A DNA stretch of 63,966 nt, filler included, from Malassezia furfur (lineage: Eukaryota): NCBI GenBank assembly GCA_052055015.1. It is 3 parts of 3 records of this genome, joined end to end, with 100 filler letters (N's around TTAATTAATTAA, not from the genome) between each part and the next. Parts side by side here need not be neighbours in the genome. Positions count along the whole stretch, not along the records: positions 1 to 24,890 come from JBQJIT010000138.1; positions 24,991 to 49,815 come from JBQJIT010000139.1; positions 49,916 to 63,966 come from JBQJIT010000294.1. One strand, given 5' to 3'. A program made the translations under genes and the position numbers. Numbering within the stretch: position 1 is the stretch's first letter; each line of letters begins with the position of its first letter. The notes beneath the pieces are model-generated. The model made no database searches and had not been told where the DNA came from. It was given only the letters and a program-made list of their open reading frames with translations. Positions 1 through 63,966 of the stretch are shown here, piece after piece.

Positions 1-1691
1 ACGGCGTCGGCGACCGCCGTGCACAGCGCATGCGGCGTCGGGGCGTCGGCGGGCGGCGCGTGCGCTCGCGCGTGCGCGGCGTACTCATCCGCAAGGCGGA
101 AGAGCTCGGCACGCATGCGCGCAAAGCCGCTAGATAGCGTGCCCTCGAGGGGCGCATGGATGCGCAGCACGGCAGTATAGGTCGCGGCGTACGCGTGAAA
201 GACGCGCTGGAGCGTGTCCGCAATGGGCTCCTTGCGCTGCGCAAGGTCCGTCGGCGTCTCGTCCGCGGGCGCCGTCCACCATTCGAGCAGGCTTGCGCTG
301 CGCGGCGCCGTGGTGCGTCCGACGCCCAGCGCCGCGAGCGCATGCACCTCGGCGTCGAGCGCGCGCGCAATGAGCGCCCATGTCGCAAGCAAGGGACGCA
401 TCAGCACCGACTCGAGCTCGGGCGCGAGGCAATGCCGCGCGCGGGCGGTATCGAGGAGCGACTGCAGGAGCGTCGCCAGCACCACGAGCTCGACGAGGGG
501 CAGGGCTGGCACGGCCAGCACCGCGTCGCACATCTCGTGGAAGTGCGCAATAGCTGGCTCCATCACCTGGCGCCACGTCTCGTTCGTGACGGCGGCGTGT
601 GTGCTGTGCTCTTCTGCCTCGTCCGCCGACAAACTCAGCATCGCGCTGGGCGGCAGTGTATCAGGGGCGTCGCGCATGCCCACCGCGGAAAAGAAGCGCG
701 CGAGGAACGCGTACTCGGAGCACGCCGTGTCGGTAAATACGAGTGCGAGTGTGTGGAAGAGGTGCTCGGGCGAGGCGCGGAAGTGGCCGTCCTCGCTCAT
801 GTATGCCAGCACCGCCGGCGCGGCGGCCGTGTGCGCCTGCGCAAACTGCAGGCGCTCCGTCGGGAAGGGCGGCGCATGCCGCACGGCGGCGGCGACGGTC
901 GTTGTCGCCTCGGTCCAGCGCGGCAACAGACGCCGCAGCTCGCGCACGTAGCGGCGGAACGCTGTCTCGTAGTACAAACGCGCCGCATTGGCGTACGCCA
1001 GCTGCACTTCGCCGGCCGCGCGCGGCGCATGCGCCGCGAGAAAGTGGTACAGCGGCTGATTGTGAGGCAGCAGCACGGAGAACTGCAGGATAGGCATCGT
1101 CGTCGCGACCGACGTGCGCAGCGGCTGCACGAGCGCGAGCAGGTGGGGGCGGATGCGTGCGACGGCGAGGCGCTGTGCCTGCTCGCCAACGGCACGCACC
1201 TCGGCGAGTGCCGCGGCATCGGCGCCCGGTGCGCCATCGTCGCGTACACACTGCAGCTGCGCATCCAGCGCACGCACCGCACGCTTCCACGCATGCACGT
1301 CGTCATCGATGGGCGTATGCAGCAGCGTGCGAATGACCGCCGGCGACAGCGCCGCGGTGTGCAGCCAGTCGCCGAGCTGCGCCTCTTCGGCGATGCGCTC
1401 ACGGAGCTGCGTGTCGAGTGTCTGCGAGGTGTCTTGGAGCTGCTGGATGTGCTCCGAGGCGGTTGTGAGCTGCGCACAGAACGACTCGAGCTGCGTGCGC
1501 ATCGCACCGAGGTTCGCCTGCGCATCGGTGACCTGCGCCGCGACCGCCTCGAGCGCAGTCTGCTGCACTTCGGGCGGTGCATCGCGCGTACTGTCCAGCT
1601 GCGCACATGCGTCGCGGCACAGCGCCTGCACGCTCGTGTTGGCCGCGCGCGTCGCGGCCTCGAGCGGCGCGGCGAGCGCTGCCCCGGCCAT
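1..1691 (-). CDS. VPS52: GARP complex subunit Vps52 (3' end runs off the window)
   Basis: Manual translation from the ATG at 1691 (MAGAALAAPLEA...) is open to position 1. It has an N-terminal coiled coil (QLESFCAQL...LQDTSQTLDTQL) and Vps52-like segments (LQFSVLL...PLYHFLAAHAPRAAGEVQLAYANAARLYYETAFRRY). Absent from the ORF track because there is no stop in the window. Confidence 0.75.
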   Translation of the reverse strand, partial: MAGAALAAPLEAATRAANTSVQALCRDACAQLDSTRDAPPEVQQTALEAVAAQVTDAQANLGAMRTQLESFCAQLTTASEHIQQLQDTSQTLDTQLRERIAEEAQLGDWLHTAALSPAVIRTLLHTPIDDDVHAWKRAVRALDAQLQCVRDDGAPGADAAALAEVRAVGEQAQRLAVARIRPHLLALVQPLRTSVATTMPILQFSVLLPHNQPLYHFLAAHAPRAAGEVQLAYANAARLYYETAFRRYVRELRRLLPRWTEATTTVAAAVRHAPPFPTERLQFAQAHTAAAPAVLAYMSEDGHFRASPEHLFHTLALVFTDTACSEYAFLARFFSAVGMRDAPDTLPPSAMLSLSADEAEEHSTHAAVTNETWRQVMEPAIAHFHEMCDAVLAVPALPLVELVVLATLLQSLLDTARARHCLAPELESVLMRPLLATWALIARALDAEVHALAALGVGRTTAPRSASLLEWWTAPADETPTDLAQRKEPIADTLQRVFHAYAATYTAVLRIHAPLEGTLSSGFARMRAELFRLADEYAAHARAHAPPADAPTPHALCTAVADA

Positions 1692-1909
1692 GGTGTTGGA
1701 AATGGAGGCGTGTACTATCGACAGGGTATCTACCACGCGCCGCCTGGCGCGTGCGCCAGCGACGAGGAAAGCAGCCGGCTCGGCGTGCGCGGCGTATCGC
1801 GCGGCGTGCCACGCATCGTCGGAGCACTCCGGCCCTGCGTGTGTGGCGTGTCGACGACGCGTGCGCGCGCACCCGGTGTCGCTGCGGCCGTGCGTGGCCG
1901 CGCGGCGGC

Positions 1910-3605
1910 TCAAGCGCCGGCAGCGCGACTGATGGGCCGCGCAGGCGCACCAGCGGCACGGCTCAGCGGCCGCGACGCGGGGCGCTTGGTGCCTGGCGCA
2001 CCCGCTGTGGGGGCTGCGTGCGCCGCATGCTCGGCAGGGCGCATGCGCGCCGGCTGCTTGTTGTTCTCCTTGGCGCTGTCCAGCTGCTCCTGCAGGTAGT
2101 CGACGAACCGCACGCCGTCCATGAGGAAGGGCATATCGTGCTCGGCTTCCCATGCAGGGATCACCCGAAGCAGCTCGTGCTCCACCTTGGGCTTCTGGAT
2201 CTTGACGCGCTTGCGCATCTTTTCCTCGCGCAGCAACCGCCCCGGATCGCCGCGGTTGTTGCGCCCAAGGAGCCGCGAGCCGTCCTGCGCACTCTCCTCG
2301 AGGGCGCGCGCCTCGTTGCAGATCTCCTGATACCGCCCAATCAGCGCAAGCAGCGGCGCACGCTGCTCGAGCATCTCGCCGAGCCGCGCGCACATCTGCT
2401 CGTGCTGCGCAAGGATCGCATCGTAGTCAAACGTCGTGTCCGATTCGGCGTCGGGCAGCTCAAGGAAGTAGGCGGGGAAGAGCGTGTGCCGCTCCGCCTC
2501 GGACATGAACAGCGCATCCCACTGCTCCCAGATCTGTTCGCGCGTCTTGGCGATAAAGAGTGTCATGTGCTGCGACTTGAGCGCGCGCATCTTGTCGAGT
2601 TCCTCTTTGTACTGGGGTCAGTGGTGGGGACAGACGTACCACGTGCACGACCTCGAGCGTGCTTCCCCGGTGATCCAGCACAAACGCATCCATCTCGGCC
2701 TCGGGCACATCGAAGCGCATCCACAGCTCGCACAGCTCGTCGTAGTACGTCTGGATGTTGGTCTCGCGCTGCGTCTTCTCCGCCTCGAGCGCGGCGCGCT
2801 TCGCGTCGCACTGTGCAAGCACGTCGTCCGTCGGCTGCAGCAACGGCGCAGCAGGGCCGTCGGCACTCGGAGCGGGCGCCTCGCTCGGGACAAACTCGCC
2901 ACGGAACGCACCGTCCTGGAGCACGGGGCGCTGCTGGGTATACCGCAAGAGCGCCGCATCCAGCGCGCCCTCCGCGCCGGGCGCCGCCTGCAGCGCCCCG
3001 TCGTCGGCGAGCGATACGGCGGGTAAGATATGCAGCTCGGCCCAGAGCTGCAATATCTCGGTAAACTGCGTCTCCATCTGCAGCTTGCGTGTGGTGTAGA
3101 GCTGCTGGACGTGCTGCCAGTGCTGCTCGAGCTGCGCGAGGCGCGCGGGCGTCACGTCCTCGTACGTGCCATGCGCAGGCCCGGGAACAGGCAGGGAGCC
3201 GCCGGCGCTCGACATACACGCGTCGAGTGTATGGATTTGGTCCATCACCAGCGTACACTGCTCGCGCTGCGCGGTGTAGGTGCGCTCGAGCCGCGCCTGC
3301 TCCTCCTCGAGCTGCGCGGCCTGCGCGAGCAGCGGCGTATCGGCCGCAGGGGTACTTTGTCGCTCTGTTCCCGTCGCTGCGAGCAGCTGTGCAATCGCGC
3401 GCTCGCGCTCTGCACACTGCTCAGCGACGCGCGCGACGTCCGCCTGGACGACGCGGAGTTGTGCGTGGACAGCATCGTGGATACACGTCTTCAACGAAGC
3501 CATCGCTTTCTCAAGCTCGGCAGGTGGACTTCCTAGCTGCGCATGAAGCGCCGCTAGTTCGGCGCTCGATGCATCGATCAACGCGCTCAGCGTTGAGGCG
3601 TCCAT
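1910..3605 (-). CDS. ASE1: Ase1/PRC1/MAP65 spindle midzone microtubule bundler; one intron 2612-2639 (28 nt); frame continues past the TGA to 1730
   Basis: MAP65 core motifs (ELCELWMRFDVP, IWEQWDALFMS, EESAQDGSRLLGR...LLREEKMRKRV, WEAEHDMPFLMDG). A GTACGT...CTGAC-CCCAG intron joins ORFs 2460..3800 and 1910..2590 in frame. Confidence 0.85.
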
Positions 3606-3727
3606 CGTGCGCCGCGATGGTCGTGGGCGCCGTGTTGCTTTCGCACGTGCCGCGCGCGCGTCACCAACACTATCACGTGATATACGCGTCGCGCGCGTCC
3701 GGGATGCGTGGGCGGCTGCAAGCGACG
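3606..3727. promoter_or_regulatory. Bidirectional ASE1 / NUD1-like promoter with TCACGTGA E-box and ACGCGT (MCB-like) site
   Basis: TCACGTGA at 3673-3680, ACGCGT at 3684-3689 and further CGCG runs within a 122-nt divergent gap. Confidence 0.5.
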
Positions 3728-6262
3728 ATGGCGTCCGAGGAGGGCACGGTGATCCACCGCTCGGACGTGTCGACGCTCCCGCCCATGTTCCAGCCGGCAT
3801 GGAAAGCGTCGCCAGCGAAGGGGCGTGAGCGGCTCAATGCGATCGGCGGCGACATGTTCTCCCCGATCAAGCTCCAGCAAATGTTTCAGTCGCCCAGCAA
3901 CAGCGTGCGGCAGCCGAGCGCGGGCAAGGGAGCTGGCGCGGGTCCGCTGCGTGCGGGGCGCACCGGCGTACCCACCACGTCGTCTTCGACCCCGCTTGCA
4001 CCGCGTGAGGTCCGCCGCGTATCGCGCGACGCGCCGCCGCCGTCGACGCCCGGCGGACCCCATGTGCCACTGCGCCTCTTCAACGTTCAGTACGACACGC
4101 GCGTTCGCAGCGGACTCGAGCAGCTCGTGGAAGAGCATGATACCCACGCCGCGGACGCCTCGCACGCCACGGACGCGAGTACGCTGCAGCACATGCGCCA
4201 GAGCAAGCGGCTGCGTCGGCACTCCAAGCCGCCGGCGTCGCCCGAGGCCGCAGCATGGCACGCGGATGCGCCCGAGGCGCCCACACCATCGGCTGCGCCT
4301 GCTGCACGACAGCGTGTCCCGCTCGCATACCGCAGCACCAACACGCCGGCCGATACGCCGCCGTCGCTGCCGCGCTCCATCCTCAAGAGCAAGCCCGAGT
4401 CGCTGGGGCGCACGCCGTCGCGGTCGATCAGCTTTGCGGACGAGCGCGGCGCGCAGATGCGCGGCGGCGATGCACATGCGACGCCGCGCGCGACGCCGCG
4501 CGTGGCGTCCGTGTCATCTGCGCACGTCACACCGCGCACCGCGCGCCTCGACACGGTGCTGGCCGAGCTCGAGGAGCTGAACGTGACGCACGACACGCCG
4601 CGGCCTGCGCGTGCGCGCCCACTGAGCGCTGCGCGTACGTATGATGCGCTGGACACGTCGACGCCGCGGGCTGCGCGCACAATCGACGCAGACCGCTCGG
4701 CGGTGAGCGGTGCGTCGTTCCGGCTGACGCGCGAGCGGCTCTTGGAGCTGCTCACGGATGCGGCGCCGTGGGAGCCCGACTGGGCGCGTCTCGCGCGCGT
4801 CGACCTGCGTGCGCGGCGCCTCGAGTCGTGCATCGGGCTGGAAGACTATGTGCCGCACGTCGAGGAGCTCTGGATCGACCACAACCGCGTGGCGTTTGCG
4901 ACGGGCGTGCCGCCGTCGGTGCGCACGCTCACTGCGTCGCACAACTGCTTCTCGGAGCTCGCGTCGTTTGCGCACCTGCGCCGCCTCGAGGTGCTCGATG
5001 TGAGCGCGAACGAGCTGACGTCGCTCGCGGCGCTGGCGGATCTGCCTGCCCTTGCGGAGCTGCGTGCGTCGCACAACCAGCTCACGAGCCTGCACGGGCT
5101 CGAGCAGCTCACGCGCCTCGAGTGCGTCGACGTGCGCGACAATATGCTCGGCGGCGCACTGGCGCTCGGTGCGCTGCACTGGCCGCGCATCACCACGCTG
5201 CGCGTCGCGCGCAATGCGCTCACGCGCCTCGAAGGCCTCGCGACGCTCGCGACGCTCGAGACACTCGACGTCGAGGACAATGCGCTGACGCGCCTCGGCG
5301 TGCCGCTCGCGCGCCTGCACACCCTCCGGGTGAGTGGCAACGCGGCGCTGCACACGCTCGACATTGCACGCGCGCCGCAACTGCGCACGCTGTACGCAGA
5401 CCGGTGCAGCTTGGCGCGTGTCGACGGCGTCGAGGACGCCGCGGCACTCGAGCGCTGGTCGCTGCGGCAGCAGCACGTGCGCCTCGCCGTGCCGCTCGCG
5501 AACCCGGCGTCGCTCGCGCGCCTGTTCTTGTCCGGCAATGCGCTGACGGATGCCGAGGTGCTGGGCGCGCGCGCGCCGCGCCTCGTCTACCTCGAGCTCG
5601 CGGGGTGCCAGCTGACGAACGTGCCGCGCCGCCTGCCGCGCCAGACACCCGTGCTGCGCACGCTCAACCTCGACCACAACCCGCTCGCCGCGCCGCCGCC
5701 GCTCGCGTCGTGGCCGCGGCTCAAGCGGCTGAGCGTCGTGGGATGCCGCGTGCCGCGGCTCGAGGCGGTGGTGCACGCCATCGACGGCCACGACGCCCTG
5801 TGCGTGCTCGACGTGCGCATGAACCCATGCACACTCGGGCTCTACCCGCCGGTGCTGCTGCCCGTGCCGGCCGGCGCCGCGGACGACGAAGTGCTGCCGC
5901 CCGTGCCGCACCCATCCATCGCGCAGCCCGACACCGAGGCGGCGCTCGACGCGGCGCTCGCGGCGCGGCGTGCTGCGGCGCAGGCGCTTGCGGACCGCTC
6001 GCAGTTCCACAAGCGCACCATGCTCCTGGCGCCCGAGCCGACCGACGACGTGCGCGAGCAGTCTGGGCGGCGCGCTGCGGCGCTGTTTGCCGCGGCCGAC
6101 GAGCGGTTCGTCGCCACGCTCCCGCCCAAGATCGCAACGCAGCGCGCCGTGTACCGCGGCCTGTGCGGGATGGCGTGTGCGTCGCTCACGTGGCTCGACG
6201 GCCTCGAGATTGCGGATGCCGATGTGGCGCGCGCGGCGCGCAATGTACACAGAACACGGTAG
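3728..6262 (+). CDS. Leucine-rich-repeat spindle pole body scaffold, Nud1/Cdc11-like
   Basis: Ser/Pro-rich N-terminus with [11 protein letters not shown] and [11 protein letters not shown] motifs, followed by a long LRR array ([39 protein letters not shown]) and an LRR cap (LTWLDG). Confidence 0.7.
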
Positions 6263-6264
6263 GA

Positions 6265-7085
6265 CTACGTAATGCGACGCAGCGCGCGCTCCACGAGCCG
6301 GTCGAGCATCGTGGAGCTCAACACGCCGTCGCTGCCCGACGCCGCGTCCAGGCGCTGGAACTGGCCGAGGATCGAGCGGTAGACGTACTTGCCGACCATG
6401 TCGAACTCGACGTTCACCGCGTCGCCCACGCGCTTCGTCGGCAACACAATGTGCTCCTGCGTGTGTGGGATGAGCATCACGGTGAAGTCGACCGTCTCGG
6501 TCGTGGGGATCACGTCGTCGGGCGCCGTGAGCGCACCGCCGTTCGGCGGCGAGACGTCGATGAGCGTCAACGATGTGCCGTCGAGCGTCACAAAGCCCTT
6601 GGGCACAAGGTAGGGCGACAGCGTCGAAGGCAGCGGCAGCGTATCGACACCAGGGCGCGGCGCGTCGTACTGCAGCCGCAGCGTCAGCGTCAGCGCCGAC
6701 TCGTTCGGCTCCATCGCCACCAGGCGCGCGATGGTATCGACGTGGCCCTGCACGATGTGGCCACCGAACCGCGTGTGCGAGGACATGGCGCGCTCGCAGT
6801 TGACGCGCGAGCCAGGCGCCAGGTCGCCCAGATTGCTGCGGAAAAGCGTCTCGGGCGCCAAGTCCACACGGAACCAGCCCGCCGACGCGTCAAAGTGCGT
6901 CACCGTAAGACACACACCGTTCACCGCAATGCTGTCGCCGGTATGACAGTCATCCAGGATCGACGCCACGTCGCCAATCGTCACGGCGTACGAGCCGCTC
7001 TCGGCATCGTGCTGCGTCACGTCCGTCACTCGCCCAATCGTCTCGACTGCGTCAGTGCGCCGCACGTACCCAGGCCCGTGAACAT
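6265..7085 (-). CDS. RIB5: Riboflavin synthase; intron 7047-7069 (23 nt)
   Basis: Splicing restores the invariant N-terminus MFTGLVETIG. Lumazine-binding repeats: [46 protein letters not shown]. Confidence 0.95.
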
Positions 7086-7119
7086 GGTGGAGTTGTGCAC
7101 GTCACGTGTCGTCACCACC
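7086..7119. promoter_or_regulatory. 34-nt bidirectional RIB5 / BUD31 intergenic region centred on GTCACGTG
   Basis: GTCACGTG at 7101-7108 between two well-defined start codons, each preceded by CCACC. Confidence 0.55.
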
Positions 7120-7633
7120 ATGCCGCGCATCCGCACGACGCAGACGCGGCCGCCGCCCGAGGGGTTCGAGGAGATCGAGCCGATCCTCGAGGAGTATGAG
7201 ACCAAGATGCGCGACGCGGAGAACGAGACCCACGAGGGGAAACGCAAGGCAGAATCCGTGTGGCCGATTATGCGCATTACGCACATGCGCTCGCGCTACA
7301 TCTACGATCTTTTCTACAAACGCGAGGCCATCTCGCGCGAGCTGTACGAGTGGCTGCTCGAGCAAAAGTATGCGGACGCCGCGTACGTATCGTGTCTCAC
7401 GCAGCCTCATTGCGAAATGGAAGCGGTCGGGCTACGAAAAGCTGTGCTGCGTGCGCTGCATCCAGGCACGGGTACGTGGCACTGCTCACGCAGGACATGA
7501 ATTACGAGGGGTCGACGTGCATTTGCCGCGTGCCCAAGGCACAGCTGCGACCAGGCACGTTTGTAGAATGCGTGTATTGCGGTGCGTACGCAACACTGAC
7601 GCAGGGTGTCGCGGGTGCAGCTCGGCGGATTAG
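7120..7633 (+). CDS. BUD31: Splicing factor Bud31/Cwc14 (G10 family); introns 7383-7404, 7472-7493, 7582-7604 (22, 22, 23 nt)
   Basis: Spliced protein reads MPRIRTT...[32 protein letters not shown]...[20 protein letters not shown]...CICRVPK...[14 protein letters not shown], the G10 Cys-rich signature. Confidence 0.95.
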
Positions 7634-7847
7634 CGTTCATAGAATAGGAGCTGCGCGGGGAGTCGATGCCACAGGATGCTTCCTGCATGCACACTTGTGC
7701 TTGGCGGTGGCGACTTGCAGGCGCCGCGCAGTGTGCACCGTGCACGCGCCCGCAGATCTCGTCCGCGTTCGCCGCGCTGGACGCGACGCGCCCTCCACAC
7801 TGTGCCCTCCACACCTACCTCTCCACGGCGATCCCAAACACGGTCCC

Positions 7848-10004
7848 ATGGTGACTGCCCCCGCGAACGACGCGCCGCCTGGCGAGCCCACGTCCCCGTT
7901 ACCGACTGGCGGCGATCCCAATGCAGGTATTCCGCCTCCCGAGGGTCCTGCGGCCGTCCAGTCCAACGAGCAGTGGATGATGCGTCTCAATCGCGAGGGG
8001 CTTCCCATGTGCAAGGACCTCCACGGCCTGTACACGACGATGCTCATTTCGCTGTCGGACCGGTGGCCGGACTGGCGGTACAGTCTTGCATTTGTGCTTG
8101 CCGCGGCTGTGCAGCGGATGCAGGCGCTGCAGTTTGTGCAGATCGTTCGCGACTCGGCGGGGGGGATGCAACACATGCTGTCCCTGAGCCAGATCAAGAC
8201 GTCGTTCATCATGAGCTCCGAGACCGCCTGGCGCATCTGCCATGCATTTGTGGATGCGTGCCTCCTGGAACGGCTGCCGCGCAGCGATGGCGACGTGTAC
8301 GCGCCGACGCCCAAGGGCCTGCACATTGTGGACCGCTTCGTGACGCGACATGGAATTGCGACGCGGTCGGTGAGCAACCTGCTCAATGTGCACGAGGTGT
8401 GCGACAAGATGCTCTTTTTGGAGCGGGACGAACAAGACGACGTGATGCTCAGCGACGCCGTGGTGCGCATCGTCTTCCACCGCCTCGTCGGCCTGGGCCC
8501 CGACCGGACGGAGCCGAGTGCGCTCGGCGTCGCGATGGAGCCGACGCAGGCCATTGACGAGTCCGGTGCACTGTACATGACAGCGCGCTTCCCGTCTACG
8601 GATGCGCTCTCGTGGCTCGTCAACTACACGACACTCGTTTCGATGGACGAGGCCGCCGTCCTCCTTGCGCATATGGTGCGTCTCGGCTGGCTCGAGCCCG
8701 AGCTGCACATTGCGCCGGAGCAGTCGAGCCGCGTTGCAGTGGTGCGCATCGAGGATCCGACGCTGAGCAACAACGAGGCGCGGCAGGGCGAGTTTGTCGA
8801 AGGCGAGATCTACCACGTCACCGAAAAGGGCGCGTCGGTTGCATGGCACTTTGACTGGGACGAGACGGCACTGTCGAACAGTGCGCCGCCGCGGCCGCCC
8901 ACATCCATGTCGGACGCGCAAAAGGCGCACGAGATGCATGCCGTCTCGCCGCGTATCGATACGGCAGAACTGTACAACGAGTACACCAGCCGCGGGCCTT
9001 ACTCGCAACAGCGCGCAGTGTCGCCGAGCCGGTCCCCACTGCAGCACCTGTCTCCCTACATGGGCATGTCGCCGCTGCCGAACACGTCGCCGCTGCCAGG
9101 TGAGGCACCGCTGCCCAAACCATCGCCAGTCGCGACGTCGGCACCGTTGCCCAACACCCAAGACACAGGGCGGGCGCCAGCGGGGAGCTTTGCGACTGGC
9201 CTGGGGCTGGGCCTCGGTCCTCGTGTGGATGAGGTCTCCAGCGCTCCGCAGTCCACGGCCCCGCGCGCCCCCTCGCCCGCGCCGCGCCCTGCGGAGCCTA
9301 GCAAAGCTCCCACAGCTGCGCCTACAAGCGCATCCGCGACGGCACCCGGTTTGGTTAATGCGACCGTCGCGCCTGTGCCTAGCAGCGATGTGCCCACTGC
9401 TGCACCTAGCAACGCACCGGCGTCCGCACCTGCGCCCGTGCGCAGTGCGGCGGCGCCCGCGGGGACGACGCACGGTCCGCCTTCGCTCGCGTCGATCCTC
9501 CACACGCCCAACCTGCGTCGCGCGTTCGCGGCGTTCTTGTCGGCGGGCAACAACGAGGCCATGCTGCAATTCTGGTGCGAGGTCGAGTGGTTCCGTCACG
9601 ACTGCCGCGTCGCATCGAGCGGCGCTGCACCTGCCCCGCCGGTCAGTGACGTGGTCGCGGAGTTGCCCGCGCGCACACCCATCGCGGCCGCCGCCGATGG
9701 GCCCACACAGCGGTCTGCTTTGCGCTTGGTTCTTGAGGACCGTGCGCGCACGCGACTGTCGACGTTTGTTACGCCGGATGCGGCGCAGGCGCTCCAGATC
9801 GACGTCGAGCCGCTGGCGCAGGCGTTCCGTGCATACACGTCGCCGGCCACGCGCGCGCCCGCTGGCTCGTCAGAGGCTGCGCGGGAGAACGAGGTGCAGC
9901 TGGCACAGCTCTTGATGCAGTGCGCGGCGGCCCAGAAACAGGTCTTTGCGCTTCTCGCCGAGCGTCCGCGGCGGCAGTTTTTAGCGGCACGCGGCGAATT
10001 GTAA
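7848..10004 (+). CDS. DEP/RGS domain regulator of G-protein signalling (Sst2/FlbA-like), divergent
   Basis: N-terminal fungal DEP-like region (FVDACLLE...YAPTPKGLHIVDRF, MLFLERDEQDDVML), a second DEP-like segment (FPSTDALSWLVNYT) and an RGS box (LASILHTPNLRRAFAAFL...LQFWCEVEWF). Confidence 0.7.
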   Translation: MVTAPANDAPPGEPTSPLPTGGDPNAGIPPPEGPAAVQSNEQWMMRLNREGLPMCKDLHGLYTTMLISLSDRWPDWRYSLAFVLAAAVQRMQALQFVQIVRDSAGGMQHMLSLSQIKTSFIMSSETAWRICHAFVDACLLERLPRSDGDVYAPTPKGLHIVDRFVTRHGIATRSVSNLLNVHEVCDKMLFLERDEQDDVMLSDAVVRIVFHRLVGLGPDRTEPSALGVAMEPTQAIDESGALYMTARFPSTDALSWLVNYTTLVSMDEAAVLLAHMVRLGWLEPELHIAPEQSSRVAVVRIEDPTLSNNEARQGEFVEGEIYHVTEKGASVAWHFDWDETALSNSAPPRPPTSMSDAQKAHEMHAVSPRIDTAELYNEYTSRGPYSQQRAVSPSRSPLQHLSPYMGMSPLPNTSPLPGEAPLPKPSPVATSAPLPNTQDTGRAPAGSFATGLGLGLGPRVDEVSSAPQSTAPRAPSPAPRPAEPSKAPTAAPTSASATAPGLVNATVAPVPSSDVPTAAPSNAPASAPAPVRSAAAPAGTTHGPPSLASILHTPNLRRAFAAFLSAGNNEAMLQFWCEVEWFRHDCRVASSGAAPAPPVSDVVAELPARTPIAAAADGPTQRSALRLVLEDRARTRLSTFVTPDAAQALQIDVEPLAQAFRAYTSPATRAPAGSSEAARENEVQLAQLLMQCAAAQKQVFALLAERPRRQFLAARGEL

Positions 10005-10022
10005 TTAGGAATCTCCTCCACC

Positions 10023-12314
10023 ATGAGCTGGTCGGCCAGTGGGCCGTCGAGCGCGGACGATGTGCGGCATGGCGACGCTGGCCAATCCGGCGGGCTGCCT
10101 GCGCCACTGGACGGCGGTGCAGAACCGGTGCAGGCAGCCGTCGTGCCCGTGCCCATGCCCGTGGCGCCTGCGCCCGCGCCCGTCGCGGCACCGTTCGGTG
10201 CTCCGACGGCGCCGCCAGTCGCATCAGACAGCACTGCGCCGCCCGTCGCCGTGGTTCCGCCGCCCGCCGTGCACAGTGATGCACCTGCCGCGCCTCCTGC
10301 TGCGCCACCCCCAGACGATGCAATGCACACGGATCCCATCGCGACTCCGGCGCCCGTCGCTGCTGCCCCCATCCCTCATGGCACAGGGCTGGTGTACGAT
10401 GTACGCATGATGCTGCATACCACGCCTGCTCCGGGCGAGACGCACCCCGAGCAGCCTGCTCGCATCGAGCGGATCTACACGCTGCTGGAACAGAATGGGT
10501 GTGTAGCGCGCATGATTCGTATCCCCGCGCGCGAAGCGCTGCGCTCCGAAGTCGCGCTTGTGCACGAGCCGTCGCTATGGGACGAGTTTGAGACGACGGT
10601 GCGCATGCCATTTGAGGAGCTCGTGGAGTACTCGCGCCAGCTCGAGGTGCGTGCGTCGCTGTACCTGAACGAGTACTCGACGATCAGCGCGCGCTTCTCG
10701 TGCGGCAGCGTGATCGAGATGTGTCATGCCGTCGCGAATCGGCGCGTGCGCAACGGCTTTGCACTCGTCCGCCCGCCGGGGCACCATGCCGAGCCGAACT
10801 GTGGCACCGGCTTCTGTCTGTACAACAACGTCGCGGTTGCGGCCACCTCCGTGCTGACCAACAGCCCGGCAAACGACCCGGTGCGCCGGATCCTGATTGT
10901 CGACTGGGACGTGCACCATGGGAATGGGACGCAGCGTGCGTTCTGGGACAACCCCAATGTGCTGTATGTGTCGCTGCACCGCTACGAGAACGGGACGTAC
11001 TACCCGGGCACGACGTACGGCAACTACGACCGCGTCGGAGGCCCGGCGGCACTCGGCAAATCGCTCAACATCCCATGGCCGTGCGGAGGCATGGGCGACG
11101 CCGACTACCTGCACGCGTTCCAGCGGTGCATTCTGCCCGTCGCCTACGAATTTGCGCCCGATATGGTCATTATCAGCGCGGGCTTTGACGCCGCCGAGGG
11201 CGACATGCTGGGCGGCTGCCATGTGTCGCCCGCCGGGTATGCGCACCTCACGCACCATCTTGCAGCGCTCGCCAACGGCCGGCTTGTCGTCGCACTTGAG
11301 GGTGGATACAACCTCGATGCGATCGCCAACTCGGCGCTCGCCGTAACGCGCGTCCTGCTCGACGAGCCGTTGCCCGTCCTGCCGGCAGGCCTGGCTTCCA
11401 GTACGGCGGGTGCCGACGCAGTGGCACGCACAGTGCGTGCTCAGGCGCCGTACTGGCGCAGTCTTGCGGTCGAGCAGGCATACATGCCGCCGAGCGGGCC
11501 AAGCCACACGGCGGGCGACGTGCTGGCCGCGCAGCGCAGCGCAGCACTCTGGTCGGCCCACCGCATGGTGTCGCTGCCACCCGTCCCGACGGAGCACATC
11601 GTCGCGAACCAGGTGGCCTGCAGCGCGACGCTCATGACGCAGGGCCTCGAGACGTTGCTGGTGTTTGTGCACGACAATGGCACGGTGCAGCTCGACGATG
11701 CCATCCTGCCCGGTGAGTATGCGCACGAGCCGGCGATGTATATGTCGGACAGCAGCGAGTTTGTTGCGCAGTGGGCCTCGGAGCGGGGCTTTGCGTGTGC
11801 CGACATGAATACCCGTGCATCGCTGCCCGTCCGCTCGCTGCGTAACCAGGACCGCGACCGCGCGCTCCCCCGCGCGAACGAGGCGGAGCTCAAGAGCCAG
11901 CTGGGTGCGCAGCTGCTCTACTTGTGGGACAACTTTTTCGCGCTCAGCCCCGCGAAGCATATTGTGCTCGTGGCCCACGGCACGGCATGCGACGCGATTG
12001 TGCACCTCATCTCGCGGCGCGTCGTCCAGGACCGCGTCGTGGCGATGATCCAGCTGATGGGCTACAATCCAATTCCGCTCGTGCCGAAACAACGGCAAGA
12101 ACTCAAAACATGGTACTACAAAAACTCGCTCGTTGTATGCCCCCACAACCACCCGCTCTATGCATGGGACGAGCAGTCGGCGTCGGGCAAGCGGCTTGGG
12201 CACACGGTGCGTGCCCGCGAGCCGCACGCGGCCAACCTGGTCCAGGCGGCGTGGCCCGAGGTCGAGGCGTTTATTGACACGAAGCTCAAGGCGCGGCGGT
12301 CAGTGCATGTATAG
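10023..12314 (+). CDS. HDA1: Class II histone deacetylase Hda1/Clr3 with C-terminal Arb2-like domain
   Basis: HDAC motifs HPEQPARI, RPPGHHA, GFCLYNNVA, DWDVHHGNGTQ, SAGFDAA, LEGGYNL; C-terminal YLWDNF segment. Confidence 0.93.
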   Translation: MSWSASGPSSADDVRHGDAGQSGGLPAPLDGGAEPVQAAVVPVPMPVAPAPAPVAAPFGAPTAPPVASDSTAPPVAVVPPPAVHSDAPAAPPAAPPPDDAMHTDPIATPAPVAAAPIPHGTGLVYDVRMMLHTTPAPGETHPEQPARIERIYTLLEQNGCVARMIRIPAREALRSEVALVHEPSLWDEFETTVRMPFEELVEYSRQLEVRASLYLNEYSTISARFSCGSVIEMCHAVANRRVRNGFALVRPPGHHAEPNCGTGFCLYNNVAVAATSVLTNSPANDPVRRILIVDWDVHHGNGTQRAFWDNPNVLYVSLHRYENGTYYPGTTYGNYDRVGGPAALGKSLNIPWPCGGMGDADYLHAFQRCILPVAYEFAPDMVIISAGFDAAEGDMLGGCHVSPAGYAHLTHHLAALANGRLVVALEGGYNLDAIANSALAVTRVLLDEPLPVLPAGLASSTAGADAVARTVRAQAPYWRSLAVEQAYMPPSGPSHTAGDVLAAQRSAALWSAHRMVSLPPVPTEHIVANQVACSATLMTQGLETLLVFVHDNGTVQLDDAILPGEYAHEPAMYMSDSSEFVAQWASERGFACADMNTRASLPVRSLRNQDRDRALPRANEAELKSQLGAQLLYLWDNFFALSPAKHIVLVAHGTACDAIVHLISRRVVQDRVVAMIQLMGYNPIPLVPKQRQELKTWYYKNSLVVCPHNHPLYAWDEQSASGKRLGHTVRAREPHAANLVQAAWPEVEAFIDTKLKARRSVHV

Positions 12315-12336
12315 GAGGTAGGCGATCGGTGCTATG

Positions 12337-13641
12337 TCACGACTCGGGCTCAGCCTTGATGTGGTGCGAAGAAGACGCTTCCGATTGGGGCGTTGCATGT
12401 GCCGAGGGAGACGACTCGGTCTTGACCGATGCCTGCGGCGGGGAAGCCGCCTCGGTCTTGACGGGGCGTGGCGGCTGGGTATCGGACGACGAGGGATCCG
12501 CATGGCCGGCATCCGCCGCATGCGCCTCCTGCTTGACCTCGCTCATCTCGTGCGGCATGCCTTCCTCGTCCTTCGGCCACGCAAATGGCACCGAGTCGCG
12601 GCGCAGGTCGAGGATCTTGTCGAGGTAGAGGGTCGCGCGTTTGCCCCACTCGCCGTGCGTCTCGGGACGGAACTCGGTGTAGAGGCGATAGGCCTCCTTC
12701 TCGAGCGTGTCTGCTGAGTGGTCGGCCTGTGAGTCCTTTGTGGCCCACGTATGATCCATGTATGAGCTAGCAAGCAGCATCATGGCGCCCATGACCTCGG
12801 GCAGCATCTGCAGCATCGACTTGCGCAGGTAGGTGAACGCACGCTCTGGCTCCACGATCTCGCCGTTGTGCAGCGCCCGGTAGGTGCCGGAGCGCAAACA
12901 GATCACCGGGATCGACACGCCCATAAACGTAATGTGTGGTTGGTTCTGGCTCACAGACGGCTTTTCGCCTCCGGGCGCTGCGCGTCCGATCGACACAGCG
13001 CGCGCATGCGCCGTGCGTCCGACGTAGTTCTGTGCAATACTCAGCGCCTCTGGCGTGGTGAAGCCCATGTATTGCAGCACGACGACGCACCATGCCGTCA
13101 TCACCGGCGCACGGTTCACCACGACATGCCGGCCCCGCAGCGCCTTTTCGTCGGTGACGGGATGGAAGAGGAAGTCTTTGGGCTCCTCGGTTGGGGCCTG
13201 TGGCGCATCACCCCAGTCGCGGCGGACGGCCTCGTTCCGTTGCCGCTTCTTTTGGTGGCCCGCGCGCTCCTCGGCGGTGAGGCCGACATATTCCGTGTCT
13301 GCACTCGCCGATCCGAGCGTGTGGAGCACCTGGACCAGCTTGTCGCGGCTCGAAGCCGTGCCGATCCCGAGTTCTTCGAGCTCTGGTGCGGATACGCGGC
13401 TCAGGCGTGCGCGCGTCGTGCACTTGCCTTGCGCCAGCCGGCGGACGGTGTGCATGGCGTCGACGACGCTTTGGCCACCCATCGTGTGCAGAGCGTGGAT
13501 CAGGCGCGGCATCTCGAGCACTTCGTCGCCATCACTGCGCTGTGTCTCTTTGCGCTTCGTGGGCCTCCCCGAGGCTGCACGTACGCGCTGGAGGAGCGCC
13601 GCAGCGCGCTCCTCGTGCGTCTTCTCCCGCGGTGGCGGCAT
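12337..13641 (-). CDS. Conserved fungal hypothetical protein with possible SAM-like N-terminal motif
   Basis: 434-aa ORF with coding-like codon use. LSRVSAPELEELGIGTASSRDKL resembles a SAM motif. Globular C-terminal part VVVNRAPVMTAW...LYTEFRPETHGEWGKRATL. Confidence 0.7.
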   Translation of the reverse strand: MPPPREKTHEERAAALLQRVRAASGRPTKRKETQRSDGDEVLEMPRLIHALHTMGGQSVVDAMHTVRRLAQGKCTTRARLSRVSAPELEELGIGTASSRDKLVQVLHTLGSASADTEYVGLTAEERAGHQKKRQRNEAVRRDWGDAPQAPTEEPKDFLFHPVTDEKALRGRHVVVNRAPVMTAWCVVVLQYMGFTTPEALSIAQNYVGRTAHARAVSIGRAAPGGEKPSVSQNQPHITFMGVSIPVICLRSGTYRALHNGEIVEPERAFTYLRKSMLQMLPEVMGAMMLLASSYMDHTWATKDSQADHSADTLEKEAYRLYTEFRPETHGEWGKRATLYLDKILDLRRDSVPFAWPKDEEGMPHEMSEVKQEAHAADAGHADPSSSDTQPPRPVKTEAASPPQASVKTESSPSAHATPQSEASSSHHIKAEPES

Positions 13642-13675
13642 CGCGCAAGGGCCACCTTACGTCAGCACAACGTCG

Positions 13676-14675
13676 ATGGCCGTGACGGGGTAGGTGGAAC
13701 GACTCACGCAGAACGGCGCGCATCCCGACGTTCGGCCCGAACGCGCTCGGATCGGTGGCCACCCATCTGCAGACGCAGCACGATGCACAACCCATGGGCC
13801 CCTGGCGTCTGCGGTTCCGCCCGTTCCGCACCGTGCGCGGCTCTCACTCCGCGGAGCATACCAAGGGCTTGCGCTCCGACGTACCCGACGAGTCGCGCCG
13901 GCAGCGGCGCGTCATGTGGGAGATGACGGATGCCGCACACCCACAAGCCGTGTTTCTTCTGTTTGAGGATGCCGCAATGCCGACGCGTGCCGAGATCCAC
14001 GGCGACCAGCAACCCAAAAGCAGCCGATGGCACAGCCATGTTGTGAGCACCGACTTTGCGACGCTGCTCCGGCATACGAATTTGCCCGGTCCGCTGGGGA
14101 CTCCGCCGGGCACTCTGGGACCCGGCGCATGGATCCAGCGCGGGGCCAACATTGCGTTTGACGGCATGTCCTTCCACATCCGCCTCGCGCAGCCGCATGC
14201 GACGCTGCTTGGCACCGTGTCGGAGCAGAACGAGTGCATCTTGAACATCGGCAATGTGATTGTGGGTGCAGACCGCGTCGTCGGTGGGATCGTCGAGATC
14301 CAGTACACACCGCTCGAGCGCCTCGCGCCCAACTCGACGCTGCTGGGCTCGCTGCTGATGGAGCTGCTGCCACCGCACCTCGTGCCTCTCCTGACACCCG
14401 TGCCTGCTCTGCCGCACGAGTCGCTTATGTTGCCAAGTACGGCGTCGCTACGGACGGTGCTGGCACCGTCCCAACTCGAAGAGGTCGTGCCGGCTAGTAT
14501 GGACGAATGGCGGCACCCGGCGCAGTCACAACCATCGATGAATCCCGATGCGTTCCCTGCATGGGAACCGGAGCCGGGCTATGTACCCGACGCGCTTGGA
14601 TGGAGCGGCGTCGAGGCACGGCGCCGCATGGCGTTTGTCTACCTAACCATGCTGCGCTCTGAAGGCCTCGCATAG
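13676..14675 (+). CDS. MED20: Mediator subunit Med20/Srb2-like; intron 13690-13711 (22 nt)
   Basis: Spliced start MAVTGTARIP. The pattern WRLRFRPF...WIQRGANIAFDG...LNIGNV...GGIVEIQYTP resembles Med20. Confidence 0.6.
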
Positions 14676-14948
14676 GCTCTGGGTGCGCATCTTCCACGCT
14701 ATGGATCGCAATGATGTGCACCTCTACGTACCCAGGCGTGCGCTGTACCCGTCCATAGCGCGACAACGATACCCACGCGACAGCGGCCCTTGCGATCACC
14801 GCGCACATGGCGAGCACGCTCCGCGAGCCCCTTGCGCCGCGCGCCGCGTCCTGTTCACGTGCGGTGGCCCAATTAAACCGCGGCGCGCCTCCACCGCAGC
14901 ACGCGTGCCAGCTCGTAGTCGGACGCGCGCCTCGCTCTCCCTTCAGCG

Positions 14949-16795
14949 ATGAGCACGGGAAGTGCTCGCGCTGGACGCGCCGTCCTCCTCAAAGGACCGA
15001 CGCTCAACTCGAAAGTCTTCTTCACAGCGCTGCCAGACCGCTTCGAGGTACGTGACGTGGGCTGATCCAGGACTTGCTCGCCAAGGCGCGCGAACTTTTC
15101 CCAGTCCCGGCAGACTGCACACCGCAGCTGTTTGTCGCATGCCCCTCGTCGGTGGGCACAGCAAGTAGCGAGCAGCGCGGCGCCATCCTTCTTGCTGATG
15201 CGATGCCGTTTCTGCGCGACCGCGAGCTGCTGACGCTCCGGTGGACCGCGACGGATTCGCCCGCCCGCGAGGCCAATGCGCGTGTGCAGTGGGATCCCAA
15301 GCTACCGGCACTCGAGAGCACCCGCGCGGCAAACATGGCGCCTGTATGGCGTGGTCCCCAGGCGCGTGCCGCACACGTCGCGCGCGTTCTGGAGCGCGAG
15401 CGAAACTACGCCGAGGAGTGGACGGACAATCTGCGCAAGCCGATCGTCACCCGCCCCGAGCCCAGTATGTTTGGCAAGCCGCTTGCCACGCAGAAGCGCG
15501 AGCCCATGTCTCCGCCGCCAAGCTCGCCGACAGCCTCGCCCGAGCATCCGGCAGAAGTAAGCACGGCCGAGGCACCGGCGTCGCCGACGCCGCAGCGCAC
15601 ACAGGATGTGTCGCCGGCGCCGCTCGTATGGAAAGCGCCTGAAGGGCCCACGACGCCGCCGCATGCCGACCTCGATCCGATGCAGGATATGCCGGGCCTG
15701 TCGCGCCTGGGCGCGCTGTGTGCACGCCTCAACCCGTTTGGTCGAGGCACACCGCAAAAAGACACGCCGATGTCGCAGACCCCGGCGCCGACCACTGCCG
15801 TGCTGACGCCCAAGATGCCCGAGAGCACGGCCAAGCCCGATGTGGCAAAGGAGGCGCGACAAGCGCCGAAATCGCGCACCAGGCCCCTCGCGATCCCCGA
15901 CATGGCTCCTATGGAGGGTGCGGCGGCCTACGAAGTGGTCACGCAGGTGCTGGCTGCTGTGCGTGAACACCCATGTGCGATGCAGTTCCGCTCGCCGATG
16001 CCGTATGAGCTCCGGCGGTTCTGTGAGCGCCGCGGACGTGTGCTCGATCTGAACACCATTGCGGCGCGGGTAGCCAAGCGCGATTTCGGACATACACCGC
16101 TCGTGCGCTTTGCGGAAGAACTCGCGACCTATCTCGATAATGTGGTCGCGTTCTACGGCGAGCACAGCTACCAGACGCATGCGGCGATGGGTCTTGGCAA
16201 GTTTGCTGAGACGCTTCTCAAAGAGCTCTCGCGCCAGAAGCCGTCGGAGAAGCGTAGTGCGCCGCGGACCGACAATGCCTCGGACGACGCAGCGGCCGAG
16301 GACAAGAGCGAGGCGCCTGAGACGCCGGTACCTGCGTCTGGTGCCGCAGCCGAGGACAAGCAGATGACGAGCGACAAAGAGACGGCCCCCGCCAAGGAGC
16401 CGACCGAGCGACCGGCGCCTGCCGCGTCCGCACCGCCGGCCAAGCGCGATGCGCCGGCCAAGCGCGACACTTCGGCCCCCACGAGGGCGCGTGCAGCGAC
16501 CAAGCCGAGCAGCACCGATGTCTTTGACGACCTGGCGCCCGCCAAGCCGGCTGGCAGGAAGGGTGCACGTGCCAAGCCGGCGGCCAAACCGGCGGCGTCC
16601 GATGCCTCGAGCGCCACGCCTGCGCCCGCTGCCGAGGCGCCGGCAGAGGACGCTGCGGCTAAGAAGACAGGTGCGTTGGTGCCGTCAAGTGACGCGGGAA
16701 CCGACCTCCTGCCCGCCGGCGGCAAGCGTCGTGCCACGGCGGCGGCGCAGCCCGTAGCGAAGCGCACACGGCGTTCGTCGCGTGTAAAGACGTAG
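14949..16795 (+). CDS. Hypothetical protein with a degenerate bromodomain; intron 15048-15070 (23 nt)
   Basis: A 33-codon first exon splices in frame to ORF 15074..16795. Bromodomain-like helices VLAAVREHPCAMQFRSP...LDLNTIAARV...FAEELATYLDNVVAFYG; basic C-terminus (KRTRRSSR). Confidence 0.7.
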
Positions 16796-16829
16796 AAGGA
16801 CGTCGATTGTACAGTACAGGAGGCTACGA

Positions 16830-17759
16830 CTAGAGCTCGGCAAGGATCATGGTGCCCAAGCTCTGCACGATCTGGTTGCCCATCGACGACTCCACGGCGT
16901 CCTCCAAGTGGCGCTTGGGGTCCTGCTTGCCAACATAGTGCGTCTTTTTCTCTTCCGCGGTGAGCTCCGACTCCTCCTTGACCGACTTCTGGTAGTCTTC
17001 GGCGAGTTTGAGCATCGACTTGGCCGCCGCCTCGTTCTGGTGCTTGTGCTCCTGGAAGTCGTTGAGGCGCAGGCCGTCGGCCCACGAACTCTTGTGCAGG
17101 TTGCCCAGCATCGCCTGCTCGAGTTCCGTCTTTTTGTACCCGATCGCAATCGAGTAGTAGTGGCGGTTGAGGCCGTGGATGAGCGACTGGATCGACGGCT
17201 TGTTGAGGTGGCCAATGTTGCTCGTCGTCTGCCGCGGCTCCTGACCCAGCATCACCGTGGACGGGTTGATCAGGCGGAACGCATCGATCACGACCTTGCC
17301 CTTGACGGACTGGATTGGGTCCACGACAATCGCGACCGCGCGCGGGTTGAGCTGCTCAAACGACTGCTGCGTGTTGATATCGACGCTGGAGAGCCAGCAC
17401 CCAAAGCCCGGGTGCGAGTGGTACCACCCCACGACCACCTCGGAGCGGCCGGTCTGCTTGAGCATGTCGAGCATCTTGGTCTGGAACACGGGGTCCACCG
17501 CCTCGACACTCACACCGGTACCCGACTGGGGCATGGCGAACACGTCCACGACCGACACGGTGTAGTCGTCGACGATCGTGCCGAGTAGGAGGCCCATGAC
17601 CTCCATCGGGACGCCGGCGCGCCCGTGCTTGAGCATCTTGAGCAGCGCCAGGCTGCTGATATATACGGTCTCTGCGTTGTCCTGCTGCGGCACGTCGCCC
17701 TGCGGTGCGCCCGCCGAGGCGCCGAGGCGCGCCTGGTTCATCAGCGCTTGGATGTCCAT
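16830..17759 (-). CDS. RPN11: 26S proteasome lid deubiquitinase Rpn11
   Basis: [28 protein letters not shown] and JAMM motif [17 protein letters not shown]. Confidence 0.98.
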
Positions 17760-17804
17760 GGTGGGCTGGGAAGCCGCGCGTCCGGTGGCTAGAATGACTA
17801 AGCA

Positions 17805-20800
17805 CTACGAAGGCGCCCCCACTTCGCCCGCACGCGCGCCGAGCGCGTGGAGGCGGCGGGCGAGGGCGTCGCGCAGCGGCTGCGCGCCGCTCGCATCGGG
17901 GTCGGTGGTGAGGAGCGCGTCAAAGAGCGAGTAGGGCAGGCACGACACGGGCTGCGCAGACGATGTGCGCGCCGCAGTGATGGTGCGGTCCACGACGTGC
18001 GTCGCATACGTCAGCGCCAGCGCCCGTGCGCCATGCCGCAAAAAGACGCGCAGGAGCAGGTCGGGCCCGTGCTGCGTGAACCAGTCGCGCAGCCATGCCG
18101 GCGCTACGTCCCACGCATCGAGCGCGACGAGGCGATCGGCGAGAGCAGTGCGGTACTGTGCCGCCTGCGCCCCGCTCGCCGCGGCGTCCGCCAGGTCGAG
18201 CTGCAGGCGCACGTAGCGCCATGCACGCTCGTGTGCCGGCCCAGACCAGCCGACAGCGCGTGATGAGTTGCGCAGAAATGCGGCGTGCACGTCTGCTCCC
18301 TCTTCGTCGTCCGCGGTAAGCTGCGCAAGCGCCGCATCGGGCGTGTCGGCGTCGAGGTCGAGACGCTTGCGCCGCGCCTCATCGGCGCGCTGAAGCGCGA
18401 CGCACTTGTGCGCGAGCGCGTCAAACGCGTTGCGCAGGTCGACGTGCAGCTGGAGCGCCGTCGCGAAGGCCGCATCCACGTCGTCAGCCGCGAGGAACAG
18501 GTTGACCGCGTCGTCGGCGCGCAGCGACGCCGACGGATTGGCCAGCTCGGGGTAGAGCCGCATCAGTTCGAGACGCGCGAGCAGGTGGTGGTACTCGCGG
18601 CGCACGTCGGCCAGCTGCACGATCTTGAGGGGGTGTGCGTGTGCGCCAAGGCGCTCACGGGGAAGGTACGACGTGATGCCGCCCGGCAGCGCGCGGCCAG
18701 CGGCGGCGTGCGCAGAGAGGGATTCGTCGCCTGCGCCCTCGTCTGCGTCGTGCATCGCATGCGCAAACCACGCGTGCGGCGCGGGGAGGAGCACAAGCGC
18801 ATTGATCGCCGCGAGGTCGCACTGCGCCTCACGCACGAGCAGTGCGCGCGCTTGGTGGACGTCGGTGGCTGACGCCACGAGCGCCGCGTCGCGCAGCCGG
18901 CGCGCCTGCTGGTACATGGATGCCGCGGCACTCTTGTAGTCGCCGCGCGCGATGTGGTACGCGTACAGGATCTGGAAGTAGTTGGGCGTGCTGAGCGGCG
19001 CGGCGTTGCGCGCCTTGAAGCTCAGCACGCGCTCCACGCGCGGCTGCAGCTCGCCGAGGTGGAGGCGGAGCAGCTCCGCAAGCGCGCCGGCCTCGCACAG
19101 CGCGGTGACGAGCGTTTGGAGGCACACCTCGCGCAGCTCCTCAGCGGGAATCGCGAGCAGCGTCGCGGCTGCCGCGTCGTACCGCGCGAGGCCGAGCTGC
19201 CCACGGAATACGTGCGAGTAGAGCTGCTGGGCGTCGGCGTCGTCGAGCGCGTCCGGCGCGTCGTGCAGCGCATCGAGCGCACGCTGGTAGCAGTGCAGCG
19301 CGCCAGCGAGGTCGCCGGCCGCCTCCCAGTACGGCGCGGCGCTCGTGAAGAAGACGATGCGCTGGGCGCTCGGCCGCGCCTCAGCGACGCGCGCAGGCAG
19401 CACCGCCAGCAGCCGCTTGCGCTCGTCGGCGCGCGTGCTGCTGAGTACCGCAGCGATGCGCGCAAGCCGACCCAGCGCGACCTCGCACTGCGCCCCCTGC
19501 GTCTCGGCGAGAGCCACGAGGTACGACGCAGCGGCGTCCGACGTGTACACGGCAAGCACCGCACGCACCGCCGACGGGAAGCCGGCGTCCAGCAGGTGTC
19601 GTGCGATGCGCAGCACCGCCGGCGGCGCGCACGTCCCGCTCGCCGGCAGCGTGCCGAGCGCGAGCTCCAGGACGTCGTCGCGTACGCCGCATGTGAGCGC
19701 GCCGCGCTGTGCGAGCGCGTGCAAAAGGTGCATTGCCGGCCGCACATCGTCGGCACTCGAGTCGAGACGCAGGTTGTGCAGCGACGCCACCGCCTCGGTT
19801 TCCACCGCCGCAGTCGTCTCAGGCACGCCGCCGATAGTGACGAGCGAGTGCAGCGCCTCGGCGTGCATCCATGCACGCACCGCGGCATGTAGCGAGCGCT
19901 CGAGCGGCGGGTGGTGCTGGGCATGCCGCAGGAGCGCCGCGTGCAACACAATCACGGCGCGGAGCGCATGCACACGCGCCGTAATCACCTCGGCGGCGCC
20001 CTCGGCGCCCAGCGTGGTGCCGAGCGTGCCGACGCGCGGCGCATCGCGGTGCGACAGAGGCGCAGTCAGTAGCTCGGTCAGGGCAAACAGCTCGTGCACA
20101 AACGTGTCGGGGCCCACCGTCGCGACGCGCGCGTGCAGCCGCTCGAGAGCGGGCGCAGGGACGTGCGTGTCGACCGCATCGTACAGTGCGTCCGCCTCGT
20201 CGCGCACGACGCCCGCGATCTCGGTGCGCCATGTGTGTGCCGAGGTGCGGAGCAGCTCCCACGCGCACGTCGCGGTCTGGAGCAGCGCAAGCTTGTGCTC
20301 GCGCACGGGCGTGTATGCGCCCTCGGTGCCATTGTGCGTGAGGTCGTGCACGACCAGCGCAAACTCGGCACTGGCGGCCTCGCCCTGTGTGCGCGACACG
20401 GCGCGCTCGGGGTACTGCGTCGCGGCTGCAAGCTTTTGTGCGAGGTCGGTGAGCCACGTGGCGGGGTCCTTAGCGAGCACCGCGCCGAGCGTGTGCCGCA
20501 TGACGAGCAGCGGCGCGCGTGTCGCGTCGTGCACGTACAGCCCAAGCGGCCAGCGCGCGCTGCGGTCGATCTGCTCGGCGAGGCGCGCGAGGCGCAGCCA
20601 TGCGCCGCGCACCGCTTCGCCCCACGCCGCGGCGTCGTCCTGCGGCGCAAGCGCCCCAGGGACGCCGGTGACGAGCGCCTCGAGCAGGCGCACGCGGTTC
20701 GTGGGCCGCGCGAGCTCGCGGAAGGCGGCATCGGGCAACGCCGCGTATGCTCGCAGCGCAGCCGCGAGGGTCATGGTGCTGAAGCGCCCGGGCACACTCA

Positions 20801-22220
20801 GGTGCTGCACAAAGAACTGCGCAACTTCGTCTGCACTGCGGTGCGCCGCGAGCGCCGCGTCAAAGTCGGGGCCCCGGAGCGGCGCATACTGGACATAGGG
20901 CGCGATCGACGTCCACACCTCGCCGGGCGGCGGACCGAGGCGCGCGACAGACGACGTCGCGGCCGCCTCTTCGCCAGACGGCGCACCGAGCGCAAGGGTG
21001 TGCTGCAGGAAAGGCGCACCGCCCGCGTGCCACAGCAGCCAGACGCGCCACGCCTCGCCGTCGCGCGTGAGCGCCATGTCGCGCAGCTCGACGTCAGCGG
21101 CCTGCGTGCGTGCGTCGCACGACTTGCCCCACACGAGCGCCATTTCTCCGACACCGCCCGACCAACTCGCGCTCTCTTCGAGCTCGATGCCGTACGCAGC
21201 GACGAACGCGCCGTGCGGCAGCGGCGCCGGCACAAACACCAGCAGGTACAGCGCATAGGTGTCGTCGTCGCTCGGCGTAAAGAGCTGCACGAGCGGCGCA
21301 CTCGTGCGCTCAAACGCATCGCTGTCGCGCTCTTCCACCTCGGCGGCGGTGCCCGTGGCGCTGAACGAGAGCGGCAGGTCAATCGTGCGCACGCAGCTCT
21401 CTGAAATGAGGTTCCAAACACGCAGCTTGCGGTCGCGGCACACGCAGAATGCGAGCGCCGTGCCATCCTCACGGACGTGGCTCGCGAGCGCAAGCGTCTG
21501 GGTCGGCGCGGTGCGCTGTGCCGCGCGGCTCGGCGAGGCCATCACGCCGCGCTGGAAGAGGCGCGACACACCGGACAGGAACGAGGCAGGGCGCATCGAC
21601 GACTCGCGCCACGCACCCACAAAGCCCTCGCTCGTGATCGACTGCCGCAGCTGGAGCAGCGAGCCGTCAGCACACGCAACGAGCACGAGGCCGGCGTCGA
21701 CGGCATGCACCGACGTCGCCTCAAGCGCGTTGGACGACGCATTGAGGCCCTCGATGGCCCACTCGCTCGCCCACCCGGACGGCAGGCGCGTGCCACGCAG
21801 CAGCGTCGTGAGTGGGATGCGCAGGCGGCACAGCATGCCCGCGTGCGTCACGGCGAGCAGGTGCACTTCGCTGGTCTGCGCGTCTTGGAAGACGCCGACG
21901 TTGGCCAGCAGCGGCGCCGCAAACGTGAAGCTCGAGGGCGCCGGCTCCTGCTCGCTGCCCAGCACACGCACCTCGAGCTCTGTGCCAGACTGGAGCACGC
22001 GCGCGAGCACAAAGGCGTCGGTGCCGAGCACGTCGATGCGGCACGTCGCGGCGTGCAGCGCATGCACGCTCACCGCAGTATCTGGCATGCGCCGCGGCGC
22101 AGCACGCACGCCGTGGCTCGGCACCGCATGCACGCTCGGCTTGCCGGGATCCGCGGGCGCGGCATTGAATAGGTCGAGCGACGCCGACGCGATGCCCGAC
22201 GGCAGCATCGCTGGCGACAT
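17805..22220 (-). CDS. NUP120: Nucleoporin Nup120/Nup160
   Basis: About 1470-aa ORF with N-terminal beta-propeller (FCVCRDRKLRVWNL) and helical C-terminus (LSFKARN...NYFQILYAYHIARGDYKSAAASMYQQARRL, CLPYSLFDALL). Confidence 0.85.
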   Translation of the reverse strand: MSPAMLPSGIASASLDLFNAAPADPGKPSVHAVPSHGVRAAPRRMPDTAVSVHALHAATCRIDVLGTDAFVLARVLQSGTELEVRVLGSEQEPAPSSFTFAAPLLANVGVFQDAQTSEVHLLAVTHAGMLCRLRIPLTTLLRGTRLPSGWASEWAIEGLNASSNALEATSVHAVDAGLVLVACADGSLLQLRQSITSEGFVGAWRESSMRPASFLSGVSRLFQRGVMASPSRAAQRTAPTQTLALASHVREDGTALAFCVCRDRKLRVWNLISESCVRTIDLPLSFSATGTAAEVEERDSDAFERTSAPLVQLFTPSDDDTYALYLLVFVPAPLPHGAFVAAYGIELEESASWSGGVGEMALVWGKSCDARTQAADVELRDMALTRDGEAWRVWLLWHAGGAPFLQHTLALGAPSGEEAAATSSVARLGPPPGEVWTSIAPYVQYAPLRGPDFDAALAAHRSADEVAQFFVQHLSVPGRFSTMTLAAALRAYAALPDAAFRELARPTNRVRLLEALVTGVPGALAPQDDAAAWGEAVRGAWLRLARLAEQIDRSARWPLGLYVHDATRAPLLVMRHTLGAVLAKDPATWLTDLAQKLAAATQYPERAVSRTQGEAASAEFALVVHDLTHNGTEGAYTPVREHKLALLQTATCAWELLRTSAHTWRTEIAGVVRDEADALYDAVDTHVPAPALERLHARVATVGPDTFVHELFALTELLTAPLSHRDAPRVGTLGTTLGAEGAAEVITARVHALRAVIVLHAALLRHAQHHPPLERSLHAAVRAWMHAEALHSLVTIGGVPETTAAVETEAVASLHNLRLDSSADDVRPAMHLLHALAQRGALTCGVRDDVLELALGTLPASGTCAPPAVLRIARHLLDAGFPSAVRAVLAVYTSDAAASYLVALAETQGAQCEVALGRLARIAAVLSSTRADERKRLLAVLPARVAEARPSAQRIVFFTSAAPYWEAAGDLAGALHCYQRALDALHDAPDALDDADAQQLYSHVFRGQLGLARYDAAAATLLAIPAEELREVCLQTLVTALCEAGALAELLRLHLGELQPRVERVLSFKARNAAPLSTPNYFQILYAYHIARGDYKSAAASMYQQARRLRDAALVASATDVHQARALLVREAQCDLAAINALVLLPAPHAWFAHAMHDADEGAGDESLSAHAAAGRALPGGITSYLPRERLGAHAHPLKIVQLADVRREYHHLLARLELMRLYPELANPSASLRADDAVNLFLAADDVDAAFATALQLHVDLRNAFDALAHKCVALQRADEARRKRLDLDADTPDAALAQLTADDEEGADVHAAFLRNSSRAVGWSGPAHERAWRYVRLQLDLADAAASGAQAAQYRTALADRLVALDAWDVAPAWLRDWFTQHGPDLLLRVFLRHGARALALTYATHVVDRTITAARTSSAQPVSCLPYSLFDALLTTDPDASGAQPLRDALARRLHALGARAGEVGAPS

Positions 22221-22342
22221 GAAGCAACCCGGCCCTTCCTTCCGCACCGATTAAATCCACAACACACAACGCGTGGAGGCGCGTGCCTCTCTTCTCGCCC
22301 CTGGTTATCTAACCCCGCACAAGACGCCAAAGCTTGGCACGC

Positions 22343-23926
22343 ATGGCGCGCCGTCTCACGATCCTTGCACGCGGGATCCCGCTGCTCGGCGCGCTGGTCC
22401 TGCTCAATGCGGTTTTATGGGTGATTACGGCCGTCACCTTCTCTGTGTTTCAACACCGTATCAAGGACGTGCCTGACGAGACGACGCGCCAAGCCGAGAA
22501 GCTCTTGTCGGACAATGCTGACGACGTCGAGAAACGCTCCGGCACGCTTCTGAGCTTTGCACTCGTTGCCTGGGCTACGGGATTGCGCCATGCGCTCGAT
22601 GCGGACCACATCTCGGCAATCGACAACGCGACGCGCCGCATTATGGCCGTGCCGCGCAAGCATGGGCCAGGCTTCCAACGGCCCGTCACTGTGGGCCTCT
22701 GGTTTAGCCTAGGACACTCGACGATTGTCGTCGCAGTGCTGATTGCCATTGCCGTATCCTTTACCGTATATGCACGCATGAACACGGTGTCGGACGTCGG
22801 CGGCATCATCGGCGCGAGCGTTTCGGGCTCGTTCCTGTTCATTATCGGCGTGATCAACACCATCATTTTGGTTCGCAGCATCCACAGCCTGCGTATGGAG
22901 CGCAAACAAGCGCGGAGCGCGGAGCGAAAGGCGGCGACGGTCGACATCGAGACGGCGCACAAGGACCTCGACGCAGCGCCAGCCGAGGACGCAGTGCACG
23001 CCGACGACACGCACAAAGACGCTGCAGCGAGTGCCGCACACGAGACGGCTGCGGACGATACCCTAGCACAGTCGACACAAGTGGACATTCATACCGATCC
23101 GCACCTGCACCGACGCACCGACTCAACCGTGGGGGAGGCATCCAAGCCAGAGGAGGCTAACGTGGCACCGGCCCCGGCGCAGGCTGAGGCGCCTGCGCGC
23201 CGCACCGAGTTCCGTGGTCTGTTTACACGGCTCACCGGTCCGCTACTGCGCGCCATTGACCGCCCGTGGAAAATGTACCCGATTGGTATCCTGTTCGGCC
23301 TCGGGTTCGATACGGCGAGCACCATTTCCCTGCTGGCCATCGCCGTGATTGCAAGCTCGAGCTTGAGCGGCAGTTCGGAGGCGAATGGAAGCGTCGTCCT
23401 GCTGGCGTTTTTGTTTACCGCGGGAATGATGCTGGCCGACAGCTGTGATGCGGTGCTGATGGTCTGTGCGTATGCATGGGAGGAACTGCAGGCACAGCCC
23501 AAGTGGTACTCGATCTGGGTCGAGGTACCCGATGAGCACCCCGAACGCGACCATGACCTGGCGCTAAACGACGACGATGCGCCCGATGTGCCCGACATGG
23601 CGCACGAGATTGCCGTATCCACGACGCCATTCACACTCTTTCTCACGCTCCTGTCGATCATTATTGCGTTTGCGGTGTCCATCATCGAGATTCTCGGTTT
23701 GATCGGCAGCGAGTGCAGCCAGTGCTCGGCGGCGGCCGATCGCCAGGCCGAGACGCACGATGGCGGCCTCGCGGGACGCTGGTGGCTCTGGTGGCGCTGG
23801 TGCAACGACAACTTTGGGTGGATCGGCATCGGGATCACCGGCGCCTTTTTCCTCACCGTGGGCATTGCGCTGGGCGTCACCATTTATCTTTCCAAGCGCC
23901 GGCCAGCGCGGCGCGCACGTCTATAG
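22343..23926 (+). CDS. NIC1: High-affinity nickel permease, NiCoT (Nic1/HoxN) family
   Basis: NiCoT signature GLRHALDADHISAIDN, plus GLWFSLGHST and MYPIGILFGLGFDTAS; multiple TM helices; acidic His-containing loop. Confidence 0.93.
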   Translation: MARRLTILARGIPLLGALVLLNAVLWVITAVTFSVFQHRIKDVPDETTRQAEKLLSDNADDVEKRSGTLLSFALVAWATGLRHALDADHISAIDNATRRIMAVPRKHGPGFQRPVTVGLWFSLGHSTIVVAVLIAIAVSFTVYARMNTVSDVGGIIGASVSGSFLFIIGVINTIILVRSIHSLRMERKQARSAERKAATVDIETAHKDLDAAPAEDAVHADDTHKDAAASAAHETAADDTLAQSTQVDIHTDPHLHRRTDSTVGEASKPEEANVAPAPAQAEAPARRTEFRGLFTRLTGPLLRAIDRPWKMYPIGILFGLGFDTASTISLLAIAVIASSSLSGSSEANGSVVLLAFLFTAGMMLADSCDAVLMVCAYAWEELQAQPKWYSIWVEVPDEHPERDHDLALNDDDAPDVPDMAHEIAVSTTPFTLFLTLLSIIIAFAVSIIEILGLIGSECSQCSAAADRQAETHDGGLAGRWWLWWRWCNDNFGWIGIGITGAFFLTVGIALGVTIYLSKRRPARRARL

Positions 23927-23961
23927 TACAGCTATGTATTGTCTTATAGCAACCTGCGCCG

Positions 23962-24890
23962 CTACGCCGGCATCTCGCGGCTCTCGCGCGACCGATGCCC
24001 GCGCGGCGAGGGCGTCGTGAAGGAGGAAGAGGTCCGGCGCGGCGTGTCGAGGAGACTCGCCTGCCAGTCCTCGCGCGGCAACTGTGCGGACAGGTCGCCC
24101 AGGTCCGTGTGCAGCAGCGAGTCCATCGTGCTGTCGCCGTCGTCGGTCTCGGGCCGCGTGAGGAACTGGCGCTGGAACAGGCCACGCCGCTTGACACCCG
24201 CCTCGCCACGCGGCGCCGACGGCGACGTCGACGGGCCTCGCGCCGGCGACGAGCCTCGCGCCGGCGACGTCGTCCGCATCGCAAGGGTCGGCGACAGTAT
24301 CGGCTCAGCAGTCGTCGCCGGCGATGTATTTACCGGCTGCACTGCATCGTCCGAGGTGTCGCTCAGCGTAAGGCGTGCGGGGCGCGTATCGCCCTCGGCG
24401 CGCGCGCGTGGTGCTGTGGTCGACGCAGCGGTTGGTGCGGCAGGCGGCGCACGTACATCGCTCGGCGCCGCCTCCGCGCTGCGCTTCTCGGGCCGCCGCT
24501 CGGCCGGCCGCCGCTCGGGCGCGCGGCTATCGAGCGCGCTGGGCTCTGACACCTTGTCGGGCAGCGCAGGCTTGCGTACAGACTCGGTGGGCGCTGCTGC
24601 CATTTTGCGCGGCCCGTCCGGGAGCGTGCGCCGCACGTCTGCTGCTGCCTTCCTTGGCTCGAGCGCACGCACCGGCGCATCGGTAGGTGCTACGCTGCGC
24701 CGTGGCGCTGGCACCACACTCGGCCGCGGCGCGAGGCTCTTGCGCACGCCAGGCGCAAGGCTCACGCGCGCCACCGCAACATTGGTAGTGCACCGCCTGC
24801 GGCACCCGCGGCGGCGCGCAGCGTCTGCGTCGTGTGCGCCGTCCCCAGCGCCAGATCGATCAGGCGGCGCCCGATCGTGTCCTGCAGGAG
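23962..24890 (-). CDS. 3' part of a Ser/Pro/Arg-rich hypothetical protein truncated by the contig edge
   Basis: ORF 23962..24774 has coding-like codon use and its frame is open to the gap. The most protein-like frame upstream of about 24780 is a different one (possible indel). Confidence 0.55.
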
Positions 24891-24990
24891 NNNNNNNNNN
24901 NNNNNNNNNNNNNNNNNNNNNNNNNNNNNNNNNNTTAATTAATTAANNNNNNNNNNNNNNNNNNNNNNNNNNNNNNNNNNNNNNNNNNNN
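24891..24990. other. Artificial contig spacer N44-TTAATTAATTAA-N44
   Basis: TTAATTAATTAA at 24935-24946 (stops in all six frames) flanked by Ns; standard contig-concatenation linker. Confidence 0.97.
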
Positions 24991-25070
24991 GGGGGAAAAG
25001 GTCACGTGCACGGGACCTCCGGCGGCGGCCGCGACTTTGTTCTTGCCTGTTTGGCGATAGGTGGTGCAGG

Positions 25071-25648
25071 ATGCGTACGTGCGGCGACTGACGCAGCGGT
25101 CAAGGAATTTGAGACGCCGTACCCTCTGATTGATACCGACCCGCACTTTAAGCGTGTGGTGAACAACTTCCGCCCCTCGGACTACACCGTGTGGGCCGGC
25201 ACGACCGCCGCGTTCCCTGGCGCGCTCTTCCTGATGGGTAGGTCGACCCGCTGACGCAGAACAAGCGTCGCCGACGCGGGCACGCCGCGGTCTCGGCACG
25301 TCGATGCGCTTTGCGACGGTGCTTGGCGCGATTGGCGGTTTCCTGTACGCATACCAGCGCTCGTCGTGTACGTACGGAGGGTTGTGCGCCCAACTAACGC
25401 AGTCCGCCTGTGGGGCTGGAGCGAGAACGAGCCGGAGCAGGAGCGCGCCAAGGCCGACGCGGCCGCGGGCAAGGTGCCTGGCATGGGCGACAGCCGTCTC
25501 TCGCCCGAGATGCAGGGCGTCGCGTTCCGGAACAGCGTCTTTTCGCAGCTGAGTCTGGGTACGTTGGCATTGTGGCTCACACGCAGCGGTCCTGCCGTGG
25601 TTCAACTTTGTGAACCACAAGTACCACGAGCCGACCAAGTCGGAGTAG
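25071..25648 (+). CDS. Complex I accessory 21 (20.9) kDa subunit, NUXM-type; introns 25075-25096, 25238-25259, 25368-25402, 25559-25586
   Basis: Spliced protein MPVKEFETPYPLIDTDPHFKRVV...GGFLYAYQRSSFRLWGWSEN...RNSVFSQLSLAVLPWFNFVNHKYH. Confidence 0.9.
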
Positions 25649-25709
25649 TCGTTTCGTAGGCATACGGCGCTGAACTACCAACGGCTGCCGCGCGCGCGCA
25701 TGTGTGTGT

Positions 25710-26399
25710 CTATGGGTTGGGCAGCGCAGCGATCGCCTTGGCGAATTCCTGTGTGAGTCTGGGGGCGCGGTGTGGGTGCCAACTTACCTCGTTGTCCGGC
25801 TCAAACTGCTGGCCGAGCAGGAAAGCCGCGCGCGCCTCCTCGTTGCGCTGCAGCCCCGCAAGCGCCTTGCCCTTGCGGAAGTGCCCCTTGCCCCAGGCGC
25901 GCTTGATCTTGATCACGGCGTCTGCGTCGCAGAGCGCCTCGATGTAGGCGCCTGCGCTCGCGTACGCGGCACTGCGGTTGGCGAGCAGCATGGACAGCTC
26001 GTCACACACGAGCTCGCTCGCCTCCCACATGGGCCGGCTCGAGGCCATGGCGACGGCCATCGTATAGTGCTTGATGGCGCCCTGCCAGTCCTGCTGCCGG
26101 AAGCGCCCGTTGCCCATCTCCTTGGCCTGCATGATGTTCTCAGTGAGCTTTGTCTGGACGATGTGGGGCGGCGGCGGGTAGGGCGCCTGCGGCGGCAGCA
26201 TCGAGGTCCAGCGCGCAAGCATGTTGAGGACGTAGGTGTCGTGGCCCTGCGCCGCGACCGTCTTCTTTTCCAAGTCGAGCACGAACGGGAAGTACTGCCC
26301 CTGGTCGACGGCCACGAGCTGCGGGTTGCCCGACGCGTCCGTCGCCGCGATGTCGGGCACGCTGCCCGCCGGCTGTGCTGGTGCGCCGGCGTCGCTCAT
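25710..26399 (-). CDS. SEC72: Sec72-like TPR translocation protein; probable in-frame intron 25749-25787 (39 nt)
   Basis: TPR motifs KEMGNGRF...AIKHYTMA...RPMWEA...LLANRSAAY...ALCDADAVIKIKRAWGKGHFRKGKAL. Confidence 0.8.
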   Translation of the reverse strand: MSDAGAPAQPAGSVPDIAATDASGNPQLVAVDQGQYFPFVLDLEKKTVAAQGHDTYVLNMLARWTSMLPPQAPYPPPPHIVQTKLTENIMQAKEMGNGRFRQQDWQGAIKHYTMAVAMASSRPMWEASELVCDELSMLLANRSAAYASAGAYIEALCDADAVIKIKRAWGKGHFRKGKALAGLQRNEEARAAFLLGQQFEPDNEVSWHPHRAPRLTQEFAKAIAALPNP

Positions 26400-26452
26400 C
26401 GATTCGAGACGCGGAGCGTGCAATCACGTGCGCCGGGCTGCTTCTCACGACG

Positions 26453-27415
26453 ATGCTGCGAGTAGCTCCGCTGGTGCGTGCGGGCGTGCGTGCGGGCGTG
26501 CCGCTGCGTGCGGCGCGTGTGTGCGCTGCACCCGTGCGCCTGCTCGCCACGACGCCTGTGCGCCTGCGCGAGGCGCCGCCGACCACGGACCCGCTTGGCG
26601 CGACGTCCGAGGCGCCGGCTGGCAAACCTTCGCAGGGCGTGTCGCGCTTCTGGAAGCAAGTGCGCGTGGGCCACGCGCCCATGTCCGCGGACGCGGACGA
26701 ACACTTTACCGTGCTGCTTGACAAGCGGCCGCTGCGCACGCCCGGCGGCAACAAGCTGGCGGTGCCTGCGGACCACCCGATGCTGGCGTGTCTGATTGCC
26801 GAAGAGTGGGACACGCAGACGCAGGTGCTCAAGCCGCACTCGCTGCCGCTCACCTCGCTGATGGCGCGCGCGATTGACGGGCTGAGCACCGACAAGGGCC
26901 GCAAGGAGGTCGAGCACTACCTGATGCGCTACTTTGACACGGATGCCATCACCTTCCACGAGGCGCAGCCCGAGACGCTCGTGCGGCTGCAGCGCGAGCG
27001 CTGGGACCCGATCATTGCGTGGGCCAAGGAGTTTTTCCAGATGGACGTTGCGGTGGCGCACGGTGCGCTGAGCAACGCGCAGCCCGAAGCGTCGCGCGCG
27101 CGCGTCGCCGATGTGTTGTCGGCGCTGCCGCCGCTGGAGCTGGCGTGCATGGAGCGCGCGGCGATGACCACCAAGTCAATGCTGACGTCGCTTGCGATGC
27201 TGTACAAGCGTGTGGATGCGGAGCAGGCGGCGCTCGCTGCCGAGGTCGAGACCGCGAGCCAGGCATCCGTGTGGGGCGCCGTGGACGACTCGCACGATGT
27301 CGACCACGCCGAGCTGCGGGGGCAGCTCGCGGGGGTGTCGTGTGCGCTGCTTACCACTGAGCCGGAGCTCGTGGCGCGCTTTGTCGACGTGCTTCACAAA
27401 AAATATAGCGCATAG
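26453..27415 (+). CDS. ATP12: Mitochondrial F1-ATPase assembly chaperone Atp12
   Basis: Mitochondrial-type presequence; RFWKQV...VLLDKRPLRTPGG...LIAEEWDTQ...HSLPLTSL; QASVWGAVDDSHDVD. Confidence 0.93.
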   Translation: MLRVAPLVRAGVRAGVPLRAARVCAAPVRLLATTPVRLREAPPTTDPLGATSEAPAGKPSQGVSRFWKQVRVGHAPMSADADEHFTVLLDKRPLRTPGGNKLAVPADHPMLACLIAEEWDTQTQVLKPHSLPLTSLMARAIDGLSTDKGRKEVEHYLMRYFDTDAITFHEAQPETLVRLQRERWDPIIAWAKEFFQMDVAVAHGALSNAQPEASRARVADVLSALPPLELACMERAAMTTKSMLTSLAMLYKRVDAEQAALAAEVETASQASVWGAVDDSHDVDHAELRGQLAGVSCALLTTEPELVARFVDVLHKKYSA

Positions 27416-27430
27416 GGACGGCCAGGCTAC

Positions 27431-29200
27431 CTACTCCTCCTCGTCCTGGGCGGAGCGCACCGCGGCTTGCTCGACGGTGATGACGAGCACCGCGCGGCGC
27501 ACCCAGCACCGGCGGCGCGTGTACTTGCCGATGCCGTTGACACGGCTCAGCTTCTCCCACGAATTGCCGCCGTACTGCCACCCCTCGGGGTCGACGTCGG
27601 TCGCCGTCGAGGCGAGTGACGCGGGCCGCGCGACGGTCGCCAGCTCCTCGGGAAGCTCCTGCTCCGCAGAGGCGAGCGCTGTGGCCTCCTGCTTGTTGGG
27701 CGCGGGCCCCTTGGACGCCGCGTCTGTCGCGGCCTTCAGCCGGTCGGTCGCGTCGAGCACGGCGCCGGCGTCGTCGACGTGCTTTTCCTCGGCGAAGCGC
27801 GAGCTGAGACGCTGCGCCTCGGACGCGGGCATCGTCGACGCCGGCGTGTACACGGTCGAGGTGATCGACTGTGCGCCGGCGACGCGCCACTCGGGGTCGA
27901 CCCAGTGCCACTCGGCGGTGCGCACGTCGTCGCGCCCCGGCTTCGCGGAGGAGGGGACACGCGCGCGGATCGTCGTGGGCAGCGTGAACGACGACGGGGG
28001 CGCCACGGCGTTGTTGTCCCCGTCGGACCAGCTCGGCCGCTCGTTGGGGAGCAGGGCGGCGGTCCAGTCCAGCCCGATCCACCACCGCTGGTTCTCGTAG
28101 ATTTCAAACTGGAACACGGTCTCGTGCGTCGCGTCGCGGCGCGTGTCCTGCACCAGGGCCGTCGAGGCGCCGTGCAGCTGCTTGGGGGCCACCGAGCGCC
28201 AGAAAGCGCGCACATTTTCGCTGCCGCTCAGCACACGCACGGCGCCCATGACGATGCGGCGCACAAGCGCGCTGCGCCACAGCGCGGCGCGCAGCAGCGT
28301 CGCCCACGGCGAGCACCACGTGAGCGCAAGGCACCCGACCACCAGCAGCACATGGCGCACGCTCAGCGCGGCGATCGGGAAGGGCGGGAATACTTGCAGC
28401 GCGAGCGGCCACTTGCGCACGCGGAGTGCACGCACGAGCGCACACGCATGCGGCACGACGTGCTGCGTGAGCGCGGCACTGGCCCGCTGGCCCATGTCGT
28501 AGATGCGCGGCGCATGCGTCGCCACGAAGGCTGCGGCGTGCGGTGCGGCGCGCGTCGTGACGTAAGTGCGCGCCGCGGCGACGGGCGCACTGCGGGCAAG
28601 ATGTCCGAGCGTGGTGTGCACGTAGTAGTACGGCAGGAGCCACTGGCTCGGCGGGAGCATCACGAGCAGCCAGATCGGCCACGACGCCAGGAGAAAGACG
28701 ACGAGATGGCTCGTGCCGGCGCCCTGCACCTGTGCCTGGACCAGCGCATGCAGCGGGTGGATAAGCGTCTCGCACACGGCCGCAACAAAGTCGGAGATGT
28801 CGCACAGCTGTGCGATGGCGCGCTTGATCTTGCGGCTCGTCGCGCCGTCGTCGGCCGCCGGCGCCTGGCCCGAGACGCGGCTAAAGGAGCCACGCAGCGA
28901 GAGGTAGCCGATGTACGCGAGGATCACCGCTTGGGGCGCGTACCGCAGCACCTCGTACCCGTACAGGCACGTCAGAATGTAGCCGAGGAGCAGCAGCCAC
29001 GACTGCACGCGCTGCCGGTAGCCCCCGCGCCAGGTCGCAATCACGAGGAAGGCGTGCACGGCGTCGATCGCGGGGCCCATCGCCACCAAGAGCTGCATCA
29101 TGCTTGGCGGAACACGCTCAATAATGTCCATCAGCGTCATGGTCTGCACCGACTTCTTCGCGCTGCGCTCGCTCAGCGCGTCGGGTCGCTTGCCGGCCAT
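27431..29200 (-). CDS. Pex23/Pex24/Pex30-family peroxin with dysferlin-like domain
   Basis: Hydrophobic N-terminal half; dysferlin motifs FEIYENQRWWIGLDWTAALLPNERPSWSD, WHWVDPEW, DPEGWQYG, YTRRRCWVRRA. Confidence 0.85.
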   Translation of the reverse strand: MAGKRPDALSERSAKKSVQTMTLMDIIERVPPSMMQLLVAMGPAIDAVHAFLVIATWRGGYRQRVQSWLLLLGYILTCLYGYEVLRYAPQAVILAYIGYLSLRGSFSRVSGQAPAADDGATSRKIKRAIAQLCDISDFVAAVCETLIHPLHALVQAQVQGAGTSHLVVFLLASWPIWLLVMLPPSQWLLPYYYVHTTLGHLARSAPVAAARTYVTTRAAPHAAAFVATHAPRIYDMGQRASAALTQHVVPHACALVRALRVRKWPLALQVFPPFPIAALSVRHVLLVVGCLALTWCSPWATLLRAALWRSALVRRIVMGAVRVLSGSENVRAFWRSVAPKQLHGASTALVQDTRRDATHETVFQFEIYENQRWWIGLDWTAALLPNERPSWSDGDNNAVAPPSSFTLPTTIRARVPSSAKPGRDDVRTAEWHWVDPEWRVAGAQSITSTVYTPASTMPASEAQRLSSRFAEEKHVDDAGAVLDATDRLKAATDAASKGPAPNKQEATALASAEQELPEELATVARPASLASTATDVDPEGWQYGGNSWEKLSRVNGIGKYTRRRCWVRRAVLVITVEQAAVRSAQDEEE

Positions 29201-29266
29201 GGTGGGGAAGTTGCACCACCTCCACACCCGGCCACACGCACGACTGCCGGACCACGTGGCACTACG

Positions 29267-31107
29267 ATGGCCGAGGCGCCGTCGTCGCAGGCGGCGCGCA
29301 CGCGCGTCGCTGTGCTCGCGTCGTTGGTGGTGGTGATCGTCGCGGCCCTGCCGGTGTGGTGGCACACGACGACCATCACGCGCCTGTCTCTCCCCATCCA
29401 GCCCGTGCACGCATGGGAAAAGCGCGGCGTACGTTGTTCCGTCGACTAACGCAGGCTTGCCCGGTTCGCGCCGCTGTGCGCGTCGCCCTGGCGCCCCAGG
29501 GCATGTCGGTTGGCGCGGGCGTGTGCCGTGCGCTGGAGCAGCGCCTTGGTGCGCTCGATCCGGCGGGCGCCACATGTCTCGACTGGCACGTCGAGGCAGA
29601 CGCATGCACGGCCGGCGTCGCTTCCCCTGACGCTCCGCGCACGTCGCACGCTGCAGCGGCGTACACGGTGTCGCTGTACCCCCAGCACGCATGCAGAGAC
29701 ACGTTGCTTGCCGTGTGTGTGCCGGACGACGCGAGTGAGGATGACGTGGCTGAGGCCGTCGCGGCGCAGCTCGCGCCGCTCCAAATCGACGCGCGGGCCA
29801 CGCACGACCTTGCGCGCATCCAGTACGCCAAGGTGGTCCGCGTCGTCTTTTCGCTGCTCAACGAGGATGCGAGCCAAGGTGGCGCAGCGAGCGGCTGGGA
29901 CCTCCAACAGGGGCTCGCTGCGCTCGAGGTGTTCGACGGCGCACTGCCGCCCGGCCTTGCGCCGCTCGCGCCGCTCGCGCGCTTGCTGCGTGCGCTGCGC
30001 GACGTATACGACGTGCAGCTCGAGAGCCAGGTGCAGTGGTATGCGCCGCTCGAGTTTGCGCCGACCGCCGAGGTCGTTGCCGCCGAGGCGCCCGACGACA
30101 ACCTCGGCGCCGCGACCGCGTCGGAGGCCGAGGCCGTGCCCGAGGCCGAGGCTGTGCCCGAGGCGGTGGCTACGACGGCCGAGACCGCGTCCGACGCCGC
30201 CCTGCCGGTCGCCTCGGCAGCGCCGGTGCCGTCTCGGGTCGAGCACTTTGCGTCGCTCGACGACGTGCGTGTGTTTGTCAATTCGGCGCAGTGGAGTCTT
30301 GAGTCTTACGGGCTGGCCGATGCACCGAACAACGCGACGGTACACGCCCAATTCGCCGAGCAGACGCTGCACCTCGTGCTCTTCCTCCCGAGCGACGCGC
30401 ACCGTCCGCTGCGCATCCGCGACCCGGTGACGCACGCGACCATCGCGAACCCTGCATGGCTTGTGCCGCAGTGGGGCGGTGTAGTGATTTGGAACCGCGC
30501 GGCGTCGGACAGCGGCCTGGCACCGCCGCTGTCGCTCGATGAGCTGGCAGAGCCGCTGCGTCTGTTTACAGCGCAGCTCGCACAGCTGCTGGGCATCGCG
30601 GAGCCGCACCTCGTCGGCAGCGAGACGACACTCTACCTGGCTGTCCAAGGTCTCTTGTGGCGGCGCACGCTCGAGTCGGTGCGCAGCACCATCGAGACGC
30701 TGAGCAGTACGGTGCGCCTCGTCGACAAAATTCCGAACCTCGGCGTGGACACGACGGTGCGTGATGAGTTTGCGCGGGCGCTTGAGCTGCTCGACGAGGT
30801 ACGTGTGCATCTCACCCAGCTCGATCACGCCGTGCACAACACGACGCGCGGCACGTCCTTCCCCGAGGCACTTGACACGGCGTTTGCCGCACAGATGCAT
30901 GCATCGCGCGCGTTCTTTGACCCAAGCATGCTTGCGATGCTCTATTTCCCGGACGAGCACAAGTACGCGGTGTATACCCCCTTGTTTGGGCCGCTCTTTG
31001 TGCCGCTCGTGGTGGCGATCGTGCGCGAGGTCCGCCGCCGGCGCCGGCTGGCGCGCACGGCCCCCACGCTGACTAATTCACCACAACGCGTAGATGTCGC
31101 GGCGTAG
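29267..31107 (+). CDS. GPI17: GPI transamidase subunit PIG-S/Gpi17; introns 29429-29454 (26 nt) and probably 30799-30819 (21 nt, in frame)
   Basis: LPVWWHTTTITRLSLP N-terminus, WLVPQWGGVVIWN, and AFFDPSMLAMLYFPDEHKYAVYTPLFGP C-terminal signature. Confidence 0.92.
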
Positions 31108-32089
31108 AGAAGAACAGGACCTGGCACGCGTCTTGGCCCTGTCGATGCACGACTCGCCGCACTCGGTCGCAGACGCGGGCGAGCACGCGTCTCCGCCACG
31201 CCGGTCGCCACGCCGCACGGCTGCTGCGCGCTCGCCTGCCGCGCAGACGCATGCGTCGCCGCCCGTCGCGTCGCCGGCCCGACGGCCCGCCGCGTCCGCT
31301 GCACCGTCGCCGACCGTCGTTGAAGACGTCTTCCAGTCGCGCTCAATCCCACCCGAGGCACGCACTCGGTCGCAGCGGAGCACGCCGAGCAAGAAACGCT
31401 CGCGCGACCGCGACGCGATGAAGATCGGCAGCGACGTCTTTGCGGCCGACCCGGCCGAGCCGGGGCGGTCGCCCGCGCCCAAGAAAGGCAAGCGTGGGCG
31501 CACCGCCGAGGAGACTGTACGGGAGCCACAGGAGCTCAGTGCAGCGGCGCCCGAGGCGCAGGAGCCCGTGCCGCCGGCCGACGGCGCGCCAGACACCGAT
31601 GCGCCAGAAAGCGATGGGGCGACCGACGCCGCGCTGGAGCAAGGTACACCGCCTCCAACCGAGACCCCGGCAACGGGCTCTGTAGAGAGCGCACCGGCTT
31701 CGCCGCCCGCGGCTGAGCCTGCGACGCACTCATCCGCCCCGGCCTCCAGGGCCACCGATGCAGCGCAGCCGCCCCAACCCACGTCGCGCGGCGCATCACC
31801 GACGGCACACGACGCACGCCGTCGCCTGTTTGGAAAACGTACGTGCTTTTCTCACCCAGCACTCCCCACGCTACTCGCCCAGCGAAAAGCGGCGCCGACC
31901 ACGAGTCGTTCAGCTGGTCTGCAACGGACGACACGGATCCCCCCGCTGCACACGAACCGGAAACCGCCGCCGCCCCCGAAACCGCGCGCAACATCGTCGA
32001 AGCCCAAGGTGGACGAGCCGGTGGGCTCGGACGAGGAAGAGCGCGAGCCCGAGCCCGACATTGACTACGAAAACGAAGGGTTCTTGTAA
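31094..32089 (+). CDS. Low-complexity hypothetical protein with N-terminal ubiquitin-interacting motif; probable intron 31839-31859 (21 nt)
   Basis: EEQDLARVLALSM fits the UIM consensus; C-terminal AGLQRTTRIPPLH segment followed by an acidic tail. Confidence 0.7.
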   Translation: MSRRREEQDLARVLALSMHDSPHSVADAGEHASPPRRSPRRTAAARSPAAQTHASPPVASPARRPAASAAPSPTVVEDVFQSRSIPPEARTRSQRSTPSKKRSRDRDAMKIGSDVFAADPAEPGRSPAPKKGKRGRTAEETVREPQELSAAAPEAQEPVPPADGAPDTDAPESDGATDAALEQGTPPPTETPATGSVESAPASPPAAEPATHSSAPASRATDAAQPPQPTSRGASPTAHDARRRLFGKRTCFSHPALPTLLAQRKAAPTTSRSAGLQRTTRIPPLHTNRKPPPPPKPRATSSKPKVDEPVGSDEEEREPEPDIDYENEGFL

Positions 32090-32114
32090 TTACTAGTATA
32101 CAGGTCATCAATCA

Positions 32115-32855
32115 TCAAAAGTTGTCGGTGCGCGTCGTATAGGCGGTGAGGTCGACGTCGGGGAAGGGGTCGTCACTCATGCGCATCGGCTCGTCGTCGG
32201 AGGCGGTATCGGGCAGGTTGTGCATCCCAAACGCACTCGGCGACTCGCGCAGCGGCGGCATGGATTTGGTCGCTTGGAACGCTCCACGCGAAGGCAGCGG
32301 ACGCATTGTGCGCCCCGCATCGAGCGGTCGGTTCTCGATATTGGCGTGTGGCGCCGGCCAGAACGTTTCCTCGTCGTCAAACGCATTCGCGAGGATGTTG
32401 TCCGCATCGTCGTCATCGAGCCCACGCTTCGGCGCAATGACATTCAGCGACGTGTTCGCCGACTCAGTGTCCGACGACCACTGCGAAAACATATTGGCGT
32501 CCTGGGAGGACGGCGGCGGCATGGCGGTGCCGCGCAGCGCGCCGCTCGGCATCGTCGCAGTGCGGCCCCACTGGTGAAAGCTGCTCTTCACCTCCTGGAG
32601 GGTATTTTGCGCATTGGCAAAGTGCTTGGGTGTACCCAGCTCCGAGGCGCGTGGGCCGCCCGCGTACCCGCGGTTCACGTCTGGGTAAGTGGGTGGCTAC
32701 GCACTGGCACGGATTCGCCAGCTCATGGACTGCAGCTGCGCCTGGATCTCGGGCGGTATGTGTGCGTATTCCGACGAGGTGCGCGCGAGGCCGCGCGCCT
32801 CGTGCTCACGCTGGAGCACGTCGTTGGAGCTAATCGCACGCTTGCTCATGGTCAT
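32115..32855 (-). CDS. Spd1/Dif1-like ribonucleotide reductase inhibitor-motif protein; intron 32681-32704 (24 nt)
   Basis: Splicing gives IPPEIQAQLQSMSWRIRANVNRGY, resembling the Spd1/Dif1 motif (L..vGMR(I/V)RKsV..GY); the rest is predicted disordered. Confidence 0.6.
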
Positions 32856-33064
32856 CGTGGCGCGCAACGCTCCGGCGCCGCACCGCGTGCCGCTTCGCGG
32901 TGCGCACCGCGCGGCGCGCATACGCGCCGCTGATTAATTCGTGGGATGCACGCGACACGCGGCGCGTGCAGGTGCGTGGAGGTCCACCGAGGCACACCCA
33001 CGGCCGCCGGGCGAGGAGGGCGGAGCGCCAAGCGCCCATGCTGCGACTGTCTATGCTACAGGGC

Positions 33065-33442
33065 TTACACTTCGAGGTCGTACGCGAGCACATCTGCGGG
33101 GTGTGAGTATGCGTTCCCCGGCGCGGCAACCTACCATCGACGTTCGGGATCAGATTCATCTTGGCAAAGCTTCGGTCAGTGCACGCATCGCACGTACTCC
33201 TTGTGGTCGTTGTCCTCCTTGTACCGCTCGAGCCCCTCACGCGTGCGGAACACCGTGTACAGGCCGTAGTTGAAACCGTGCGCACGGGCATCCCACACCG
33301 GCGGGCCCCACTTGAGCTGCAGCACCTCCTCCTTGGTCACCTGGAGATCGCGCAGCGTCTCGAGACGCGCCTTGAACTCCTCGAAACCGTTGCTGAGGAC
33401 CTGCTGCTTGACCTTGACGAGCACGATATGGACGTACACCAT
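33065..33442 (-). CDS. Stress-responsive alpha/beta barrel (Dabb family) protein; introns 33170-33197 and 33094-33134
   Basis: Spliced MVYVHIVLVKVK...RAHGFNYGLYTVFRTREGLERYKEDNDHKDFAKMNLIPNVDDVLAYDLEV fits the Dabb pattern. Confidence 0.85.
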
Positions 33443-33480
33443 GATGGGGAGGAGACAACTCGCCCGCGGTCCACGTGAGC

Positions 33481-34507
33481 TTATTTCCGCGGCGCGCCGA
33501 GGTCGGTGGAGGTCCGCGCTTTCGCTTCGTCCCACAAGTCGCGCTGGCCATACACGCCGGCGACAATGGTCAGCAGCATCCACGCGCCCGACTCGCGCTG
33601 GGGGTCGTATGCATCAGCCGTGGACATGTTCCGCGCATGGGCGGCTCGGTAGTTGACCAGAAGCGTCGTGCAAGTGCGCCCCAGCGCACGCAGGCCCGCG
33701 ATTTCCTCGCTGAGCAGTCGCCGGTCGAGGCGCGCGAGGAGCGCAAAGAGCCACTGTGCATGTAGTGGATGGACGGCGTGCCACACCGAGGTATCTTCGT
33801 AGACGCGAGTAAAATAGGGCTGCTGTGTCCATTTGCGGATATACTGGATGAGCTGCAGCGTGTCCGACTGCGTCAGCACGCAACGTACCGTATCGAGTGC
33901 CGCCACGGTGCGAGCTTGTGGTGCGCAATATACGAATCCATAGTCGTCGACGAGCGGGTCGCCCGTCGGCACCTGCTCCACCGCGCCGTCGACCGCGCCT
34001 TCGGACGCGCTCTCAAATGCGTCCGACTCGTCCGCCTCGCCCGTCATTCTCCGTTTCTCGTCGGCGCTCGGTGCCTTGCGCCCATGCATGATGCGGAACC
34101 AGGCGGCCTCGTCTGACACGGCCGGAAGGCGCACGCCCGGCGCGTCGGGTGGGGGCGTCGAAAGGATCTGTGTCAGTCGGTCACGTACCTGGTGCAAACG
34201 TTCGTAGCGCTGCAAAAATACGGCGCGCCACTTGGCCGACGGCACAAAACCGGTCGACTGCATCAGCGTCGACGGCGCCGACGCCGCGTCGGCGACGCTG
34301 GGACGCTCCACATGTTGTGCACTGTACAGGATCGGAGGCTGCAGATTCGCCTCGCGTCTGGGTGAGCCTTTGCACGTACCGCACCATGGCTAGGTACTGC
34401 TCGCCATCCAGCGGCACACCATCGAAATCCATTGGCAGTGTCGCCACCGGGAGGCTCGCTTGGCCATATTCGCACCGGGTGCTCGGCCGCACCCCACGAC
34501 CGTGCAT
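33481..34507 (-). CDS. Gemin2/Brr1/SIP1 (SMN complex) homolog; introns 34358-34379, 34168-34188, 33868-33888
   Basis: LPMDFDGVPLDGEQYLAMVRREA; AQWLFALLARLD...LRALGRTC; MLLTIVAGVYGQRDL. Start codon uncertain. Confidence 0.8.
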
Positions 34508-34557
34508 CGTGCTACTACGCTCGTGCGCTCGGCCGACCAATTTTTTTGAGCGCCGCG

Positions 34558-35568
34558 ATGCCCAAACGCAAGGAGCGTGAGAACGAGGCGGTCGAGGCAG
34601 AGCTGCCGCTCGCCAAGTACCTTGCGTCCACGGAAAAGCGTGTGCGGGACCGTGCCATTCGGTCCCTGTCCGCCTTTCTGCTGCGCAGTGCGCAGGAAGG
34701 CGGTCTGGCGATGTCGCCGCTGGAGATCGCCAAGCTCTGGAAGGGCATCTTTTACTGCTTCTGGATGTCAGACAAACCGCTCGTGCAGCAGGCCCTGGCA
34801 CAGGAGCTAGCCAACCTTGTGCTACATGTGGCCGGCCAGGGAGCCGACGTCGATACGGAGCTGGACGCGAAGCAGAGCGAAGCGCGTGCGCTTTCTGCGC
34901 TCGACTTTTTCCACGGGTTCTGGGTAACGATGGAGGCCGAGTGGCTCGGCATCGACAAGTTCCGCATCAACAAATACTACCTGCTGATGCGGCGGATGCT
35001 GCATGCCGCGCTTGTCCTACTCCAGACGCACGGCTGGAAGGAGCCGATCCTGCAGCGTTTTGCGCTGGTCATGGGCGGCAAAGACGGCCCGCTCACAGCG
35101 AACAATGTGCGCGTGCCGGAGAGCATCACGTACCACGTATGCGACATCTTTTTGGACGAGCTGGAGCGTGTCGCCGAGGCCGAGGAAGGGACGATACCTA
35201 TGCTGCCGCTGCTCATTCCCTTCCTGGGCCTGGCGGCAAAGAGCACGTCAAAGCGCGTCTACGAGCGCGTGATGGGCAGCGTCATTACGCCGTTCCTCGA
35301 GGCAGCACAAAAGGCAATGCGGGGGAAAGAGCCCGCCTATCCTGCACTGCTGGCGCACGCGGCCGTTTCTACGGAGGAGGACGGAGACGATGAGGAGGAC
35401 GACGACGAGGATGACGAAGAAGAAGACGGCAACGGCGACCAAAAGCGCATCGCGAAGCTGCGGCGCAGCCTTCTCCGTGCTGCCTTTATGATCGCGAGCG
35501 GGCCTGATACCTATGCGCCTAGCCGGCGGAAGCTGTACGCGCTGTGGCAGGCCGAGATGCAGCCGTAG
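34558..35568 (+). CDS. RRP1: Ribosome biogenesis protein Rrp1/Nop52
   Basis: LASTEKRVRDRA, KLWKGIFYCFWMSDKPLVQQ, EWLGIDKFRINKYYLLMRR. Confidence 0.93.
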   Translation: MPKRKERENEAVEAELPLAKYLASTEKRVRDRAIRSLSAFLLRSAQEGGLAMSPLEIAKLWKGIFYCFWMSDKPLVQQALAQELANLVLHVAGQGADVDTELDAKQSEARALSALDFFHGFWVTMEAEWLGIDKFRINKYYLLMRRMLHAALVLLQTHGWKEPILQRFALVMGGKDGPLTANNVRVPESITYHVCDIFLDELERVAEAEEGTIPMLPLLIPFLGLAAKSTSKRVYERVMGSVITPFLEAAQKAMRGKEPAYPALLAHAAVSTEEDGDDEEDDDEDDEEEDGNGDQKRIAKLRRSLLRAAFMIASGPDTYAPSRRKLYALWQAEMQP

Positions 35569-35632
35569 CGCGACCATCGATCTGTTTAGTCATAGAAGGC
35601 TTCTCCAGAGCCTGTGCGCACATCTGCTGGCC

Positions 35633-36558
35633 ATGGACGCGGAGAGCACCGAGGCGACGCAGCGGCTAGGCCCGTCGTTTACAACGTCGCTGATCGCGGG
35701 TGCCGCATCGGGTATGTCGGTGGATCTGCTCTTCTACCCCATCGACACCATCAAAACCCGGCTGCAGAGTGCCCAAGGCTTCTGGAAAGCCGGCGGCTTC
35801 ACCGGCGTGTATCGCGGCATGGGCAGCGTCGCGGTCGGCAGCGCGCCGGGCGCATCGATCTTTTTTGTGACGTACGAGTCGCTCAAGTCGTACCTCTCGC
35901 GTACCTTCTTCCCTGGCCATGCCAAGGACGCCAAGGCGATGTCGCCGTTCGTGCACATGACCTCGGCATCGATTGCCGAGGTTGCGGCGTGCCTCGTGCG
36001 TGTCCCCACCGAGGTAGTCAAGTCGCGGCAGCAGACCGCTGCGTATGGGCGCATTTCGTCGCTGACTGCGTTCCGGCAAGTGGTCGCGGGCGAGGGCGTC
36101 GCGGGGCTCTACCGTGGCTTTGGCGGCACCATTCTTCGCGAGGTGCGTCGCGTGCTCACCCAGATTCCGTTTACGTGCATCCAGTTCCCCTTGTACGAGT
36201 TCCTCAAGCACAAAGCCGCGGGCCGCACCAAAGAGCCGACGTGGTGGCAGGCGGCAGCGACGGGCAGTGTTGCGGGTAGTTTTGCGGCCGCCGTGACGAC
36301 GCCGCTAGATGTGATCAAAACGCGTATCATGCTCGCCAAGGTACGTCCAGCCCACTCACGCAGACGAACACGGGCGAGGCCGCGGTCGACACGCGCATCA
36401 GCGCGACGCTCTCGCGCATCGTCCAGCAGGGCGGCGTCAGCGCGCTCTTCGCCGGTGTCGTGCCACGCACACTATGGATTGGGTTGGGCGGCGCCGTGTT
36501 TTTGGGCACGTTTGATGTGGCTGCCAAGCTACTGGAGCCGAGCGCTTTTGGCAAGTAG
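35633..36558 (+). CDS. PET8: Mitochondrial S-adenosylmethionine carrier; introns 36143-36163 (21 nt) and 36341-36363 (23 nt)
   Basis: Carrier motifs PIDTIKTRLQ, RVPTEVVKSRQQ, REIPFTCIQFPLYE, TTPLDVIKTRIML, PRTLWIGLGGAVFLG. Confidence 0.9.
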
Positions 36559-38087
36559 GCTCGTATGTGTCGCAAGCTGCTCGACAACGTCCAGCACAAG
36601 ATCGTCGTGGCCCCACTGCGTCGCGAACGAGATGCCCACCGGCAGTGCGACGCCGTCGTCGTCTTGTATGGTCTGGGCAGCCGGTGCACTGAGCACCGGT
36701 ACACCCGCGAGGTTGGCATACGTGGTGAGTGCGTCCTGTGCACACTCAAACGCGGCGTCCTCGGCGAGTTTGGGCGCGCCCCGTAGCGCCGTAGGATGCA
36801 CAAGCACGTCCACGCCTTGCGCGTGTCCTGCTGTGCCTGTGCGCAGATCTGTTTCGCGCCAGTGCTCCGCGAGCTCATCCATGAGCGCACAGCGCAGCGA
36901 GACGGCTGCCATGTAGTAGCTGTCCCACGCCTCGGTGGTTACGGCGTAGGTGCCAAGCAGGATACGCCGCTGCACCTCAGCCCCGAATCCGACCGAGCGT
37001 GCCTTGGCGATCGTCGCATGGAATGTGGCCTCATCGGGCACAGCAATGCCTGGGTCAGCACAGGCGACGTACCGTATCGCATGCCGTCGTAGCGGCTCAG
37101 GTTGCTACTGGCCTCGGCGAGCGCAAGCACGTAGTAGGCGCCAATCGCGTGCTCCATTGCGGGCACACGTACTGGAACGATCTCGGCGCCCAGTGACTGC
37201 ATCGCCTCCAGAACGTCGTCGGCAATCTGCACAACATTGGGGTGCACTTCCTCGGGATACATCTCCGCCGGCACCCCGACGCGCAGGCCCGCGAGCGGAG
37301 CGTTTGGGTGGCCGAGTTTGGCACGCCGCGCGCCACACAATTCTGCAAGGCGCGCACGCAGCTGCGCATCGATACACGTCTCGTCGCGGGGGTCTTCGGT
37401 GGCGACCGCGTGCAGGGTTGTTCGCACGTCGTCGACGTTGTTGGCGAGGATGCCGACAGTGTCGAGCGAGTCGGCATACGACACGACTCCCCAGCGACTG
37501 ATCATCCCGTACGACGGTTTGAAGCCGTACACGCCGCAAAAAGCGCCCGGCAGGCGCACCGAGCCGCCGGTATCGGTGCCAATGGCGACGCGGCACAGGC
37601 CGCCGGCCACGGACGCCGCGGCGCCGCCTGACGACCCGCCTGGTGCGCGCATCGCCACGCCATCAAGGTCCGGTGCTGTAACATCGCTGTATATGGCCGG
37701 GTTGGCCACGGGGCCATGCACCGAGTGGGCATTGAGGGTGCTGGGTCAGATCGCGACGTACCCCATCGCGAACTCGTCGCAGTTGGTGCGCGATGTGATG
37801 TGCGCACCTGCTGCATTGAGTGACTCAATGACAGACGCATCAAACGGCGATCGATACTCTGTGTGAGACACGCACGTACCGAGCAGCATGCGGCTCGAGC
37901 AGGTGAGTGGCACGTCCGCCATCGCAATGTTCTCTTTCACGCTCACCTGCCACCCAGCCATGGGACCTGTGGGTGCACCACGCGGCGTGAGCCGCTGTGT
38001 GATTGCATTGAACGGGTCGTGCTGCCCGCGCTGGAACGTCGACACGCTCCGCACGCCCCGCACGGCCCTCACGCTGCGAAGCGCCAT
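36529..38087 (-). CDS. HER2: Mitochondrial Glu-tRNA(Gln) amidotransferase subunit A (GatA/Her2/QRSL1); introns 37859-37879, 37741-37761, 37050-37072
   Basis: Amidase signature TNCDEFAMG, PGGSSGGAAA, IGTDTGGSVRLPG, GFKPSYG; GatA-specific EASSNLSRYDGMRYG and GFGAEVQRRILLGTY. Confidence 0.9.
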
Positions 38088-38124
38088 GGACAAAGGCAGA
38101 CCACGTGGCATCGCTCCACCCATC

Positions 38125-38919
38125 ATGTCGTCGGTGGCGATCGCTGCGCCGCCCAGGGGTGCGCCTCGCCACACCGTGTTTCTGGAGCTGTTTGCGCCGT
38201 TTGCGCCTACATGCCTTACGCTGGATGGTGATGCAACTGGACGCGATATCCTGTGCGGAATCACCGAGTCGCTGCGGCTATCGCCGGCAGATGCGGCGCT
38301 GCTCCGCCTCACGACGCGCGGCGGACGCGAGGTGACGCCCACGACGCGGATTGATGCGCTGAGCGACGGCACACATATCTCGCTCGAAGTGCGTATGCGC
38401 CACTGTGGTGGAAAGGGCGGCTTCGGCAACCAGCTCCGCGCCGCAGGTGCGCGCATGGCGAACAAGAACGGCAATGTCGACTCGTGCCGTGACTTGAACG
38501 GCCGCCGGCTGAGCACGATCAAGGAAGCGCAGCGCCTTGCCGAGTACATGGCCCAGGCTCCCGAGCGACAGAAAGCACTTGACGAGGCACAGGCAAAGAA
38601 ATACGCCAAACTGGAGAAGATGCTGGGCCACCAGCCAAAGTCGGCCAAGGACTTCGAGGTCGCCGCCGAGAAGCTTGATGATGCAGGCGAACACCTCGGT
38701 ACCGATGACGCTGCGGATGCGCCGCCCGAGGCCGGCCCGTCGCGCGCGCCGAAGCGCAAGGCACGCATCGACGACCACGAGTATGTCGAACAGAGCCGCG
38801 AAATTGTCGACAATGTGCGCAGTGCCGTTGCGCTCGCAATGAAGAAGAAGAAGAAGAAGGCGTCAAGTAAGGCGCCGGCAACGACCGCACCTAGCGCCGT
38901 CGAGGCCAAGAATGTATAG
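38125..38919 (+). CDS. SDE2: Sde2 ubiquitin-fold-activated splicing/silencing factor
   Basis: N-terminal UBL followed by GG|KGGFGNQLRAAGARM...SCRDLNGRRLSTIKEA. Confidence 0.92.
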   Translation: MSSVAIAAPPRGAPRHTVFLELFAPFAPTCLTLDGDATGRDILCGITESLRLSPADAALLRLTTRGGREVTPTTRIDALSDGTHISLEVRMRHCGGKGGFGNQLRAAGARMANKNGNVDSCRDLNGRRLSTIKEAQRLAEYMAQAPERQKALDEAQAKKYAKLEKMLGHQPKSAKDFEVAAEKLDDAGEHLGTDDAADAPPEAGPSRAPKRKARIDDHEYVEQSREIVDNVRSAVALAMKKKKKKASSKAPATTAPSAVEAKNV

Positions 38920-38930
38920 TACAGGTATAG

Positions 38931-40114
38931 CTACTCCTCCTTCCGCACCGAGGGCCGCGGCGCGGGCCGTGCAGCGGCTGGCGGTGTACGTACGAGGTGC
39001 AGACGCTGCTGGTGCATCACGCGTGACGTCTCCTCGTCCTCTGAATCGGACGGGTCGAGCATCACGCGGGGTCCCGACTCGGGGATGCGAGCCGACCGCC
39101 GGACGGCCACGAGCGTCTGCTGCACGAGGCCCGCACTGCACCGACGGCGCTTGTCGCTATGCGGTGACGCGCCAAGCCATCCGCCCGACGCGCGCCGCGT
39201 CTTGCGAAGGTCGCCTGTGTCGCTCGGGTACATGGCGACGCCAAACTTGCGGCTCGCACGCTGAACGTGCCGCGCCTCGTCGTACGACATGACCGCTTCG
39301 CCGCCCGCGTCGTCTTGGATCAACATACACACGAGCTCAGGCAAGAGGACTGCGTCAAGAAACTGTAGTGCATCGAGCGGCTCAATCTTGGCAAGCACCG
39401 GCGCGTGCGTCAGGTCCAGCGACGGCATCAACGGGTCGTGCACAAATGCGGCGTGGAGAATGTCGGCAAACAGCTCGCACCCCTGCTCGCCATAGCTGAG
39501 TAAGTCGCACCGACGTACTAGCCACACTGCTGCTCATCAAAGCGGTCGATCTGGTGCGCACTTGCGCTTGCGCGCTTCCCCATATGCTCGCGCGCCCGCC
39601 GTGCTTCCTGAAAAAAGGGGCTGCGCTCGGGGTCCAGTAAGCGGTCCTGCAGCACGCGCATGTACCGGTGCTTGGGGTCGGTGATGCGTCTACGCAATGC
39701 ACGAAATTCGAGCTCGAGTGGCCACCCATTGCGCCGACCGTGCGGGATAATGTCGTGCTCGTCGCGGTGCCGCTGGCACACGGCGAGGGTGTCGGTGGGC
39801 CGGAGCACCTTCCCTGCACGCGATTTCTGCACCCACTGCTCCACGAGTGAGCGCAGTGCTGGTGACATAGGGCTTGGCATCGGCTCATGGCAAAAAGGAC
39901 ATTGCTCTGTGTCCGTACGCGGCGCCGGCGGTGCATCTGTAGACACCATGGGCGCCTGCCCGGATGGCGGCAGCGGCGCCGACCCAAACTCGGCGCGGAG
40001 CTCGGCTAGGGCTGCCTCAGAGAGGCCATCCGAGCGCTTCTTGGGGATGACGAGCCGCTGCGCGGTGCGCGCCGGCGCCGTGGGCGCGTCTGCTCCAACT
40101 CCGCGCGACCCCAT
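38931..40114 (-). CDS. RTC4: RTC4-like domain protein; intron 39496-39518 (23 nt)
   Basis: CPFC...CQRHRDE...GRRNGWP...FRALRRRI; splicing restores GYYGEQG; LLPELVCMLIQDD...EARHVQRASRKFG. Confidence 0.75.
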
Positions 40115-40152
40115 TCGCCGGCATCGACGTAGGGAAACGCACCTCCACCACC

Positions 40153-40963
40153 ATGTCGTTCTTGTCCCTGGGTGCTCGCCGACTAGCTCCTGCGCTCGCG
40201 CGCCGTGCTTGGGCCGTGTCGCCGCGTGCGGCTGTGGTTTTGCCGCCGGCGATCCTGCGCACACCCTCGCGTATCGCGGTTCAGAGTATGTGCACAACTC
40301 ACGCAGCGTACGCGACCGAGAAGGACAACTCGGTGTCCTTCCACGACCCGACCGAGCAGGAAGCGCAGCGCTTCCTCGAGCTGGGCACGATTGCCCTCGA
40401 GGTTGGTGACCTCGAAAAGGCGATGGTACGTCTGTGCAGCTGAGCCAGGAACACTACCGCAAGAGTCTCGAGGTGCGCGAAAATGCATCAGCGTACTACA
40501 ACTTGGGCGTGTGCCATTACCAGGACCAGGACCTGGAGAGCGCCATCACCTCGTGGAACGAGGCACTGCGCCTCGCGCCGGACAGTCCTGATGCGCACAC
40601 GAACTTGGCGTCCGCGTACATCATGTCGAAGCCGAGTCGTCCTGACCTGGCGCTGGAACATCTGCGGTACGTAAGGCTATACTGATGCAGGACCGCTGCG
40701 TCGCAGAGCCCCGACGATGCTGAAATCCATTTCAACCTCGGCGCTGTGCTCGAAGCGTGTACGTCGCGTGCTAATCCAGGCGAGGAGCTCGAAGAGGCCA
40801 TCGAGGCGTACAAAAAGGCGGTACAGGGCGGCATCGAGGTAGGTGCACCTCACTCACCCAGCGTGCGGAGCAAAATGTGCGCAACTGCATGGCCAAGATC
40901 ATGTCGGCGCGTCTGGACGTCGAGAACCAGCAAAACGCGGACGCTGCTGCGAAGGACAAGTGA
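40153..40963 (+). CDS. Probable mitochondrial TPR protein; introns 40426-40448, 40667-40690, 40759-40779, 40839-40861
   Basis: Presequence-like N-terminus; TPRs AYYNLGVCHY, AHTNLASAY, IHFNLGAVLEA; four consensus introns restore a single frame. Confidence 0.85.
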
Positions 40964-41029
40964 GAACAACGCCGTGCAACCCGCATCGCAGCGGCATAAT
41001 ACCGTAGCTTCCACAGATCTGCCGAGATG

Positions 41030-41270
41030 CTACATATCGAGCGTGTACGTGTTCTTCTCGAACTGGGTGAGGCGGCGCACGTACCTCGGCCTCGAGCAGC
41101 CCCTGCAGCGTTTCGACCATGCTGGAATTGACAAGCACGTGCGTCTCGTCCAGATCCATCACGATGCATGGCGTATGCTCATCGATGGCAAGAATCATCT
41201 GCTTCACCGCAACATCACTGTGTGAGCACAGCACGTACCAGCTGAACAGTGTGCCCGCATAGGCGCGCAT
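41030..41270 (-). CDS. TFB5: TFIIH subunit Tfb5/p8; introns 41218-41238 and 41063-41084
   Basis: Spliced MRAYAGTLFSCDVAVKQMILAIDE...DLDETHVLV...EFEKNTY. Confidence 0.92.
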
Positions 41271-41327
41271 CGACGGGGGTGGACGGGCTGAGTCAGCAGC
41301 GTACCCCGCAACTGGCTTCGCACCAGG

Positions 41328-42232
41328 ATGGCCACCGGCGGGAAGGTGTGGGACCTGGGCGAGCTATTGGCGCCTGTCGCAAAAGACGGCGCAAAAGTGC
41401 GCTACGCACTGATCCTTCTCAATACACCTATTCCTCATGATCACTGGCGCGCGTTCGTTCGGCTCTGGCGGCGCTCCGACCTGCGTATCTGTGCGGACGG
41501 CGCCGCGAATCGACTTCTCGACTCGGTTGGAACCGGCGCGTGGTCCGAGATGCCGCTTCCATCGATGATCTGTGGCGATCTCGACTCGGTTCGGGAAGAC
41601 GTGCGCGGATTCTTCGAGGAAAAGGTGCGTGAGAATGCTCATATAGGGTGTCGAGGTTCTCCATCGGCCCTCTCTGTACGCGACCGATCTGCAAAAGTGT
41701 GTGCACGTCCTGGAGGACGTTGAACAAGGAGGCGTGCCCGAGTACGAGCTGGTAATTTTTGGCGGACTGGGTGGCCGGCTGGACCAGACGGCGCACACAC
41801 TGCATGTCCTGTGGCAGCTGGCACCCAATGTGACCATGGGTGAGGTCATTCCCGAGCCCGAGGAGCCCGGGAAAGCACCTCCGCGGGGTTCGCACCTCCG
41901 GAAACGCGCGCGGACGCTGATTGTATCAGAAAACTGTGTAACGAGCCTGCTTTCAGCGGGCGAACACGTCCTACGCCATAACCGCAAGTTCCTCGGCAAA
42001 AGCTGCGGCGTACTGCCGCTCGGCAGTGGCCCTCCCGGCGCACGTGTCTACACCCAAGGGCTCGAGTGGAACCTGGGTATGTGTACGACTGACCACAGCG
42101 GGTGAACCGTCGTTTTTGGGTGGGTTCTTTTCGTCGAACAACCACCTCGCACCGGACAATGCGCAAGGCATAGTCCACATTGGCGCTGATGCGCCCGTGT
42201 ACTGGACCGTAGAGCTGCAGCGCGATCTGTAA
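41328..42232 (+). CDS. THI80: Thiamine pyrophosphokinase; introns 41625-41646 and 42077-42098
   Basis: ALILLN, ICADGAANRL, GDLDS, TDLQK, GGLGGRLDQT, TQGLEWNL, SSNN. Confidence 0.93.
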
Positions 42233-42241
42233 AATGTCGCA

Positions 42242-42725
42242 TTATGCATTGGCGTCGCGCAGCGTCCCACTATGTAAAGGCTCCCCGATGCTGCCGAGCA
42301 GCGTAAAAGCGTCAATCTCAAGCACGCCTGTCGGCGGTTCCCCGCCCGTCCACGGCGTGCCGGCGCACGCGACGTGCACCTGTGCGCGGGTCACGCGACA
42401 CCGCTCGGTCGTGATGATGGCCCCTCGTGTTTGCGTGAAGCGCAGGAAGGGCACCTCGGCTTGGAACGCATCGACGGCTGCGCCGGTAAAACGCGCTGGA
42501 AGGTAGTGCGTCGCGTCGCACACCTGAGCCCAGACGTCGGTGCGGTTGTGCGGCGCATTTTCGGGGCGGAACGTGAGAAACTGGGTGAGTGCAATCGCCC
42601 ACCTGCATAATCTGCACGCGGCTGCCCGGGCGGTAGGCCGTGGACTCTGCCGTGGACGCCGCGCCGTCCTCACGGAGCGCGTCGCGACGGCGCTGCTGCA
42701 GCCACGGCCGCAAGCTGCGGCTCAT
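42242..42725 (-). CDS. Small TPP1/Est3-like OB-fold protein (about 153 aa); intron 42581-42602 (22 nt)
   Basis: Spliced MSRSLRPWLQ...RVQIMQFLTF...VWAQVCDATHYLPARFTGAAVDAF...RFTQTRGAII...LEIDAFTLLGSIGEP matches the TPP1/Est3 OB pattern. Confidence 0.6.
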
Positions 42726-42862
42726 AACGTCTGTGCGCGTGTGGAGGGTACAGCGAATCAGAACGTGCGCAATAGTTGGCGACGCCAATGGGCGAGGCGG
42801 AGCCTGCGCACGAAAGATAGGGAACGTGCCCCGAATTCCCAGCAATATCTCTGGCATCCACC

Positions 42863-44296
42863 ATGATCGAGAACCAGGCCAAGTTTATTCAGTACATTGA
42901 GGAGCACAAGGACGACCTTGTGAAGACGCTGGCAGAGGCTGTTGCCATCCCCAGTGTGTCGGGTGATGCGTCGTACCGTCCGCAGGTGGTCAAGATGGGC
43001 GAGTGGCTCGAGAAGCAGTTCCAGGAGGCCGGCGCGAAGACGTCGATGCACTCGCTCGGCAAGCAGAATCTGGACGGCCAGGAGATTGACCTGCCGCCTG
43101 TGGTGTACGCGCAGATCGGCGAGGAGAGCAAGAAGAAGACGGTGCTGGTGTACGGCCACTACGACGTGCAGCCGGCGCTCAAGTCGGACGGCTGGAACTC
43201 GGAGCCGTTCGAGCTGGTCGAGGACAAGGCGAGCGGCCGCCTGTACGGCCGTGGCTCGACGGACGACAAGGGTCCGATCTTGGGCTGGCTGTACGTGCTG
43301 CTGGCGCACAAGGCGCTCGGCATCGAGCTCCCCGTGAACCTGAAGTTCTGCTTCGAGGGTATGGAGGAGAGCGGCTCGGTGGGCCTGGAGCAGTTTGTCG
43401 CGAAGGAGGCCAACGGCCTGTTCCAGGGCGTGGATGCCGTGTGCATTTCCGACAACTACTGGCTCGGCACCGAGAAGCCGTGTGTGACGCACGGCCTGCG
43501 TGGCATTGCCTACTTCAAGCTGGAGATCAAGGGCCCTGCGCGCGACCTGCACAGCGGTGTGTTTGGTGGTATGGTGCACGAGCCGATGACCGACCTCATT
43601 AAGATTATGTCGTCGCTTGTGACGCCCACGGGCCAGATCCTGGTGCCCGGTATCAACGAGCAGGTTGCGCCGCTCACGGACGAGGAGCGCAAGCGCTACG
43701 ACGTGATGGACTTCTCTATCTCGGACGTGGACAACGCGACGGGCTCGTCGACCATTGTGTCGGACCAGAAGCCGGACGTGCTGATGGCGCGCATGCGCTA
43801 CCCCTCGCTGTCGCTGCACGGCATTGAGGGCGCGTTCGCGGAGCCTGGCTCCAAGACGGTCATCCCCGCGCGCGTGGTGGGCAAGTTTAGCATCCGCCTC
43901 GTGCCCGACATGCAGCCGCAAAAGGTCGTGGACGACGTGAAGAAGTTTGTGGAGGCCGAGTTCAAGAAGCTCCAGTCGAAGAACACGATGAACTTCACCG
44001 CCGACCCGCCGGGCAAGCCGTGGCTCGCGGACCCCAACCACTGGAACTACGAGGCGGCGTTCAAGGCCACGCAGGAGATCTACGGCGTGAAGCCCGACCT
44101 GACCCGCGAGGGTGGCTCGATCCCCATCACGCTCACGTTCGCCGACAAGCTCGACAAGAACGTGCTGCTGCTGCCCATGGGCCGCTCGGACGACGGTGCG
44201 CACTCCACGAACGAGAAGCTCGACCTGTCGAACTACGTCAAGGGCACGGAGCTGCTCGGCAGCTACCTGTACGAGGTGTCGGCCATCGCTCAGTAA
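42863..44296 (+). CDS. DUG1: Cys-Gly metallodipeptidase (M20, CNDP2-type)
   Basis: YGHYDVQP, YGRGSTDDKGP, EGMEESGS, DLHSGVFGG, REGGSIP, DDGAHSTNEK; strong codon bias. Confidence 0.95.
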   Translation: MIENQAKFIQYIEEHKDDLVKTLAEAVAIPSVSGDASYRPQVVKMGEWLEKQFQEAGAKTSMHSLGKQNLDGQEIDLPPVVYAQIGEESKKKTVLVYGHYDVQPALKSDGWNSEPFELVEDKASGRLYGRGSTDDKGPILGWLYVLLAHKALGIELPVNLKFCFEGMEESGSVGLEQFVAKEANGLFQGVDAVCISDNYWLGTEKPCVTHGLRGIAYFKLEIKGPARDLHSGVFGGMVHEPMTDLIKIMSSLVTPTGQILVPGINEQVAPLTDEERKRYDVMDFSISDVDNATGSSTIVSDQKPDVLMARMRYPSLSLHGIEGAFAEPGSKTVIPARVVGKFSIRLVPDMQPQKVVDDVKKFVEAEFKKLQSKNTMNFTADPPGKPWLADPNHWNYEAAFKATQEIYGVKPDLTREGGSIPITLTFADKLDKNVLLLPMGRSDDGAHSTNEKLDLSNYVKGTELLGSYLYEVSAIAQ

Positions 44297-44419
44297 GCGC
44301 CGCACCCCCCTGTGTCGTGTCGCGATGCAATCGGCCCGCGTGTCGCCGTAGTTAAGTAGCGCGCCGATGCTGCCCCGCCATGGTCGCCGCCCGCCTACCC
44401 ACTAACCAGCCTGTGCGCA

Positions 44420-45634
44420 ATGCCGAGCTACTCACAACTCCACCGCACCGCCTCGAGCGCATCGCTGCGCCAGCGCCCACTCAGCCCAGTCCTGTACCGC
44501 ACGGTGCCGCACTCTGCCGGAAGCCATCGCCGTGCTGCCTCGGTGCCGAGCGACGGCGAGCACGGCGGTGTGCCGCCGTGCGCCGCGACCATCGTCCTCC
44601 GCCCGCATGCGGGGAGTGATAAGGCGCAGGCGAGCGCGAACGTGTTTTCGTTCGTGCCGGACGATGCAGGCACCAGTGCACCTACCGAGACGCTTCCTGC
44701 CGTGATTCTCGGCCCACACGGCACCATCACAGGCTACATCCAGATGCCCGTCACCGCTGCACCAGGGCGGCGGCACCTGACGTCCAAGCCGCGCGGGCCC
44801 CTCCGGCGCAAGGCGGTCGCACCGCCGCCGGAGTTGTACACGCGGGCGCTGCCTTCGCCGCCGCCTGTGCCACCCACGCCGCCTGTGCTCTGTGCGCCGC
44901 CATGCAAGAGCGCAACGAACCGGGCAGGCCTTGCGCGCATTGCGAGTGTGCGGCTCACGGACGAAGCGCCAGGGGATGTACCGACCAGCGTCACCGCGTC
45001 ACCGCGCGTACACGTCGACCAGCTCGGGCAGTGGCAGAAAGCGTTTGCAGCAAACCCTGCGCCGCCGAGCGCTGCGCCGCGCAGCACGTTGGAGGAATGG
45101 CAGAGTGCGTTTGGCACGTACGTGCCCGAGGTTGAACGCCCCACGCGTCCCGAGAGCACATCGCCGCCGCGACAGCCAAGTGCGTTCGGTGCGCCAGTGC
45201 CGCCCGTGTCGCCGAGCGCGCGGCGGAAGCCGTCGCGCATGGGCATGTGGAAGGACATGCTGCGCCCCGCGTCGCGCCGGCACCGCTCGGACACGTACAC
45301 GCCGCAGCACGACGTCGACGTATTTGCGCGTGCGCCACTCAAAGGTGCCGCACATCTGCGCATCAGCAGCCCCGTGCTGGCTGCGACCGGACGGCGCGAT
45401 GTGCCGGACGTGCCGCAGGACGAGGAGGCGCCATGCGAGGCGTGTGCATCGCCGACGCACCGCCTGCGGCAGTGTTTCACGACACGCATCACGCTGCAGC
45501 ACACCGAGCGCACCGTGGTCGAGCGCGTACCAGGGTACGGCGCACCGCCCCAGCGCCCATGTGCAGCCGATGTGCCGGCGACAGGTGCGCACGGGGCGCC
45601 GGCGCGCGAGGTGGAGGAGCGTAGTCTCTTGTAG
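44420..45634 (+). CDS. Pro/Ser-rich hypothetical protein
   Basis: 404-aa ORF filling the space between DUG1 and the next gene; no recognised domain. Confidence 0.6.
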   Translation: MPSYSQLHRTASSASLRQRPLSPVLYRTVPHSAGSHRRAASVPSDGEHGGVPPCAATIVLRPHAGSDKAQASANVFSFVPDDAGTSAPTETLPAVILGPHGTITGYIQMPVTAAPGRRHLTSKPRGPLRRKAVAPPPELYTRALPSPPPVPPTPPVLCAPPCKSATNRAGLARIASVRLTDEAPGDVPTSVTASPRVHVDQLGQWQKAFAANPAPPSAAPRSTLEEWQSAFGTYVPEVERPTRPESTSPPRQPSAFGAPVPPVSPSARRKPSRMGMWKDMLRPASRRHRSDTYTPQHDVDVFARAPLKGAAHLRISSPVLAATGRRDVPDVPQDEEAPCEACASPTHRLRQCFTTRITLQHTERTVVERVPGYGAPPQRPCAADVPATGAHGAPAREVEERSLL

Positions 45635-45636
45635 CC

Positions 45637-47167
45637 ATGGGTTTGGTGGACGTCGAGGCGCTCGTGGCCTACGACCTAACGCATGTGCAGTGTACGTGAG
45701 CCGCTGATGCAGACCATGCACACGATCCGTGGGGCCCTTGGTGGGCATTTGTCACGCTATCGCCCGTGCTGGTGCTGACCGTGTACGTCGCGGTCTTTTT
45801 GCACCGCCGCGAGATGACGTACCTCAATGTGCTCGTCGGTCAGGTGCTGTGCGAGGTGATCAACGGCAAGCTCAAGCGCCGTATCCAGCAGCACCGCCCG
45901 ACAAATGTGCTTGGCTCGGGGTACGGCATGCCGTCGTCGCACTCGCAGTTCTGCGGTTTCTTTGCCGCGTTCTGGGTGCTGCACCTTGTCGCGCACGCGC
46001 CGCAGCGCCGCGGCACGTACGCACGCAGCTATGCGGCACGCGTCGCCGATCGTACCGTGGCGCTCACGCTGCTCGTTGGACTCGCAGCCCTCACGTGCTA
46101 CTCGCGGTAGGTCGCGCGACTCACTCAGGCACTATCTCGTGTACCACACGCCAGCGCAGATCGGGGTCGGCGCTTCGCTCGGCGTGGTGCTCGGCACGGC
46201 GTACTACCTGGCCACGGAGGCCATCCCCCGTAGCGCGCCGGCGCACTCGGCGCTTGGCCGCGCGCGCCGTGCGTTTTACACGAGCCGCGTGAGCCGTGCG
46301 CTGCGCCTGCGCGACGCCTGGACCGTCTGGGCGGACGGCAGCGAGGACCACACGTATACGCGGTGGCGCGCCGAGCTCACCACCGATCCGCGGGCGGGCG
46401 CCGTGGCCCTGCGCGGCGATGCGCCTGCCCACGTCAGCATGATGCTGCGTGCGCTCCAAGAGGCCGACCAGTGCGACGCGGTGCCGACTGCCTTCTCGGT
46501 CGGGTGTGTGATTGCGGCGGCCGGCGCGTCGCTGAGGGAGCCCGGAACGCCGCTCGATGCGGTGCCCGTGCTTGAGCCGTACGCGCTGTTCACCGGCTTC
46601 TCGCGCGAGCTGCCCGGCAACACGCACGCCGAAGAGTGTGCCCTTGAGAAGCTGGTGCGGTACTGCGCGCGCACGCCCGAGGTGCGCAGTGCGCAGGCCG
46701 CTGCGGATGCCGCGCACAATACGCCGCTTCAGCTGCTCCTGTACACGACCATGGAGCCGTGCTCGCAGCGTCTGAGCGGCAACATGGCGTGTGTGGAGCG
46801 CATTCTGCGCTTCAACACGCGCCCGCCCGTGACGACCGCCGCGTGGCTGCTGCGTGCGAATGTGCCGCTTGCGAGCCATGGTGCGGCGCCCGTGCGTGCC
46901 GACACCACACTGCGTCCGCTGCAGATCGCGCTCGTGGTCCAGGGCGTGCGCGAGCCGGACGACTTTGTACTGTGCGAGGGCCAGAACCGGCTGCGCGACG
47001 CGGGCATCGACGTGGTCACTGCGTCGCCCGCCGCGGCGCCCGGCGTGCTCGGCCTCACGCTGCCGAGCCTGTCTTCGATCGCGATCCCGGTGCGTGCGTC
47101 GAACGCAACCGACTGGCTCGAAGACGCGTGCCTGCGTATGGCCAAAAAGGGACATGCTACAAAGTAG
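45637..47167 (+). CDS. Fusion protein: N-terminal dolichyl-pyrophosphate phosphatase (CAX4/DOLPP1, PAP2 family) plus C-terminal Rib2-type zinc deaminase; introns 45692-45712 and 46107-46128; about 495 aa
   Basis: PAP2 motifs KRRIQQHRP, GMPSSHSQF and SRHYLVYHTPAQ (the last restored by intron 2), then without a stop AFSVGCVI, TGFSRELPGNTHAEECAL, YTTMEPCSQRLSGNMAC, GVREPDDFV. Confidence 0.85.
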
Positions 47168-47179
47168 TGTACAGGGTAT

Positions 47180-48515
47180 CTAGCGCGGACGCCGGCGCGG
47201 GCCCAGGACCAGTGGGCCGTTCCATGCCAGTGTGCTGCTCTCGCGCAACGGTGCGGCTGCCGGGGCGCGTGCCGCATGTGCCGGGGCGCGCGGCGCAGCC
47301 GCCAGCACGCCGCCCGGCATCGGAAAGTCGTCGTCGTCGTCGTCGCCCCACGTGCCCGAAACGGGCGGCACAGGTGCTGGCGACGAGGAGCCCCCGGCGC
47401 GCATGCGCTTCACAGTTCGCGCCGGAGAGCTCGAGAGCTCCTCGGCGTCGCTTGTGCGCGCCTCGAGCTCGGCCAGACGCTTGCGGTACGTCGCCTCGGT
47501 CTGCGACTGCTGCGACTGCTGCGCACGAGCGGCGCGGTACTTTTCCTGGGCGCGCCGCACGGCCGCCTGCAGCTCGCGCATTTGGTCTGCCATGTGCTGA
47601 TTGCGCGCGCGGATCGCTGTAAGGGCCGCCGTAGCATCGGCCGCCTGCTCCTCAGCCTGCTGAATGCGTGCAGCGGCCTCCGCCTCGCGCTTCTCGGCAG
47701 CCTCTTCGCGGAGCGCCGCGCGGCGCACAGCCTCGACGCTCGCAGCCTTGGCGGAGGCGACGGCGTCCTGCATCCGTGTCTGTGCTGCGTCATGTTCGCG
47801 CTCGAGCGCCGCCTCACGCGCGGCCAATGCCTCGGCGCGTTCCTCGACGGCGGCGGCGTCGCGCGCCGCGTGTTTTTGCCGCTGGCGCACGGCGTGTCGG
47901 TCCTTGCACACGGCACGGGCCTCGTCGTCGAGTGCACGCCGTGCCTCGCGCAGTGCGTCTTCGGCTTCGCGATTGCGGACCGCATGCTGTTGCGTCTGGG
48001 TATAGGCCTTGGCAAGCGTCAGCGACACGCCCTCGACGTGTGTGACCATGTCGTGGAGCGCGTCGAGGACACGCTGCATGGCCTCGGCTGCCTTGGTGTC
48101 GCACACAGCGTTGCGGCGGAGTGCCTCGGTGACGCGAAGCTGCACGCGTCCCATCGGCGCTGCGCGAAGACCGTGCGCGGCCATGGCATAGGACTGCATC
48201 GCGGTGACCAAATCGCATGCGGCTTCCAACACAGGCTGTTCCGGGTCACGCACGTCTGTGTGGTGCGCCGCGACGTACTGGTGAAAGTCGGACGCGTCCG
48301 CAGGCCACAGGGGAAGCACCTCGGCGGGTGTGGCCGGTGCCTTGCACAGCGGACACCCGCCCTTGAGCGCGTCATGGCAGCGCGACGCGAGCCAGCTGCG
48401 CACGCATGGCGCGTGGAAGACGTGCCCTGGGTGAGTGGTGCGCCAACGTACCGCACGGCAGCGCCGCAGGCCGGGCCTCGGGCGTGTACGGCTCGAGGCA
48501 GATCCCACACGCCAT
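47180..48515 (-). CDS. RING-H2 plus coiled-coil putative E3 ligase; intron 48427-48451 (25 nt)
   Basis: Spliced N-terminus MACGICLEPY...LPCGHVFHAPCVRSW...CPLCK followed by a long coiled coil. Confidence 0.85.
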
Positions 48516-48611
48516 GGTGTTGGCGGCCCACGTGGGCCCACGCGTCGGCGCGTCGGCGTGGGGGCGGCGTACGTAATCGGCGCCAGCGCCGGCTCCGGTT
48601 GGCTTCCTCGC

Positions 48612-49675
48612 ATGCCGTTGAGTGCGGAGAAGCGACGGCGCTCGCCGCGAGAGAAGCGCAGCTGGGACTATGTCGTGCGCAGCGGCCTCGCCGGCGGGAT
48701 TGCTGGATGTGCGGTAGGTCGTCGACTAACACGCAGGCCAAGACCACGATTGCGCCGCTCGACCGCGTCAAAATTCTGTTCCAGGCGGCGAACCCCGACT
48801 ACCAAAAATACAGCGGGCGATGGCTCGGCGTGATTGACGCGGGGCGCAACATCGTCAAGCAGCAGGGTGTCGTGGGCCTATTTCAAGGGCACAGCGCAAC
48901 GTTGCTCCGCATCTTTCCGTACGCGGCGATCAAGTACATGGCGTACGACGCACTGCACCTGGCGCTCATGCCGACGCCGCGCGACGAGACGAGCGCGCGC
49001 CTGTTCTTGGCCGGTTCCATGTCCGGTGTGCTGTCCGTCTTTCTCACGTATCCGCTCGAGCTGATCCGCGTGCGCCTCGCATTTGATACACGCACTTATC
49101 CGCACCACAAAAACCTCCGCAACGTGATCGACACCATTTATCACGAGGGTGCCACGACCGTTGCGGCCGACGGGCGCGTCGCCGAAAGCCCTGCATCGAT
49201 GCTGCTGAACCGCGTCCCGCTGCTCAAGTTCTACCGCGGGTTTTCTGCGACGGTGCTCGGCATGATTCCGTACGCTGGCACCTCCTTCCTCGTGTTTGGG
49301 CGGTGCAAGACGGCGCTGTACCACGGTCTTCTCCACAAGGAGACCACAGGCGAGGTACTGCCGGGCTACGAGCACGTCGCGCCGCTCTGGAACGTGAACC
49401 GCACCGTGGTCGACCTGACCGCCGGCGCCTTGGCGGGCGCCATTTCCCAGACGGCCTCATACCCTCTCGAAGTCGTTCGCCGGCGGCAGCAGATTGGCGG
49501 CATATTGCGCCCGTCCAGCATCCTCACGCTGCGCGAGACGATCCGCAGCATTTACCGGACGCACGGGTGGCGCGGCTTCTACGTCGGGCTGTCGATTGGG
49601 TATATCAAGGTGGTGCCGATGACCGCCATCAGCTTTGCGGTGTGGTCCGCAATGAAACGCCGGCTGGGTATCTAG
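48612..49675 (+). CDS. LEU5: Mitochondrial coenzyme A carrier (Leu5/SLC25A16-like); intron 48714-48736 (23 nt)
   Basis: [72 protein letters not shown]. Confidence 0.9.
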
Positions 49676-49815
49676 GCCGCTGCGACATACCCTGTAGCAT
49701 TAGTCATGTGCACGTTTGGTGGGCACCCGCGTCCGCCGCACGCCCAGCGTGCGCCCCGGCGCCCGGGGGGCCGAAGGCGCGGAAGCGCCTTCGTCCGACG
49801 GCCGCGTGCCGAGCG

Positions 49816-49915
49816 NNNNNNNNNNNNNNNNNNNNNNNNNNNNNNNNNNNNNNNNNNNNTTAATTAATTAANNNNNNNNNNNNNNNNNNNNNNNNNNNNN
49901 NNNNNNNNNNNNNNN
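49816..49915. other. Artificial contig spacer N44-TTAATTAATTAA-N44
   Basis: TTAATTAATTAA at 49860-49871 flanked by Ns; same layout as the first spacer. Confidence 0.97.
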
Positions 49916-51541
49916 GAGATCATCCGCCTCGCGCCCATCTCGCGGCGCACGGGGCGCGCCGCTGGCGGATGCGGGGGGGGCAGAAGATGCGGGGGTCGCC
50001 GCGAAGCCACCGGGAATGCTTCCGGGCTTGGTCGACGTAGGATTTGATGCGGGCGGCGGCGGACCGGCCGATGGCGCGCTCGGCGGAGGCATGGCCGTGG
50101 GCGCCGTTGTCGTCGTCGGCGCCGGTGCCGGCGCCGTTGCGGTCGTGGGCGTCGGAGGCTGCGATGTCGATAGCGGGCTGGGGCCCAGACGGGACGAGGC
50201 GCTGTGCGTCTGCGGCGCCGGGCCTTGCGGCGAGTTGGGCATCGTGGACGAGGCGCTTGCAGGAGGCATCGGCGAGGGTGCCATCGACGCGTGCGATGCG
50301 GCGGTGTGCAGCGACGGCGTGCCGGAGGTGGCCGAGACCATCGATGCGCGCGACGGCGCCGCACTGTGCGGCGGCATAAGAGGCTGTGGCGGGGATGCGC
50401 CCTTGGCCTGGGCACCGGCACTCGGGGCGCCCGGGGTGCCGGCGGTCCCCGACGAAGTCGGGGCCGTCGGCGAGGTGGGCGACACGCCCGGGCTTTCCCA
50501 GGTCTCGCGCGTCGGCAGACTGCGAGCCAAGTCCATGCGTGACTTGTTGGAATCGCCGCCCTTGCGGAGCCCGCGGAGGAACGAGCGGCGCGTCGAGGGC
50601 ACGCGGGGGTCGCGCTGCGCGTTGGGGTCCTTCATCGACATGACGAGCGCGGGCGAGGACGGGGACGAGGTCCCCGGCGTACCGACGGCGCTCGGGTCGC
50701 CCGTCGCGGAGCGTCCGTCGGGCGAGAAGAACATACTCTGGCTGCGCATGCTGCTCGCATCGGATGCAAGCGGCGGCATCATGTCGACGTCGGTGCGGCT
50801 GCGCATCATGAGGGGGTACGGGTTGTCGCCGTAGCCAATGTCCATACCCTGCGGCACATTGAGGCGGCGCGCCGCCGACTCGCTCGGATTTACACCGCCG
50901 TGGAAGGCCTGGAAGAGCGACAAAGAGAGCGTCGAGTCGTTGGCACCCGGGCGCGCTGGCAGCGTGTGCAGCGACGGTGTCGACGCAAATCCGTTGCGCA
51001 GACTCGTCTGGCTCTGGTTGAATGGCGACATCGCATAGGGCGAGGGGGGCATGCTGCCGCCCGTGCCATAGTTGCGCAGCGCATCGGGCGCGACGAGCGA
51101 ATCCGTCGACATGGAGCCAAACCGCATCGGCGTCGTCGCGCCGCTCGCGGCCCGCGAACGCATCGCGCGGTTCTCTGCCTGGATTTCCTGCGCAATCACA
51201 TCAAGATCGCGCGTATCGTTGTAGCGACGCCGGCGGCCCTGCACCGGCTGCGCTGGCGGTCGCCCGTTGGCGGTCGCCTCAGCGTGCTGCGAGGCGCTGG
51301 CTGGGTTCAGCTGCGAGAGCGAGCTCTTGCCACGCAGTGAGTTTGTCGACGCTGTGCGCGATCCAGGACCGGGGCGCGTGCGGGCAGGCGACGAGGGGGC
51401 GAAGGGGGTCATCCCCATCCCGGCGCCGCGGAACACCGAGCGCTGGCCGGCACCGCTCGGGGGTCGCGACGAGGATGAGGGAGGGAGCGAGCTGCTCGCA
51501 GGCGTGCTCGGTGTGTTATTGGGTGCGAGGCGCGTGGTCAT
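49916..51541 (-). CDS. 5' part of a Ser/Pro-rich hypothetical protein truncated by the contig edge
   Basis: More than 540 codons open from the ATG at 51541 into the gap; low complexity; no domain recognised. Confidence 0.7.
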
Positions 51542-52044
51542 GCCAAAGAATCCACACGTAACACGGGACCAACGTTGGGGTTAGCGAGGTCACAAAGCAC
51601 GGGCACGGCGCGATCCGTCCTTCGTGTACGCGCAATAGAGTGTCGGGGCGTACGGTGTGCCCACAAACAATTGGAGCCGCTCGCAGGCAAGCGACCGGGG
51701 CGGACACGCACACAGGAGGCGCGCAAGAAAGCTACCACGAACGGTGCCGTGACTTAAGCTAGGCGTGTCCATGCGCGGCCCACGACCAGGTCCACGGACA
51801 CGCCGAGGCGGCCAGGGCCTATGCACGGCATGCATGCGTGGAGGAATTCTATGCATATGATTGGTCCGATAGGGTGTATGGGAATCCTGCCTGCACGAGG
51901 CGAGCCTACCAGTCCTTCCAGCAGATGCGTCGCATCGGGCGCGCAGAAGACGCGCGCGCAGCGCAGCACGCGACGGGCGCCGGAGATGCGATGGGGAACA
52001 CGCCGTGGCACGCGTCGCGTGGAGCGCGCGACGCCGTCAATACA

Positions 52045-52920
52045 TCACGCGTCAGTCTCTTCCTCGTCGTCCTCGTCATCGGAAGACGGCAATGCAATCG
52101 CACCATAGCCACCCAACCGCGTTTTTTCCATATCGCGCGCAAGGCGCTCGGCCGCGACCGCCGCCTCGAACTGCGCAGCCGCTTTTTGGATTTCGTCGGC
52201 GTCTGCGCACGTGCGGTAGCGCGCAAAGTAGGCGAGGTTGAGGCGCGGAAAGTTTTCGCCCCACGCAAATTTCGCAAGCAACTCGTCGCCGAGCGGCTTG
52301 GCATTACAGATGTAGAAGGCGGCCGCGAGCGCCTCGACACAGTTCAGCTTGAACGGCTTCCCATAGTTGACGGGATTCGTCGCCATGAGCCGCGGAAGCA
52401 GCCGCTCGTGCGGGCTCTTGATCTTGCCAAACGGAATTTCGTCCAGTCGCGCCCAGCTGCACTCGACGACCGCAACGCCGTGTTCGTGGACGATGGGCGC
52501 ATCTGCAGGCGAGAGCACCTGCGTCGCGCGCGGGGTAAGCACGATCCCACGGAAACGCTGGCCGACGCGCAACTCCTTGATCAGGCCGTGACGCGCCAGT
52601 TTTTTGCCGCTGCAGCGGCGCGGGTCGCAATGTTGAAAATCCCACATGGCGACCGGTACTCGCGTCGTAAGGTCTTCTGCGGCGCCGAGTACAGCATCTG
52701 CATCACTCGCATCACTCGCGTCGCTCGCGTCGCTCGCGTCGCTCTCTTCACTTGCGTCCTCGTCGCTGCCTGCGTCGCTGGCGGTATTTTCTTCCCCCGA
52801 TTGCGCCTCGTCGCCACTGCTTGGCGGGGGTTCGGGGGACTCACGTACGTATCGATCTACGCGAAATCCGCGGCGTGGCGCGTGGCCACGCCCCCGTCCT
52901 CTGCCCCGCAACATGCCCAT
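52045..52920 (-). CDS. TSR3: 18S rRNA aminocarboxypropyltransferase Tsr3
   Basis: AMWDFQHCDPRRCSGKKL, VVECSWA, RLLPRLMATNPVNYGKPFKLNCVEALAA, FAWGENF. Confidence 0.95.
   Translation of the reverse strand: MGMLRGRGRGRGHAPRRGFRVDRYVRESPEPPPSSGDEAQSGEENTASDAGSDEDASEESDASDASDASDASDADAVLGAAEDLTTRVPVAMWDFQHCDPRRCSGKKLARHGLIKELRVGQRFRGIVLTPRATQVLSPADAPIVHEHGVAVVECSWARLDEIPFGKIKSPHERLLPRLMATNPVNYGKPFKLNCVEALAAAFYICNAKPLGDELLAKFAWGENFPRLNLAYFARYRTCADADEIQKAAAQFEAAVAAERLARDMEKTRLGGYGAIALPSSDDEDDEEETDA
52701..52745. repeat. 9-nt in-frame minisatellite (about 5 copies) in the acidic N-terminus of TSR3
   Basis: catcactcg x2 plus cgtcgctc(g/t) x3, encoding (S-D-A)n. Confidence 0.8.
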
Positions 52921-53176
52921 TGCCGCACTGCACCGCGTGCGTCTGCTGCACGCCAAATTATCTCCGGTTAGATCGTGCCCGGATATGAGTCACGTGGAAA
53001 TGCGGGGGCCGGCTCGACTTCGCCTGCGCACCTTTGCGATTGGTGCGTTTGTGCCGAGCGGAGTACTACGGTGCAGGCACCTCCGGGGGAAAGAAGATGA
53101 CGGAATTGGTGGCACACATATATAACCACATTCGGTCCCCCACGGGGTTCAGGAACCTTTTTAGTTCATTACCAAC
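52921..53176. promoter_or_regulatory. TSR3 / ICL1 divergent promoter with overlapping TGAGTCA and GTCACGTG plus TGCGGGG (Mig1/CreA-like)
   Basis: TGAGTCA 52986-52992, GTCACGTG 52989-52996, TGCGGGG 53001-53007. Confidence 0.45.
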
Positions 53177-54802
53177 ATGTCGTTTGATCCCAAAAATGAA
53201 GAAGCCCTCTTCCAGAGGGACGTGGAGCAGGTGAAGCGCTGGTGGCAAGAGCCGCGCTTTGCCCGTGTCACTCGCCCCTACACCGCCGAGCAGGTGGTGA
53301 GCAAGCGTGGCACCATCCAGCCCGAGTACACCTCGAACCAGATGGCCAAGAAGATGTGGGCTCTGCTCGAGAAGCACGCCAAGGAGGGCACCACCTCGCA
53401 CACCTACGGTGCGCTTGACCCCGTCCAGGTCACGCAGATGGCCAAGTACCTCGAGACCGTCTACGTGTCCGGCTGGCAGAGCTCGAGCACGGCCAGCTCG
53501 ACCAACGAGCCCGGCCCTGATCTGGCGGACTACCCGTCGAACACGGTGCCCAACAAGGTCGAGCACCTGTTCATGGCGCAGCTCTTCCACGACCGCAAGC
53601 AGCACGAGGCTCGCTGCCGCATGACGCCCGAGGAGCGCGCCAAGACGCCCTACGTCGACTACCTCCGCCCGATTGTGGCGGACGCCGACACGGGCCACGG
53701 TGGTCTGACGGCCGTGATGAAGCTCGCCAAGATGTTCGTCGAGAAGGGCGCTGCCGGTATCCACATTGAGGACCAGGCGCCGGGCACCAAGAAGTGTGGC
53801 CACATGGCCGGCAAGGTGCTGGTCCCGATCTCGGAGCACATCAACCGTTTGGTGGCCATCCGCCTCCAGTTCGACATCATGGGCGTCGACAACCTCGTTG
53901 TGGCGCGTACCGACTCGGAGGCCGCGACGCTGATTACGACCAACGTCGATGAGCGCGACCACCCCTTCATCCTCGGTACCACCAACGCCGGCCAGCAGCC
54001 GCTCGTGGACGTGATGAACGCCGCGGAGCGCGCTGGCAAGACGGGCGACGCGCTGCAGGCCGTGGAGGACGAGTGGACTGCCAAGGCCGGCCTCTGCCTC
54101 TTCGCCGACGCCGTTGTGGACTTTATGGCGAAGAACGGCAAGTCGGAGCAGGTTCAGAAGGAGTTCCGCGACGCCGCGGCCAAGCTCTCCAACTCGCAGG
54201 CCCGTGCGCTCGCTCGCAACTACGGCATCGACGAGAAGGCCGGCTTCTACTGGGACTGGGACGCGCCCCGCACCCGTGAGGGCTACTACCAGTACCGCGG
54301 CGGCACCCAGTGTGCCGTGAACCGTGCGGTGGCCTTTGCGCCGTACGCCGACCTGCTGTGGATGGAGACCAAGTCGCCCATCCTTGCGCAGGCTAAGGAG
54401 TTCGCTGAGGGCGTGCGCGCGGTCCACCCCAACCAGTGGCTCGCTTACAACCTGTCGCCCTCGTTCAACTGGGACGCCGCCAAGCTCTCGGAGAAGCAGA
54501 TGCAGGACTACGTCTGGGACCTGGGCAAGCTCGGCTTCGTCTGGCAGTTCATCACGCTGGGTGGTCTCCACTCGAACGCGTTCATCAGCGACCAGTTCGC
54601 CAAGGGCTTCTCCAAGGAAGGTATGAAGGCATACGTCCAGCTCGTCCAGCGCAAGGAGCGCGAGATTGGCTGCGATGTGCTCACCCACCAGAAGTGGAGC
54701 GGTGCCGACTACATCGACAGCATGCTCAAGACGGTCACCGGTGGTGTCTCGTCTACGGCTGCCATGGGCAAGGGTGTCACCGAGTCGCAGTTCAGCAAGT
54801 AA
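53177..54802 (+). CDS. ICL1: Isocitrate lyase (glyoxylate cycle)
   Basis: [17 protein letters not shown], active-site [27 protein letters not shown]; intronless and strongly codon-biased. Confidence 0.97.
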
Positions 54803-54965
54803 ATTCGGCAGCGCCGCAGTGTATAGGGTAATTACCTAGCCAGCATTTATTCCGTCCGAACACGCTTTGCGGTGTGTGGGGAACCGCGACGTGGCTGACT
54901 AATGATGTGTCGGCGCTTTTCGTTCTGTTCGTCGCTCCTTTGCTCGTCGGCCGCATCTGTTTGCC

Positions 54966-55521
54966 ATGCGCGCGAGCCTCGGTATGCTGGTTTCCCTGGG
55001 TGCGCTGCGTAGCGTGCGGGTCATGTCGCCCTTTGCACATGCTCTGCCCAGTTCTGCGCCTGCGGCGAAGGTCTACGTGGCGGCTACCATGCCGCTTCTC
55101 ACGGTCCATGTCCCGCATTTCCTGCGCCAGTGGGCCGCACAGGTCACTACGACGCTTTCGCATACCCTCGGAAACGACCCGCATGATGGTTCGGATGCCG
55201 GCGCGTTGGCTTCCGCGTGCGCCGGCCCCACACTCCCCGCCATGCCTGTGTCGGAAGGCCCCGAGACCTGGGACGGTCTGCTCCTCGCCGCACCCAAGAA
55301 GAAGGTATCGCACTCGCGTAAGGCGATGCGCTCGGCCAACAAGGGCCTGAAGGACCGCATCAGTACGTATAAACCCTATCGACATGCGACTGACCCTGCT
55401 AGACCTAGTGCACTGCCCCGGCTGTGCGCGCCCCAAGCTACAACACCATATCTGTGAGCACTGCTTTGGCGAGTTCTCGCGGAGCCTCAAGCAGAAAAAC
55501 ACGAGTGTGCCGTCTGCGTAA
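54966..55521 (+). CDS. MRPL32: Mitochondrial ribosomal protein bL32m; intron 55363-55402 (40 nt)
   Basis: LLAAPKKKVSHSRKAMRSANKGLKDRINLVHCPGCARPKLQHHICEHC zinc knuckle after a long presequence; exact start uncertain. Confidence 0.9.
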
Positions 55522-55776
55522 GACCGCATCACACTACGACACGCACGGGCAAGCCATAGGGCGTCGGCACTGTGCTTGCTGTAAGATACCTGATAGAGAC
55601 GAAGTGATCGTGTTTCTTGGTCGTTTGCATTTGTGCGGCCGGTCGGTATTCCACGCCGTAGGGGCACATGGATCGGGTCTAGGCATTCGTGTCTGCTTCT
55701 CACCTCTTCTCCTATAGTCTACGCGGGAAATGGGCCCTTTTACGGAACCCGGACGTGTGGAGGGCACCTTCTCACG

Positions 55777-57266
55777 ATGTCCACCCACCTGGTCCGCGCG
55801 CTTCGCGCACAGGCCGCATCGCGTGCAGTGCGACACACTCTCACGCGTACCCCCTATGTAACTGAAGCACCTCGGAGTCGCTCAACCCACTCGAGAGCCA
55901 AAACAAACTCTGGTTTACTTCCTGCACTCGCCCCGGCCGCTGTTTCACGTACGTATGCAACAGCAGCCGACCCCGTGCAAGACCGTGCAGCACAAGCCCA
56001 ACTCCGACGTACGTCTTTCACTCACAGCAGGTCTTGTTCCGCCGTCGAAACGGTATCCTGTCCCCCAGGACGTGGCCGAATCTATTGTGACTCTCTTGCT
56101 GAGTACTTCTGCGGAAGGCATCGACCGAAACACGGAGGGACAAGTATACCAAGGTGCGCGGTTTGCACACTGACGCAGTCGTGGACAACCACCGCCTCCC
56201 CCCTTCAGCCCTGCGCAAGCTTGCTGCGGCGATTCTGCAACTGAGCCGCGATGCACGCCGGAACCAAGTGGTTGGTCAACTCTACGCGCTTGCGCATCGC
56301 CGCGGCGATGATGACGCAGGCTACTCCTGGGCAACAATGGTGCTCGAAGGCCTAATCCAAGGCGCAACCGACCCAAGCCGTGCCGCTGATGAAGCCATGG
56401 AACTTTATGCGACGCTGGCCCGCAAAGGACATCCCCAGGCCCTGTTTGGTATGGGCCGCGTCCTTTTAGCCCAGATCGAGGCAACACCGGACACTGCCGC
56501 GAGCCGCATGCCCCGTGTAATTGAGCTATGGGAGCGCGCAGGGAAGAGTGGCATGCCTGATGCATGGTTCGAGCTCGGCCGGATGTACCAAGGCACACCG
56601 TATCTGGATCGCGACACCGACCGTATGCAGGAGTGTTTCGAGCAGGGAGCGCGTGCGGGCAGCACACAATGCTGCTACGCACTTGGAGTGCAGCATGCCG
56701 CACGGGCCGACGAGCTGCGCGAGCAGAATAACCACAAAGCAGCGCACGAAGCGATCACGCTGTCGAACCGCTATTTCTTGCAGGCGGCCCAGCATGGACA
56801 TGCACCAAGCGCCTACAACATGGGCCTGCGCTACCTCCTCACCGATGTAGCTGATGCATCGTCAGCGACAGAAGAGCAAAAGCGCGCGCACCAGTCGCAG
56901 TGGGGTGTGGTCCCTGACGACCGCAGCGCGCGCGAATGGTTCGCGGCCGCAGCAGGCAAAAGTACGTGATATGCTCACCCAGATTTCATGCCTGCAATGA
57001 TGAACTATGGACATATGCTCATGAATGCGCGCGGATCGGCGGAGGCGACGCCGACGCCCGACGACCTCGCGACTGCCCAGCGCGTGTACCGCCGTGTGCT
57101 AGCGCTGGGAATGGCCGCACAGCAGCTGCGCTCGCGCGAGACGACACCGCGTGCTGCAGATGACGACACTCCTCAGGTGATGGAGCACATGGTCAGTGAG
57201 GCCCGGCGTGCGCTGCAGACGCTCGATGCGCGCCTTGGGAACGGCGCGTCGCAGACGGTCTTCTAA
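55777..57266 (+). CDS. Probable mitochondrial Sel1-repeat protein; introns 56009-56030 (or 56009-56027), 56154-56178, 56962-56982
   Basis: Presequence-like N-terminus; SLR motifs GHPQALFGMG, GMPDAWFELGRMY, GHAPSAYNMGLRY, AREWFAAAA. Confidence 0.8.
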
Positions 57267-57508
57267 GTCCTCTCCGCGCCCTTGCGCACGGTGCCGTAGT
57301 CTGTAAGGTTTTGCGCACGCGGATTGGTCCGTTGGGCACCGGCAGGCCGCCCGGCGGGCGTGAATTTCAGTGGCGCCGAAGCTAATAAGATTGCGCTGCA
57401 CGACGGCCGCTGACTCAGCAACCCCGCACGCTGAAGTAAGGCCCGGCGATATTCCGGTCATGGCTGCCGTAGTGTCGGCAGGTCCTTTCACCCAACCGCT
57501 ATCGAACC

Positions 57509-58321
57509 ATGGCCTCGGTCCAACAGATTGTGCTGCACCCGTACATTTCGCAGTTGGTAAGTATCAAGCGGCACGCCGGAAGACATGCTTACACTCTGTA
57601 CAGCTCAAGTTCTGGAGCACGACCGTCGGTCGTGACAAGACGTCGCGTTCGGTCCAGTACCTGTCGCGCTTTTTGGCGTGGTACACACTGACCCGCGGTG
57701 CGCCTAAAGAAACGGTCGCGCGCTGGTCTTCGATCAAGTCGAACATCGGCTTGAGCCGCAAGCGTACGTATTTTATGCTCATGTCCAGTTTTCCGTATTG
57801 GCAAGTTCCTGGAGCACTTCCAGGCCGCGCTCAAGGCGACGAGCACCGCGGACCCCGTGCTGATGATCACCGCCGTGGGTCGCCAGCTTGGTTACGCGTT
57901 CTACCTGATCCTCGATGCGCTGCAGTGGATGCAGGGCGCCAAGGCCGTGCGCTTCGAGAAGGAGACGGCTCAGAAGATCTCTAAGAACGCGGCGCGCTTC
58001 TGGCTCATCGGTCTGACCTTCTCGCTGATCAGCGGCGTGTACAAGTCGCAACAGCTTGCACAGCGCCTCAAGTTTGCGCAGCGCCCGCGTGCTACGGCCG
58101 AGAAGGAGGCTGAGCGCCGTGTCGAGCTGCACCAGCTTGCGGCGGACACCAAGGCGGTGCGCCTGCAGATGCTGCAGGACGCATGCGACATTGTGAACCC
58201 CGGTACGAGCACCGGCTGGTTCAGCTTCAACGAGGGCGTGATCGGTGCGGCGGGTACCCTCAGTTCACTGCTGGGTGCGCGCTCGCAATGGATCAAGGTC
58301 AACGGCGGCGCGAAGAAGTAG
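57509..58321 (+). CDS. PEX11: Peroxisomal biogenesis factor Pex11; introns 57557-57603 (47 nt) and 57764-57788 (25 nt)
   Basis: HPYISQLLKFWSTTVGRDKTSRSVQYLSRFLAW...SRKLFRIGKFLEH...DACDIVNP...GAAGTLSSLLG. Confidence 0.93.
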
Positions 58322-58429
58322 ATGCGATAGTCATGACCGCCTGTCTTCCTGGAAAGCGTGGAGCATGGACGCGCCTGGGCCAAGGACCGTACCGGATGTG
58401 GACTATGCTCCCTATCATCGTGCGCGTGC

Positions 58430-60674
58430 CTAGACGAGTTCCTCGGTCTCCTCGAGGATCTCTTCCATCCACTCTTGCACCTCTTCGGTGCTCTCCTTCT
58501 GGAGCTGCTCGGCGCTGAGCGCCGCAGGGTCCGTCTTGTACACCTGCTTCGCTTCCTCGAGCTTTTCGCGGTTGCGCTCGCGCCACTCCTTCCACTCCTG
58601 GACCATGCGCTGGTACACCTCGCGGTGCGCAAGAGCCTGGCTGCTCTCCTCCGCCTCGTCCTCCTGGTCGAAAATCTTGGAGTACTCGCGGAGGTTGCGG
58701 CGCACGCGCTTCTGGTCCTCCTTGCTGAGCAGCGTCTTGGGCCGCGGGCGCCACAGAATCTGCTTGAACTGCTCGAGGACGTGCTTCTGCAGCTCCACAC
58801 CGTGGAAGTTCCAGATCGCGTACCCGTGCTCGGTGGAGCGGCGCCACAGGCTCGCGCTGGTGGTCACGTAGCGCCCACTCGGGTCCCACTCGATATCAGT
58901 CATGCTGTAGTGCTCGCCGCTGCCGATCAGCTTCACCTCCTCGAGCACGTCCGGGTTGTTGGCGTTCTGGCGCGCCTCGATGTTGAAGTCGACGTCGTAC
59001 CACTCCAGCTCGAACTTTTGCGTGGATCCGAGGGTGGCGGCCAGCAGGTGGCGGCCACGCGGCGACCAGAAGAGCGAGTTGCACGCCTTGTTGTCGAACG
59101 CCTTGAGCAGGCGGAAGTTGCCACGCGGGTGCAGGTGGTAGAAGTTGAGCTGCGTCTTGAGCGTCACACCGGGCGCCACGACGCCAAAGTTGGGGTCGTT
59201 GGTGGAGATCACCGCAAAGTGGCTGCCCTGCGGCTCCCAGGCAAAGGCGAGCACCGGGTCCTTCAGCTCCACGACCTCCACCGGGAAGTCCTTCTCGCGC
59301 ATGCGGAACAGCTCAAAGTTGCAAAAGACCGTCTTTTTGGTCTTGGTCTGGCGGTCCACCTTGACACACAGGTAGTCGCCCTGAGGGTGCCAGTGCAGTT
59401 TGCAGTCGGCCACGTTGAACAGGTTTTTGGAACGCAGCACCTCGCGCGTCGGCACACTCATCACCGTCACACGCGCCGGCTGGTTCGCGACCTCGGGCTG
59501 CCAGTAGCACAGCATATTGTCGCGCGGCTTCTTAAAGCCCTTGGGCAGGTTCGGGTTCTTGCCTTCGTTCCACACCTCGAGCGCCTCCTTATCCTTGTCG
59601 CCCAGCGGGCACCACTCAAAGTCGACGACGCCGTCAATGCGGATGCTCTTTTGGTCGAGCAAGCCCATGCTCGGCACCTGGTAGACGCTGATCGCTTTGC
59701 CGGGCGAAACCTTGGCACAGTACTTGCTGTCGCCGCTCCACTTCAGGAAGGGCCAACTAAAGCCCTTGACTTGCTGGCCAGTCTCGGTGATCGTCTCCTC
59801 CTGCTGGATGGGGAAGGTACGCAGCAGGTGGCCGGTGCGCACTTCCCACACCGCGACGCGGTTCCCCTCGTCTTCAGGCGCGAAGAACTGCGGGCCCTGC
59901 GGGGCATTTTCAGGGACCTGGATCGGCTCAGCAGACCACGTCACCATGTATTTCTCGTCCGGGCTAAAGTCGACGAGGCGCACACCAGGGTGGGGGTATC
60001 GCATGATCCGCTCCCAGGCGGACCCACCCCAGAGCGCGATGCCTTGGAGGTGGAACGTGGCCAGGTAGGTGCCGAGCGGCGACCACTGCACGTACGACTC
60101 GGTCCAGCGTGTCCGTGTGTGCACAATCTCGGGGTTCGATGCGCGGTTGTGCCACGCAATCTGCACCTCATCGCCGCAGCAGATCGCCAGCTGGTCGCGG
60201 CCCGACGGGTCCGCGAGCCAGGAGCGCAGGTGGCCGCGCTGCTTATATGGCTCCTCCTCCGGCTCGACGTATGTCTCGTCCATGTTGGTCAGGCGCTCAA
60301 TGTCGCTGAAGCGGTTCACCAGGAAGTGGTGCTTCTTGTCAAAGGCGTAGTTGTCCATGGTGCGGATCGCGTGCGCGGCCTCGTCCGCATTGGCAAGCTC
60401 CATGAGCATGTAGCTGCGGGTCAGATGCGCTTCCCACGTACCCCTTCGACTCGCCATTATCGCCGTACGAGATGTGCATGCACTCCAGCGGCACATCGAT
60501 TTCTGCCTGGGTCCGGAAGCGCTTCTGGATCGTCTCGAACAGCTTCTGCTGCTTTGCCGACGTGATGACCGGCACGCCGTTGATGATAATCACATTCTCG
60601 AGACTATCATCGAACGGCACATCATACTTGGCCTCGATGTCCGAGTAGTCAATGTCGTCTAGCTCGCGGTCCAT
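58430..60674 (-). CDS. PRT1: Translation initiation factor eIF3b; intron 60414-60441 (28 nt)
   Basis: N-terminal RRM, then WD-like propeller: HLRSWLADPSGRDQ, WTESYVQWSPLGTYL, IEWDPSGRY, FKQILWRPRP. Confidence 0.95.
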
Positions 60675-60809
60675 CGTGCGGATACGTTGCACGACCCCGA
60701 CCGCCGGGCTTTTTCTTCGCGCGCGCCCAGCAAAAGTCACGTGGTCTTAGTCAGCCATCCAAAAAAAAGTGCGGCGACGTGCAGAGCACGCCGCTCCGCG
60801 CGGCGCACG
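60675..60809. promoter_or_regulatory. PRT1 / SPB1 divergent promoter with GTCACGTG and A/T tracts
   Basis: GTCACGTG at 60736-60743; T-rich tract near 60710 and A8 at 60761-60768 in otherwise GC-rich DNA. Confidence 0.45.
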
Positions 60810-63622
60810 ATGGGCAAGCACGACAAGAAGTCGGGCAAAGGGTACGTTGACCGCACCGCTCACACCACAGCCGTCTCGACAAGTTCTACTGGCTTGCCAA
60901 GTGTGTATACACACGTGAAACACTGACCGCAGAGAGCAGGGCTATCGTGCCCGATCCGCGTTCAAGCTCGTGCAGCTGAACAAGAAGTACAAATTTTTGG
61001 AGGATGCGCACTGCTGTATCGATTTGTGTGCGGCGCCCGGTGGCTGGCTTCAGGTGGCATCGAAGCACATGCCTCCGAATAGTCTGATTGTCGGTACGTA
61101 CGGTGTGCGCGCCACTGACCCTAGGTGTCGACCTGGTCCCCATCAAGCCGATCCCCCGCTGTATCACGTTTGCCGAGGACATCAACTCGTACAAGTGCCG
61201 TGACCAGCTCCGCGAGGACCTCAAGGACTGGCGCGCAGATGTTGTGCTGCACGACGGTGCACCAAACGTCGGTACCGCATGGGTTCAGGATGCGTACGCC
61301 CAGTCGGAGCTGACGCTCCAAGCGCTCAAACTCGCCGTCGAGTTCCTGGCGCCGGGCGGCACGTTTGTTACCAAAGTATTCCGCTCGAAGGACTACAACA
61401 ATCTTGTTTGGGTCTTTAACCAGCTCTTCCACCATGTCGAGGCCACCAAGCCGCCGTCGTCGCGCAATGTCTCTGCTGAGATTTTCGTGGTGTGCCAGCG
61501 CTTCAAGAACATGAAGCGCATCGACCCCAAGTTCCTCGACCCCAAGTATGTGTTCAAGGAGCTTGACCCGACGTCGGCGTCCAAGGAGATGTCGGGCGCC
61601 AGCTCGCACAACCTGCTTGAAAACGTCGTGAACCCCGAAAAGGCACGGCGCAAGCGCGAGGGATACGAGGAAGGCAACTATACCCTGTACAAGACGATTG
61701 CCGCCGCGGAATATGTGCGCTGCGCCGACGCGATCGCGGCGCTCGGCACGTACAACCGCATCACCTTTGACTCGGAAGAGGACCAGGAACTGCTCCGCGA
61801 CCCGCTCACCACCGAAGACATCCGCGCGAACTGCGAGGATCTCAAGGTGCTGGGTCGTGGCGATTTTTCGTCGCTGATCAAGTGGCGCAAGGCGCTGCGC
61901 GAGAAACTCGGTTTGGACCGCAACAAGAAGCAACAGGAGCAGGACGCTGAGGCGACGCAGACCATCGAGGTCGAGCCCTTGAATGAGGAAGAGGCGATGG
62001 ATGAGGAGCTCGCGCGCCTCAACGAAGAATCTACGAAGCGTGCGCGCAAGGAACGCCGCCGCCGCAACGAGGCGCGCGCCAAGGCGCTGCAGAAACTGCA
62101 GCTGAACATGTCGACCCCGATGGAGCTCGGCGAGGACTGGACCGACGAGGCACTCCACGGGGGTGCCGAGACCTTCTCGCTGGATGCGCTCGAGCGCCAC
62201 GGCCCGCGCCGTGGCCATGCCGAGCTGTTGGATGCCGAGGATGCGGCGAGCGACGAGGCCTCCGAAGCCGACGTGGCGTCGGCAGAGGAAGACGCCTCTG
62301 AGGTCGACTCGGATGACGACGACAAGGAGCGACGCATCCGTGAGCTCGAGTCGGGCATGGACTCGATGTACGAGCAGTACCAGCACCATCTCCAGGAGCG
62401 CGACGCCAAGTTCCGCGCGAAGGAGGCGCGACGCAAGTCATCCAAGTACGAAGAGTGGGGCGGTATCGATGCAGACAAGAAGAGCGACGAGAGCGATGCC
62501 GACTCGGATGTCAACGTCGAGAAGGGCTACGACTCGGTGAACCGGCGCAAGTTTGCGGAAGAAACGTACGATTCGGATGACGCCGAGGACGACGAAGACG
62601 AGCGTGCCGAGCTCGCCGAGACGCAACCAGCGCCACAGGCGACGCGCGCCAGCGCCCCCAAGCGCGCACGCGGCACGTCGCAGACATTGCTCACGCCGCT
62701 CGAGTCGGATGCGGAGCTGAAGCAGCGCCAGAGTGCTGAGTCGGCGATGTGGTACGACAACCCCATCTTCCAGGACATGCTGCCGCTCGAGGCGCTCGTG
62801 CCGAATCGCAAGACAGAGGAAAGCACGCCGGAGCTCGATGAAGACGAAGCAATGGACGAAGACGAAGACGAGGACGAGGACGAGGAGAGCGAAACGATGT
62901 ACGACGACGACATCGAAGCCGTGCCCTCTGGCTTTGCCGCCAACGTGCCAGATGGCGCGTGGGATGTGCATGATGAAGACCCCGACGCGGCGAAGCGCGA
63001 AAAGATTGCGCGGCATGGCCTGCATACCGCCGAGGCTGTGTCGATGGCCCATGCGCTCGTGAACCGGCAGATGACCAAGTCGGACCTGGTCGATCAGGGC
63101 TTTTCGAAGCACAACTTCAACGACAAGTCGGGCCTGCCGCAATGGTTCTTGGATGACGAGAATGAGCATTACCGCACCAATATCCCTGTCTCCAAGGAGG
63201 CCGTCGAGGCGCTGCGCGCGCGGCAGCGGGCGCTGGATGCACGCCCCATCAAGAAGATTGCGGAGGCCAAGGCGCGCAAGAAGCACCGTGCTGCAATGCG
63301 TCTAGAAAAGGCACAGAAGCGCGCCGAGGCCATCAATGAGAACGCTGACCTGACCGAGCGCGAAAAGGCCGAGAACATCAACAAGATCATGGCCAAGTCG
63401 ATGGCCAAGAAGGCGGGTAGCGAAAAGAAGCCGCCGCAGCTCGTTGTGGCGCGCGGTGCGAACCGCGGGATCAAGGGCCGGCCGAAGGGTACCAAGGGCC
63501 GCTACCGCATGGTCGATCCGCGCATGAAGAAGGAGCTGCGTGCTCAAAAGCGCCGCGACCAGCGCGAGGGCAAGAAGCGCAGCTCCGGGCACAAGCAGCG
63601 GCGCATCCCCAAGGGCTACTGA
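60810..63622 (+). CDS. SPB1: AdoMet-dependent 25S rRNA methyltransferase Spb1; introns 60842-60870, 60901-60932, 61094-61124
   Basis: [63 protein letters not shown]-terminal [12 protein letters not shown]. Confidence 0.96.
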
Positions 63623-63759
63623 TTGTAAGACATAGGCCATTACACCATCCTGTGCGGCACACGACAAACTTAGGGGGCTGCCTAGGGTGCCTAGGGCAAG
63701 CTTTTGGGGGTAAGGAGCCTCATGCTCCTCTACGCGACTACCTAAAGGGGGACCGGCGT

Positions 63760-63966
63760 TTACTCCTCGTCGGCCTCCTCCTCCTCCTGGTCGTAGGAGA
63801 CGTTGAAGAACCTGGTGTGTTAGTATTGGGGCATGGCGCCGGTATACGTACTTGATCTCGAAGCCAGGCTTGGACGTGGCAACCACACGGAGCCAGTCAC
63901 GGAGCTCAGCACGCTTCAGGAACTTCTTGGTGAGGTACTTGAGGTAGCGCTTCGAGAAGGGGATCG
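63760..63966 (-). CDS. RPL22: 60S ribosomal protein eL22 (3' part only); intron 63812-63851 (40 nt)
   Basis: [16 protein letters not shown]...[12 protein letters not shown]...[19 protein letters not shown]. Confidence 0.93.

Follow-up and report, generated by a model that had tools for sequence, protein, structure and literature searches.

Short spliceosomal introns are already in print for Malassezia: the curated introns of M. sympodialis have a mean length of 30 bp, with 5271 of 5350 (99%) supported by RNA-seq, those of M. restricta have a median of 30 bp, and annotators of the genus dropped the minimum intron to 15-20 (PMC5389616; PMC9241646; PMC6473144; PMC7426719). In the portions of these reports at hand, the M. 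sympodialis and M. restricta introns appear as annotation statistics; neither a mode nor a floor is given, and branch geometry and mechanism do not come up. Stentor coeruleus has 15-16-nt introns with the branch A at 10-11 (PMC9505925), and introns below 30 nt also occur in Paramecium, Nyctotherus, microsporidia, dicyemids and myxozoans, the last with a median of 22 bp (PMC13644364, a 2026 paper in which Malassezia goes unmentioned). In human, the minimum donor-to-branch distance is 44-47 nt and the B complex is estimated to require about 52 nt, a limit which concerns both the simultaneous binding of the snRNPs and the A-to-B step (PMC11291888; PMC6692369). How a spliceosome can work on 10-16 nt, against about 45-50 in human, is a question that has so far been raised above all for ciliates, nucleomorphs and parasites. 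Nucleomorph introns fall into the same size class, and a fixed branch-to-AG spacing, which joins branch and acceptor into a single block with no pyrimidine tract, characterises Yarrowia lipolytica, Giardia and Trichomonas, the introns of Yarrowia being long.

The window analysed here, a stretch of 63,966 nucleotides, comes from a hybrid Malassezia furfur-type genome with two subgenomes. A preliminary description had inferred 51 ultra-short introns (11, 12 and 9 of 21, 22 and 23 nt), a count that mostly agrees with ours of about 49, namely 48 scored by a weight-matrix scan (21-41 nt; 31 of 21-23 nt, as 12, 10 and 9) and one below its cut-off. They are listed below with strand, gene and evidence; scan stands for the weight-matrix scan, homeolog for conservation in the second subgenome, and pairs of ranges for Pfam matches running on across the intron.

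2612..2639, minus: 28-nt intron, ASE1/MAP65 gene; scan; Pfam 6-264 / 268-461
7047..7069, minus: 23-nt intron, RIB5 (lumazine-binding) gene; scan; same position in L190, L192, L193
7383..7404, plus: 22-nt intron 1, BUD31; Bud31 restored; precisely absent in L189
7472..7493, plus: 22-nt intron 2, BUD31; Bud31 restored
7582..7604, plus: 23-nt intron 3, BUD31; Bud31 restored
13690..13711, plus: 22-nt intron, gene with weak Med20 match; scan; same position in L190, L192
15048..15070, plus: 23-nt intron, unnamed gene; scan; same position in L190
25075..25096, plus: 22-nt intron 1, complex I 21-kDa subunit gene; scan
25238..25259, plus: 22-nt intron 2, complex I 21-kDa subunit gene; Pfam 2-42 / 45-79
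25368..25402, plus: 35-nt intron 3, complex I 21-kDa subunit gene; scan
25559..25586, plus: 28-nt intron 4, complex I 21-kDa subunit gene; scan
25749..25787, minus: 39-nt intron, TPR protein gene; motif only
29429..29454, plus: 26-nt intron, PIG-S gene; ends kept in homeolog
30799..30819, plus: 21-nt in-frame intron, PIG-S gene; homeolog; Pfam 187-440 / 441-512
31839..31859, plus: 21-nt intron (homeolog 26 nt); homeolog
32681..32704, minus: 24-nt intron; homeolog
33094..33134, minus: 41-nt intron, Dabb-domain gene; homeolog
33170..33197, minus: 28-nt intron with AAG end (homeolog 29 nt, CAG), Dabb-domain gene; homeolog
33868..33888, minus: 21-nt intron, SIP1/Gemin2 gene; homeolog
34168..34188, minus: 21-nt intron (homeolog 26 nt), SIP1/Gemin2 gene; homeolog
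34358..34379, minus: 22-nt intron, SIP1/Gemin2 gene; homeolog
36143..36163, plus: 21-nt intron (homeolog 22 nt), mitochondrial carrier gene; homeolog
36341..36363, plus: 23-nt intron, same mitochondrial carrier gene; homeolog
37050..37072, minus: 23-nt intron (homeolog 25 nt), amidase gene; homeolog
37741..37761, minus: 21-nt intron with in-frame stop, amidase gene; scan; homeolog
37859..37879, minus: 21-nt intron, amidase gene; homeolog; Pfam 36-72 / 75-105
39496..39518, minus: 23-nt intron, RTC4 gene; scan; homeolog
40286..40306, plus: 21-nt intron 1, five-intron TPR protein gene; homeolog
40426..40448, plus: 23-nt intron 2 (homeolog 24 nt), five-intron TPR gene; homeolog
40667..40690, plus: 24-nt intron 3, five-intron TPR gene; homeolog
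40759..40779, plus: 21-nt intron 4 (homeolog 27 nt), five-intron TPR gene; homeolog
40839..40861, plus: 23-nt intron 5 (homeolog 24 nt), five-intron TPR gene; homeolog
41063..41084, minus: 22-nt intron 2, TFB5; homeolog
41218..41238, minus: 21-nt intron 1, TFB5; homeolog
41625..41646, plus: 22-nt intron, thiamine pyrophosphokinase gene; Pfam 3-48 / 50-104; below scan cut-off
42077..42098, plus: 22-nt intron, thiamine pyrophosphokinase gene; homeolog
42581..42606, minus: 26-nt GC-AG intron; GC donor kept in homeolog
45692..45712, plus: 21-nt intron, PAP2-family gene; scan; homeolog
46107..46128, plus: 22-nt intron, PAP2-family gene; homeolog
48427..48451, minus: 25-nt intron within RING finger; homeolog; Pfam 2-21 / 23-44
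48714..48736, plus: 23-nt intron, mitochondrial carrier gene; homeolog
55363..55402, plus: 40-nt intron; motif only
56009..56030, plus: 22-nt intron; motif only
56962..56982, plus: 21-nt intron with in-frame stop, Sel1/TPR-like gene; scan
57764..57788, plus: 25-nt intron, PEX11 gene; scan
60414..60441, minus: 28-nt intron, eIF2A/eIF3b-type WD40 gene; scan
60842..60870, plus: 29-nt intron upstream of SPB1 FtsJ domain; motif only
61094..61124, plus: 31-nt intron, SPB1 gene; scan
63812..63851, minus: 40-nt intron; motif only

A strict motif matched 36 times in the window against 1.1 in 30 Markov nulls, and 25 times against 0.2 when limited to 25 nt or less. With a threshold of 16 bits, the weight matrix gave 51 candidates, against null counts of 2.0-4.8 at 17-15 bits; three were discarded as false (14679-14731, 48256-48278 and 61084-61101). 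The longest-ORF test is uninformative at this GC content. Conservation adds to this. Among 62 homeolog candidate pairs, GT/GC-AG ends are kept in 61 (33/33 and 28/29), length shifts by a non-multiple of 3 in 21 (14 and 7) and the flanks show no gaps, identity being 65% in intron middles against 90.5% in the flanks; the main homeolog contig was located through a motif match after DNA similarity searches had missed it. Intron positions are common to other Malassezia species, with the same 21-24-nt layout in sympodialis-like contigs and orthologous introns of 28-50 nt in others; in one of these species (L189) BUD31 intron 1 has been lost precisely. Pfam matches continue across introns of the ASE1, TPK, PIG-S, amidase, RING and complex I subunit genes, and the junctions proposed earlier for RIB5 (MFTGL|VETIG) and RTC4 (GY|YG) read as described; for the RING finger (proposed as C|GH), the domain runs on across its intron. 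Splicing of the three BUD31 introns restores a 148-aa Bud31, which all 18 homologs of the same length match without gaps at 70-87% identity. On this sequence evidence, it is confirmed for the window that a culturable fungus has ultra-short spliceosomal introns, and we are nearly certain that they are real introns with a length floor.

The rigid layout given in the preliminary description also stands. GTACGT is the donor hexamer in 35 of the 48 scored introns, followed by GTAGGT (6) and GTGCGT (3), and the branch A, placed by motif, lies at -6 in 35 and never before intron position 16, which upholds the earlier placement at position 16 in 21-mers. In 39 of 48 no two Ts are adjacent; a polypyrimidine tract is thus absent, as had been noted. 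Judged by their letters, the putative branch motifs (CT-V-A-Y) are complementary to the GUAGUA of U2. Position 12 is a purine in 81% of the 21-mers and position 7 a G in 65%, which would fit base pairing with U2 at the former and with U1 or U6 at the latter.

Genome-wide, the introns are GC-rich and run from 21 to over 40 nt, and the length histogram suggested earlier has a sharp lower edge at 21 nt. A motif scan of the 20-22 nt range returned 1004 matches, at 21-22 nt, against one control, whereas a broader motif at 15-20 nt returned 6 against 9 controls and none at 19-20 nt. Over 997 kb, 516 candidates included none at 18-20 nt but 101, 99 and 83 at 21, 22 and 23 nt, with the motif-placed branch A at position 16 in 127, at position 15 in three, and at -6 in 322. 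None of 11 21-mers has a shorter homeolog. The 496 motif-called candidates of up to 45 nt have a median of 23 and a mean of 25 nt (54% at 23 nt or less), below the mean and median of 30 reported for M. sympodialis and M. restricta. In-frame stops show no significant enrichment in 3n introns (52/132 vs 72/241, p = 0.067). A loose motif below 21 nt matched 193 times against 70 controls; among 31 matches inspected, 22 sat inside longer introns and nine had no obvious upstream donor. Matches of 17-18 nt in the Malassezia contigs L189 and L190 appear nested or unsupported. As the scans demand a consensus donor and branch, atypical shorter introns could escape them. One possible exception to the floor lies in a non-coding region, which precludes a frame test:

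41288..41304, minus: intron-like motif of 17 nt ahead of the TFB5 start codon; kept in homeolog

The size class itself is not new for the genus, but literature searches did not turn up the 21-nt floor, its architecture or a mechanism, although the size distribution in Figure S8 of PMC5389616 may show the peak. The M. furfur introns resemble those of Stentor in their GU-AG ends, in a branch A that precedes the 3' end by five bases, in the U2-type parts and in the steric problem they pose; Stentor introns, however, are AU-rich, of near-fixed length and devoid of a branch consensus (PMC9505925), whereas those of M. furfur are GC-rich, with strong donor and branch consensus, a 16-nt donor-to-branch floor and a tail of longer introns. 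Splice motifs are reduced in myxozoans and dicyemids (PMC13644364) but strong here. As in human (PMC11291888; PMC6692369), the hard minimum concerns donor-to-branch distance rather than intron length, at 16 nt about a third of the human value. The 3' block is shared with Yarrowia, Giardia and Trichomonas as named above, to which M. furfur adds the minimal donor-to-branch distance.

The losses of spliceosome factors that had been expected were not seen among the proteins tested. U2, U4, U5 and U6 snRNAs match full-length Rfam models and carry canonical motifs (U6 ACAGAGA, U2 GUAGUA), and all six early-recognition proteins tested (U1-70K, with intact RRM, U1C, Luc7, SF1, U2AF65 and U2AF35) are encoded, as is Slu7, most of the parts looked for thus being present. 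U1 snRNA was not found by Rfam and pattern searches of the genome or by Rfam scans of candidate loci, in an assembly of 1856 contigs in which one of two expected U2 copies was found; the Rfam search scored 41 of 173 candidates and gave a signal in no control genome, and the scans of pattern matches covered 23 of 54 and 37 of 56 in two match sets. When the promoter box common to the snRNA genes was used for searching, the matches were confined to U2, U5, U4 and the promoter of one protein gene. Two loci were rejected as U1: L097, a weak Rfam match (14.6 bits), lacks the 5' end and lies in coding-like sequence, and the conserved TATA-box candidate L103/L106 reads as the opposite-strand promoter of a protein gene, which by motif we take to be enolase-like.

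We lean towards a compact, sequential form of ordinary U2-type splicing, which may amount to a modified spliceosome assembly. U2-type GT-AG introns would have shrunk against a lineage-specific minimum, with the branch A at 16, the AG ending 5 nt later and 21 nt in total. SF1 and U2AF35 would recognise the ten 3' bases (purine-CT-V-A-C-N-CAG) as a unit, U2AF65 acting as a bridge for want of a pyrimidine tract; in U2AF-independent splicing of short human introns, SPF45 is said to replace U2AF65 on truncated tracts. As the U2 anchoring zone upstream of a position-16 branch overlaps the donor, U1 would hold the donor only briefly before its late transfer to the U6 ACAGA box through short helices only, so that the B state, which in its stretched human form takes about 52 nt, would never be occupied in that form. 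The 16 nt may then comprise about 6-7 of donor helix, a linker of 4-5 and about 5 of U2 branch helix, deletions below 16 being purged by selection. U1/U2 crowding, on which the preliminary description had relied, is part of the problem, but since the published human limit also concerns the A-to-B step, B-complex geometry is probably as much the bottleneck. With its branch A at 10-11, Stentor indicates that the catalytic core does not in general impose a limit of 16.

A doubtful but serious alternative keeps the normal E, A, B, Bact order on a physically compacted machine. Here U1, U2 and, after them, the tri-snRNP would fit onto 16 nt thanks to truncation or other change in SF3a/SF3b, the Brr2 contacts, the B-specific proteins or the branching factors. 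Every early factor tested is present, donor (1-6) and branch helix (11-17) do not overlap in base pairing, altered Cwc25 and Isy1 have been proposed for Stentor (PMC9505925), and floors may vary by species, given the 21-24 and 28-50 nt at the same positions; against it, a 15-nm gap by itself calls for a linker of about 21 nt, which already exceeds the 16 nt available, and the four snRNAs fit full-length models. It is improbable that U1 snRNA is lost or unrecognisable and that U6 and U5 pick the donor directly, as in the U1-less alga Cyanidioschyzon. The fruitless U1 and promoter-box searches, when the other four snRNAs were found at once, fit such a loss, as does a C at donor +4 in 344 of 496 genome candidates, which mismatches the canonical U1 end; yet the retained U1-70K, U1C and Luc7 do not show the protein loss of a Cyanidioschyzon-type spliceosome, the U1 search was silent in its controls, the assembly is split into 1856 contigs, with one of two expected U2 copies found, and Stentor keeps U1 with shorter introns (PMC9505925). 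We give correspondingly little credence to its boldest form, in which U1 snRNA was dropped or radically rebuilt with its proteins kept, and thousands of 21-25-nt introns pass the donor straight to U6 beside pre-bound U2, skipping canonical A and B complexes.

Far less probable still is an origin of the segments as chance motifs or frameshifts, or their being introns that mostly stay in the transcript. Retention would often be tolerable, since 55 out of the 85 21-mers with a called frame keep that frame and contain no stop. Microsporidian short introns splice poorly (median about 25%; PMC13644364), and three of 51 window candidates failed. These points stand against null counts far below the observed matches, the homeolog indel pattern, Pfam continuity, the precise loss of BUD31 intron 1 in L189 and the gap-free Bud31, BUD31 being a conserved splicing factor gene with three frameshifting introns.

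Malassezia is a dikaryan fungus with gene knock-out tools, and transformation and CRISPR methods are reported for M. furfur. M. furfur is culturable and holds over a thousand natural introns at a one-base-sharp limit, which makes reporter shortening, suppressor screens and structures feasible, and the longer orthologous introns in some sister species provide a comparative series. The predicted mis-annotation by gene finders is borne out by Bud31: eight of nine named Malassezia entries are not 148 aa and diverge at or just after the BUD31 intron positions, an example of the damage to public Malassezia proteomes, and a gene finder that relies on reading frame cannot see 21-mers that are in frame and free of stops. 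For BUD31 intron 3, alternative ends giving 19 and 50 nt scored 279.7 and 264.3 bits, against 289.6 for the 23-nt form.

The preliminary description had claimed that the window is full of ultra-short introns of rigid layout, and this was borne out. A strict motif gave 36 matches in the window, 25 of them of 25 nt or less (chance expectation 1.1 and 0.2, respectively), while a weight-matrix scan proposed 51 candidates, three of which were discarded (one nested antisense to a real intron, one a weak 53-nt match, one with the AG missing in the homeolog, the counterpart copy in the other subgenome of the hybrid). The 48 retained candidates measure 21-41 nt, with 12 at 21 nt, 10 at 22 nt and 9 at 23 nt, and carry the branch A at -6 in 35 cases. 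The earliest branch A lies at position 16, as proposed for the 21-nt introns, and there is no T-rich tract, in line with the claimed lack of a polypyrimidine tract. Individual introns of the window are as follows.

7383..7404, 7472..7493 and 7582..7604 (+): the three introns of the splicing-factor gene BUD31
41625-41646: a 49th intron, revealed by Pfam continuity
42581-42606: a GC-AG intron kept by both subgenomes
33170-33197: an intron ending in AAG in one copy and in CAG in the other

The window has a GC content of 66% and is made up of three contigs; the artificial linkers between them (24891-24990 and 49816-49915) consist of N runs flanking a 12-base all-frame stop word. BUD31 exon 1 (7120-7380) matches entries named Malassezia furfur and M. 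brasiliensis at 100% identity and other Malassezia at 83-92%. The assembly comprises 13.7 Mb in 1856 contigs and contains two subgenomes with 83-89% mutual identity, consistent with the doubled hybrid assemblies described for M. furfur (PMC4634964).

Splicing was assessed comparatively from DNA, using homeologs, other Malassezia and protein continuity. In two contigs compared between the subgenomes (C6 and C7), both copies retained GT/GC-AG ends in 33 of 33 candidates, and the homeologs differed in length by a non-multiple of three in 14 of these, with no gaps in the 60-column flanks; identity was 65% in intron middles versus 90.5% in flanks. Window candidates with a homeolog behaved likewise (ends kept in 28 of 29, seven non-3n length changes, no flank gaps). 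Six metagenome contigs from other Malassezia-like fungi have introns at the same positions as the window, measuring 23-24 nt in the two contigs that match M. sympodialis exactly in BUD31 exon 1 and about 28-50 nt in the others, and one contig (L189) has precisely lost BUD31 intron 1. The proposal that intron removal restores conserved proteins was likewise confirmed: BUD31 without its three introns encodes 148 aa, the top score among 10 variants, and aligns gap-free at 70-87% identity with 18 of 18 compared homologs of equal length, and among 50 exon pieces submitted, 36 of which matched, Pfam matches run across the junctions of ASE1, thiamine pyrophosphokinase, PIG-S, an amidase, the RING finger and a complex I subunit. 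On these DNA comparisons, we regard the ultra-short introns as real and genome-wide, and as common at least to sympodialis-like genomes. The intron at window position 15048 also looks missing in L189 and in a second metagenome contig, L192.

The length tally, which is motif-based, revealed a sharp wall across the genome. At 20-22 nt, 1004 matches were found versus one in the reversed control, and a broader motif at 15-20 nt gave six matches versus nine in the control, with none at 19 or 20 nt; therefore, all 1004 matches are 21 or 22 nt long. Across 462 kb, the branch A occupied position 16 in 60 cases and position 15 in one, with chance at about one per position. In a pooled 997 kb (178 overlapping sources from both subgenomes, so that counts are non-independent; metagenome, mitochondrial and 20 hand-picked loci excluded), 516 candidates included none at 18-20 nt, three below 18 nt and 101, 99 and 83 at 21, 22 and 23 nt, with the branch A at position 16 in 127 cases and at 15 in three. 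All 11 homeologous partners of the window's 21-nt introns measure 21-27 nt. Against the floor, a looser motif was in excess below 21 nt (193 versus 70 in controls), and of 31 such matches examined, 22 lie inside longer introns and nine do not. One short match, the 17-nt motif at 41288-41304, recurs in the other subgenome. The pooled set also shows a deficit of introns divisible by three (55 at 24, 27, 30 and 33 nt versus 108.5 for adjacent lengths), comparable to that in Paramecium, despite which the modal 21-nt intron is itself divisible by three; 55 of 85 such introns are stop-free in frame.

Human splicing fails with donor-to-branch distances below 44-47 nt, stalling at the A-to-B step (PMC11291888). 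In the B complex, the donor helix takes up 17 nt and the branch helix 14 nt, with 15 nm between them, and the whole spans about 52 nt (PMC6692369), a geometry that 16 nt cannot fill. The earlier idea of U1 and U2 crowding each other on tiny introns thus holds in part: the human minimum has also been attributed to simultaneous snRNP binding (PMC6692369), but the A-to-B block is involved too. Losses anticipated among U2 snRNA, U2AF, SF1 and U1 snRNP proteins did not materialize. U2 carries a canonical GUAGUA and U6 a canonical ACAGAGA box, U5 and U4 score above Rfam cut-offs, and U1-70K including its RRM, U1C, Luc7, SF1 and Slu7 were found, together with a protein with two CCCH fingers around an RRM, which we take to be U2AF35, and a U2AF65-like protein (250 bits, short of the 310 set as cut-off for the full-length model, its gene start lying beyond the contig edge).

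The best reading, in our view, is that this standard parts list would be used compactly and sequentially, in steps (a)-(d): a 3' block read by SF1 and U2AF35, a brief U1 contact, a late donor hand-over to U6, and 16 nt as the remainder. Its main competitor holds that the normal order is preserved in a physically compacted machine. A bolder minority reading is that U1 snRNA was lost; filtered searches of this fragmented assembly and scans of candidate loci did not recover it, the U1 proteins are present, and Stentor keeps U1 with introns of 15-16 nt (PMC9505925).

Whether such introns were new for the species had been left open. Very short Malassezia introns are in print: a review notes their presence in these genomes (PMC7426719), and curated M. 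sympodialis annotation holds 5350 introns with a mean of 30 bp, 99% of them RNA-seq supported (PMC5389616). For M. restricta the median is 30 bp (PMC9241646, Table 1), and its annotation used a minimum intron of 15-20 (PMC6473144). Automated annotation of M. globosa puts the figure at 76-79 bp (PMC4634964). Curated annotation files would already include such sizes. The consulted parts of PMC8476143, PMC3560662, PMC5654937, PMC7385547 and PMC2396436 add nothing further on Malassezia short introns, and those of a 2026 paper on sub-30-nt introns name ciliates, microsporidia, dicyemids and myxozoans, never Malassezia (PMC13644364). A full-text literature search, with subscription journals mostly outside it, returned no paper on the 21-nt mode, on the branch floor or on how splicing proceeds mechanistically in Malassezia. 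The short average intron is known; no description appears to exist of the sharp 16-nt donor-to-branch limit or of what it means mechanistically.

Several further features were observed. An AACGGCC box lies upstream of the U2, U4, U5 and U6 genes (L011, L143, L144, L159, L009 and L010), and in U2, U4 and U5 a TATA box comes after it; U2 and U5 share a downstream T run ending in ATGG, and their Sm sites appear to end in C, not the usual G. At donor position +4, 344 of 496 introns in the pooled 997 kb have C, although U6 keeps its canonical ACAGA box. The U1-70K, U1C and Luc7 loci (L044, L045, L128, L129 and L141) themselves bear intron motifs of 23-32 nt. With two introns removed, 45637-47167 joins PAP2-like and cytidine-deaminase-like domains within one 495-aa frame, representing either a fusion or two neighboring genes. 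TFB5 (minus) and the thiamine pyrophosphokinase gene (plus) start head-to-head about 55 nt apart (41271-41330), and the gap contains a 17-nt intron-like motif upstream of TFB5 (41288-41304), conserved in both subgenomes, which may represent an intron of the 5' UTR, the end of a longer intron or a promoter element; it includes TGACTCA, an AP-1/Gcn4-type site.

Follow-up and report, generated by a model that had tools for sequence, protein, structure and literature searches.

Is the phosphatase that fungi need for riboflavin synthesis to be found in fusion with the enzyme that acts just before it, or does such a fusion have another meaning? The question is raised by a locus of Malassezia furfur at which a PAP2-type phosphatase and a Rib2-type riboflavin deaminase share one reading frame. 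The locus lies at 45637-47167 of the window, by which we mean the whole stretch of DNA that was analysed (63,966 nucleotides, filler included). The preliminary description of this locus had noted that no dedicated fungal enzyme is known to be assigned to the phosphatase step, in agreement with a passage of a 2025 review in which it is termed 'non-identified yet' (PMC12542839), and had put forward the PAP2 half as a candidate for it.

Gene model

On the plus strand, 45637-47167 gives, after splicing, one frame of 495 codons and a stop (1488 nt, with no internal stops), which begins with the ATG at 45637 and ends with the TAG at 47165-47167. Its features are the following.

45637..45691, plus strand: exon 1, residues 1-18 and the first base of codon 19
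45692..45712, plus strand: intron 1, 21 nt, GT..AG (GTACGT...CAG), phase 1, with CTGAT 5 bases ahead of the 3′ splice site
45713..46106, plus strand: exon 2, predicted membrane helices 1-4 of the PAP2 half, with motif 1 at 45874-45900 and motif 2 (PSSH) at 45931-45942
46107..46128, plus strand: intron 2, 22 nt, GT..AG (GTAGGT...CAG), phase 2, inside the R150 codon of the SR motif (motif 3)
46129..46375, plus strand: exon 3, first part, with the remainder of motif 3 (to 46159), the predicted last membrane helix (about 46151-46234, limits transferred from the predicted model of the homologue P0004) and a basic tail
46304-46366, plus strand: dolichyldiphosphatase tail motif RLRDAWTVW..Y..W, within the basic tail of exon 3
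46376..46426, plus strand: variable linker, about residues 233-249
46427..47167, plus strand: predicted Rib2-type deaminase domain and stop, about residues 250-495, assigned by Pfam
46439-46444, plus strand: internal ATGATG, M254-M255, within the first helix of the deaminase domain
46625-46633, plus strand: deaminase motif HAE
46757-46792, plus strand: deaminase motif PC-x9-C
46943-46969, plus strand: deaminase motif GVREPDDFV

Very short introns have been described in Malassezia genes (PMC7426719), and the minimum intron length was set at 15-20 nt in an annotation of M. restricta (PMC6473144). Once intron 1 is removed, the alignment with P0004, an annotated protein of 490 aa from Malassezia psittaci, is ungapped across residues 18/19. 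Without intron 2 the frame changes by one base and ...CYSR runs on into HYLVYHTPAQ, again ungapped against P0004 (residues 150/151). Over its length the spliced protein is 61% identical to P0004 (residues 1-494 versus 1-490), with 4 gap positions, none of them at either splice junction, and the N-terminus encoded by exon 1 lines up with the starts given in the annotations of homologues from Malassezia and Ustilaginales. The 495 codons and this end-to-end match uphold the gene model first proposed (two introns of 21 and 22 nt, about 495 residues, no stop between the domains).

The G+C content is 55-72% in the local DNA and 65-72% across the gene, so that open frames by themselves mean little; long spurious ones are indeed common on both strands of this locus. 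It might accordingly be asked whether two independent neighbours have been read as one, owing to the rarity of stops in G+C-rich DNA or to a missed intron. The separate gene models of Tilletia would fit such an artefact, as would the different extents of two Malassezia models (P0009, which is without motifs 1-2, and P0021, which begins in the last helix). Against this, the PAP2 frame is open to 47165 once intron 2 has been removed, and the fused model has been annotated independently in more than 15 named species. Moreover, the protein sequence that connects the domains, being the phosphatase's own tail, is conserved in our alignment of 25 database proteins (A1). An artefact is so improbable as to be negligible, and the fused frame is confirmed as real, beyond chance. 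From the frame and its conservation we infer that a single full-length product would be made.

The phosphatase half

All three PAP2 motifs, the superfamily forms of which are K-x6-RP, a PSGH-like sequence and SR-x5-H-x3-D/Q, are found in the spliced product (K73-x6-R80-P81, P92-S-S-H95 and S149-R150-x5-H156-x3-Q160); their conservation in A1 is 90% or more. The unspliced translation of exon 2 reached 20.4 bits with the Pfam family PAP2 (PF01569), below the cut-off of 27.2, since intron 2 cuts off motif 3, which is absent from that query; the fused homologues P0004, P0027, P0125 and P0126 scored 41.9-49.6 bits. NCBIfam, a prokaryote-centred library, gave no match for the translation of either exon. 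With residues 1-235 of P0004, the nearest ESM Atlas clusters are named Dolichyldiphosphatase (scores 0.96 and 0.95), and the structural TM to an arthropod Dolichyldiphosphatase cluster is 0.82. In blastp comparisons with stand-alone enzymes the window protein shows 34-38% identity (E 1e-34 to 1e-48), and stand-alone relatives from Paraphysoderma, Podochytrium and Phytophthora bear the names dolichyl pyrophosphate phosphatase 1 or Dolichyldiphosphatase 1. Names were looked up for 13 stand-alone, PAP2-only entries and obtained for nine, five of which are dolichyldiphosphatases (those of the three genera just mentioned and two JGI records) and three 'PAP2-domain-containing protein' (Trametes, Ramicandelaber and Lichtheimia). 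The stand-alone protein of Tilletia horrida is a Dolichyldiphosphatase according to UniRef.

The window protein resembles Cax4/Cwh8 of S. cerevisiae and animal DOLPP1 in the three motifs, including the family-typical Q that closes motif 3, in its approximately five membrane helices and in the tail motif RLRD.W.VW..Y..W, which is C-terminal in the stand-alone proteins P0143 and P0144 and precedes the linker here. It differs from them in that a whole enzyme of about 245 residues is added past this tail, whereas stand-alone members measure about 220-260 aa. When 24 fused and 37 stand-alone sequences were compared, 33 positions proved to be conserved in both sets, every motif residue included, and a single position was fixed differently (T146 versus V). 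As judged from these alignments, the PAP2 half is an ordinary dolichyldiphosphatase of the CAX4/DOLPP1 type, the active site of which appears not to have been retooled. The family is not strictly single-substrate, since Cwh8 of C. albicans is reported to be active on farnesyl diphosphate too (PMC12505894).

The deaminase half

The zinc-site motifs of the C-terminal half, H316-A-E318 and P360-C361-x9-C371, follow the HxE and PC-x8-9-C definition given in section 3.3 of PMC8256712, and G422-VREPDDFV-430 is present as well. The exon 3 translation exceeds the Pfam cut-offs for both Inv-AAD (89.5 bits) and dCMP_cyt_deam_1 (30.4 bits); named RIB2 proteins likewise score more strongly on Inv-AAD than on dCMP_cyt_deam_1. 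When the homologue P0004 was used as query, the best sequence matches in the PDB were 7drz and 7dry, that is, A. oryzae Rib2 (E about 5e-13), and Foldseek, run with the P0004 model, placed A. oryzae Rib2 entries at ranks 1-3 (target TM-score 0.66), with RibD/RibG next. The zinc and substrate contacts listed for A. oryzae Rib2 (F26, T53, N59, H61, A62, E63, E100, C102, R105, L106, S107 and C112; PMC8256712, section 3.3) align in P0004 to F, S, N, H, A, E, E, C, R, L, S and C, T53 being replaced by S. Thus 12 of the 13 listed contact residues could be mapped; all 12 are found in the window protein, in columns with a conservation of 90% or more in A1. The alignment does not extend to E136 of A. 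oryzae Rib2, the presumed counterpart of which is the conserved E425 of GVREPDDFV.

On this evidence the C-terminal half is a complete, putative deaminase of the Rib2 type, similar to the stand-alone enzyme of A. oryzae (PDB 7dry-7ds1) in its zinc motifs and in the mapped contacts to the pyrimidine, ribitol and phosphate of the substrate. Both domain assignments made in the preliminary description stand, inasmuch as motifs, Pfam and the sequence and fold matches of the homologue agree. The fused proteins of Malassezia have additional inserts, both inside the deaminase core and beyond it, that are absent from those of Ustilaginales (A1).

The partner of the deaminase varies among fungi. In Rib2 of the S. 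cerevisiae type it is a soluble pseudouridine synthase, as had been noted for yeast and as is seen both in PMC8256712 and in the database protein P0078; the A. oryzae enzyme has none, whereas the window protein carries a predicted multi-pass ER membrane enzyme at its N-terminus. The authors of the A. oryzae Rib2 study suggest that fusion to the pseudouridine synthase may serve stability (PMC8256712, section 3.5). Elsewhere, then, Rib2 deaminases have unrelated partners.

Distribution and origin of the fusion

Both Pfam domains are carried by 30 of the 118 proteins found. The named species with a fused protein include Malassezia psittaci, M. vespertilionis and M. cuniculi and nine Ustilaginales, and the fusion is also present in Pseudozyma flocculosa, Tilletiaria anomala, Violaceomyces palustris and Jaminaea pallidilutea; together they represent three classes of Ustilaginomycotina. 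The conservation across Malassezia and Ustilaginomycotina that had been proposed as a check is therefore observed in Malassezia, Ustilaginales, Violaceomyces, Tilletiaria and Jaminaea. The fusion is a rare genomic character common to the three classes and, on these protein comparisons, appears to be old.

In Tilletia horrida the two domains are annotated as separate neighbouring genes, whose locus tags are consecutive in three strains, as are the protein accessions in a fourth. The fusion may thus have originated when two neighbouring genes were joined early in Ustilaginomycotina, or it may have been split later in Tilletia; in the other lineages it would have been retained since. Compaction of the Malassezia genome, which the preliminary description had cautioned might alone have fused the genes, was considered as a cause and dropped, because the fusion is common to Ustilaginales, Violaceomyces, Tilletiaria and Jaminaea and the fused proteins outside Malassezia have longer linkers and inserts than those of Malassezia.

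Among the 118 proteins found, no second, differently built deaminase occurred under a Malassezia or Ustilaginales name. Nor did a stand-alone CAX4 under such a name turn up in database searches of limited reach, in which 20 entries were looked up for names. A search with residues 1-232 of P0004 among proteins of 127-406 residues gave 4 matches out of 331 candidates, namely three fragments of fused genes and one 182-aa dolichyldiphosphatase of JGI, and its sensitivity is too low to rule out a free-standing CAX4 in Malassezia or Ustilaginales.

The database names of the fused proteins refer only to the phosphatase half ('dolichyldiphosphatase' or 'related to CAX4'), so that pathway reconstructions based on names can miss RIB2. 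A riboflavin deaminase would in this way be hidden under a phosphatase name across a whole subphylum, that of the smuts, the Malassezia skin yeasts and their relatives. Literature searches on CAX4 or dolichyldiphosphatase with RIB2 or riboflavin, Ustilago and Malassezia brought up no account of the fusion, as judged partly by titles and the beginnings of abstracts.

The linker and the integrity of the protein

The linker (about residues 233-249) varies in length and is poorly conserved in A1, those of Tilletiaria and Violaceomyces being much longer, and residues 211-240 of P0004, ahead of the deaminase, have block mean pLDDT values of 49-60 in the AlphaFold model. A flexible linker modelled with such low confidence would be compatible with the view that the frame is fused but the proteins are separate, the fusion then representing a shared transcription unit only. 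A free deaminase would arise from the ATGATG at 46439, from an internal promoter or by cleavage of the linker. Indeed, M254-M255 falls close to where the deaminase domain begins, many homologues have a Met at the second of these positions, and Tilletia horrida is annotated with two neighbouring genes. Gene spacing is, in addition, extremely tight at this locus, where the stop of the upstream ORF lies 2 nt before the ATG at 45637, and overlapping transcription units are therefore to be expected. However, the Met pair falls within the first deaminase helix, and the stand-alone deaminases of Tilletia (P0049, P0048 and P0047) begin 15-30 residues upstream of it, which implies that a start at M254 would trim the domain. 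Furthermore, no stop lies between the two halves in the window or in any of the 25 proteins of A1; a stop or frameshift at this point in orthologues was what the preliminary description had held would refute the fusion. We consider it unlikely that the two halves are separate proteins.

Membrane topology

In the AlphaFold model of P0004, helices span residues 26-48, 53-75, 94-112, 125-152 and 158-185. Motif 3 (149-160) is located at the start of the last membrane helix and the deaminase comes after that helix, so that whatever follows the helix should be on the opposite side of the membrane from the motif. The numbers of K and R residues (0 in the N-terminus, 2 in loop 1, 4 in loop 3 and 12 in the tail) fit a cytosolic tail, and the active site of yeast Cwh8 is luminal (Fernandez et al. 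2001, as cited in PMC12505894). By helix parity, from which the side of the deaminase was argued rather than from the coordinates of the model, the PAP2 and deaminase active sites most likely lie on opposite faces of the membrane.

We favour, with a probability of about 0.72, the reading that the protein is a cytosolic Rib2 anchored to the ER by a normal luminal phosphatase, each half keeping its usual role and the fusion having been kept in Ustilaginomycotina. Residues 1 to about 232 would be orthologous to the dolichyl-diphosphate phosphatase of the ER, with five helices and with the catalytic motifs in lumen-facing loops. Residues 250-495 or thereabouts, after a short flexible linker, would be a Rib2 deaminase attached to the phosphatase through the latter's cytosolic C-terminal tail and converting 2,5-diamino-6-ribitylamino-pyrimidinone 5′-phosphate into 5-amino-6-ribitylamino-uracil 5′-phosphate. 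Both enzymes would thus do their usual job in their usual compartment, and the fusion would have the effect of holding the riboflavin deaminase at the cytosolic side of the ER membrane and of coupling its production to that of the phosphatase. We infer the membrane orientation, the activity of both halves and the persistence of the protein as a whole; if it does stay whole, a vitamin pathway of the cytosol would have one of its steps bound to the ER membrane. The preliminary description had itself offered, as a fallback, that a riboflavin enzyme is held at the ER membrane, and this is the reading we favour. That the fusion has been kept across the subphylum could also mirror a functional link beyond anchoring.

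The missing riboflavin phosphatase

Alternatively, the PAP2 half might dephosphorylate the product of the deaminase, 5-amino-6-ribitylamino-uracil 5′-phosphate, by hand-over between the two sites or as a second activity. If so, the fusion would mark the missing fungal riboflavin phosphatase and bring a PAP2 enzyme into vitamin B2 synthesis for the first time. Enzymes of consecutive pathway steps can indeed be found fused, the present fusion is conserved in three classes, and both the gap noted by the 2025 review and the activity of a family member on farnesyl diphosphate would be in keeping with the idea. Glucose-6-phosphatase, which belongs to the PAP2 superfamily and has its active site on the luminal side of the ER membrane, likewise acts on a soluble sugar phosphate, which it hydrolyses within the lumen; it relies on a dedicated transporter for entry of its substrate, and its sequence kinship with the PAP2 half is here no closer than the superfamily level.

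With the deaminase on the opposite face, however, the soluble phosphate ester would need to be imported into the lumen and exported back. The PAP2 half also retains the whole tail of its family and, apart from the one consistent difference at position 146, the conserved positions of stand-alone dolichyldiphosphatases. That the searches of limited reach brought up no free-standing CAX4 named from Malassezia or Ustilaginales, which could have freed the fused copy for another task, points weakly in the same direction. The variable, poorly modelled linker and the plainly unrelated partners of Rib2 in other fungi count against the idea as well. Known phosphatases of this ribityl-uracil phosphate are all soluble and belong to other superfamilies, HAD in E. 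coli, B. subtilis, Bacteroides and Arabidopsis, and both a histidine phosphatase and an inositol monophosphatase in Aquifex aeolicus (PMC13151069); with the PAP2 half they have only the general chemistry of phosphate ester hydrolysis in common. By Pfam, no HAD, histidine phosphatase or inositol monophosphatase domain was found in the window exons or in the fused homologues, which matched the PAP2 and deaminase families only.

The principal proposal of the preliminary description, a riboflavin phosphatase with channelling, is thus not supported, since the two active sites are predicted on opposite sides of the membrane and that of the PAP2 half is unchanged with respect to stand-alone enzymes. 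Action of the PAP2 half on the deaminase product seems very improbable, and a contribution to riboflavin dephosphorylation, whether in the lumen after import or through a site that can be reached from the cytosol, most improbable. The fusion nevertheless offers a cheap test of the missing-phosphatase idea, though the present evidence points against it.

A riboflavin synthase gene is also present in the window, at 6268-7101. It lies about 39 kb from the fused gene in window coordinates, and in view of this distance in a eukaryote we take its presence to be a coincidence.

Structure of the fused gene

Excision by coordinate of the two proposed introns from 45637–47167 (+), followed by scripted translation, leaves 1488 nt that encode 495 residues and a stop, with no internal stop codon. 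The two-intron frame of the preliminary description is thus recovered, together with every motif listed in it:

45692–45712, plus strand: intron 1, 21 nt, GT..AG
46107–46128, plus strand: intron 2, 22 nt, GT..AG
K73-x6-R80-P81 of the spliced fusion protein: PAP2 motif 1
P92-S-S-H95 of the spliced fusion protein: PAP2 motif 2
S149-R150-x5-H156-x3-Q160 of the spliced fusion protein: PAP2 motif 3
H316-A-E318 of the spliced fusion protein: deaminase HAE
P360-C361-x9-C371 of the spliced fusion protein: deaminase PC-x9-C
Residues 422–430 of the spliced fusion protein: GVREPDDFV

An open frame alone is weak evidence, because the G+C content near the gene is 65–72% and long open frames are frequent around it on either strand, in many of the reading frames. 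What decides for the predicted gene model is homology to P0004, the annotated 490-aa fused protein of Malassezia psittaci: residues 1–494 of the window product align to residues 1–490 of P0004 with 61% identity and 4 gap positions, none of them at either splice junction. PMC7426719 describes very short introns in Malassezia, and the M. restricta annotation used minimum intron lengths of 15–20 nt (PMC6473144). Pfam was run on translations of the unspliced exons. Exon 3 matches Inv-AAD (89.5 bits) and dCMP_cyt_deam_1 (30.4 bits), bearing out the deaminase by HMM; exon 2 reaches 20.4 bits for PAP2, under the cut-off of 27.2, because intron 2 takes away motif 3.

An upstream ORF of 404 codons (44420–45634), with no Pfam match, stops 2 nt before the fusion ATG, and on the minus strand a convergent ORF, weakly matching RING-H2, ends at 47180, 12 nt past the fusion stop. 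Spacing at 45632–45639 and 47165–47182 is so tight that UTRs must overlap neighbouring coding sequence. The internal Met pair at 46439 lies within the first helix of the deaminase; the stand-alone Tilletia deaminases P0049, P0048 and P0047 begin 15–30 residues upstream of that position. At the same locus, P0009 (M. vespertilionis, 422 aa) is without the stretch bearing PAP2 motifs 1 and 2, and P0021 (M. pachydermatis, 309 aa) begins within the last membrane helix. Both models look incomplete, mis-set tiny introns or starts being the likely cause.

Distribution of the fusion

When 7999 candidates were scored against the exon 3 translation, 118 proteins were found, of which 30 carry both Pfam domains. 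Fused proteins are named for M. psittaci, M. vespertilionis and M. cuniculi, and occur in nine Ustilaginales (Kalmanozyma, three Sporisorium, Testicularia, Pseudozyma hubeiensis, two Ustilago and Melanopsichium). The protein of Malassezia sp. CBS 17886 is labelled PAP2 only by precomputed Pfam, but A1, our alignment of fused homologues, shows deaminase motifs in it too. Source names read ‘related to CAX4’, ‘Dolichyldiphosphatase’ or ‘hypothetical protein’; databases name the fusion after just one of its halves, which is an annotation trap. In the ESM Atlas the fused architecture forms two clusters of 53 members each.

The A1 profile, searched against 1.84 billion representatives, gave 4001 matches with E ≤ 0.001, of which 248 reached E ≤ 1e-30. 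It added fused proteins from Pseudozyma flocculosa, Tilletiaria anomala and Violaceomyces palustris, as well as P0132, in which one matched stretch spans both halves of the profile and whose 90%-identity cluster includes a 624-aa protein of Jaminaea pallidilutea. By taxonomy, the added species fall in the Exobasidiomycetes (Georgefischeriales, Microstromatales) and Ustilaginomycetes (Violaceomycetales). Conservation across Malassezia and Ustilaginomycotina, raised in the preliminary description, is therefore what the 30 two-domain proteins, together with those of Tilletiaria, Violaceomyces and Jaminaea, bear out. This domain fusion of two well-known enzymes is real and ancient, and apparently undescribed so far.

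Tilletia deaminase models are stand-alone (211–242 aa). In three strains of T. horrida the PAP2 proteins (P0133/P0268) and deaminases (P0048/P0278–P0280) have consecutive locus tags, such as OC834_006572 and OC834_006573, and in a fourth strain the protein accessions are consecutive; the two genes therefore adjoin. Either the two genes are unfused neighbours here, or annotation has divided a fused gene. Outside Ustilaginomycotina, the deaminase is stand-alone or joined to other partners, in yeasts a pseudouridine synthase, as the preliminary description had it for S. cerevisiae. By precomputed Pfam labels, single unverified models (P0059, P0087, P0089, P0099, P0114, P0119) join the deaminase to Sedlin_N, acetyltransferase, SET, fructosamine kinase, PhyH or PF26545 domains; if these are real, the Rib2-type deaminase would be a frequent fungal fusion partner.

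The deaminase half

Among solved structures, a sequence search with P0004 gave only two relatives at E < 0.1, 7drz and 7dry (both with E about 5e-13), which represent Rib2 deaminase from Aspergillus oryzae (PMC8256712). The AlphaFold model built for P0004 from A1 had a mean pLDDT of 80.3 and a pTM of 0.58, and its best three Foldseek matches were A. oryzae Rib2 entries (target TM-score 0.66), with bacterial RibD/RibG ranking next. The residues holding zinc and substrate in A. oryzae Rib2 are given in section 3.3 of PMC8256712; 12 of the 13 map onto P0004 by sequence alignment, identical save T53, which is S. In A1 each of these columns is conserved to 90% or more. The window protein has the residues as well, and its deaminase half resembles A. 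oryzae Rib2 in keeping them. The thirteenth residue, E136, lies beyond the aligned stretch; we presume that its counterpart is the conserved E of GVREPDDFV.

All seven deaminase-domain proteins tested score higher for PF18785 (Inv-AAD, 83–130 bits) than for dCMP_cyt_deam_1 (29–69 bits). Since named RIB2/DRAP deaminases (Ascoidea, Fomitopsis, Tilletia) share this preference, the label reflects membership of the Rib2 family and does not point to an APOBEC-like enzyme. The title of PF18785, ‘Invertebrate-AID/APOBEC-deaminase’, could mislead automatic naming of fungal Rib2.

The PAP2 half

The ESM Atlas clusters nearest to P0004 residues 1–235 are auto-named Dolichyldiphosphatase (0.96 and 0.95). 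Beyond fused proteins and fragments, the best A1 profile matches listed are stand-alone proteins of ~190–270 aa. Names were sought for 13 such PAP2-only proteins and found for nine: five are dolichyldiphosphatases (Paraphysoderma, Podochytrium, Phytophthora and two JGI records), three are ‘PAP2-domain-containing protein’ (Trametes, Ramicandelaber, Lichtheimia), and none of the nine is from Ustilaginomycotina save that of Tilletia horrida, with the UniRef name Dolichyldiphosphatase. The window protein is 34–38% identical to six stand-alone proteins from outside Ustilaginomycotina (E 1e-34 to 1e-48). The motif R/C-L-R-D..W/V..W..Y/W..W, which ends the Trametes and Paraphysoderma proteins, occupies residues 209–229 of the window protein, directly before the linker; the fused protein therefore contains an entire dolichyldiphosphatase, tail included. 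In the P0004 model, the membrane half matched the Bacillus subtilis PAP2 phosphatase 5jki (0.53) and LpxE 6ebu by Foldseek.

The active site was compared between 24 fused sequences (23 database proteins and the window protein) and 37 stand-alone ones, hand-picked from 150 listed matches of the A1 profile as those that match in its first half, shorter or partial rows being left out. Both sets conserve 33 positions, every motif residue included, and a single position shows a fixed difference (T146 in fused, V in stand-alone proteins). This comparison gave no sign of active-site rebuilding for a new substrate. In its three PAP2 motifs, its tail motif and these 33 positions, the fused protein is like the stand-alone dolichyldiphosphatases.

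Topology and function

In the P0004 model the first half forms five long helices (26–48, 53–75, 94–112, 125–152 and 158–185), with motifs 1 and 2 between helices 2 and 3, and motif 3 between helix 4 and helix 5, extending into the latter. As motif 3 precedes helix 5, the region past that helix would lie on the membrane side opposite the catalytic site. K+R counts in the window protein are 0 over residues 1–25, 2 for loop 1, 4 for loop 3 and 12 for the tail. Such a distribution is the one expected of a cytosolic tail and cytosolic loops 1 and 3, in agreement with the predicted helix order. The active site of the yeast enzyme is reported to be luminal in the ER (Fernandez et al. 2001, as cited in PMC12505894). 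The linker measures <20 residues in Malassezia and many tens in Tilletiaria and Violaceomyces, and residues 211–240 of the P0004 model have block mean pLDDT values of 49–60, which would fit a flexible tether rather than a joint active centre.

Most likely, the fusion would thus combine two independent activities on one chain: the deaminase would be cytosolic, like the synthesis of its soluble substrate, and the phosphatase site would lie in the ER lumen, where dolichyl diphosphate is released, making Rib2 an ER-anchored enzyme. ER-membrane tethering, an alternative in the preliminary description, becomes the favoured reading, since predicted helix order and charges place the deaminase in the cytosol. 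The interest of the fusion lies also in such an ER-anchored riboflavin enzyme, and in a character common to Ustilaginomycotina. By analogy, stabilisation of the deaminase may provide a modest rationale, section 3.5 of the A. oryzae study suggesting that fusion can stabilise Rib2 (PMC8256712).

The preliminary description had proposed instead that the PAP2 half is the fungal riboflavin phosphatase acting on the deaminase product. This appears very unlikely: the PAP2 site and the deaminase are predicted on opposite faces, the site is unchanged from that of stand-alone dolichyldiphosphatases, the native tail is complete and a spare CAX4 copy is apparently absent among the proteins found under Malassezia or Ustilaginales names. 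In its favour, glucose-6-phosphatase, which has the same fold, takes a soluble sugar phosphate in the lumen, a precedent for handling such substrates. Family members also accept lipid phosphates besides dolichyl diphosphate (PMC12505894). PMC12542839 agrees that the step is unassigned in fungi; the enzymes known for it elsewhere are soluble HAD, histidine-phosphatase and inositol-monophosphatase proteins (PMC13151069).

Other genes in the window

An open frame at 6268–7101 (−) has the architecture of riboflavin synthase (RIB5), with a pair of lumazine-binding domains matched by Pfam Lum_binding (128 bits, two stretches); its position ~39 kb from the Rib2 fusion in the window is taken as coincidence. 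Three genes are each divided over two open frames that match successive parts of one Pfam family:

1913–3833, minus strand: MAP65/ASE1
27620–31104, plus strand: PIG-S
36942–38930, minus strand: amidase

These splits are consistent with more very short frame-shifting introns, as in the fusion gene. Mitochondrial carrier family genes lie at 35492–36913 (+) and 48701–49672 (+), one of them ~1.5 kb downstream of the fusion gene.
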